The notes under the pieces are model-generated. The model did not search any database. It was not told the DNA's origin and worked only from the letters and a program-made list of their open reading frames with translations. This document shows, piece by piece, positions 1 through 64,000 of a stretch of 64,000 nt of DNA. The position numbers and the translations under genes are program-made. Within the stretch, counting starts at the first letter, position 1. Every line of letters starts with the position of its first letter. The stretch covers positions 1 to 64,000 of the forward strand of contig NW_026935558.1 in assembly GCF_032062105.1 (NCBI RefSeq). The letters are read 5' to 3'. The DNA comes from Saccostrea cucullata. Lineage: Eukaryota.

Positions 1-32
1 ATCTCGATCTTCAGATCAAATGTATATCGTTT

Positions 33-250
33 GTTGTCCCCCGCTTTTGAGAAAGGGAGAGGACATTAAATCTCATTCGTCTGTCTGTCAATCTGTCAGT
101 CTAGACATCTGTCACAAAAACTTTAACCTTGCCCATAGCATTTGATTAAGCTGAGCTATGACTTCAAATTTCACATGTGTATTCCTTGTGTCAAGACCTT
201 TCTTTAGGTACCACACCATTTACACGGACCACAATTCTTTGAACTTGCTT
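33..250 (+). mobile_element. 5' fragment of a non-autonomous Helentron/HINE (pearl/CvA-like) repeat
   Basis: TGTCCCCC...GGACA short hairpin followed by a (GTCT)n microsatellite and one degenerate satellite-like unit. Confidence 0.5.
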
Positions 251-1311
251 ATTTCCATTTTGTTTTCATGATGAGAATTGAAGAATGGGAAACTCTTTCT
301 TTTAAATATGTGCAATTTCTTGAACATATAAGACTGAAACGCCATTTCATGATACATGTGATAGCTGCACTTTCAGGATTTGACCCTACCCTACCTCCAC
401 CAACACTACACTCAACAATAAAAAAACAAACATAAGACTGTTGACTAAGCATTAATTTTCCTTTTATGTAATCATAAAAGCATAGCATAAACAACAAATA
501 ATATTTTATGATATGCATATTATTGTTAGATAATAATAACAAGTTAATAAAATAGTGTATTATCATCATCAGTGTTTTTGTTGAACTTGTACATAGGCAT
601 ACATAACAATCATATTGATAAATATAAAACTCAACAAAATATACACATGTACATTGATACCATACTAATTCTAATCAATAATAATAATAATAATTGTAGT
701 CCTACAGTCTTACCCATATTTACCTTACAGCATAACCTAAACCAGTCACCAATCTCAAAGTTAGAAATTTAGAAAACCTACACCCCCACCCCCATCCCAC
801 CCCCAATATACAGTATTTAATGGTAATATACCACTTGGATATCTTTATGCTATAATTCTTAGACTGGGTTAAACTCCTTGCCCTGTGCCTACCCTTCATC
901 CTTAAACATTTTATTAAACCAAGTGATGGTTAAACTAACTCTCTTAAAATATTTAGAGCAGCCTAACCCTTTTCATTGCTTTAATAGTAAAGGTGACATT
1001 CTATAAATCCCAATGAAATTATTTTTAAAAATCAAGAAAACATTTGAAATAAGTCAGAAAATAGCTATTATAGATATAATATACAGAAATTAATAAATTT
1101 TGCTCACTTGCTCCTTTCCCTAATAAGACTTATGCTTTAGAATCAAAATAAATTTATACCTTAATTTACAAGAAGTTCATTACGCAGTTAAACATTTTTG
1201 ATATGTATGTTCAAAATCACTAATTTACAAGTAGGTTTACTTCCTAAGATGTGCAATTTATTATTGAATTAGTTCAAATTAAGCACTGCAAAGTAAGTCC
1301 CAGCTGGTGAC

Positions 1312-3180
1312 TCAGTCTCTGCTCCTGCGATTAACCACCTTGACCTAAAAAGAAAAAAGTAATATTCTGTAAATTAAATATTCACTAATTAAGTACAAGT
1401 ACAGTCAATAGTAAAAAAAAATGTGTGAACATTATTTTTCAGATGTTATTCGATCTCTTCATTCCTATGATACAGTTTCTAAAAATATCCCATATAGTAG
1501 ATACTAGAATATAAATCTGTTCAATTATTCTCACATATGATTTGTTGTCAATCTTTAAAAAACTTGTTTAAAAATTTGAAATATTTTGAAAGCTATGGAT
1601 TTTCAATCCATGCAATTAGCTGTAGCTGCAGCATTCGTTTTGATAACTTGGATACAAAATGCCTTAATTTTTTATGGTACTTAGATGAATTCAAGTGTAA
1701 GATGCACATCTCTGAGATTAAACAGAAATAATTACACTAATTAAAACAGAAGTATACATATGAAATATTAAAACGTACCGTTGACTCTCTTCTTAGATTT
1801 CTTATGTGGTTTTCCAGTCCCTGCATGGCTGGAAGTGGTACTGCAGGTCCGTCCTCTCCCATGGAGTGGTGCAGAAATTCACTGGCCTTCTTGGCTGTAG
1901 GTGCTGGAAACTGTCTTTCCCTTGCCAAATGTTGCCTCCACCACTCCACATCGGAAGAGGAAAGCTTGCCTCCATCTTCCCATTTCTGAAGGTCCACGTC
2001 CATGGCTTGGAAAACCCTTCCTCCCTTCTCGGTCATCTGTGTCTTTGCCTCAGGGTCCTCCTGGAAGGCACTGGCCAGCCCAGTGACGTCTACCTTCTTG
2101 TAAGGGGAGGATTTCAGGGGCCACTCCTTGTACGACATGAAGACTTGATCTCCCTCTCTGGTAAACTTGAACACATGGGGGGTACTGTGTCCCACTAAGT
2201 GCACACTAGAGGACAGTCCCAGCTGCCTGTAGTCCCAGATGTTCTCCAAATGCTCCACATGGGGTGTTGGGTTATAGGCCTCCCTTGATAGTTCCTGGAG
2301 CACTGGCAGGGTCTGGATGGGGGTCCTAGAGATGTGGACAGAGACCCGAGAAAACAGCTCGTCCTCGTGAGTGTGGCCCACCATGAGGAAGGAGAGTTTG
2401 ATCTGTTAAAAAAAAAAAGGAAAACTGATCAGGTCATTCATACCTTGAAACTAATACAATGTATTGGTATTCCTAAAAATCAACCCTTACGTAAAATAAA
2501 TATGTGCAATAAATGCAATTTTTTTGTTTTGTTTACTTTTTGGGGAAATATAAATTAAACTGCACATACCGGTATTATACAACACATACCCTCTTTACAC
2601 AAATACAAACTGAATACTTCATTTACAGTAAAATAATTTGAAGTACCGGGGTAAGGCAATAATCCAAAATAAAATACAATTTTGTTCATATGGCAATGCA
2701 AATAAAACTAACTTGATTTAAAAGTTTATTTCTATATACTAATAGTCGCCCGCATGGCGCAGTGGTTAGAGCGTCTGCTCAAGAGTCGCAGAGAAAGAAG
2801 TCGATCCTTTCATTGCGGGTTCGAATCCCACTGTGGGACGTGGAAACCGGTCCTTCGGATGAGACCGTATAAACCGAGGTCCCGTGTCACAGTAGGTGCT
2901 GGCACGAAAAAGATCCCTCACTGCTCAAAGGCCCTGAGTGCCGAGCATAGGACAAAAATTTGTACTTATAAAGAAGATTTAAACAGGTTTCCCTATATAT
3001 TTCTATGTAAAACTCTAATCGGCCATTTTGGCCCCACCCTTACCCCAGGGGTCATGACTTGAACAAACTTGAATCTACACTACTTGAGGATGATTTCACA
3101 TGAGTTTCATCTTTCCTGGACCAGTGTTTTTTGAGAAGAAGATTTTTTCAAAAATGCCAATAATTTTTCTCTAATTCATG

Positions 3181-3224
<44 letters not shown>

Positions 3225-3246
3225 ATTGAATCCCCTTCACCCAAGA

Positions 3247-3287
<41 letters not shown>

Positions 3288-6200
3288 GTGAGAAGAAAAT
3301 GAAAACGTGAAAAGTTTACAACAACGACGACAGACAACGGACAAATTTTAATCAGAAAAGCTCACTTGAGCCTTTGGCTCAGGTGAGCTAAAACTTATAG
3401 AAACAACAAGCCAAAAATTTACCTTCTTAACAATTCGTTGTTGCACAAGACTGGCCAGGAACCCCATAAGAATAACATTCTTATTATCTTTGGCTGAATT
3501 ATCTGCCTGGATGTAAAGAGTTGGAGGAAGCGACATGTCCTGTGGAAAAAAGAGCAATAAGATTACTGGTAATTGATATAATAATTAGAAAAAAAATGTA
3601 TAAGAAACATTTAAGCACAGAATGCTGTAGACACCTGGCTAAAGGATTAAAAAGAAGACTTAATTATTAAAAAAAAAAATATTTTGTTCATGGAATTTGA
3701 AATGCTCTTGAATGTTTCCTTTCCATGCTGTTAATTTCAATTTATAAAACAAAAATTTACATTGTTCAAAACATTTCAAAGATAGCAATAGGTTATGTGA
3801 GTGACTCAGTTGACTTTTTTAATTACAAATACGAGTTCGTATATGAATAATATCATCAATACATGAATTTGGGGAAAGTGTAATGCAACTTGATGCAGTT
3901 TATGTAAGTATGCCTTGCACCTTTATAAGTAGAAGAGTACAAGGTTTGTAGAATAAAATTATTTTACTTACATTGGAAACATCCTCTAGCACTTTGAGGA
4001 GGCAGTTGATGGTAATGTTCGCATCACATGGAAATTTGTCCGTCCAAGTAAACAGATAGGGTTTCTTCTGACCGTGCTCCAGAACGCCAGTCACATGGTG
4101 GTGAACTCTCGTTAGAGTGGCATCTCCCTATGAAGAAAAAAAAATTGTTGTAGATTTCATGACTCGTACTTGTAAACAGTACTCTCATGCTCCAAAAAAA
4201 AATTCTCTTTTTAAAAGAATCAACTTATTTAACCGTCTATTTTAATTTGAGAATTGATCACATTAGAACACAAATATGTTTCACCTTATGATATGTAGGG
4301 AATCTGGGCAGATTGGTTTTTGCCTGGTCCATGTTGTCTATTATAATAGACAAGTATTTGTCTGGACGATCTGCTGCCTTTTTGGAATGTTTGTAGTACT
4401 TCTCCCTGGCTATTCTACAGAGACAATACATATTGAAAATAAAAATCATGTATAACTAGTGCTAATTGTAACGGGGACCGTTACAGATGTTCCCCAAACG
4501 CCCCCAACTCCCTTTTGGTGCCATATTCCCTGTCAATTTCATAAAATAAGACAAACTCTATGCATTTGCGACTTTAACAACGTTTACCCAGAAGTGTACC
4601 AAGTTCATTCAAATTTGGCATTGCACGCGTGCGCATGTGAATGCATGTGCGTAATGACCATATCATCTTGTCTACACAATCTATATATTTTAATGTATTA
4701 AATATAAAAGTATTTAATCCAAAAGTATTTAAAAAATACGCTCATTCAAGTGTATTTTTGATTCTCATTTCACGTGCACGCATTTGCATACATGAGCATG
4801 GTGACCATACCCTCTTGTAGTAGTCCATTATATCTATCTATGTTCCAAATCCCATCCTGTTTGGTTGAAAACCAAGGGAGTTATAGCTATTTAAAGTTTA
4901 AGCCAATCAGATTGCAGCACACGTGCATGCACGTGTTTTCATGACAATTGCTATATACCATGTTGTAGGATATCCTAATGCATGGCTATGTTCAAAATTT
5001 CAAAGGATTTCGTGAAAAAACAAGAAAGATATTGAGACTTTAGTTTCAGCCAATCAGAACAAAGCGCACGTGCATGCGCGTGAGATCTTGCTATTTTGAC
5101 CATATCATCTTGTCTACGCTACTAATATATCCTTACATTATAAATTTTAAAAGATTTCATCAAAAAATAGAAAAGTTACGGCTGTATCCATTATATTTGT
5201 CATTTCACGTGTTGCACGTGCGCGCTCTTGCAAGCACGTGCGCGCAAAATGGCATGTTGACAATGACATCTTATCTACATTTATAATATGTCTATATATT
5301 CTTAATATCAAAGCATTACATCAAAAAATGGAAAAGTTACGGCAATTTCAAGTATATTGGTCATTTCAGGTGTTGCACGTGCGCGCTCTTGCAAGCACGT
5401 GCGCGCAAAATGACCTTCGTTCCGCAAATCTACATAACATGCCTACTTACCCTAAAAAGGTTTCCCCTTAATCGGATGTGTACTTTACAAGATCATTCGC
5501 GGACAAAATTTTCCCGAGAAGAAAAAAAATAATAATAACTAGTGCTAATTGTAACGGGGACCGTTACAGATGTTCCCCAAACGCTCCCCGAATCCCTTTT
5601 ATAGTCATATTCCCCGAAAGCGTAATTAAATAAGACAAACTTTATGCATTTGAAACTTTAAAAACGTTTACCCAGAAGTGTACCATGTTCATTAAAATTT
5701 TATCACTGCACACTTGCGCATGTGAATGCATGTGCGTAATGACCATATCATATTGTCTAAACAATCTATATATTTTAATATGCTAAATATTAAAGTATTT
5801 AATCCAAAAGTATTAAAAAACCGCTCATTCAAGTGCATTTTTGATTTTACCCATTTCACGTGCACGCACGTGCATACATAAGCATGGTGACCATACCTTC
5901 TTGTAGAAGTCCATTACATCTATCTATGTTCTAAATCCAACCCCGTTTGGTTGAAAACCAAGGGAGTTATGGCTGTTTAAAGTTTCAGCCAATCAGATTG
6001 CAGCATTTGTACACGCACGTGCATGCATGTGCATGGTGACCATACCTTCTTGTAGAAGTCCATTATATATATCTATGTTCCAAATCCCATCCAGTTTGGT
6101 TGAAAACCAAGGGAGTTATAGCTATTTAAAATTTCAGCCAATCAGATTGCAGCGCACGTGCATGCACGTGTTTTCATGATAATTGGTATATATCATTTTG

Positions 6201-9200
6201 TAGGATATCCTAATGCATGGCTATGATCAAAATTTCAGAGGATTTCGTCAAAAAACAAGAAAGATATTGAGACTTTAGTTTCAGCCAATCAGAGCGTAGC
6301 GCACGTGCATGCGCGTGAGTTCTTGCCATATTGACCACGTCATCTTGTTTATACTACTAATATATCCTTACATTATGAGTTCCAAACCATTTCATCAAAA
6401 AATAGAAAAGTTACGGCAATATACATTATATTGGTCATTTCACGTGTTGCACGTGCGCGCTCTTGCAAGCACGTGCGCGCAAAATGACCTTCGTTCCGCA
6501 AATTTTCATAACATGTCTACTGACCCTAAAAACATTTCACCTTAGTTGGATGTGTAGTTTACGAGATCATTCGCGGACAAAAAAGTGCCCAGGAAGAAGA
6601 AAAATAATAATAAGAAGAAACAGAGTAAAAACAATATGTTCCCCAACTTCGTTTGGGGAACATAATAAGCATGAACAGTTTTCGTAATAACAGAATGCTG
6701 CATGTATAAATTAACACATTCATAATTTAGCCAAAACACCAGGTATGGATTGGTTGGCATAGTCGTGAATTAGCGCAACATATTTAGCACTAAAGATAAA
6801 AATTAACTATTTATTGTCTATGAGATGAAGTAAAATTTTTATCTGTTAGCTGTTATTGCTGTTCAATTAGCATGTCCATCTGGCTGATAATAGCTAACTA
6901 AATTTGGCTCAATGTTCTAGGCCTGATAAAATGGCAGACCAAAGCATGTTTATGAAAACATCATATCATATTTATTTCTTAATGGTAACCATGAATTAAC
7001 ACATTGCTATCTGAACCAAAGCCGTTAAAAAATATAGAGCATGCTTTTTTAAGTACACACACTATATTTATTTTATAAGGCTATATAAAACTGAAATTAC
7101 TGTTCTCAGACCTGCTCATATCCAATTCGAGGTACCCGCTTTCCAAATTTATTATATTTTTGATAAAAGAAAAATTTGGTTATGTAGGCATAATCTGGGA
7201 AAAGAAGTTTGCTCTCACTTTCCAGTAGCCATTAAAGAGACTTGTATACTTTATTTTAAAATACATTTGAAGATAATGTGTACGATATTCAATTATAAAC
7301 TTATAAGTACTGAAATGGATAGTGTAAATCTGTTAATCAGACATGGAAAGGACGTAATGAACGAAAAAATTTTAACATAATCGCAGAGAAAATTCAGGTA
7401 AAAAATACCTCCTTCATTGAATTCATCACCAATAAAAAAATGAATTAAGAAGAAAAAGCCACACATCTACATCTTTTTTTGGGAAAAATGGCCTGAGAAA
7501 TGGAGAATTAATTTATATACTCTAAAATATGTATTTTAAAAAAGAATATACATACCGTGCCATCAGCAAGTGTGCCTTTTTCTGTTGCTGGAGTTTCACC
7601 CTTTGCTCTTTGGTCAGCTTGCTGAGTTTCAGCTGCTTGAACATGGAACATTCTTTGCATTCAGTGAAAGCTGATCGCTGAAATAAATAGAAAAATTGTA
7701 AGTAACCACACATGATTCATTATCAGGACATTGGTGTTTATTATCCTATATGTCATCAAATGTATAGATCAAGTTTGGAACATGGGATAGGTGGTTTCTC
7801 CTACATTTTTTTTCCATGATAAAGAAATATGTGCTCTTAATTGTTTTTTTTTTCAGCTCTTTCTTTCATTTTGTTCAACATAAAAAACTTTAAAATTATT
7901 TTTTTTTGTGAAGTTGCCTCCTCCTCCTTTGAAATATGTCCATGTAACTTAAATAATGTGATAATTGTATGCACATAAAAGTATTCCTAAATTTATACTT
8001 ATTAACATACAATTTTTTTCATTTTGATAAATATTTCATGATTTAAACATTCATTTAGCATTTTTAGAATTCAAAGCAATGAAAACAAGAGGCCCATGGG
8101 CCACATCACTCACCTGAGTAGCTTTGACCATGCTCTTCTTTGCAAAATGTCCCCCTTGTAATACATGTTGTGACCCCCACCCTACCACATAGGTCATTAT
8201 TTGGATAATTTAGAATCTACACTTACCCGGGGTTCTTTCATGTAAGTTTCAACTTTCCCGGCACAGTGGTTCTTGCAAAGAGGATTTTTTAATGACACCA
8301 ACTTATTTTTTTCTTTTCTTGATTATCTCCCTTTGTGGTGGAAATTGACCCTTTATTTAAAGAAAAAATCAAACTTCCTTTCTCCAAGGATTCTTTGTAC
8401 CAAGTTTTGTTAAAATTGGCAGAGTGGTTCTTGAGGAGAAGTCGAAGGTGTGAAAAGTTTACAGATGGACAAACAGACAGATGGATGGACAGACGGCTGA
8501 CAAAATTTGATCAGAAAACCTCACTTGAGCCCAAAGCTCCGTTGAGCTAAAAAAGTAGGGAAAAAGAAAGTTTACATACCTCTGAAGCTTTCATATCAGG
8601 ACATCTCTCCTTCCACACCCTCTGAAAATGCCTGTAGCTGAAGGGGGTTTCATGGTCGTCTGCATACTCCTTATAGGCACTCTTCTGGGTCATGCAAGTG
8701 GGAAGCATGATCTTGGCCCTGTCTGGCATCTGTTCTCCTTGTTTGTCTCCCAGAGATGAAAGGAAATTGGACAAATGGGAAACACGCTCATGGCCATACT
8801 TCATGCCTATCCTTCGATCAGCTGATGGATTCTTGGCATACTTCTGCTCTATGTATCTGTTGAAAAAAAATCAACATGAAAAATATGAGCAATATCAGAA
8901 TCTTCTAAGTTAATCTTTAAACTAAAGTTTTTTAATTATCATTTTAAATCATATAATGATCTGATTAAACAAGTTGAGTCTTTGAAAAATGGGAGATGTG
9001 GTTGTTGAAGATTTATTTGGGACAGATAACTTAATTTCCACAGTCAAACCAATGAAAAAATTCTTATGGTTACATGTATGGAGTGTAAAACATAAAAAAG
9101 ATTTAAAGACACAACTATTTCATACAACATTCTATAATTCAGAGATTTAATCAAGTTAAAATAAAATCTACAAAATAACTTTCACACATACAAAAAAAAT

Positions 9201-10816
9201 GTGCATTTTCATGCAAAACTTGTCACTAACCATAACAGTAGCAAGTTCTCAACATGTTTGTCAAAAACATGCATCACATATGTAGTAAGACTGCAAACCA
9301 AATCATGCATACTTGAGGAATTCAAGAAGATGTGCTTTTACATTATTTTCTCAAGAATTAAAATTCCAATACGTTATATTGAATTATATTTCATAAATGA
9401 ATTAGAATGTGACTGATATATGGGCCGACAAATCCTAGTAGCTGGAACGAGACAGTAATTTTTAAAAAATTTTTTCTGTTTATTCAATTTTTTTTAAAAA
9501 ATCACATTTACTGTACTACTACTTTTTAACTACGGGTACCATTGTGTATTTAAATTCATACTGACCTTTAACTATCATGCTAAGTTAAATCCATATAATG
9601 ACATCAATCTTTTGATTGAGTACTCTGTTTTTGTTCTTTCTTTTTTTTTTTAGGAAAGGAGGATTAAAATAAGTGCAATGGAGAACATTTTTTCATTTGA
9701 ATGTTAATTAATTTCTCTAAAGTAAATTTGGGAATCAAATCTATTTAATATATTCCCCTATCAAACCAGGAAATTTGCCAATGTTACCAAGACTAAATTT
9801 GAAATAATGATTCATATCACACAGTCTTACTTTGTCATACTATACATGTAATACTCTAATACTACATATTTAAATGCTTTGCCATTTTAATTCAAACATG
9901 TCAGGATGTATAGAGTAGAAACAACTAACATGACTATTCTTAGAATTAACTTCTGTGAATTTTATGAAGGACATGTATGAACATCTTTTTATCTTCCTTT
10001 TTTTTTTTAAAAGCAATCTGTCATGGCCCCTTAGGACCTTGTCTCCCTTACTATAAAGGAATGGAATTCTACCCAGCCTACTAAGATACTCAATGACCTA
10101 ACATGCATAATAAAGTTAGTACTTGACTTAAGTTTCTGCATACTCAATATCATACAGCTTTTCAAGGATACACAAATGCGCACAGAAATTTTGTCATCAG
10201 GAAACATAACAAACTTATGAATAAATATTAATTGCTAGCTCATTAAAAACATTAGGATTTTGACTTCTAGATACTGTGGTTTCATTAATATTCATTGAGC
10301 ACCAATTTACAAGGATTTCGTTGTTGAGCAGATCCACTAATTTAAATGTTCATTGAATTAAGTAATACATGTATGCTATTCAATTGTATCAAAATTGCTT
10401 TTTTTCCGCGAAATTATGTATCCTTGAAAATGTCCTTCTTATAAAATCATTGAAAATGGATACCAACAAAAATTGATGAAACCACAGTACTGAGATTATA
10501 GTGAAGAATTTTCAAAATAATTACCGTGATCTAGACACTCCATGAACTATACGCCAGCATTCACTGCACACTAAAATTCCAGCCAACACACACTGTTCTG
10601 CACAAACTTGTCCACGGTGAATTGCAATCTCCTGATTCTGCTGCGTGATGACCAGTTTCCAAAACTGCTTCCTGATGGAAAAAACTGCATTTGTGGGAAT
10701 CTTCTGCAAACACTTGGATGGACAGCACTTCTTCTTCAAGTCTTCACTAATGGTCTCAGTTTGAGTCTTTTCAAATTGCCTTTTCCCACATTTTTTCTTC
10801 TCATTTAGGACATCAG
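1312..10816 (-). CDS. DUF7869-type, Sola-related DDE/D transposase-like protein with Cys-rich N-terminus (5' exons not located)
   Basis: Nine GT-AG exons splice in frame: 10816-10525, 8856-8580, 7677-7556, 4414-4285, 4127-3972, 3539-3423, 2402-1779, 1344-1312 (TGA) give eight located coding exons, plus at least one unlocated upstream exon (the first starts in phase 1). Motifs: CCPSKC..VCSECWRIVHG, GEQMPD, CKEC, SIIIDNMDQAKTNLP, LYIQADNSAKDNKN, FLMVGHTHED-ELFSRVS. Confidence 0.8.
2745..2963 (+). mobile_element. tRNA-derived SINE with Deu/Nin-like central domain
   Basis: A box TGGCGCAGTGG (2755-2765), B box GGTTCGAATCC (2818-2828), then CCTTCGGATGAGACCGTATAAACCGAGGTCCCGT...AAAGATCCC resembling the Deu/Nin core. 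Confidence 0.75.
2970..3393 (-). mobile_element. Helentron/HINE element with ~166-bp oyster satellite-like units
   Basis: Reverse complement begins TTTTAGCTCACCTGAGCCAAAGGCTCAAGTGAGCTTTTCTGAT, then a (GTC)n-type microsatellite and repeated TGAACAAACTTGAATC/GAAGAAGATTTT units. Confidence 0.8.
4454..6666 (-). mobile_element. Head-to-tail dimer of a HINE-type element with internal ~140-bp repeats
   Basis: AACTAGTGCTAATTGTAACGGGGACCGTTACAGATGTTCCCCAAACG at 4454 and again at 5537; single 5' end hairpin ATGTTCCCCAACTTCGTTTGGGGAACAT ending near 6663 next to an (AAT/AAG)n tract. Confidence 0.8.
8084..8554 (-). mobile_element. Full-length short HINE
   Basis: AACAAGAGGCCCATGGGCCACATCACTCACCTGAG at the left end; (GACA/GATG)n then CTCACTTGAGCCC...GAGCTAAAA at the right end. 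Confidence 0.8.
10274..10487. mobile_element. Tc1/mariner-type MITE (214 bp)
   Basis: TIRs CTGTGGTTTCAT / ATGAAACCACAG, flanked by TA on both sides. Confidence 0.85.
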
Positions 10817-10849
10817 CTGGAAAAAAAGAATAGAATTAATATCCTGTCA

Positions 10850-10852
<3 letters not shown>

Positions 10853-10889
<37 letters not shown>

Positions 10890-11350
10890 GCTTTTACCAT
10901 TCTGTTCTTTACCACATTTCCCCCTTGTTATACATAATGCATCCCCACCCTACCCCACTGATCATAATTTAGACATTTTGAAATCTATACTACCCCATGA
11001 TCCTTCCATGGGCACATATGTTTCAGCTTTTTTGCCCAGTGGTTCCTGAGAAGAAGATTTTCAAAGATTTTTCCTATATATTTCTATGTAAAACTGATTC
11101 CCTATAATGGCCCCGCCCTTCCCCCGGGGGTCATGATTCCTGCAATTTAGAATTTACACTACCCCACAATGCTTCCACATAAGCTTCACTTTTTCTGGCC
11201 CAGTGGTTCTTGAGAAGAAGATTTTCAAAAAAAAATTTCTATATAAAACTTTGATTCCCCATTGTGGTCCCGCCCTTCCCCTGGGGGTCATTATTTGAAC
11301 AATTTAGAATCTAAATTATACCAGGATGCTTCCACATAAGTTTCAGCTTT
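10853..11350 (-). mobile_element. Truncated HINE with about three satellite-like units
   Basis: AACAAGAGGCCCATGGGCCACATCGCTCACCTGAG end plus repeated CCCAGTGGTTC..GAGAAGAAGATTTT units. Confidence 0.75.
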
Positions 11351-13710
11351 AATCTTAATATCAATGTAAATGATTTAAATGAATTTTTTATACAAGATGG
11401 CAAGGGGAGGTTATGTGCATTAAAAAATTATCTGCATAATAATGCAGTTCATATTTGGGGAAAAAGGGAAGTGTTTTGCATTTGGTTAGGGGACACATAT
11501 TTGACAATACATGAGATAGTGGAAAGTCCAAAGAATAATTAAATTACACTTGTCAATTTTAAAGGCATGATTTTTAAAAAAATAAATTGATATTTTCAAC
11601 CACTTCTAGAATTAACCATGTTTCTTTTGTTTTTTTGTTGTATAAAACAATTGGGGGACTAAATTAGTTTGAACACCGAGCAATTCAGGTAAATTGGTGC
11701 AATTATTTTTTATTAACATGTGCTGCACTGATGAAAGTATTTTGATTTCAAAGATTGGAATAATTGTGAGCATGCTGATTATCTATAATTATTCAAAACA
11801 AAAGTTCTGTGAACAGAAACGTTGTTTTAAAAGTAATTTTGATTAAATTGAAACAACCATTATTATGCCAAGATAAAAATCCTTTATTACTGACATAGAA
11901 TTATCAAAGGCAAATAGTTTTGGACAAAATTAAAAATATCAAAAATTGTTAAAAATTTAAAATAGGCTTTATTGAAATCAATAATGTCAGTCAAACTTCA
12001 CAAGAAAACCAGCATGTTTTTTTTTAACTTTCGACAGTATATACAAAAGGAAGCAAACATACTCCTGAAGCCATTTGCTATTAAAGACAGCTACTGTTTA
12101 GGAGATATATCCCATTTATACACCTTGACACTAGACAGTGTGACACATCCCTCACACTCTTACCAGTGTTGACCAGCAATTAACTTTAAATGATGGCTTC
12201 TTTTCATTTCTCCTTTTTTAAATATTAAAGAAATATAAATTAAAAATCTAAAAATCTTTTTTTTTACGTTATATATATGCCTAGTAAAGGGGTTGGTGTT
12301 TGGGTTACTACATATTTAATAAAACAAATTTTTATTTAGATTTGCTTTGGAGCATGTAGAAAGCTAAGTTTTCAAATGTATTGTATCAACAGGGTAAATC
12401 TTTGAATTATTGATAGTATAAAAATTATATTATAATTAAGTATGATATATGTACATGCAGCCATTAGATATTTAAATGCAATGTGGTGATGAATGTCTAA
12501 ATTACCTATCATTTCTTGACCTAAGAATTTGTATTTCTTGAATAATATACAATTACAATTACAATTAACTTTTCTGTGATTGTGTTTATATTTGTGCAGT
12601 GATATTTAAATTATCATTGCTGATTTTCAAAAACTAATCCCAAAAGACTAATTTTGAAATTACCGATTTCCCCCTAGTTTTAATAACAAAGTGAAAAAGA
12701 AATTTTAAGTATTTTGTAAATTTCAAGTTTTTAAAATTGAAATTTTAAGGGTTTGGATTGGAGTTGGTAAAAGTTTTTTAAACATGATAAACACTTGTCC
12801 AAAATGCATATTTACATAAAGGTGATGGATAAACACAGAGCCCCCCCCCCTCCCCCCCCCCCCACACACACACACACACAAACACACACAAAAATCATAG
12901 GCAGCAGTTGTAACATGATCTGTATTTTGGTGTTTCAGCATTTTAACTTAAAATTATTAATTTCCCGCTGTTAGTTATTCAGCCAAAGATTATAAAATCA
13001 GTTTATTTTTTAAAGCTAATAACTTGATTCATTCATGATCGAAAATTATTGGGTTTTTTTTTCAAACATTAATTTGACAAAAGTTTAGCTGTACAGGAAG
13101 TGCCCATAACTCAGGTGATCCCCGATAGGTCAGTATGGAAAAGCCAATCACGTAACCTTGAAACAAAGGTGTGAAATTAAAATCATTATAAAAGCCTACT
13201 CAAAGTCTCACCACCATAACTGTCACCATGGTGGGCTGGACTCTGTGTTCACGAAGAGGCTTAGTAACTTTTGTTACAACAGGTATGTAACTTATGTTAG
13301 ATTTATTAGGAAAATTCTTTTTTGTTCAATTAGAATGGTACTTTGGGTGAGGAAAGGCGTTAAGGTTCAACAATACTCAAATAAGAGAGATAACTCAAAA
13401 TGACATATAAATGTCTTTTATTCCTTTATAGATTTGTCAAGTTAAAGTGTCTATTTAAATGCAATATTGCCCTGCAAGCTATGTTATGATTATATTTTAC
13501 ATTTGTTTTGTAATATTTTAGTTGTTAAGGTTCAGGAAACATTTTATATGAGTGCATGAGCACTTGTTAAGAATCAAATATAGGAATTAGAGCTTTAGTT
13601 AATGTATACATTATGGGTACAATTATTGGTATAATTTTAGTCTTAAGTTATTCATGCAGTTTTATACTGATCCGTGTTTACCATGTTTACACAATTCAAA
13701 TTTCTACAAC

Positions 13711-14576
13711 GATTTAGAGATTTAGAATGTTAATATAATAGTTCAAATATCTAACTTTCAAAAACTCAAACTGATTTGGTATATATTGACAATTAATATT
13801 TTATTTCAAAAATTTCAAATTTCTAAACAGGTTTAACATTTTGAGATTTTAGATTTCACCTTAAATATTTAAAATTCAAATTTCCAAAAACAAATTTTAT
13901 ATTTTAAACAATTGAGTTTTAAACATGTTTAATCTACTGTTAAGAAAATATACACTTAACATTCTTAAGTTCGGTAATATTTTTGTATTTTGGGGTATTT
14001 GAAATAAGCTTCAAACTTCTAAACTCGAACTTTGAAACGTTTTAGATTTTTAGAAATTTAGAATTTTGAATCAAATTTTCTAATTTCAAATAACCTAAAC
14101 ACACGAGTTTTAGAATTTTACTTTAAATATATAACATTTAAACCAGTTATGGTCAATTTGATATTTTGAATATTTGAAGTAAACTTCTAAAAACTAAAGG
14201 CGTTTTGGTTATTTTGAGTTTTTATATCAAAATTCTAAATGTCTAAAATCTAAATCTTTGAATGGTGGAAGTTGGAAGTAAATTTTAAATAATCAAAAGA
14301 CGAAGACGTTGAATTTATGATTAATAAACCATTCTAAACAAACAGAAGAATAAAAACTCAAAAAAAAAAAATTAAAATACAAAAACCATTTTTGGAATTG
14401 TGAATTTGGAACATTTAAGGTAAAAATGTAATATATATTAATTCTAAACCTTTTTAAAAATTGAAAGGTATATTTTTGAACTAAAATATTAAATTTCATT
14501 TACAAAATCAGTTTGGGTTTTTTGAAATTAAGATATTTGAACTTAAATATGTTAACATTTTAAAGCTCAAATCCAT
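13711..14576. repeat. Degenerate AT-rich foldback (long imperfect inverted arms)
   Basis: GTTCAAATATCTAACTTTCAAAAACTCAAACTGATTT (13741-13777) is the imperfect reverse complement of AAATCAGTTTGGGTTTTTTGAAATTAAGATATTTGAAC (14505-14542); complementarity extends on both sides. Confidence 0.6.
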
Positions 14577-16330
14577 TTTAAGGGGGGACCTATGTCCAAA
14601 AAGTCTTTATTATTCAGAGTAAATGCATTAGGTATGTCACTCATGAAATTTTTTGAGAAGTATATTTTGGTTGTTAAAATTGTTCTAAAAAATATAAATT
14701 AAGACCAATATTAATTATTCCCAGCAATATCATGTAACAAAAAGTATTCTCCGAGTAAAAGTATGTGAGGCTAAAGTTCCAATATGTTAAATTTAATAAA
14801 TGTGCAGATTTGCATAATATCTGCTAAATATCCTTCTACCACAAGAAATAGTCCCTCATAAATCTTGATTCTTTGTAGCTTTTTGAGTGTTGAACGAATG
14901 AATTAACATTGTTGAATTTAGATATGTTATAAAAATATAATTCTAATAGTTCTGCATGGACTTTTCTAAAAAGCTGATAAGTGATATATTTTGATATTTC
15001 TTAATATCTTTTCTGCTCTCTAAGTACATGTACATGCATGTACATGTACTTACACTGACTGACCTTTAGTATAAGAGAATCTGGGGTTAGAACAAAGCTA
15101 TATTAGTAGTCCAATTAAAAATTCCTTTAACTCTGTTGAAAATCCTCTTCTTTGCTTCATTATTTTTCATAGAAAAAGTATATATTATGTTATATGTGTA
15201 TAATTAACCTGAAGTAAGGTATGCCAGGCCTTGTCAAAAAATTGAAATTCCTGGTAGTGGGTTTTATTTGAAATGCTTATACACTCTAGTATTAATTACA
15301 GTGTTGGGTAAAGGGCATCGAGTTAGGTGTATTCAAATGAAAGGATATGCTTTATTTCAAAGATAGATAAATAAGATTTAAATCTTCGAAATCTTAGACT
15401 TTACTAAAATCTATAATCTAGACAAGGCATGATCGGTCACATGGAAGCATCATGAGGTAGCGTAGATTTTTTAAGTATGTTAAAGGGTAGGGTTATAATA
15501 TAAGCTTGGAAAAATCATGAAAAATCACAAACAGCAAAGTCATCAATTGTCATCCTTAGGTAGTGCAGCCATTCAAGTTTCTTCCAATCCAGAGTTAGGG
15601 TGGGCTACTATGGTGATCAAAGTTAGTCTTAGGTATTATAAGAGCCAGGAAAAAAAGTCTTTAAAAATCTTTTCCACAATAACAGAAATTTGTATAAATA
15701 CATTAACCTGGAAAGGTAACTCTCTCGTCAACTATTTTATATTATTTTAAATATTGAATTTACAATGGTTATTGATGCATGAAAATAAATGAATCTAAGT
15801 AAACACTTGAAGGCACTTTGTCAAGTTGTATATGTTATTGGGATTAACAATTTTCTACAATCATTCAGAGCGAATGGACATGACATGAAATTTGTCTCCA
15901 ATATATCATTATTACTGGTACATAAAGTAAATTAATTGTCTTTGGTTTCACTTTGGTGTATATTACTCCATTGGCCTATTTCCATAGGTAATTAATATGA
16001 TAGCTTAATTGTTCTAATTCTTACTAATGTGATTGTATTTTTAGTTGACGCATTGATATTTTAATACTGCCTACTGATAAATGTAAAATTACTTTTAGTG
16101 AACATTTCATAGATTTAATTTCCTTTGTCCAATGTATTGCAATTTGAATTCATTTTGGTATGGATTCAGATCATTGAGTATTTAATTAACAATGAATCAT
16201 TTTTGAGTCATCCACATAATATAAACCATTTCTTCTTGAAAAATATTTTGTATACATTCAATCCATTACTATAATTATCATTGATGAACTGTATAAAAAT
16301 TCATATAAAATAATAAGACATAATTTTTTT

Positions 16331-18525
16331 AGCTCACCTCAACGAAGTTGGGGGGAGCTTATGTGATACCCTCGGCGTCGGCGTCGGTGTCGGCGTCGGC
16401 GTCGGCGTCCCAGGTTAAGGTTAAGTTTTTTGGAGCAGTTTTCTTTTTAATTACTTCTGTGTCCTATACTGATTAGACATGCATGGAAAATGGTTTTAGT
16501 GTGTTTTATTGTACCAGACAAAGTTTCAGATGCTGCAATTTCAGCAAAGGAATTACCAGGTTAATGTTTTTGGAGCAGGTTAACATTTTTGGTGCAGTTT
16601 TTGGTGTGGGTTTCATTTCCAAGTAACTATCAGGCCTATGTTGACCAAACTTGCATGGATGATACATCTAAGGATGCATACTACCGGGATTGCTTCGGAT
16701 GCTGAATCTGACCTACATTTTCCGGTTGAGTGAACAGGTTAAAGTTTTTGGTGCAGGTTTCATTTCCAAGTAACTATAAGCCCTATGTTGACCAAACTTG
16801 CATGGATGATACATCTAAGGATGCATACTACCGGGCTTGCTTCGGATGCTGAATCTGACCTACATTTTCCGGTTGAGTGAACAGGTTAAAGTTTTTGGTG
16901 TAGGTTTCATTTCCAAGTAACTATAAGCCCTATGTTGACCAAACTTGCATGGATGATACATCTAAGGATGCATACTACCGGGCTTGCTTCGGATGCTGAA
17001 TCTGACCTACATTTTCCGGTTGAGTGAACAGGTTAAAGTTTTTGGTGCAGGTTTCATTTCCAAGTAACTATAAGCCCTATGTTGACCAAACTTGCATGGA
17101 TGATACATCTAAGGATGCATACTACCGGGATTGCTTCGGATGCTGAATCTGACCTACAATTTCCGGTTGAGTGAACAGGTTAAAGTTTTTGGTGCAGGTT
17201 TCATTTCCAAGTAACTATAAGCCCTATGTTGACCAAACTTGCATGGATGATACATCTAAGGATGCATACTACCGGGCTTGCTTCGGATGCTGAATCTGAC
17301 CTACATTTTCCAGTTGAGTGAACAGGTTAAAGTTTTTGGTGTAGGTTTCATTTCCAAGTAACTATAAGCCCTATGTTGACCAAACTTGCATGGATGATAC
17401 ATCTAAGGATGCATACTACCGGGCTTGCTTCGGATGCTGAATCTGACCTACACTTTCCGGTTGAGTGAACAGGTTAAAGTTTTTGGTGCAGGTTTCATTT
17501 CCAAGTAACTATAAGCCCTATGTTGACCAAACTTGCATGGATGATACATCTAAGGATGCATACTACCGGGCTTGCTTCGGATGCTGAATCTGACCTACAT
17601 TTTCCAGTTGAGTGAACAGGTTAAAGTTTTTGGTGCAGGTTTCATTTCCAAGTAACTATAAGCCCTATGTTGACCAAACTTGCATGGATGATACATCTAT
17701 GGATGCATACTACCGGGCTTGCTTCGGATGCTGAATCTGACCTACATTTTCCAGTTGAGCGAACAGGTTAATGTTTTTGGTGCAGGTTTCATTTGCAAGT
17801 AACTTTAAGCCCTATGTTGACCAAACTTGCATGGATGATACGTCTAAGGATGCACACTACCAGGCTTGCTTCGGATGCTGAATCTGACCTACATTTTCCG
17901 GTTGAGTGAATAGTTAAAAGTTTTTGGTGCAGGTTTCATTTCCAAGGAACTATGAGTTCTTTAATGACCAGTCTTGCATAGATGATACATCTAAGGATGC
18001 ATACTTCCAGGCTTGCTTCGGAAGCTGAATCTGACCTACTTTTTGTGGATGAGTGAAAATGTTAGTTTTAATGCATGTTTCATTTCCAATAAACTATGAG
18101 CCCTATAATGAGCAAACTTGCATGGATGATACCTCTAAGGATGCACACTAATGGACTTGCTTCGGATGCTGAATTGGACATACATTTTTCAGATAATAGA
18201 CAAGGTAAAAGTTATGGTTGCAGGTCTATTACCAAAAACTATAAGGCTTATATAACATTGTATAAACCAAACTTTCACAAATGCTGCATCAAGAGATGAA
18301 AACTCTCAAATTTGCTTCAGATGCTGGATTTTCATTACATTTTCATGAAGAAGAAGTAGTTTAAATTTTTTATGTAGGTCTATTTCAAAGTATCAGATCA
18401 AAATTGCTTTTAAAAATATTTTCATTTTTGGAATGTATACTTTTTGTTGGTTAATTGTGTGACTTTGCCTTACTTAAAGACAACATTCGTTGAGGTGAGC
18501 TCTGTAATCTCTGATTACCTATGTT
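16331..18525 (+). mobile_element. Complete HINE (non-autonomous Helentron) carrying a tandem array
   Basis: Perfect 16-bp subterminal inverted repeats AGCTCACCTCAACGAA (16331-16346) / TTCGTTGAGGTGAGCT (18486-18501), (GGCGTC)n microsatellite, 3' hairpin GTAATC-TCT-GATTAC, inserted in a T run. Confidence 0.9.
16600..18390. repeat. 147-bp tandem array, about 12 units
   Basis: TTTCATTT(C/G)C ends at 16620, 16767, 16914, 17061, 17208, 17355, 17502, 17649, 17796, 17943 (exact 147 spacing), followed by diverged units. Confidence 0.95.
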
Positions 18526-21110
18526 TTATATATATTTCTGAATCAACGGTTTCCCAGAATTTTATCATTCTTATTTTAATATTTACACTCAATGGATATA
18601 TCTACCAAGCTCGCCATAGATGGCTTAAGATGGTAGTAGATGTCTTAAGATGAAATGTAAGTTTATTTAAATAGAACTTTACATTATTAAATCTCACAAC
18701 CATAAAAAATGATAGCGATAACGATTTCATCAAACATATCAATTTGACAATTGATTCCAGTATTCCCATGCTCTGCATGGTTGCTCTTTGCACAGTATAT
18801 ATAATTTCTTGTACTATAAAATGATACAGTTTACTCCCATAAATATTTAAATTCATTTACAATTATTCCAATCACATTATTGTTGTAATTCAATACTACG
18901 TTTGAAGATTGTCTGTCCTTAACAAAAAATAAAATTTTTATTTTATCAACATTCAATCACATGTAATTTCCATTTTTCACAATATTACAAAATATTTTTG
19001 AAAACAATGAGTTGATATTGAAGAACCTCAAACATCAATACAATGTCATTTGCATAAAGCATAATTGTAATTCTTAAGTATACATCATTCTAGCTTTTCA
19101 ATTTCATCAAACAGACTGTTCAACCCAATAATATTTTTTCTATTAAGAATTCTTCTAATTCATTAAGATACATGTACAATGCAAAGAGAAGATGAGACAA
19201 ATTCTCACCCTGGGGAACTCCATTTCTACCAGGAAAATAAATTCAGAATATCATTGTTATGAGATTCTAGATTTACAATTATTATACAATAGCATTTTCC
19301 TGTCATTGATATTTATCAAGATCTTTTCCACATTGCAATCCTATTAATTGCCATACTTTATGAAATACATTTTTGATTATTATAAATAGGCACAACATAA
19401 TTTCTTTTTCTTTAGTATATGTCAGTTCTATCAATGAATGACGTACAAACATGTTATCAATGGTAGAATTATTTGCCCTAAAACTGGTCTGGTTTTCTTT
19501 TATTAATTAAAAGTCAATATTTTCTGCATATATTTTCCATACGATGCAGATGTAAAAACATTTTTCCATGACAATGATGTAATTTAATATCTAGTCCACT
19601 CAATTCTATGTAAAGGTAGCTATATAGAGTACACATCATTTATTTTTCTCATGCCCTAATTACAACCTATTACGAGACCAGGAAAGAGTTTTTTGAGTCC
19701 TGAGAATTAATTGTCTTAAAGTCCTTGGGGAGAAAAATTAATCAGTATTGCTGAAAATGTGAACAATTCTCCAATATGTGTTTTCTTTTAGATATTGTAA
19801 ATGGACAATTAATTTTTTCTAAAACATTGTTTCTTATTGACATTAGGTTGCATGTCATTGATCTCTAAATTTTACATTAGGTTGCACGTCATTGATCTCT
19901 AAATATTTTCAAAATTTAAAGTTTACAATGGTGGCAAACAAGGAAGACCATTAATTTGTTTATTACTGGTATTATTTTTTATTTATTCTTTGATTGTCAT
20001 TTCCTTTTTGTAATTTATTAAATTAGTTAATTAAACTAGCAAATTATTCTCCTCACTGGTATATTATTATTGTAATACATTAAATTAAATTGATCTGAGA
20101 TAAGTATATGCTTTTATGAAACAAATTTTATATGAAATATTTTATGAAACAATTATATAATATATGTTTTATATAATTTGAGTGATTTTTTTCTTTAATT
20201 ATTAAGGTTCAGAAACCATTGATGAAAACTATATTATACTGTGTATACCATGTACTGCATGCATATAGTATGCCTGGCCACAACCCATTGTTCCTCTTAA
20301 GTAGAAAAACTCCTCAATTCACATAGAATATACAAAAAATACACCAACATGGTAGCAGATCAGTTCGCGATACATGTCTCCCCACCTGTGGCACGTGTGA
20401 AGGCAGGTGCCCACGAGTGGGGTTCAACACAAATTATTGAAAAGTATGATTTACTTACTCACTACTTTTATGTAAAAAAAGAAAAGTTCTAAATCACACA
20501 TTTAGCACATATACATCTCATTACAAATATAATTAAACATATTAATGAAATAAAAAACTACCACGTTTACAGTACTATATCGCATTAATATTGCATAATG
20601 AACACTAAATATATAAAATGAAACAATTTTTAAAAAAAGCCTATAGTGGCACGTATTATACAATCTAATTAAAATTAGATTTTCCATTCACACCCAGGGT
20701 ATATTGTTTCACAAAAGCACAAAAGACTTTTCACATTTTTTCATTGTGCAAGTTGGGTAATGTAGAAAATACTTGTGATAGGAATTCATTTTGTTTTAAA
20801 ATGACCTAAGAACAATATAAAATAAATAACATATTTAATATGAAGCAAAGATCTTGTATAAATTAGTACTTATCATTGATATCAATATCTGTAGGTGTAT
20901 CTTAATTTAATTTCCACAGAATTAGGAATAAGAATTTAGAATTAGGAGTCAAACCTTAATAGTTTCACTGTACAGAAACCCTACAGGAAACTTGCTGAAA
21001 ATATTTTCAATGCAGATCGAGTTTCAGTAAGGTTTTGGTATTGTTTCAGATTTGTGGAAATCCAGTGACACAATAAATAAACATTCCTTTTTTTTCTTCC
21101 TTTTTGATTG

Positions 21111-21442
21111 CACCAAAAATAATAAATGTCTTTCTGCTACTAATATGAAAAAAATAGGGTAGGTAGGAGAATTTTAATTTTTAATTTCATTTAATTAATT
21201 GTATTTGTTGGATAGGAAGTACGAATTACTAAACCATATTAAACAATGTCTTATAGCAATATTATTGTTTAAAATAAGGAGTGTTTTATGAGTAGTTTTT
21301 AAACTTATACATGTATTTCATGAAATACCACTTGAATATATATTTTTCTGAATTTTCCTCAAAATCTGAATAAAAACTTTAGGGTTGGGGTAACATAGGG
21401 TAGGTCGGGAGCAGGAAACAAGACTATTTTTTATTTCTGGCC
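21111..21442. mobile_element. Degenerate PIF/Harbinger-type MITE, same family as 22675-23059, opposite orientation
   Basis: TAGGGTAGGTAGG internal motif and end AGCAGGAAACAAGACTATTTTTTATTTCTGGCC. Confidence 0.6.
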
Positions 21443-22674
21443 TTGTAAAATCTTTACATTTCATAAATACAAAGGTTGGTGTTATTTGTTTGATTTAGAG
21501 TGAACCACTTTATTAAAAAGTCCATTGGGTAACGAACTAAGCAAACTGCTTATTTAGTTTTAGAGGATTATAATTAGAGTCTATCCTCCAATAATGGAGG
21601 CCAATTAGACTAGTGTTTAATTAGGTGCACTTGCCTGTCGAGAAATAATGTATTTAAAATAATAAAATTTTTTAAGACCTACTTTTTTAAAAATTAAAAT
21701 ATTTTTTATCTTGCACTTCTTGCCTGACTCAGATACATGCTTATTTTAAAGGTGGTACTTCTTCACCCGTGAAGAGTGTCATTGAATGTGGTGGAAATGG
21801 CAATGAGGACACAATGCTGAAATTCACTTTGGTGAGTATTTTAGCTTGCATATATTTTATTTCCCTCCCTCATGTTACTATATCTAAGTGTTTCATGCAC
21901 AAATCATATTCTCGAGTTTTTCTATGCCCTGAAAGTAGGATCATGATTTTTTAGGCTGATGATTTCTAATGATTTTAAACTTGGAATCTTGAGAGTGGTA
22001 TTGGAAGTACATCATTCAAACAAGAATAGTTTTACTCTGCATGAATACATTGTACATGGAAAAATTTTGAATGGTTTTTAGAAAATGATTATTATTAAAC
22101 ATACTTCCTAAAACAGATTTAATTTTATGGTGTACCAGTAACTTTTTAATTACCATTCATATTAGTTTTTTTCTATTGACAATTATTACTACTTATATCA
22201 GGATCTCATAAGTTAATAGGGTGTCTTCTAGCTATTCCCACTTTTTAAAAATCTCAATCCCACCTATTCCCATTTGCAAATAACAATATGTGTTTTGATT
22301 AATTAATTGGTTTTTACAGTAATTAGACTAATTATATCCTTTCTTAGATTTACCTGTATTTTACAATTATTTTGTACATTTTAAGACAGAAAATAAATAT
22401 AATTATCGAAAAAATATTTAAAATATACTTAAATTCACTGAAATATATACTTTTGCATGTGTATAATTATCATGAAAATCTAAATTGCTCTATGTTATGA
22501 AATGTTTTACCATACATCGGTCTTTTGCAATGTGATTTTTTAATGAATCTAAATGAATAATTTATCTGCTATATTTATTTGAAAAAGTCTAATTTCTTAT
22601 CGAAAATAGAAGTAAAAAGCAAATTTACCTGTCCTTTACTCCCAGTGGTTTAATAATTACTGTTTTCACTGTAA

Positions 22675-23059
22675 GGCCAAAATAAAAAATAGTCTTGTTT
22701 CCTGCTACCCAACCTGCCCTATTTTTTTGCACCGACCCTAAAGTTTTTTTTTAGCTTTTGGGGAGAAAATTCAAAATTTTAGGAATTTTATGTTTCAAAA
22801 GTGAAAAAAAAATACATATACTCAAGTTGTATTACGTGAAATAGGGGACCTATATGTTAAAAATATGGACTTTCATAAAATTCTAATTGAGTCGTGCATA
22901 GCTATGACATGTTCAATTTGGGTTTGTAGTAGTTCATAAACAAAGAAATACCATTGAATAAATAAAATAAAATTAAAAAATAAAATAAGTTTCCTACCTA
23001 CCTACCCTATTTTTTTCTGGCTGGTAGCAGGAAACAAAACTATTATTTTTTTTTTGGCC
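22675..23059. mobile_element. PIF/Harbinger (Tourist-like) MITE
   Basis: TIRs GGCCAAAATAAAAAATAGTCTTGTTTCCTGCTACC / GGTAGCAGGAAACAAAACTATTATTTTTTTTTGGCC with TAA on both flanks. Confidence 0.85.
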
Positions 23060-26000
23060 TAATAGCATGTGTATTCAGCTACATGATGTAATTATTTGTT
23101 TACACAATAATTCTACCTACTCCCACATGAAATTTTACTTTTTAATCTACCTGATTTTCAAAAAAGAAGGAATAGCTTGCAGAAACCGTTAATAGACTTT
23201 GTACTGTTCATAGAATAATTACTTTTAACATGATGAGGAAGGTCATATCATTTTTTTTTATATAAGAAACATTCCTTTTTAACTAAGGATTCAGCATGGA
23301 AAGACCAGTGTATCAGCTCAAATTACTTTATTTTTTAAGGTATGTCAAAAAATCATTTTTTATTCTAAAATTTGATTTTTAGTAAATCCCTAAAATTATA
23401 GGGATAATATTTCTTCAAATATCGGGACAAATCCTGATCAAAATTAAACTGATCCTGATCAAAATAAACGCAAAATGAATTTATTAAATTAAAATTATCA
23501 GTTATTACTTTGCTTCTTTCTAATTAATTTTTCACTAAGAAATCTTAGTGACTGACATGTTCAATGATTTTTTTACCATGTACAATGTATTCAGAGTAAA
23601 AAAAACTATTCTAGTTTGAATGATGTACTTCCAATACCACTCTCAAGATTGTTTGGTTAAAAGTAGAGAAGCTGCACTAGTTTGACTATATTTAGTTTTA
23701 ATTAATTGTACAAAAAAATGTAAATGAGGAAATTTTATATTGTGAAAGCTAATTTTTACGTTTCAAAATTTTGCGAATGACCATTTCTTTGTTCACACTT
23801 TCTAATAATTGTTGAATTATTTTTAATTGAAAAAAAATTTGGTGAATGCAATTAACTCGCAAATTTGCTAAAAAATTATTTACAGCAAATATTTCCAGAT
23901 TTACTGAAAGGTGTCATTTTTTTGACATGTGGGAGACAAAAATATAGTTATGATAATAATTATATTTCTGTAATTAAGGAATTGTGAATTTTTAATTGCT
24001 AGTACACAATGTAAATTTATTATTGATTATCATTCTGATATAAGGGAATCCATTTTGACGTTAAGCTGTGACTCAATATTTATACAGATTAAGAGAGAAA
24101 TGTATTTATTTTATCATGTTCATTTATCGATCATTTGCAAAATAAAAAAAAAAAAATGGCCTCTCTGTAATTGTTTATGAGATTCGTGTGTGGCACAGCA
24201 AAGTTTTAACGCTAAAACATATCTTATTCAATAATAATAAGGAATCTAATTTGAAGTAAATTTTAGAGTTAATTTTGGTATTTCATTGCTTAAACCTTTA
24301 CTATAGGGGTGTCTTAATGAATATAGCATATTCATTAAAATGTGCAACTTAAGCTGGTATTTTAATCAAGTTTTTCATTGCTGTATTATTAGTATTATTA
24401 TTTTCATTAAGTTATTAATAGTTGTTTTATAAGTAGTTCAGATTTAAGGGACTCTGATCCTCAGCTAGGAAGGACAACTCTTTAATTTATAATTTGATTT
24501 TAAAAATCTCAAAATGCAGCTTGAAAATTAAATTTTTCATGCAACAATTTTCTTTATATACCTCTCAATATGCTTCAAGGTTCTTTGAAGTTCTCAGAAA
24601 AGTCTAATGAAAAGTAGAAATTTTTGCCTGATAAAAGTATTTAACCATAGATAACAATGTTTATCAACATGATATGAATTAAAAATGAATTAAAAATGAT
24701 ATATGGAGCTTTGCAATGACAGGAGAATCTTTCTACACTTTGCATTGTAAAAATGATCATAGTAAATAAAAGGAATTATATCTATGGTTTTTATTTTTGA
24801 AATGTGTTAATTGATCAAATTTGAATTTGAAAATGCATACCATGTGTTTTTATTAGCAATACCTGAAAATATATAAAAGATTTACTAATTTTCTCCATAT
24901 AATATGATAAATTTGAATGATGAAGTATGACAAATTATCATGGGTATAAACGACGTTACTTTGAATATTCAGAGACATTTTTGTGAGCATTTTCATATAG
25001 TCTAATTGCTTGATTTTCAGAATCTGAGGATTGGAGTACCTTAAATTAAAAAAACAAATGTTAGTATAGCTCGATCCAGGTCCACCTGTCATAAAAACTT
25101 CACATGTGCGTGTCAAAAGACCTTACTTCAAATATCTATATAGTGATTATACAAGATGCAGTTATTGAATGGGCATGGACTAGGACAACATATATTACTT
25201 ATGATATTTGTCAGACATAACAGTGAAAATGTTGCCATGCAGGGTTACAGGCTTTCATATTAAAATGGAACACTATTTGAACATTTACAACATTAAGACT
25301 TCATCAGTGAGAATAAGATACCAAAACAAAGAATAAAATTGGTATATATCACAGAGAAAATTATCAAACAACACTTAATTTTCTGTTTTGTCGTACTTCC
25401 ATTTCCTTTTTAAAGAACAAGGTTCACTTATGGCCTTTTTTTGGCCCAGTATAATTCTGAAAATCTGACACTGTCTGGCTTTTGAAATGCATTAAATATT
25501 GTTTAAATTTTTGATAATTGCATATCTATCAAAGATTACCTAATTTTCTGGCTAGTTAATACTTTAAGTCATCACAAAATGTGTCAATTTCCTCAAATTC
25601 TGTTAATGTCTACAAAAACAGCAAGCTATTTTATGATGTTTAATATAAAGGGCATGTATTTTTTGAAAATCTTCTCCTCTGCTCCTTGGTCTAACATACT
25701 GATGATCTAAGTATAGGTATATAGATATACGGTACAGAAGGCAGGCCAGATGACCTTCCAAAATGATTTTCATGGCCCCTGCATCAGAGTTACATTAATG
25801 TGGATGGGTTTTAGGATTATACTGAAATTGAGTAAATGCTTTGAAATCTGCTCTTTGGTATTAATCAAAGACTTATGGTGATCAAGGGTATCTTTTCCAA
25901 AATTGTTAAATGTGTCCCCAAGTCAGGGGTTTCTGTGGGATGGGGACTTATTGATTGATTATAAATTGCAAATGATTTTTTTTCCTGCTCCACATTTCAA

Positions 26001-26300
26001 TTTGGGTATTAAGTAATTAAAGTAGGAATGCGGACATTAAGATGAGCAATGGCACCTTAAAGCCATTCATGGCACTTTAAGTCAGTCTGTAGAGCCCATG
26101 TGGATTTCATGGCATCCAGTTTAAAACATTAACATGATAAACATTCAATTTTGTTTGAAAATTGTTGCATATGATACTCATGAAGATGACATATAAGGCA
26201 TGTCGCCCCTAAGTAATATGATTGTTCACAGAGTACAAATTAGTACCTGTATTTAAAAAGATTTTATTATAACAATAATTTACATGGACTTCTATTGTAG

Positions 26301-29300
26301 CGTAATGTCGATGAAAATGAGGAAGTTACCGTGAAAGCTTCAACAACAGCATTTTATGTGACTGATGTGACTTTCAAGTCTTTGCATGGGCTGCAAGTGA
26401 AGGAGTTCCTAGACGATTTCCCTCAGGACAGCAGGTAATGAGGACTTGCTAATAATTTTTCAAAATATTCTTAATTTAAGGGCTGCATTTCATTTCCGGA
26501 ATTTTCATTTTCGACATTTTTTAATTTTCATTTCCAACATTGTTTTGTTTTCATTTCAAACATTTTCAAATGCATACACATAGAACTTTTATTGAAAGAT
26601 CTGAATACTTTACTTTTGAAAATTTTAAAGAAAAAATAAATAAATTTTTGAAATCAATAATCTGACTTAATTAATCTATCAATGACTTGGACATAAGTGT
26701 GGTGTTGTCACTAACATTTAATTTAGTGGACTTTGTGGTCATTGAATTCTTTTATCTATACTTGCTAGATGTATGCATATATGTGTATATTTGTTTGTAA
26801 TAAATCCTTTTAAAATTCCATTTTCACTTACTTAGGAAACATTGAATTGCTGTGTAGACAAATGCGGGGAATGAAAACAAAATTGTGCCGGAAATAATAA
26901 CAAAAAAAATTGGAAATAAAATAAAAAAATGTCGGATATGCTATGTATATTTCCGAAAATAAAATGCAGTGTAATTTAAGATTATAGTGCCATCAGATGT
27001 TCATAGACAAAATATCACTTTTTAATAATTTAATTGTATATAACATATAAGAAAAGTTCTCAGAGCTTCAGTGTGTTCAGTGTGACAAGATTTACTGTAT
27101 GTACTTGGTGGAGGAAACACTTGCTTTCAGAATCAAAATATCATGAATTGTATATACAGGATTTTTAATCTGAATGTTGTTTCTAATTACTAGGTGAAAT
27201 GACAGCCCGAAAGATGAGGAAGAAGAGTGATTATCAACACCTTCGTTCCTTCAAAGAAGAAGTTGAGGTAATATCTATTTTCTTTTAATTGTACATAAAT
27301 GCGTGAGACAGTAATGTCCATGCTTGACAGTATTGTCCATGCTTGTCTTTGGTCACATTTTTAGCTTTAGCTTTTAGCAAACTTGGATTGGATGGATATT
27401 TTTTTTCTTGAATAACTCAACAGGTTAAGTACGGGTTAAAACCCAGTGTTTCTTAAGTGGAACAAAACGCTATATTATTCATAAGGACATTGAATAAACA
27501 ATTTTATTATATGACTGAATAATTTCCATCTCTATGATTGGCTGAGATCCAACTATGTTAGAAAAATACTACGTTGTATTGACCTGCACGTGACGCTCCA
27601 GGTCAATACAAGGATTTATTTCATCTACATTGATCCAGAAATAGATTGGGAAATTCCAAATTGATATAAATTGTTTTGGAAAGCTATTTAAATGACTATT
27701 ATTTTTTTTCATGTGAACAAAACATAAAGTATTTTAGGGTGTGGGTGGTAAGAGGGGATGCCGGGACCCCCTCCAATACTTTTACTGAACAACAATTCTT
27801 TTTTTACTTTTTGGCAGTCAGTTTTCCCTGATAATGCTCATTCCTTTCAAAATTTATCCTATAAAAAAGACTGACATTATATATTTTTTTTCATGGCAAC
27901 TAAACTTGATTTAAAAAAGAAAAAACATTTCAAATTGATACGACTGCCGACTGGTAAGGTTTATTCACATTTTAATTCTGCTTCTCTTTTGTATTTGGCT
28001 AGGACTTAATAAAATGCAGACAAGTAATGAGCTTTATCATTTTATCACTGAATCATATAATAAAACAATTATTGCTGTTTTTTCGGTCAATACAATGATT
28101 TAGCCATCTTCGAAGTACAATATTCACCTCGCCCTTCGGGCTCGGTGAATATTGTACTCCTCAGATGGCTAAATCACTGTATTGACCTAAAAAAACAGCA
28201 ATAATTGTATAATATTTAAATCTGATAAAAAAAAGATCAGGAGAGGAATGCAATCAATGTTATTTAAATTTGGATATAGCTGCAAAGCTGTTTCATTTCA
28301 AATGTTTTAAAAATGTTATAAATAAAAGTGGTTTTGATAATTAGATTTAATTCTTTTCCATATGTGTATCATGTTAGGAGGTTTTTCTTATCAATGTAAT
28401 TTAATTAAATTTGGTCTTTGATTTTAGGTTTTGAGGAACCTTCATCCTGAGGCGGATCTCATTAAGGATGATGAGATGCTGAATTCTGGTCTTAGAGAAT
28501 GGAGACGGGAAGCTGAATTGGCACTAAACATCAATGAAGTAATGAAATGTACTTGACATCTATATATAGATTTCTATCTCAACCTCTCTAATGTGTTTGT
28601 AAACAGGGATAAGATCGTTTTAAAACTATAATGATTGGACTGTATTTGTCAATTTTTAAGAATAAAATTTATATGAACGGTATCTTTGCTACATTTTCTT
28701 ATCAAAGTTTGGCTGTAGTCTGTCTGTATGTCTGCCTAAATCTGTCTGTCTGTAAGCATTCTTTTAACTTCAAAACTACTAGGCCATTGTCTAACAAATT
28801 TGTCACAAATGTTTTTTTTTTTTTGTTCACAGATATATTTACATAAAAAGATTATCAGTAAAATTACAAAATCTAAACTTTGATATGATTAACAGTTTAA
28901 CCAATTAAACTTTTTGTGGTTAACAGATTAGCAATTCTGCATTCAATTATCATCTCTAAAAAAAAAAAAGATTTACATTTGGTTAAATGATGACTTGACA
29001 GGGGTTAATTTTTCAATCATAGCTACTTGGCTTTGGTTAACACTGAGCAATATGACCCATAGGTCTCTCTTCATTTACAGGGTCATCTGGGTGGTCTAAT
29101 GAAGGAGGCATTGAGTGTTGCTTGCCTCAGCAAGAGGTGTTTCCTGTGGGCCATGTCCATTATGGAGGCGTATAAGGAGTGGAAGCTTAAACGACAGACC
29201 AACAACAAGGTGAACAGGATGCTGTTTGTTCAGCTTCCTGGGATGAAGAATGAAGAGGTCCTCTTCAATCTACTTCGTCAATTCAGGGGCGGGGAACTCA

Positions 29301-31809
29301 CCAAGAACGAATTCAATGAGAAGATGAAAGAGCAAAAGGTATTTTATGATTTGCTTATTCTAAAACAATGAAATACTTTATTTCTTATTATAAAATTATT
29401 TATTGAAACATTGCAAAACTATATACAAATTTAAATATTATTACATGCACAAATAATATACTGTGATTGGGGCATGAGTAATAAGGTACTTTGAAAAAAA
29501 AAAATTGTCAATAATAAAATAAAATTATATTTCATTTAATGATTTGTTATTTCATTTACAGTCTTTGGCTGTTCCAAGCAACAAAAGGCGACCAACCAAG
29601 GTAAGAGAAAATGTTTCATGAGTGAAATCCTTTCCACATTAATCATTCATATCTTCATGTTTTAAAATTGAGAACTTTCAACACATCTTTGATTTTTGCA
29701 AGACAGAACACAAAATTATGTTTTTACCTCACCTGAGATAGGTTTAAGAACATTACTGATGAAATTGAAATTTATTTTATAGTAGGATATGAAACAAAAG
29801 AGTTTCGAAGTTTTACACAAGAAAATCTTAAATCATCTCCTCACTTGTATAACCATAAGACAGAAGAGATTTAACTTACAGATAGTTTAGCTTTCAGATA
29901 GTTTTGAAGATTCTAAAATGGGAAAAGTGGGAATTATGTTGGGTCATTGGCATCGATCTCTATGTATAGAAAGATATAAATATAATATTAATACACTTTG
30001 CATATAAAATACATTTTGTTTTAGCCTAGGTCAGTTTTTTCAGATTTTAATTGAACATTTTAGGGCGATCCTGGGCCTCTTAAAAAGAAAATAGCAGACC
30101 TTGAGAGCAGGAATTCCATGCTGCAGAAACAAGTCATCGACTTAAAGAAGAAACTCATGGTAAGATTTTAAAAAACTAAGCAAGACAGTTTAAATAGGTT
30201 TACTGTAGGATTTTTTAACTATAAATACTGAGGACTAACTGATGGTAAACAAAACATTCCATATTTATCAACTGAATAAAGTGTTTTATATACTCTGTAA
30301 TTCAAACACAGTAATAGAATATTTTTTATTGTATCATTAATGAATGTCAACTTATTAGAAAAATATTAACATGCTTGATTTATTCCAGGAAACAACAAAG
30401 ACAGATGCTGTTGATGTTTATGTAAGTTCCTTCATTCCCTCTTAAAATCATGCTTATTGTTACTTTTTTTTGTTAACTGAAACCATAACATTTAATTTTG
30501 ATAATTGTCATTTAAAGAAATGAATATCTAAATGAAAGATTCTTGTTTTCATATTTTGTGTTCTACTGAACTATTGCATTCTGGATTAAAGAAATGTTAT
30601 GAATATGATATTAATTATTGTGTACTGAAAAACATCTTTTTTGCTCATTGTATTCAATCATTTTTACATTTAATTTCTATAGGCCTTTGAAAGTGATGAT
30701 GCAAGTGATGACATAGAGGTTGCTGCTGTACTGCCTCCTTTGCAAGAAAACAGAGTAAGTTTAATGAGATTTATACCTTAAATTTTAAATATGGCCAAAG
30801 ATAGTTAAGACTTTACCTGTAAAAGTCTGCCCATTGAATTGAATTTACAGTGGAAACCAGCATTTCCCACATTTAAAATAGACTAATGTAGATTCAAGTG
30901 TGTACCCCTTTGTGGTAGGAACACAATAGAGATTAAAGTTATACACTTATCAAGAATTGCAGCATTATTATTTATACAGCTCCTTGTAGGAATTTATTCT
31001 TTGGCAATTGAAATACAATTTACTTTTTTATTTTAGGAGGAATCCAGCTCTGAAGGAGATTCAGATGACAGCCTCTCCGTGTTGATACCAACTATCAACT
31101 ACATGAGGTATGCATAAGTTATATTAACTTTATTAGGCCTGGATCGATAGATCCGGGGCGTATATTTTGTCCTGTCTATTTTTCTGTCTGTTTTCAACTT
31201 ATAACCTCCACCTTAACTTTTGAACCATGAGAGATAAGAGATTTCCTATTTGGTATGCATACTCCACTAATTAGGTTCTTTAAAATAACACCAAGGGCAA
31301 TGACCTTGCGATATTGACTGACCTACATGTTAAAAATAGCTTTTTCAAACTAAATATGCCATAACTTTTGAACTCCTATTTTACCCATTCAAGTGACTGT
31401 TACTAAATGCTAAAAGTAGTCTTTTTTGCTACACATCTTTTAATTATAATGAGTCTCTTTTTTTATACAGAATATATTGACAATCAATATTAATTGAACT
31501 TTTTTGTTTTATCTTAGGACGCCTGCTCTAGTGACCAGTAATGCTGTAAGTTATCCTTTCTTTTTGACGCATTTTGTTCCAGATTTAAACACTCCTGCTA
31601 TGATTGAAAGAATTATAATGATATGCCTAATATAAAAGAGATTCAACTAATAATGTAGGTTTAATTCACAATTTTTTTTATGAAGGTATAGAATATGTCT
31701 AAAATCCTAATCGTCTTTTATGTTAAGGGGGACTTAACTTTCTTAATCATGTTTTCATATTGACAAAGTATTCTTTTTATTTACAGAAGGATGACCACAC
31801 TGTGATAGG

Positions 31810-31846
<37 letters not shown>

Positions 31847-33778
31847 GGCGCAGAGTCTAATGAGGTTAATATATACCTTATTTGATATTAGAGAAATAAG
31901 CAGTAAATTCCTTAGAAAATGATTTGTACTGCATGATTATACTTAGAATATGGCATGGTTATACATGTATCTAACTTTTCTTATCAGGAAGCTCTTCTAC
32001 AGACATTCGTAGACTTAGAAGAAGACACCACAACAGAGGTATATTTTTTATGAATTTAAAGAAACAAATGCTCTTGCTTCATGACGAGATTATACATTAA
32101 ACAGGACTTGTTAAATGTCAAAAGTGATCAAATTCAACTAAAATGAAAAGTTCAATGTACCTTGAAAATTCGATCTACTGTGTATGAAATAAAAAACATT
32201 TGGTTTTTTGGTTTACATGCCGATGAACATGTCTTTCAATTTATTTTTTTTTTATTTTCAACTTGGCCTTAAAACAGAAATTTTCCTTTGTTCCTTTAAA
32301 CAGAAATTTTTTATAGTGTTTCCATTAAATCGTCAATTAACATATGTTTATTAAATAACGTCTAATCAAATACCTTTCTTTTCAGTTTTCAGAGCTTAAA
32401 GCTGGGGACCTTGTCCTTGCAAAAGATGAAGATGAATGGTACGTAAACAATTCAGATCAAATATCTTTTGGATGAATGCTTTTTTAATAGGTGTACTGAT
32501 AAATATTGTTATATCATGATTAAAGGATTTTGAAAAAGCATTTTTATTTATTTAAGCAATTATTCAGTCTTTAAAAAATGTAAACAAGGGCAATAACTCC
32601 TCTGTTATCATTGAATATTTTCTACTAGTTTTTAATAGTATCCCTGATATTCAAAATACCAAAAAAGTACCCAAAAATAGCGAGTATTAAGAAGCTATCA
32701 GCACCAGAATTATGCATAAGAACCACTTTATGCCTAATTTTCATAATACTGTTAACAAAAAATGTGCATTTTTTTATGTTGACATTCTTCTGTTAATTTA
32801 TATCTACCATCTTAAATATTCATTTTTTGCAATAATTTGAAAATTTAAACTATGTTAAATGAAAATAATTTTTAACATTGAATGCTTAAAATTCTAAGGG
32901 TGGTAGACCTTAAAAGGTAATAAAATAATGAATGTTCCAATCTTTTATTTTTGATATTTTATATAGGTTCAAAGCCACTGTGATCGTGTGTGAGGCACAG
33001 AAGTACAAAGTCCACTACTTTGGTTATGGGGCCCATTTCGACAAATGGGTCTCAAAAGAAGAGGTCAAACTGTACTGTTTTGTAAGTATATTTTGAGTGT
33101 ATAATAAATGAATAACATTCTACATAAGTGTCGGATTCAAATTGATTGGGGGGGGGGGGCTAAAGAAACAAAGGAAGTTAAACCCCAATTTTCATTAATG
33201 TGATCTTTGCTGATGAAATAGTGCTCCCCCTCCCAGTTCCACCTATGTTCTAAGAAATTCCTAAAATATGTTTAATTGAACAAGATCAATTTATATTCTT
33301 CATCTTATCAAGGTAGAAGATGTAAGGGGTAAAATATGTTATATAAATTGCTTTAAATTAAATATGAAATATTTATTGTTCAATTTTTTTTCAGGCTGTT
33401 GGAGAGAAGCTAAAAGCACGGTGGGAGGATGGATTCTTCTACAAAGGGGAAGTCCAGAGTGTTAACGGAAGAGGTAATTTTTGTTAAAGTGTAATTATAA
33501 AATATTGTATTTGTGTGTATCTCCAAGTTTAATTCATAAAATCAGTGGTTAAAAGAATTGATATCCATAAATGCCACAGTAATACTGGGATTTTAAGTTG
33601 CTTTACAGAGTGCAAAAACTTCATCATTTGGCTTTGATTGTAAACCATATATTCTTGAAACTTGTTTTGTTCAAAACAATGAATACAGATATTATATTAT
33701 ATTTATCTGTTTTTAGAAGTAACCGTGCTGTTTGATGATGGTGATGTGGGGAAAGCAACATGTCTGAAGTTCTGCTGA
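26301..33778 (+). CDS. Multi-exon chromatin-reader-like protein: repeated helical module, coiled coil, acidic tract, tandem chromo-barrel/Tudor domains (5' end not located; apparent frameshift near 26420)
   Basis: GT-AG exons 26301-26434, 27194-27267, 28428-28538, 29081-29338, 29562-29600, 30064-30159, 30389-30421, 30683-30754, 31037-31107, 31518-31545, 31787-31864, 31988-32038, 32386-32438, 32967-33081, 33395-33473, 33717-33778. From exon 2 on all phases match. C-terminus: LKAGDLVLAKDEDEWFKATVIVCEAQKYKVHYFGYGAHFDKWVSKEEV-KLYC-FAVGEKLKARWEDGFFYKGEVQSVNGREVTVLFDDGD. Confidence 0.8.
27505..28213. mobile_element. Non-autonomous element with long terminal hairpin (Crypton-like)
   Basis: ~144-bp near-perfect palindrome 28065-28208 centred on CACCTCGCCCTTCGGGCTCGGTG; TTTTATTATATGA at the left end is inverted relative to TCATATAATAAAA before the hairpin; TGATTGGCTGAG near the left end. 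Confidence 0.55.
31130..31372 (+). mobile_element. pearl/CvA-like HINE fragment in an intron
   Basis: CCTGGATCGATAGATCCGGGG hairpin, (CTGT)n, then repeated TAACTTTTGAAC unit. Confidence 0.55.
31811..31843 (+). repeat. (GAT)11 coding microsatellite (poly-Asp)
   Basis: In frame within exon 31787-31864. Confidence 0.9.
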
Positions 33779-35580
33779 GGTAAGAAAAATTGTAGAGGGA
33801 AAAGTTATTTAAAAGAAATTTCGATCTTTTCTTATATATTATTTATAAATAAAGGAGACTGGGGTTTGAAAAATTAACCACATGCACTGTCAATTGGCAA
33901 AATGTTCCTATATTTTGGTTTGAAATTTAAACATTTTTGTAAATTTTTATATGAAGCTAGTCTTCTTCTAAAGGAGATCAAAAAAGTATTAAAAAAGGTT
34001 GCTACCACCAGCCCCTTTAACCATGCATCAGATGAAAAAAAATTCCATATATATTTTCATTGTGCTTATTTGAATTAGGAAAATGGTATTTTTTCTTTAA
34101 TTTATCTTATCTAAGCTAGAAAATTTGCATTTGCAACTGAATTCAAAGTACATAATTATATTTTTTTCCCTGGGCTATTGTCAATGAAGTGAACTTGATG
34201 GTTTATAAACCTTAGCTTTTTAGGTGTTGAAAGATTATCATACTATCAGCATTAATTTCCTTTTCTTTTTTTTTTAGCATCATCGCTGTTTTCCTCAGTC
34301 ATCCCATGGCCATTTCATCATGTTTAAAGCAAAATAACAAGAAATACTTAAAGTTGTCTTTATATTGTTATGTAAATATAAATGATATCTGTTACTGTAC
34401 AATAAATATTTATGCTTCTTTATTTTGTTGTTTTCATTTTTAGAGCTTAGTCTTTGGTGAAAAGAGCACTGAGGTACTCTGTATGCAATCGTAATTTTAT
34501 TGACATTCAAAAAAATTAATACAGCTTATGTACACGCCTTATCCATTAGTGTCACCGTAGCCTGTGAGGCTGTGTGTGAGTTGGGGGGAGGGGTCTTAAA
34601 ACTTCTTATATCGTATATTTAGTGATTGAGCTGGTGATAACAGCAGACTTTATTAGGTTTTAATGAAAATTCAGAGTAGAGTAAGCATACTTATTCACAA
34701 AGGGCATATCCATTTGGCAAGACACTGCCCTCCATAGATCATATTGATCGGGATCGTAATTCCTCTAATTGTAACACCAAAATGGACGTACGAAAAGCAA
34801 ATCATTGGTTCAAAGTGAGAAATCAGCTTGAAAAGTATGGATTAGTTCAGGTTAAATCAGTGTTATTAGACGAGAGACTTAAACTTGTTCAATACACTTA
34901 TAAATATGTATAAAAGTACTGGCTGCATTACTTGTAATGGAATATTTGAACAATTGACAGGAAGGGTCACTGGCACTGGAAGTAAATGTAAAGTATGCAA
35001 TTATGTAAAAAAAAAAAAAAGACTTTATACATGCGCATACTATATATTTACATTCAGTTTTAGTGCCTGTGGACAGGGTAAACACATTATTCAGTTGCCA
35101 TTTTGCTAGAAGTGAAATGCATTTTAGTATTTAATATGATTCTGAAAAATAGCAAGAGAGAACACTTTGAAGAACTGAATGTTTGTAAAAAATGTTTCGC
35201 CCTGCTCCACCAAATATTCGGAATATTTATAAATCAACAGGACAAAACTTGGTTTATTATGTCTCGACCATTTTTACCATAACAAAACTTGACCTATATA
35301 TTCATATGATAGATATAACAAATTTCATTTCAATGTTTACAACCACTGCAAAGAAAATGAATGGCAACTGATGGTGGACAGACAATCATCAATAGCAAGA
35401 CAATATGCCTTATTGGGGGGTAAAAAACAAAAAATGGTAATGAAAAAAAAATATACTTTGAGAATACTACATGTATACTACATGTTACATTCTTCGGCAC
35501 TAGAAATAAAACACAACTCTTAACAGTGCTTAAGGTTACTTATTGTGTTAATTTCAGATTTGTTATATATTTAATAGGCT

Positions 35581-35932
35581 GGTGGGATAATTTCTCCCAT
35601 CACATGCCAAAAATATGGGATAAATCCTATATGGACATCAATTAGTGGGATATTTTGTCCCGTGGGAGAAATAATCCCATTTTATCAAAAATCATGGGAT
35701 TTTTTTTCCCATGTGGGAGAAATTATCCCACAGTACTTTTTCTCCCATGGGATTTTGGTGGGATTTTTGGTGGGATGAAAAATCCCGCCATTCTCCCGTG
35801 GGATTTTAGGTTTTGACTGAGGTTTCTGAGAAAACTACTACAATGTGTAAGTTGAGATTGACATGATGAGGTCAGAATAAAAAATCCCACCAAAATATAG
35901 AAAAAAATCTAATGTAGGTCTTTTCGAAAGGG
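35581..35932. mobile_element. Putative right terminus of a CCC...GGG-ended (CMC/EnSpm-like) DNA transposon with subterminal repeats
   Basis: About 20 GGGA/TCCC motifs in both orientations, ending CTTTTCGAAAGGG followed by TA. Confidence 0.55.
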
Positions 35933-35934
35933 TA

Positions 35935-35980
35935 CCTAAAAGTCCGGACTTTGTCGTGTCCGGACTTAAATGTCGCAGTG
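35935..35980. mobile_element. Putative right terminus of a CACTG-type CACTA element
   Basis: Two GTCCGGACTT palindromic motifs, then TGTCGCAGTG (reverse complement starts CACTG). Confidence 0.45.
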
Positions 35981-36101
35981 TTATATATGTTCTCTCAACA
36001 TTATCATTACAAGAAAAAAACTGATAGAACCTTGATTTATGTTTAACACTTTAAATTATAACTTATTTAAACTTGAAAGTTTAAAACGCTCTTTTTAATA
36101 G

Positions 36102-36290
36102 GCAGCAGTTGACCATGAATTATATATCATTAGTGCGTACAGTGGATGGCCGGGATGTACCCACGACGCTAGGGTTTCGAGAAATTCACATCTTTATCAT
36201 AAAGCAGAGGCGGGAGAACTGTTTATCCAAGGGCACCATCTTCTAGCCGACAATGCGTACCCACTAAGGAACTGGCTGATTTCACCATTT
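36102..36290 (+). pseudogene. PIF/Harbinger (HARBI1-like) transposase exon, truncated
   Basis: After a TTTTTAATAG acceptor: AAVDHELYIISAYSGWPGCTHDARVSRNSHLY...HLLADNAYPLRNWLISPF; cut at 36291 by a HINE end (AACAAGAGGCCCACGGGCC). Confidence 0.9.
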
Positions 36291-37103
36291 AACAAGAGGC
36301 CCACGGGCCTTATAGGTCACCTGAGTATCATGTAACAACTTTCCAGTGATTGTATTTGGTTCGTGTTTTAATCCAATGTTTAAAACCACTGATCTCAAAA
36401 CAATTGTACACATCGCTCATGTAAGGCAATATAGCTATACATGTTAACAGATCAATTTTTCATAAATTGATAATAAATTTCAACAATGTAATGTAAAATT
36501 AAAAAATCACTGGGGAAACTTTCCAGTTTCTGAAAGTGAATCCTTTAATATAAAAAAAAAATCTTGCACACATGTTGCAGAACTTGCATAATTAAATAGC
36601 TCTGTTTGCATAGTTCCACATAATCAATTTTTTTTTGCTCTTAATGTCCATCTCAATTAAACTGATAAGTTTATCAAATCTTTCCATTTTTTCTGTATGC
36701 ATTTTAGTGAAATCTTAATGAAGTTTTTTCTAATAAACTCGCAAATTCCTCTTCATCTCTCCTTCGTTTTCTTGGTTTACTTTTTTCTGCTTTTCTTGCT
36801 GTTGAATCAGACTCTGTGCCTTGACTTTCTGTTGAATCAGACTCTGTGCTTTGACTTTCTTTTTTATCTGTATCTATTACATACGCTGGTTTACTGACAC
36901 TTTGTACCATAATGCTCATCAAACACTCTTTTGTGAACAAATTGTTTTGCAGCAGAACCAGTTGGGCTGTCAATGATCTCTTTCCACTTTTTTTTAATGC
37001 ATTGTACTTATACAGTGCCTGAGTGGTGGAAACTGATACATTTAAAATTTTCTGCCAGAGGGAAAGATGATTTCTAGTTGTTGTAAATGACTTGTCCATT
37101 TCG

Positions 37104-40100
37104 CAGTCTTCACGAAAACTTTTCACACTTACTGGCCAGTAGGACCAGTGAACTTTCTAATTTTACTGGCCCACCAAAAAATTTACTGGCCCCCTTAATT
37201 TAAGGAAAATTTATGAAAACATAGTTCTAAATTAATAACACACTATTACAAGCTTGCTTCAGCTTGGATATGTTTAAATTCTTTTCAATGACAGAATATG
37301 ACAATTTTGAAAATGGAAACAATGTTTGAAGTTAATACTCATTTAATGATACATCAGTGATCAGTTTAGTTATAATGAATATTGTATCAGTATGCTTATG
37401 GTCAGTGAAAATTAAAACTGTTTTATTCTAATTCATATTCATATTCTATGATCATGTTCAGTAACACATCATTTTCTCTTTCTGTTTGTTCAACATCACT
37501 GTCCGAGTCATAATCTAGATCTTCATCTGCATTATCTTCCGGGTCTGCCACAAGTTCTGATACCAAGTCAGATAAATCTGAAGTTTGAGAATCAGGCTCT
37601 TGGAGGGAATCTGTGGTGTCCATCTGGGTATCTGTGTCAGGTTGAGCCCTGTTGAGGAAATCTGAAGTCTCCATCATCTGGGTATCGGAAGTGCCCACTT
37701 GAATCGGTGCCCTCTTGTAATGCAGTCTCCTTTTGCCTTTGGTATTCTAAAATTAAATAATACAGTTGAACTTGAATATTAACAGTACAAATTATGTAAA
37801 GATGACCTTTGAAAAACTATTAAAATATATTAATAATAATTACCATCCATTTAGTGATGGCTTCCTGAGGATTATACTGATCTACTGAAGAAGACTCCAG
37901 GTTGATCATCAGTAGATCATCAAGCGTTTCGTTATTGAGGCGTGCTCGCCTCTTCCCTTTGGTAAGTTTCATGGTTGAAAAGGTAGCCTCATTCCTAACT
38001 GACGTTGGAGGTAGGGCCCTCACTAAAGAAATCAGACCAAAGATGTTGGGCAGATCCTCCCCACAACTATGCAGGTCTTCCCACTTCAAGGTTCTGCTTG
38101 TTAGCCTTGAGGAAAACCTATTTGAATAAAAAATATTTCATTATTATTATAAAATCCACAAATTATTTATCCATCAGTCAGTATTTCTTCATGAACTTGT
38201 AGTAAATTACCTCTTGTACACTGTTGTTTTCAGGCAGACCCATTCTGCAGGTATCTCTTTTGGATCCCTCCCTGACTCAACCAAAAGTCCTTTAAACTGA
38301 TTCACCAATACAGCTACCTCATTTTGTCCAAACTCTGAAATTCAAGAAAAATGTTAATAACCTTAAAGTATGTCAAATGGATGACTCTTAAGTCTTTAAT
38401 GGGTACAATGTATACATCATATGATAAATCACTCATATTTTAATTAAAAAAAATATTTTGTTTTGTTATGATTGATAAATTTCATTACAATACAGCTTTT
38501 CTGTATACATTTCCAACATCTCTTATTAAATTTAACAACTCTAGGAGAAAAAAAACATAATGTTAATGATTAACTCAAGACTGAATCAACACAGAAAACA
38601 TAAATTGGTATATATAAATATATATATACATATATACACAAAAAGATTTTAAATCACTAAATAATCCAGAACATAGTAAATGTAAGCAACAGCCATCAAT
38701 AGAAACAAAAATAAAATTCTTTTTTTTTAAATTAAAACCTTTAATTGCATCAGAACCAGGGAGTGGCCAGTTTTTTAAGTTAGATATGAAAGTGGCTTCC
38801 AAAACGGGGCTTATTGGAAATCTGTCACCAAATGATTTCACTAATTTTTCACATAATCTCTCAGCAACAACTTTTGGTTGAGTAACTATTCCGTTAAAAG
38901 TGACAGATTGATTCTGAAACTCTTTATTTTGTACTACCTCCTCTGCAGACTGTAAATCTCTGTCAAATATTCAATAACGATAACACTTTATGTGAAACAG
39001 ATTCATTTTAAATTCTGTTTTCATTTATTATTCACTTACTTCTAATAGAATGATATCTACAAGTATACATACATACCTTGTAGATAATAAAAGTAACTAA
39101 AATGTACTTACAGTGAAGCTGTCTGCAAACATGTTTTTGTTGCATCAACCCGTAAATAGGCATCTGATAAGGACAACTCTCTCTTTTGTAGGTACAGTGA
39201 CAACTTCATTCGAACTGATATGATCTCCTTAAATTATAAAACATTATTTAAATTTTAACAATAATGCACACAGTAACTGTACATATGATTTAACTTATAT
39301 TTATTTATAAAAATAAAACAAATCATTGATTTTTAAAAATGTTGATTATGCTTTTATTTGTGAATTTACTAAAACTGACTACCTTAAGGACAAGAAGGAA
39401 TGTAAGAAGATTTCCATCACATATCAGTTTAGCAAAGCCTTCTGCTTTTGGACAATCATGAGATGCATTCTCTAGTTGTAGCCGAATTGCTCGATAGCTG
39501 CGAAAAAAGGAGTAGAGGGCCCTTTCCATGTGAGGTAGCCATCTTGTACCTCCTATCCTCAGTGGCAAAACCTGTTTCATGCCAAGAGACTCAAAAGACC
39601 TTTTCAAGGCTTTTTTCTGCTTCGGACTCTTTCGGTAGAAATAAAATATTCCTAGTAGCAAAGTCATTGCCTTATCATAGAGCTTTTGGTAAGAGGCTTT
39701 GATGGCATCTTTAAAACTTAATTCTAAACGATGAGCAACACAGTGTGTAACTATCATTTCTGGTGACAATTCTAATAACTTTGCTGCCAAACCATTTTTT
39801 CTGCCTGGAAAAAAGGGATAATCACTTAAAAATCTGGATATTTCATTATGTCATACAGTGATACTTGCATGCCAACTACATTTATTTAGGAGTACTTTAA
39901 GTCTTTTATCATAATCGTAGATTATTTCTTGTAATATTATTTGTCATATTAATTGCCATATTTATAAATTAAAAATAACAATTATATTACCTTGCATGTT
40001 GGAAGCTCCATCAGCACAAAATCCGACTACATGTGTAGTTTGGTTTTAAGAATAGGTAGCAATTCTAAATTTCTGAACAACATACAAAAGTGATCAAAAA

Positions 40101-41150
40101 TATCTTGAGAACAAGCAGATTCTGGGCTTCCAATGTGCAGAAAGCAATCCTCAACTTTGAGATCGATCACAACACGAATATAAAAATTGTCCAATTCCTC
40201 TCCTGTAAAATCCGTAGAGCCATCACAAGTAAAGCTGAAGAAATCTGACATTACAAGTTTCTGTTTCACTTTCTGTCTCTCCACTTCTGCTATAACTCGC
40301 ACAAATTCCCTGATAGCTTTGTCATTTGTGTAGGTATCACCTATTTCTAGCCCCTTTGCTTTATCTAAAGCGCATATAAAGGAGTAATCTAGAAAACTTT
40401 TCTGATGTTTAGCTATTGCATATGCAGTTCTAAATTTAACTTGAAGTTTGTCGTATTCAGATTGCCTCGACGTTTTAACGCATTTTTCAGCAGGTGTTTC
40501 TTGGTCACAGTTTTTTGGAACGAAGTACGTGTGCCACTTACTTGTTTCATGCTGACGAATTGCATCTAGTTTGAAATTGTCTGTCCCTTTCACAAATGCT
40601 AAGTCGGAGAGTTTGCTATCCCCACGCTCATCATTAGGCTTTCTGCACCAGTCACAGAACATTTTGTTTTCGCTCACGTCGAATGTCAACCATGGCCTCT
40701 CGGAAGTCCACTCAATTTGAAATTTTCTTGTCCGTTTCTCTCTGTCGTAAATTTTTTTCGCCTCCCTCACCTCGATCGCGGTTTTAGGGGTTTTTTTTGG
40801 TGCTTTTCCGGGAACTGCATCAGCCCTATATTTCAACTTCAGAAACGCCGCCATTTTCTGGGTTTGTCGTGTTTCGGTAAGTTGTTCATAGGATACTCGC
40901 GCATTTTACGTACTAGTTAATAACTACTAGTTAGTTCCGGTTGTTGGATACGATACATCAACACATGTTTGTTTTCTTTTTAATTTTATTCATAAAATTT
41001 GCACAAGCAAGACATTTTAAGTATTTTTTGACTGTGTATAACTTTGAAAATCGACAAGCCCATCGGACTTCTTGAATATTGATTTTCACTGACCCGACAT
41101 CAAAATTCACTGGCCTCGGTCTTCGGACCAGTGAGTTTTCGTGAAGACTG
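37104..41150 (-). mobile_element. hAT5-type DNA transposon (4047 bp, 5-bp TSD)
   Basis: Perfect 17-bp TIR CAGTCTTCACGAAAACT / AGTTTTCGTGAAGACTG; TTTCG at 37099-37103 and 41151-41155; subterminal ACTGGCC repeats. Confidence 0.92.
37423..40854 (-). pseudogene. ZNF862-like hAT transposase (TTF-type zinc finger, DDE, hATC), about seven exons, frameshifted by an 8-bp insertion
   Basis: RKFQIEW..RPWL..MFCDWC..HETSKWH, FSFTCDGSTD, VGFCADGASNMQG, HCVAHRLEL, GGTRW, LPPTSVRNEATFSTMKLTKGKRRARL; insertion at 40028-40037. Confidence 0.85.
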
Positions 41151-44100
41151 TTTCGTGCCTGAGGTCAATAAGCAAGGATTCCTGAGATTCTGTCCACTCT
41201 GGCCTCTGGTAGACGGGTTCCGGTGAAGAGAAACTGCTACTTAATTCTTGACAATCAGATGATGTGCTTTGCAGAGAGTTTTCTGATGATGGCAATGATT
41301 CTCTTTGCTGTATATTTTCTGATGATGGCAATGATTCTCTTTGCTGCGTATTTTCTGATCTTTCCTGTTCACTCAAAATGTTCTCAACAAGTCTTTGTTT
41401 TGATCCTGCATCTAAATGAAAAAGAGTTATCAAATTAGTTAACAATAACAATAAAATAAAACTTCTGTAGTAGAAATTATTTGGTTATTTGTACCACATA
41501 AATGTACATATTGTAACAGTAACTAAAACATTCTAAGGAAAGGATGTAATGACCTACATCGATTCAAAAATTTTGTTTTCCAGTGTTTTTAGATGCTGCT
41601 AGTGAGTAAAGCACCTACATGACTATTATATGAATTAATTTTATTTGATACATATAATAAAAGTGAAGGAGGACAGATTAAGAGATAGATAAAGATTAAA
41701 CAATAACCATTCAGCTCATGAACTTTCAAAGCCGGCCTTAATATTTTAGTTTGGTTGATTCCATACAAGTTGTTGAGTTGACACTTCAGTTGACAATTAC
41801 AACTGTGGTTTGCAATGATACGGTTTGGGTGGTAAATCATGTACCTATTGTATCTGGAAAAAAGCACTGTCGGAAGTGAACACTTGCATCTCAAATGTTA
41901 TGATGTATAGTTATATATTTCAAAGAGTCAACAAACTTGACTTATAAAAATACATTTATAATTTGAAAATACTCCCTCAAATCTATTGCATACATTATGT
42001 ATAAGATTTTATTTGTTTTGTATGCTAAAACAGACTTGTAAAAAAAAAAAGGTTACTAGTACTACATTTTTTTGTACTACTATACTCTTCCTACTTTCAA
42101 ATGAATTTGATTTTTTCATGGAATGACTTTTTGTGTGTGCTAAATGCTCAGATATTTTTCATTTTTAACTAAATAGAAACATGAAAAAGTTCAGAAACAA
42201 TGAGTCTGAATTCACCTGTCCATTTTCTGCACACTGGTTGCATAAAACTTCCTCCGTGTCTCCAGTCAGAAGAAACTCAACTTCAAAACCTGCACAGCTT
42301 GCATGGAATACCAAATGATAAAAATAGCACCTCAGGATTATTCTTAAAAATATCACAGATGAGTAATTTTAATGGAATTTGCAAAAATCGTATCTTATTG
42401 ACCTTTATAAGTGAAATTAGTGGTAGATAAACATAAATTCAAACATTAAATTCTTTTAATTAAAAAGAAATATTTGATATTCGAATATTTCATCAATTTT
42501 ATAGCACAGGAAAGAAAACTTTTCCTAATCTCATACATTTATCAGGCCATTCAGGACTAGGACGATTAAATTTTTATACTCGTGTCATATCAGACACATT
42601 TGGCCATTCATGCATATTTCTCTGATCTACGTACCTGAATTCGCCGTCTACAGCTACTTTTGATTTCCGAGCTTGTCTCTGTCTTTCTAATGATAGAACG
42701 CTTTTCACATCAACGTAATGACATAAAGCGCACGTCCAAAATGCAATTTTAAGCTGATCTACATCTACCTCACTACACGTTGAATTAACCACTTGACTAA
42801 CACTGGCCATAATCTGCAAAGAAATTTATAAATCAGTTTGAGCTTTCATAATTATAAACAAACACGTGCAGTCTATTATGAATCTCTAGAGATAATCGTT
42901 AAAATTCATTTTTATTCCTGTGCAACATCTACCTTTCAGACAATGTCAGCCATCTTTGAACTAGACAACTAGTACGCGGGAGAATAGCTCGTGTTTTTCG
43001 ACTAGACTGGTTCACTTCCGGCAAACTAATATGCGTTCAGGTTAACTATAGTTCAACTTGAGTGACTATAGTTGGCACGCGAACTCCACCATTGTATTGT
43101 CAAACTCCTGAAGATTGGAAATGAAACCGGTTGAGTTTATTTCGGTGTTGTGATTTTTTGGAGTTGAACCATGTTCAATCTCCCATGGTCATCACGGATT
43201 TAAAATGTGCAGTAATTTGTGTTGATTATATAGAGCCGAAAGCGAGGCTACTGTGTTGACCGATTTACTCCGATGATATTCAACAGAAAACATGCATAAA
43301 CATCCGCCACAAATAGATCATGTCATTTTCTCCTGAATTTATGGAACATTTTTTCATAATTTGAAATGTAAGTTAATGTAATGATAAAGTAATCCTATTT
43401 TGAATATTAGATTTCGTTCAAAGTAAAATTTAAATTATAAGGAACCTCAAAAGTTTTTCGTTATGGAACTCATTTTTAGTGTAGCGTCATACACTGAAAG
43501 ATATACGAACGACAACTCTACATAATGACGGCAAGCGGTAAATCTAGTGTTCCCGACGCCCGACGGTCCCGGAGTTTTAGCAATTTCTTTTTTACCGGTG
43601 CACAGAATTAACTCAAACTTTCCATGAACATTTTCTTGGTTTAAATGAATTCATTAATGCATAAAAACTTTAGGAAACATGCGTATTTATTACTAAATCG
43701 GCAGTATCACCTGCCAAAAGCGGTAAATCTAGTACTCTGTTATAAATTTTAATACCAAAAACGGACACCGATGTTTTCGTTAAATCGCGATTAAAAACAA
43801 CAAAATGAAGTATATCTTTTTTAATAAAAGGAAAATTTAATTTACATACCAGATAATGTGTATGCACACAAATTCTCACATATACCACTGTTTTAATGTT
43901 TGGTCATTAAATGTTTGTTTTTAACTTGGTATTGCTTTTTTCTTCACGATATTAAAAAAGATTAAGTTCTGACGTACTCCATGTATAATGTTCGTGTAAT
44001 TGACATACATTTATATTCACAGAGAAGTTTTATGTAACAAACTGTTAGCTCTTAAAAGGATGCTGTGTTAATATCCACATTTTATCAACATTGATATTAT

Positions 44101-44299
44101 TCCTGCGAAACTGAAATTTTCATAACACATGGGTAAAGGTGCCAAGGAAAAATATATTACAAATTTTAAGACTGTGAGCAGTGAATTATATAAATGATCA
44201 ACCGCCTCTAATATGAATATAATGTCAGTGTCCATGTTTTGCAATGGGAAACCCAAAATATGTGTAGGATGAAAAAGTAATAGAATGTGCACAACGGTA

Positions 44300-44452
44300 A
44301 TATGTAATAAAGATTCTATGAAAATTTCCTTCAGTGGTGTAAGAGGAGTTGCGGATAAGAGATGGGTATACCTAAAGCGTACCAAACAGATGGAGACGGA
44401 AATACCGATTAATAAATACCCTCCCGCTTTTCAAGCAGGGGGTATAAAAAAA
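44300..44452 (-). mobile_element. HINE 5' fragment
   Basis: ATACCCTCCCGCTTTTCAAGCAGGGGGTAT hairpin before an A run, preceded by (GACG/GATG)-like tract and AGAGGAGTTGCG. Confidence 0.45.
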
Positions 44453-45699
44453 AGGACTAATGTGGGCATGCAAGCATTATGGCCCATGCATTTTTTTGCT
44501 ATTCAATGTCTCTGAATGTCTTTATCAAGATTGTTGCAACTCAAAAAATCTGAAACAGTTGTCTGTATTTGAAATAATAATATTGTTCACTCACTTAACC
44601 TCCCGATCAAAGATTTTATTTTACACCATGTTCAACTCCCATGAGTGCTTTCAGTACTTTGATTTATTATAACAATACGTGTGTGGATTTATACTTCTAA
44701 TGTATATATATTCCGAAAGCAGGTGTTGTGTAGTTTCTAAAAATGATTTTAAAAATATCATTTCAGTTGCCATGGCAACGAAAATACAACATAATCATGC
44801 TGGAATTTCCAATTATTCAAAGATGAGTTTCATTCTAGATTTTTTTTTTTGCTTGGTTTGATATATTAAAAATAATTTATTGTTGTGTTGAAAAATATAA
44901 GTATGTTGCACAATTTATTACCAACTAATTTTAAGTATTTGGGGGGGGGGGGGGGGAGAGGTAAACACCAGAATTAAGCATTTTTACATGTAAAACGTGC
45001 TACCCCCACATTGATTTCGATAATGGCAAAAACGCTCAAATAGTGCGCAAAGTTAAACTTAATATAGCATCTATCTCGCCCATATGCGAATAAGATACTT
45101 TTATCTTGGCGGCGCAATATTTTTGGGCGCAGTTATCTCTCCTTGTTTCGGCACGAGTTATCTAACTTTCAATTATATAAAGAAAGATGCTCGTGCTGCA
45201 AACTCTCTCTTTGCCGGTTACACGCTAGTTGCAAGGTTGGTGTTAATCAAATTTGTGAAAACAATGGCTAAGTGTAGATTTATGAAATAGATTCTTGCCT
45301 TAAAATGTTTTTAATTTCTATTACTTTTTTTATGAATTCGTATTGTTTACTTATCTATTCGCTAACAAAGGTTTAATTTGGATAAGTCAGATTCATTTCA
45401 ATTTGTCTATTTGCATCACCATGTGCTAACCGCCATCTTTGTCCCAAGTGAAAAAATTTTAAAGTAATCGAATAATACCATGTAGGCCTAATCGATAATA
45501 ATTTTATAACTCTATTTCATGCGAATCTATGACTAATTGACTCTTTTCAGCTTCATTTCTTTGTAACTGATGACTATATATTTGACTAAATAAAAAAATA
45601 TATATATATGCATGAATTAATAAGAAAAATACAGGTAAGCATATAACTATGTCGTTACAAACAGTAAAGTGTTACTTTATATCACTGATGATAACACCA

Positions 45700-46200
45700 A
45701 CTTTCAAACTGGTATCTACAGGTTTCCAGCTTGTATAGAATTAGGCTCTGCTTCCACTCAAACGGGGGGGGGGGGGTGCACTGAAAAAAAACTAACCATA
45801 AGTGCACAGGAGAAACTGTAACAAAGGAAAATGTCTCAAAATATTTCCAATTGAAAAATGGACGGATGTCATGCTCATGTTTGCATCTGTTTGCATACCG
45901 TATCTGCCCATCCATATAAAGCAATAGATATCCTAAGTTTGTCCATACAGTTCGCTTGGGGTTTGAATATGTCACGCAGTATCGTCTTCGGAAATCTATA
46001 GACCCCTCTATTTCTTGGGCCTTAGTTGACTTGGAACTGGTTGTTATATTTGAATCCTAGTTATCGGCTGGAATTTCCCCAGACTCAACACTCTCAAATA
46101 AACAAAATGTGCGTTGATTTCAATTTTAAGGGGTCCTGCAGTCAAATCTTTGTCAGTACATGCGCACTCGTACAAGTGGTGTTGGCATGCACACAGTCAT
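45700..46200 (+). pseudogene. Ngaro gag-like ORF remnant
   Basis: IEK-WTDVMLMFASV, QYRLRKSIDPSISWALVDLEL, CVDFNFKGSC; frameshifted. Confidence 0.55.
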
Positions 46201-46759
46201 ACAATGCAATTTTCAAAGAGCCCAGGTAAAATACCAGTAGCTCATTCGATCGCACCTACTTTCGAAACAAGCCCATGCAACCACAATAAGTTTACAATAT
46301 AGAAATCCATATACATGAAATCAAGCTCCACCAAACTCCTAACAAAAACCTCAGTCCCATATACAAAAATACGAGAAAAATGGCTAAAAATAATTTGGCC
46401 GTAGCAAACGTAAATTAAAATTCCTATTTTAAATATGGTCCGACGTTGATCGTTCTCTAAACAAACCTGTAGCAAATCAAGTTCAATGTTACATATAAAA
46501 AAAAAATAACAATTTAATTTCAGCTTATCAATATAATTTCAGCTTATCAATACAAAGCAGGAATAAAAATGATTATTTAATTAAAATAATTATAACAAAG
46601 AAGTTGAATTAAGGGGGGGGGGGGGAACCTTTATGTAATCTCAGAGTATCTCCAGTGGGAGTGGTACCAAAGAGGGATAACTCTGGTTGGCAATTGATAA
46701 CGCACCTTTCATATCCTACAGACAGCAGTGAAAATCACTAAATAAACCATAGTAAGTTC

Positions 46760-47890
46760 ACAGTTATTATACATCCTTTGATGGTAATAAAAATGTTGGC
46801 CAAGGTTGGTGAAGGTGCATAATTTGTAAAAGTAGATATTAAATCAGCATTTAGGTTTCTACATGCGTTCCCAGGGGATTTTGACTTTTTAGGATTCAAA
46901 GTTGAGGGTATATATATTAATTTGTTGAATGTCTTCAAGACATCTCCCTTTCTCAAACAAAGCTTTTAAGAATTTCAAATATTCTTGCACTGGATTAAAA
47001 AAAAAAAAATTAGATTATTAATTACATACGTGTACATGATTTCATATTTGCAGATAAAGAAAGGGAGTCATTCTTAAATTAATGCAAACATCGCAAGGGG
47101 TTTGTATTCAACTGGGGGGTCCCCTTAACTGATGACAAAACGGTTTATCCCACTCCCTGTCTTGTGGGTTTAGAAAATGAAACAATGCAAATGCTGATCA
47201 GAATACCTCTTGGAAAATATATCAAATTGACGTCCATACTGTAGGAACATTAATTATTAGTTCTACGGCAGTTATAGTCATTGTTACGGAAGATCAATTT
47301 CTTACAATTTTGTTAGGAGATTGTACGATTCAACCCGGGGGTATCTAAGCCTCACCATCATAAGCACTATGTTAAACAATGAAATGAAGCAAGATATATG
47401 CTTAAGTTTCCTAAAACAATTTAATGGTCAAGTTTATTTCCAAGAAAGTGATTGGTCGTCAAATTAAATTTTAGATCTGTATACAGATAGTGCCGTTTCT
47501 GTATATCTGGGTTGTGGAGGATACTTTTGAGGGCAATGGTGCTATTTTCCTTAGCCACGTGAATGGATGACTACAGTAATTTAGATATATTGCATGACAT
47601 GACAACACTAAATCTTATCCCATTAGTTTTGGCTGTCAGTTTATGTGGTAGTCAACTTGCAAATAGGAGAATACGGTTTTATATTGATAATAATGAGGCA
47701 TTGGTTACGGTTTTGGACATACAGTCCTCAAAATCCAGTAGAGTTATGAAATCAATTCGTTTATTTGTGTTAGACTGCTTTTAAACAATATAATATTTTG
47801 TGCAGTTCACTTCCGTACTAATTATAACAGTATTGCCGATTCAATTTCTCATGTAGTGGCACCGTTTCTTGCAGGCTGCACCACATACAT
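46760..47890 (+). pseudogene. Ngaro reverse transcriptase/RNase H remnant
   Basis: VGEGA*FVKVDIKSAFRFL..FPGDFDFLGFK; LYTDSA..LGCGGYF; RRIRFYIDNNEALV..SSKSSRVM; NSIADSIS. Confidence 0.85.
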
Positions 47891-47939
47891 CACCACAACC
47901 AGTACCAATGAATTCCAGAACCTCATACCTAGCATAAAT

Positions 47940-48720
47940 TAAACAAGTTGTTAGGGGCAGCATTTTCTGAAAACACTAGCAAGGCTTATTAATTAGGCGT
48001 AACGCCGCGTAAGAGAATACTTCAGCTGCTGCTTGCAGCAAGGATTAAATACTATTTGGTCCCCCTTGTTATTTAATAGTTAGATTTGTTGCACATTGGT
48101 CAATTAAAGGCCTGGTGTTTTCGACAGTTCGTCCCAACTTAGCTTCCGTTTCTTATAATTGCAAACTTCAAGGTCACAGATCTAACAGAAGAGTTCATAG
48201 TTAAAAGTTGTTACAGGGGTTTAAAAAAGAAAAAAAAGCACAGCTCACAGCTTTGACAGTAGGTTGCCCATTAAAAGGTCCATATTAAAGCAGATTCTTA
48301 AAATTTTACCCTGCGTAATATGTACAAATTCATATGAGGTATCATTAAATTGTTTTCAGCTGCATTTTCTATTGTATACTATAAAACTTGCAGTCTCCGA
48401 CAAATCATCTGATTGAGTCGTTGCCAATACAGAAACTCAATTTGACGACACTAGCTCTACATCATTATCTTAAGACCGACCGATATGGAAGGGTAACAAT
48501 TTTGCAGATACATGGCAAAGAGGATTTAACTTGCCCCTGCACTAATCTTTAAAGGATTTTAGAAATTAGACCTACCCACGGGGTCAACTATCTTGTCATT
48601 TTTTCCGGAGCTCCTTTCACTAAGTATCATTTAACTTCGAACTTAGCAAAACATTAGGTCATAAACATTGAGTCTTGGGACTACGAATCCCACTTCTTTC
48701 GTATTGGGGCAAGTACGTAA
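47940..48720 (+). pseudogene. Ngaro tyrosine recombinase remnant
   Basis: AAFSENTSKAY, RLPI, SKTDRYGR, CHFSGAPFTKY, YESHFFRIGAST (HSFRIGAAT-like). Confidence 0.8.
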
Positions 48721-50143
48721 TTGGGGACTTATCTCAGGTTATCCATAGTGGGAAAACAACAGTGACAAAACTAAAAAAAAAAAAAAGATGCCAGGTTTAA
48801 ATACTTGAAATTTATTAAGGAGATCCAATTTCCTCTTGTGCACTTAATATGGTCTCATGTTCTGCTCGTATTAATTGGCATTGTTCTTCATATAATCTGG
48901 CCATGGAGAATACTAGAAAGGCCTGGGTTTAATGCATTTTTCTTTAACAAAGTTTGTGAAGTTAATTGGGGATTCCGTAATCCACTATACTGACATCAAA
49001 AAACCCTGCCAAAATTATTTGAAAGGGATGGGGTACATTTATCCAAGTTAAGAAAATAAACTTTAAAAAAAAAAAAAAAAAACAAAACAAAAAACAAAAA
49101 AAAAACAATTCAGGGGATATAAAGCCAATTATTAGGTATGTATGCAAGTTTCATCCATCACTTTAATGACTGATATCTGGAGAGGAAGGGTCACGGCTGT
49201 TTCAGGCCGCTCAGGACCCCTACTAGTAAAGTGGCGGCGCCCCCATTCGTAGATGCTTTGTTCAAGCCTATACGACCGGGGTCTTGTGGCGAACTGAGCG
49301 GCATACATCACTTGAACTATGATGTAATATGGGTTCATTATTTGACCGCTGCACCACACAGGGTCAAAGTTGAATACCATGTAAATATTGTGACAGTGTA
49401 AACAAAACTATTTTATTTTTATTTTCTTCCTTGACTTCTGCACCTCCCAGAGTCATGGATGTGTGATTATTATTCTAAATATTTTATTTTCTTCCTGGAC
49501 TTCTGCACCTCCCAGAGTCATGGATGTGTGAATATTATTCTTGCATTGCAAGTTTTTATTATTTGACCTTGACTTCTGCATCTCCAGGGGTCAAGGTCAA
49601 CTGATATGTTGATGTTGTACTGAATTGTTGTTGACCTTGGCCTCTGCGTCTCCAAGGGTCAAATGTTGTTGTTGAACTGAAATGTTGTTGTTGTTGAACT
49701 GAAATGTTGTTGTTGCTGGGCCTACCCGTTGCTTTGGAGGCCCGAAATAATATGTTATATTATTCAGCCGTGCCCAAAAGCGCCAAATAAATAAAAACCT
49801 ATAAAAATTGTTTTTGATTTATTGCGTCTGTCCAAGATAATATAGCATCTATCTCGCCCATATGCGAATAAGATGCTTTTATCTTGGCAGCGCAATATTT
49901 TTGGGCGCAGTTATCTCTCCTTGTTTCGGCACGAGTTATCTAACTTTCAATTATATAAAGAAAGATGCTCGTGCTGCAAACTCTCTCTTTGCCGGTTACA
50001 CGCTAGTTGCAAGGTTGGTGTTAATCAAATTTGTGAAAACAATGGCTAAGTGTAGATTTATGAAATCCCTCCCTACCCTAATCCCCCAATTGTACATTGT
50101 TGAATAGATACTGCTGGTTTCTGTTTTTTCTTTTCAGTGGAAA

Positions 50144-50458
50144 ATTTTACAAAGCAAATGGTCATCTGTACCTTCATATTCGGCATGGCTGTCCCTTCTG
50201 ATGAATGGAATGCGAACTGACATTTCTGAGTTTTACATAGCGAGTGGCCATTTATACCTACGTATTCGGCATGGCTGTTACTCCTGAAGATGGACTGCGA
50301 ACTGAGTTTTACAAAGCAAGTGGTCATATGTACCTACATATTCGGAACGACTCCCACTTCTGAAGATGGACTGCGAACTGAGTTTTACATAGCAACTGGT
50401 CACCTGTACCTACATATTCGGCACGGCTGTCACTTTTGAAGATGGACTGCGAACTGAG
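50144..50458. repeat. 76-bp tandem repeat, four copies, between A2 and B2
   Basis: GCGAACTGA at 50212, 50297, 50373, 50449. Confidence 0.85.
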
Positions 50459-50543
50459 CGGCATACATCACTTGAACTATGATGTAATATGGGTTCATTA
50501 TTTGACCGCTGCACCACACAGGGTCAAAGTTGAATACCATGTA

Positions 50544-62653: not shown

Positions 62654-64000
62654 CAGGGTGTCCAAAAACATATGTTACCCTTTTAATCATCCATATCTAT
62701 AGAAACCAAAAGCTATTAAAAAGATATTTTGTCAAATTCTAGCATCTTGCTAAAAACTTTATCTGTCAAAATTTCGGGAAATTCTGTTAAAGATTCAAGT
62801 AATTATGACACCATAATGATGTAATCACATTTTAAGATGAACCTTCAGGTGAACAGTTTGTAGAAAGTGTAAATCTGCTACTTCAGTCATTAGGACCATG
62901 AAAAAACAACACCCTGGAATGAAAGTGCTTAACAGAATGCTATTCCACAGACTTGTTAGGAAGCTTGAAGCTAACGGCAATATATACATGACAGAAGACA
63001 CAATTCTGGTATTGGGAGACCAAGGAGTGTCCGTACAAAAGAGAACATTGATGAAATTGATATAGTTATCGCTGAAACTCAGTAAAAATTAGTAAGACGG
63101 GTAGTACATGAACTAAATGGCACAGTTAGTAAATCTAGTGTTCACAGAATACTGAAATTTGACTTAAAATTGATCCCGTACAAGATGAGTGTTATGCAAC
63201 ATTTAAAAAAGACAGACATTAGAAGTCGTTTGGAATTCGCCCATTGGATTTTAAACAGACACGACTCTGGGAAGCTAACACATGCCATATGGTTTTCCTA
63301 CGAGGCCCACCTCCATATTAGCAATGTTGTAAATAAACAGATTCTGGGGCTCGGAGAAATCCAATTTTTGTGGAGAAACCTCTTAAATGTGAGAAAGTAA
63401 CTGTGTGGGCTGCATTAAGTTCAAGTGGAATAATTGGCCCTTTTTTCTTTAAGGACAGCGAAGGAGATGCAGTGACAGTAAATTCAGATCGGTACTTAAA
63501 GTTGATGAAAACTAAATTTCTACCAGCTCTTGGAGACGAAAATTTGTAAATTTGGACAATGTATGGTTTCAACAGGACGGCGCTGCACCACACACTGCAG
63601 GCTGTGTTCTCCAGTGGCTTGACAACACGTTTGGTGATCAATTAATTTCTTATCGTACTGCAAATGTTTTGCCACCCCACTCCCCTGATCTGAACCCACT
63701 TGATTTCTTCTTGTGGGGCTTTTTAAAAGACAGAGAGTATTCTGATTCCCCACAAAGAACAGAGGAACTAAAGGCACCAATAACACGAGAAATAAGATCA
63801 ATCTCTGTTGATACCTGTAAAGCTGTGGTGAACAACTTCAGAAATCGTGTTCAAACAATGTTAAAGGCAAAGGGACGTCATCTTGAACATATGTTATAAA
63901 ATGTCGTACGTTATTCCCATATTATTTCGGTGAATAATTAGAAAACTGTAATAAATGTATGCTTGACAACAAAATTAAAACAATCTTTTTATATGTTGTA
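62654..64000 (+). mobile_element. Tc1/mariner element of the DD41D (rosa/Visitor) family, inserted in the Gypsy 3' LTR; runs off the window
   Basis: TA|CAGGGTGTCC start; transposase remnants downstream. Confidence 0.8.
62900..63899 (+). pseudogene. DD41D mariner-like transposase, frameshifted
   Basis: IWFSYEAH (first catalytic D replaced by Y), VTVWAALS..GIIGPFF, WFQQDGAAPH, PPHSPDLNPLDFFLWGFLK; 41 residues between the 2nd and 3rd Asp. Confidence 0.88.

Follow-up and report, generated by a model that had tools for sequence, protein, structure and literature searches.

Do the two diverging genes at the beginning of a Saccostrea cucullata contig belong to one mobile element, and where would such an element end? 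We focused on the first 64,000 nucleotides of contig NW_026935558.1 (hereafter, the window; its position 1 is contig base 1), in which a DUF7869 transposase gene on the minus strand and a gene for a chromo-barrel and Tudor protein on the plus strand lie head-to-head. Positions 1-35982 very probably hold most of one copy of a giant oyster DNA transposon of the cut-and-paste type, at least 36 kb long, whose left end lies beyond the contig start. The spliced proteins used (P0011, P0042 and their relatives) are database entries, and the window sequence was searched exon by exon.

The DUF7869 DDE transposase gene occupies 1773-10814 on the minus strand, with at least seven coding exons including a Cys-rich first exon. 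Pfam PF25273 (DUF7869) matched three exons of the window (single exons, 43-74 bits). The annotated 468-aa protein P0042 scored 219.5 bits against the same model (gathering cut-off 26) and mapped exactly to exons 8804-8580, 7677-7555, 4413-4285, 4127-3972, 3539-3423 and 2402-1776, confirming the spliced transposase-like gene of the initial annotation. Its Cys-rich N-terminus and D..D..HTHED motifs also proved real: P0062 and P0063 have N-termini homologous to the upstream exon (10814-10524), and the motifs correspond to near-invariant columns in an alignment of the DUF7869 family. The AF2 model of the transposase has an RNase H-like core (mean pLDDT 77), and its best PDB matches were integrases and transposases only, at moderate Z scores over residues ~120-297 (PFV integrase 7.1, RSV integrase 6.9, Mos1 6.7, IstA 6.4, TnsB 6.3). 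The candidate catalytic residues D142/D145 (DxMDQ), D224 (QxDN) and E263/D264 are present in P0042. The GHTHEDxDQ motif of the window protein is two residues short, one of them a D that 37 of 38 relatives retain; P0042 reads GHTHE--DELFS at this position, where 37 of the 38 relatives keep the D-x-D-[Q/A] part. With this loss in a near-invariant catalytic motif, the transposase encoded by the window copy may be inactive.

The second gene spans 26331..33778 on the plus strand. Fifteen exons (27199-33778) encode the 404-aa protein P0011 exactly, and a further 5' exon is likely at 26331-26438. The protein consists of a helical N-terminal domain, a coiled coil, an acidic linker, a chromo-barrel and a Tudor barrel. 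Pfam Tudor-knot matched at 22 bits in P0011 (cut-off 20.8) and at 34 bits in its relative P0018, and Tudor_2 at 22-30 bits, under its cut-off. AF2 gave a pLDDT above 90 across residues 306-404, which form two consecutive five-stranded Royal-family barrels with aromatic residues conserved in both (alignment). Foldseek returned 134 PDB matches at E<=0.001 with tandem Agenet/Tudor readers on top (ADCP1, E 4e-6; SGF29, E 1.5e-5), and VIA matched the MRG15 chromo barrel (Z 8.9, rmsd 1.2) and the MTF2 Tudor domain (Z 8.8, rmsd 0.9). The earlier description of a gene that points away from the transposase and whose product ends in two barrels is confirmed. No convincing relative was found for the N-terminal domain. 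Judged by these predicted folds, the second protein may resemble histone-mark readers in function.

The genes are separated by 15.5 kb of AT-rich sequence (10815..26330) containing a 147-bp satellite array (16596-18188); the corresponding space is ~5 kb in Ostrea edulis (O. edulis) and in assembly GCA_053477285.1. Downstream of the second gene, a spacer (33779..35290) with a nested 135-bp high-copy repeat (33887-34021; 1428 candidates for the 135-bp piece) leads to the right terminal region at 35291..35982 on the plus strand. This region is common to a high-copy non-coding family and homologous to both ends of the O. edulis elements. Its outermost part, 35713-35982, is a terminal inverted repeat of ~270 bp that carries TGGGA/TCCCA motifs and ends in ...GTCGCAGTGTT. 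The density of subterminal GGGA/TCCC motifs, put at about 20 in the initial annotation, was borne out by a count of 19 in 35540-35982 (~1.9 expected from the window average). A right terminus had likewise been called correctly in this region, with its position misplaced: the GGG at 35932 is not the terminus, and the true end lies 50 bp further out, at 35982. Eleven other copies are alike up to ...AAATGTCGCAGTGTT at this point and diverge beyond it, each with differing flanks. Read inward, the element begins AACACTGCGAC... and, the true end being at 35982 and not 35932, the left-end sequence that had been predicted, CCCTTTCGAAAAG, is internal to the inverted repeat and does not form the tip.

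The sequence immediately outside this end records the insertion. An exon encoding DDE_Tnp_4 (PF13359) lies at 36102-36335 on the plus strand (E 2.7e-10, profile positions 35-96) and, together with the remaining intron, makes up what is left of a Harbinger copy (35983..36335). As noted earlier from the letters of the window, its upstream exons are absent from the sequence that precedes 36102. Five paralogous Harbinger copies are uninterrupted across the point equal to window 35982/35983 and carry the missing upstream exon there. These five empty-site paralogues, continuous through the junction, establish that the element interrupted a Harbinger, and specifically that this copy landed in an intron of the Harbinger transposase gene. 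The upstream half of the interrupted copy was found on no other contig of the assembly.

The left side of the element is cut off by the contig. Positions 17..222 consist of an unrelated high-copy short repeat (2070 first-look candidates, 85-88% identity over 17-222), which is probably why the assembly breaks there. The following stretch, 252..1772 (minus strand), lies downstream of the transposase gene and is still inside the element, without a left terminus; a degenerate paralogous copy on contig C15111 aligns with it collinearly at 73-80% identity, the homology ending at ~252, and the stretch had no match to the terminal repeat. Pattern searches, inverted-repeat searches and flank-against-flank alignments revealed no left end within the window. 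The element start previously set at 1312 has no basis: the window starts at contig base 1, and the left end is off the contig.

The same gene pair recurs at other loci, head-to-head. O. edulis has two copies, near 74.05-74.09 Mb of chromosome OX387704.1 and near 89.47-89.51 Mb of chromosome OX387709.1, that are 99.7% identical over 13.9 kb. Inverted ends homologous to that of the window flank the O. edulis pair, for an estimated length of 35.5 kb. One end, L043:28540, is 3.1 kb beyond the second gene (2.2 kb in the window), and the opposite end, L078:20890, is 4.3 kb beyond the transposase gene. In the outward direction both read ...TTAAATGTCGCACTGTT, and they share 247 bp at 98.4% identity. 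Assembly GCA_053477285.1 has the same pair in head-to-head arrangement, and so do paralogous loci on S. cucullata contigs C3264, C21704 and C18178. These three near-identical loci and a fourth, on C3001, keep 98.5-99.8% identity as far as 3 kb outside the transposase gene.

The window end also belongs to an abundant family of large elements without genes. With the terminal 393 bp as query, 391 first-look candidates were obtained; of the copies scored elsewhere in the genome, all 39 were full-length at 95-96% identity, a level that also holds for the terminal 690 bp of the window compared with the non-coding elements. One copy was seen whole, on contig C7584: it is 17,210 bp long, non-coding, and bounded by 270-bp inverted repeats at 96.7% identity. 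The window has nothing in common with this copy and two others except 10623-10736 and 35291-35982, which are collinear and in the same orientation. The former is a 114-bp piece of the first transposase exon (minus strand), carried by the elements on C4820, C7584 and C15746 at 93-95% identity and located ~730 bp inside the left end of the C7584 copy. We take the high-copy large non-coding elements to be non-autonomous derivatives of the giant element. The C7584 copy is flanked by TATA on both sides, the single case of a putative target-site duplication, other copies showing one flank only; a search for an empty allele of this element found none. Three other readings were set aside. The TGGGA-rich end as a fragment of an unrelated high-copy repeat was overturned by the O. 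edulis ends and the collinear non-coding relatives. C23224 as a deletion derivative failed because nothing more than a satellite-like high-copy repeat sets it apart, and C13940 as one element (two inverted ends 27 kb apart, sharing 1.9 kb at 99.5%) was rejected on its unmatched flanks.

Four independent results, namely the O. edulis pair with its ends, the non-coding family, the Harbinger empty sites and the recurring paralogous pairs, make the two genes and the right end one mobile unit. They support the initial proposal of a single element of more than 35 kb that carries both genes and interrupted the Harbinger, and the recurrence in O. edulis, GCA_053477285.1 and paralogous S. cucullata loci bears out the co-occurrence on which that proposal depended.

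The locus could instead be a pair of genes conserved in the host, in which a domesticated transposase and a chromatin reader share a bidirectional promoter, with the 690-bp end being an unrelated truncated high-copy insertion nearby. Both genes are annotated as ordinary genes and contain many introns whose positions are conserved across species, and the transposase has kept its reading frame in spite of its damaged motif. The lineage is single-copy in the assembly: for the last transposase exon, the window copy is its sole member, the next best match being a partial one at 76% and those after it at 58-59%. From the end of the high-copy family, furthermore, only the last 690 bp are present. An unrelated insertion, however, would not account for O. 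edulis, where the same end occurs in the same place and orientation, with an inverted end past the transposase gene, in two copies that lie on different chromosomes; nor for the high-copy family, which carries 114 bp of the first exon at the same level of identity as the end. A conserved host pair also fits poorly with the several paralogous pairs and pseudogenised copies in this genome and with the congener S. echinata, in which no close transposase orthologue turned up (best 52% identity). We therefore consider a host gene pair very unlikely.

Only slightly less improbable is that the element is real and the window copy is rearranged, chimeric (its end joined by deletion or recombination) or misassembled, so that it never was a single 36-kb insertion into the Harbinger. 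Nested repeats fill the region, the contig ends 1.8 kb downstream of the transposase gene, and a rearranged fragment that joins the last exons of both genes does exist, on C15599. The failure to place the upstream half of the Harbinger on another contig points the same way. A chance junction is nevertheless hard to reconcile with the agreement between the window and O. edulis in the distance from the second gene to the end (2.2 vs 3.1 kb) and in size (>36 vs 35.5 kb), or with the first exon, the second gene and the end having the same order and orientation in O. edulis and the non-coding relatives. One giant transposon, inserted as a unit, remains by far the preferred reading.

The CMC/CACTA label in the initial annotation did not hold, as the transposase matches DUF7869 only, and 39 residues separate its second D from the HTHE glutamate, without an insertion domain. 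Among 39 relatives, no Pfam family other than DUF7869 was matched at E<=1, EnSpm-type families included. The element does resemble En/Spm (CACTA) in its large size, its two products (a transposase and a DNA- or chromatin-binding partner), its dense subterminal repeats, its ends with CACTG and its many internally deleted non-autonomous relatives. It differs in that PF25273 is the only transposase family here and the second D and the E are not separated by a large insertion domain; in the position of CACTG, two bases inside the end (AACACTG); in the inverted repeat, ~270 bp here vs ~13 bp; and in the single target duplication seen, TATA, vs 3 bp (or 2 bp).

Zator transposases have a compact DDE core without an insertion domain, and in this the transposase is similar. 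Like DUF7869, Zator occurs in bivalves (PMC10294476) and amphioxus (Zator-1, PMC12905397). It is said to be related to the prokaryotic ISAzo13 and to produce 3-bp target duplications, with inverted repeats of 33 bp in amphioxus Zator-1 (PMC10045372, PMC12905397). By contrast, the inverted repeat here is ~270 bp, no 3-bp duplication was seen, and there is a second gene, none being mentioned for Zator in PMC10045372, PMC12905397 or PMC10294476. Of the proteins in one DUF7869 cluster of the ESM Atlas, 11% also match DDE_Tnp_ISAZ013 (PF07592). The ISAzo13 Pfam model PF07592 had no match in this genome, and no ISAzo13 family occurred among the Pfam and NCBIfam matches of 39 DUF7869 proteins, leaving the ISAzo13/Zator link unsupported by both searches. 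Zator membership is thus treated as a lead only.

In PIF/Harbinger elements, the DDE transposase needs a second, non-catalytic Myb-like protein, and the present element shares this two-gene design of a DDE transposase with an accessory protein. The transposase families are unrelated (DDE_Tnp_4 vs DUF7869), no Myb/SANT domain is present in the accessory protein, which has chromo-barrel and Tudor domains, and the element is ~10x larger. The fold of P0011 residues 306-404 is that of the histone readers SGF29, ADCP1/AGDP1, 53BP1, MRG15 and PHF1/MTF2/PHF19. Unlike these tandem Tudor, Agenet and chromo-barrel readers, to which it is only 16-28% identical, P0011 is encoded inside a transposon and has a helical domain and a coiled coil without a recognised relative. 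Among mobile elements, Gypsy-10_Ec32 of Ectocarpus also bears a Tudor-type reader domain, at its C-terminus, and a 2025 paper calls this Gypsy element the first for which a Tudor domain has been reported in a transposable element (PMC12477816). It is an LTR retrotransposon with the domain fused to its polyprotein, whereas here a separate accessory gene of a DNA transposon encodes a chromo-barrel and a Tudor barrel. We found no published description of an element that combines its own DDE transposase gene with a histone-mark-reader-like gene, in line with the earlier remark that no described element was known to have this combination.

How might the two proteins work together? The transposase would bind the inverted repeats, and cut and paste the element. 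The second protein would serve as an accessory factor, in a role like that of TnpA in En/Spm or the Myb-like protein in Harbinger; its barrels would connect methylated histone tails with the transpososome or with the resident element, and its N-terminal domain would perhaps bind the subterminal repeats. It is possible, if on balance doubtful, that the DUF7869 elements carrying this accessory gene make up a so far undescribed lineage of giant animal DNA transposons (~35 kb), whose encoded histone-mark reader tethers the transpososome to a chromatin state (site choice) or modulates silencing from the TGGGA-rich ends. If true, no DNA transposon before it would have carried a Tudor-type module for targeting or against silencing. 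Chromatin-reader modules in retrotransposon integrases direct integration, and a DNA transposon with a reader of its own would make host-chromatin reading by such elements directly testable. The size is unusual for a cut-and-paste transposon, and hundreds of large derivatives matter for the annotation and assembly of oyster genomes.

Because of the ends, the non-coding relatives and the insertion seen against empty sites, Pfam DUF7869, a hitherto uncharacterised family spread across animals, algae and plants, gains an identity as a mobile element; our literature search found no paper that mentions 'DUF7869'. Its wider membership has a patchy distribution that takes in molluscs, cnidarians, echinoderms, amphioxus, an alga and a liverwort; many transposase copies in the S. 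cucullata genome have stop codons. As for the window copy itself, the single-copy state of its last transposase exon gives no support to recent self-mobilisation.

The window forms bases 1-64000 of contig C17695 of the 1.17-Gb Saccostrea cucullata assembly. A Pfam profile search of the window placed matches to DUF7869 (PF25273) on three minus-strand exons. For spliced proteins we used database entries, not exons joined in the analysis; the annotated S. cucullata product (LOC134243211, P0042, 468 aa) is encoded by the window at 459 of 468 residues, in minus-strand exons at 8804-8580, 7677-7555, 4413-4285, 4127-3972, 3539-3423, and 2402-1776. An additional upstream exon encoding a Cys-rich N-terminus (10814-10524, minus strand) is contained in two longer relatives, P0062 (611 aa) and P0063 (653 aa). 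The alignment of 39 relatives revealed near-invariant DxMDQxK, QxDN..NKN, and GHTHEDxDQ motifs, and in the AF2 model of P0042 (pLDDT 77), residues ~120-297 form an RNase H-like core. The best solved-structure matches of the model were retroviral integrases, Mos1, IstA, TnsB, and MuA (Z 5.3-7.1); though moderate in score, they all agree in direction, being integrases or transposases. As 39 residues separate the second D from the HTHE glutamate, the protein is without an insertion domain. No transposase model in Pfam or NCBIfam other than DUF7869 convincingly matched the product or its relatives. The motif in the window copy reads GHTHE--DELFS, with two residues absent, including a D present in 37 of 38 relatives, and judging from this alignment the encoded transposase may be catalytically dead.

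For the gene encoded head-to-head on the opposite strand, querying 1.8 billion representative proteins with a 90-aa exon (29099-29371) returned P0011, likewise an annotated S. cucullata product, which the window translation reproduces completely in 15 exons spanning 27199-33778. A likely N-terminal exon (FYVTD..FK.LHG; 26331-26438, plus strand) is carried by relatives and is also in the window. Shared across the family are a conserved helical domain (~130 residues), a coiled coil, an acidic linker, and, at the C-terminus, two barrels. Structure comparison of the predicted model matched the first barrel to chromo barrels (MRG15, Z 8.9, rmsd 1.2) and the second to Polycomb-like Tudor domains (MTF2, Z 8.8, rmsd 0.9); together they resemble tandem Agenet/Tudor readers such as ADCP1 and SGF29. 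A search for relatives of the helical domain found none recognisable. One family member, P0029 (610 aa), has three C2H2 zinc fingers ahead of the shared helical domain and barrels, which hints that the family could gain a DNA-binding module.

The initial annotation had placed the right terminus at a GGG at 35932. The similarity of eleven copies with differing flanks runs to ...AAATGTCGCAGTGTT, whose last base is 35982, and the true end is therefore 50 bp further out. The region 35540-35932 had 391 first-look candidates in the genome, and all 39 scored copies elsewhere were full-length (95-96% identity). Leftward, these copies diverge from the window starting at 35291; the window piece was therefore first read as an unrelated fragment, a reading overturned by wider DNA comparison. 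A complete family element on C7584 (17,210 bp) has 270-bp inverted repeats (96.7% identity) and is flanked on each side by TATA, the single duplication observed. A copy on C15746 has an equivalent left end and a truncated right end, and no ORF of at least 120 aa occurs in the final 20 kb of the C4820 copy. These three elements have just two pieces in common with the window, collinear and in matching orientation: 114 bp in the first transposase exon (10623-10736; 93-95% identity) and the terminal 690 bp at the right end (95-96%). Such collinearity is the pattern expected when non-autonomous derivatives are compared with an autonomous-type element. A satellite array in the window (16596-18188; 147-bp unit, 10.9 copies) matches, together with its flanks (16326-18526), an internal part of the C4820 element at 94-97% identity in the opposite orientation and is absent from the C7584 and C15746 copies. 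On C13940, two mutually inverted right-end copies (L004 at 9626, L012 at 36867) lie 27 kb apart and have 1945 bp in common at 99.5% with non-matching flanks; they could reflect a palindromic rearrangement or a pair of elements that point away from one another.

Starting at the first base past the element's end, the flank aligns with five other Harbinger copies (88-97% identical), and upstream of that point these copies continue through a conserved intron into the preceding exon (...GFPSIQLQ|gtattaag...). These copies represent empty sites, and the element therefore did interrupt a Harbinger, as had been proposed; the remainder of the intron and the DDE_Tnp_4 exon occupy 35983-36295. The upstream half is on none of the assembly's other contigs, and no left terminus was found in window 1-1772. 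At its first base the contig opens on a high-copy repeat of unrelated sequence, the probable cause of the assembly break there. Within the Harbinger fragment, 36287-36376 (~90 bp) is 96-100% identical to very many genome sites (1427 first-look candidates) and is probably a piece of a young MITE or SINE. Minus-strand hAT-like gene remnants follow at 37820-40854, one ORF with zf-C17orf113 (E 9e-12) and another with a hAT C-terminal dimerisation domain (E 7e-5).

A second S. cucullata lineage keeps the gene pair on C3264, C21704, and C18178 (58-68% protein identity), with the transposase end only on C3001. Across all four contigs, identity stays at 98.5-99.8% to at least 3 kb past the transposase gene; they may be haplotigs or true copies. 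At these loci (L022-L025, L033-L036) the intergenic distance varies by 12 kb among contigs, and the transposase, P0062, retains the full GHTHEDVDQ motif. At L032 (C15599:376191-379396), the two genes are represented by last-exon fragments separated by 375 bp and collinear with the window (transposase 71%, second gene 77% identity), which suggests that a related element underwent an internal deletion long ago.

In Ostrea edulis (GCA_947568905.1), the gene encoding P0015, a P0011 relative, lies on OX387704.1 with a divergently oriented DUF7869 gene ~5 kb away, and the pair has the same exon structure as in the window. A TGGGA/TCCCA-rich stretch 3.1 kb beyond the P0015 gene shares 68% identity with window 35583-35985 and terminates in ...TTAAATGTCGCACTGTT. 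A second copy on another chromosome (OX387709.1; 99.7% identity over 13.9 kb) reveals the opposite end, located 4.3 kb beyond its transposase gene, where this sequence recurs in inverted form (247 bp, 98.4%) next to a different flank. The two copies combined give a length of ~35.5 kb, versus at least 36 kb for the S. cucullata copy, and their near-identity suggests recent movement. The head-to-head pair is also present in a third assembly (GCA_053477285.1), where ~40 kb of inserted genes split the second gene (L046, 20486-48548); one inserted gene, perhaps a Crypton or DIRS element, weakly matches phage integrase. Mytilus coruscus and S. echinata carry more distant DUF7869 genes, for which no relative of the second gene was found within 10 kb; the one in S. 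echinata (P0071, 648 aa; L053, JAVQLB010000009.1) is inside an intron of a Focadhesin gene.

The CMC/CACTA label initially given to the element does not fit. Like En/Spm, it has CACTG within its ends, dense subterminal repeats, and a second gene; unlike En/Spm, its transposase is of another type, its inverted repeat is long, and the sole observed duplication is 4 bp. The ISAzo13 model is matched by 11% of DUF7869 members in one Atlas cluster, and Zator is said to resemble ISAzo13 (PMC10045372), a lead towards a possible relationship with Zator; direct model searches gave no confirmation of the ISAzo13 link. No mention of DUF7869 was found in the literature searched. According to a 2025 paper, a Gypsy element is the first transposable element for which a Tudor domain has been reported (PMC12477816).

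The genes, their folds, the ends, the relatives, and the insertion are demonstrated by the data; beyond these, we propose that the DUF7869 protein would cut and join at the inverted repeats, with the second protein as an accessory factor whose barrels would contact methylated histones and whose N-terminal domain may contact the TGGGA repeats. Relatives of the window copy diverge from it by 4-7%, and the burst of its lineage was therefore not very recent.
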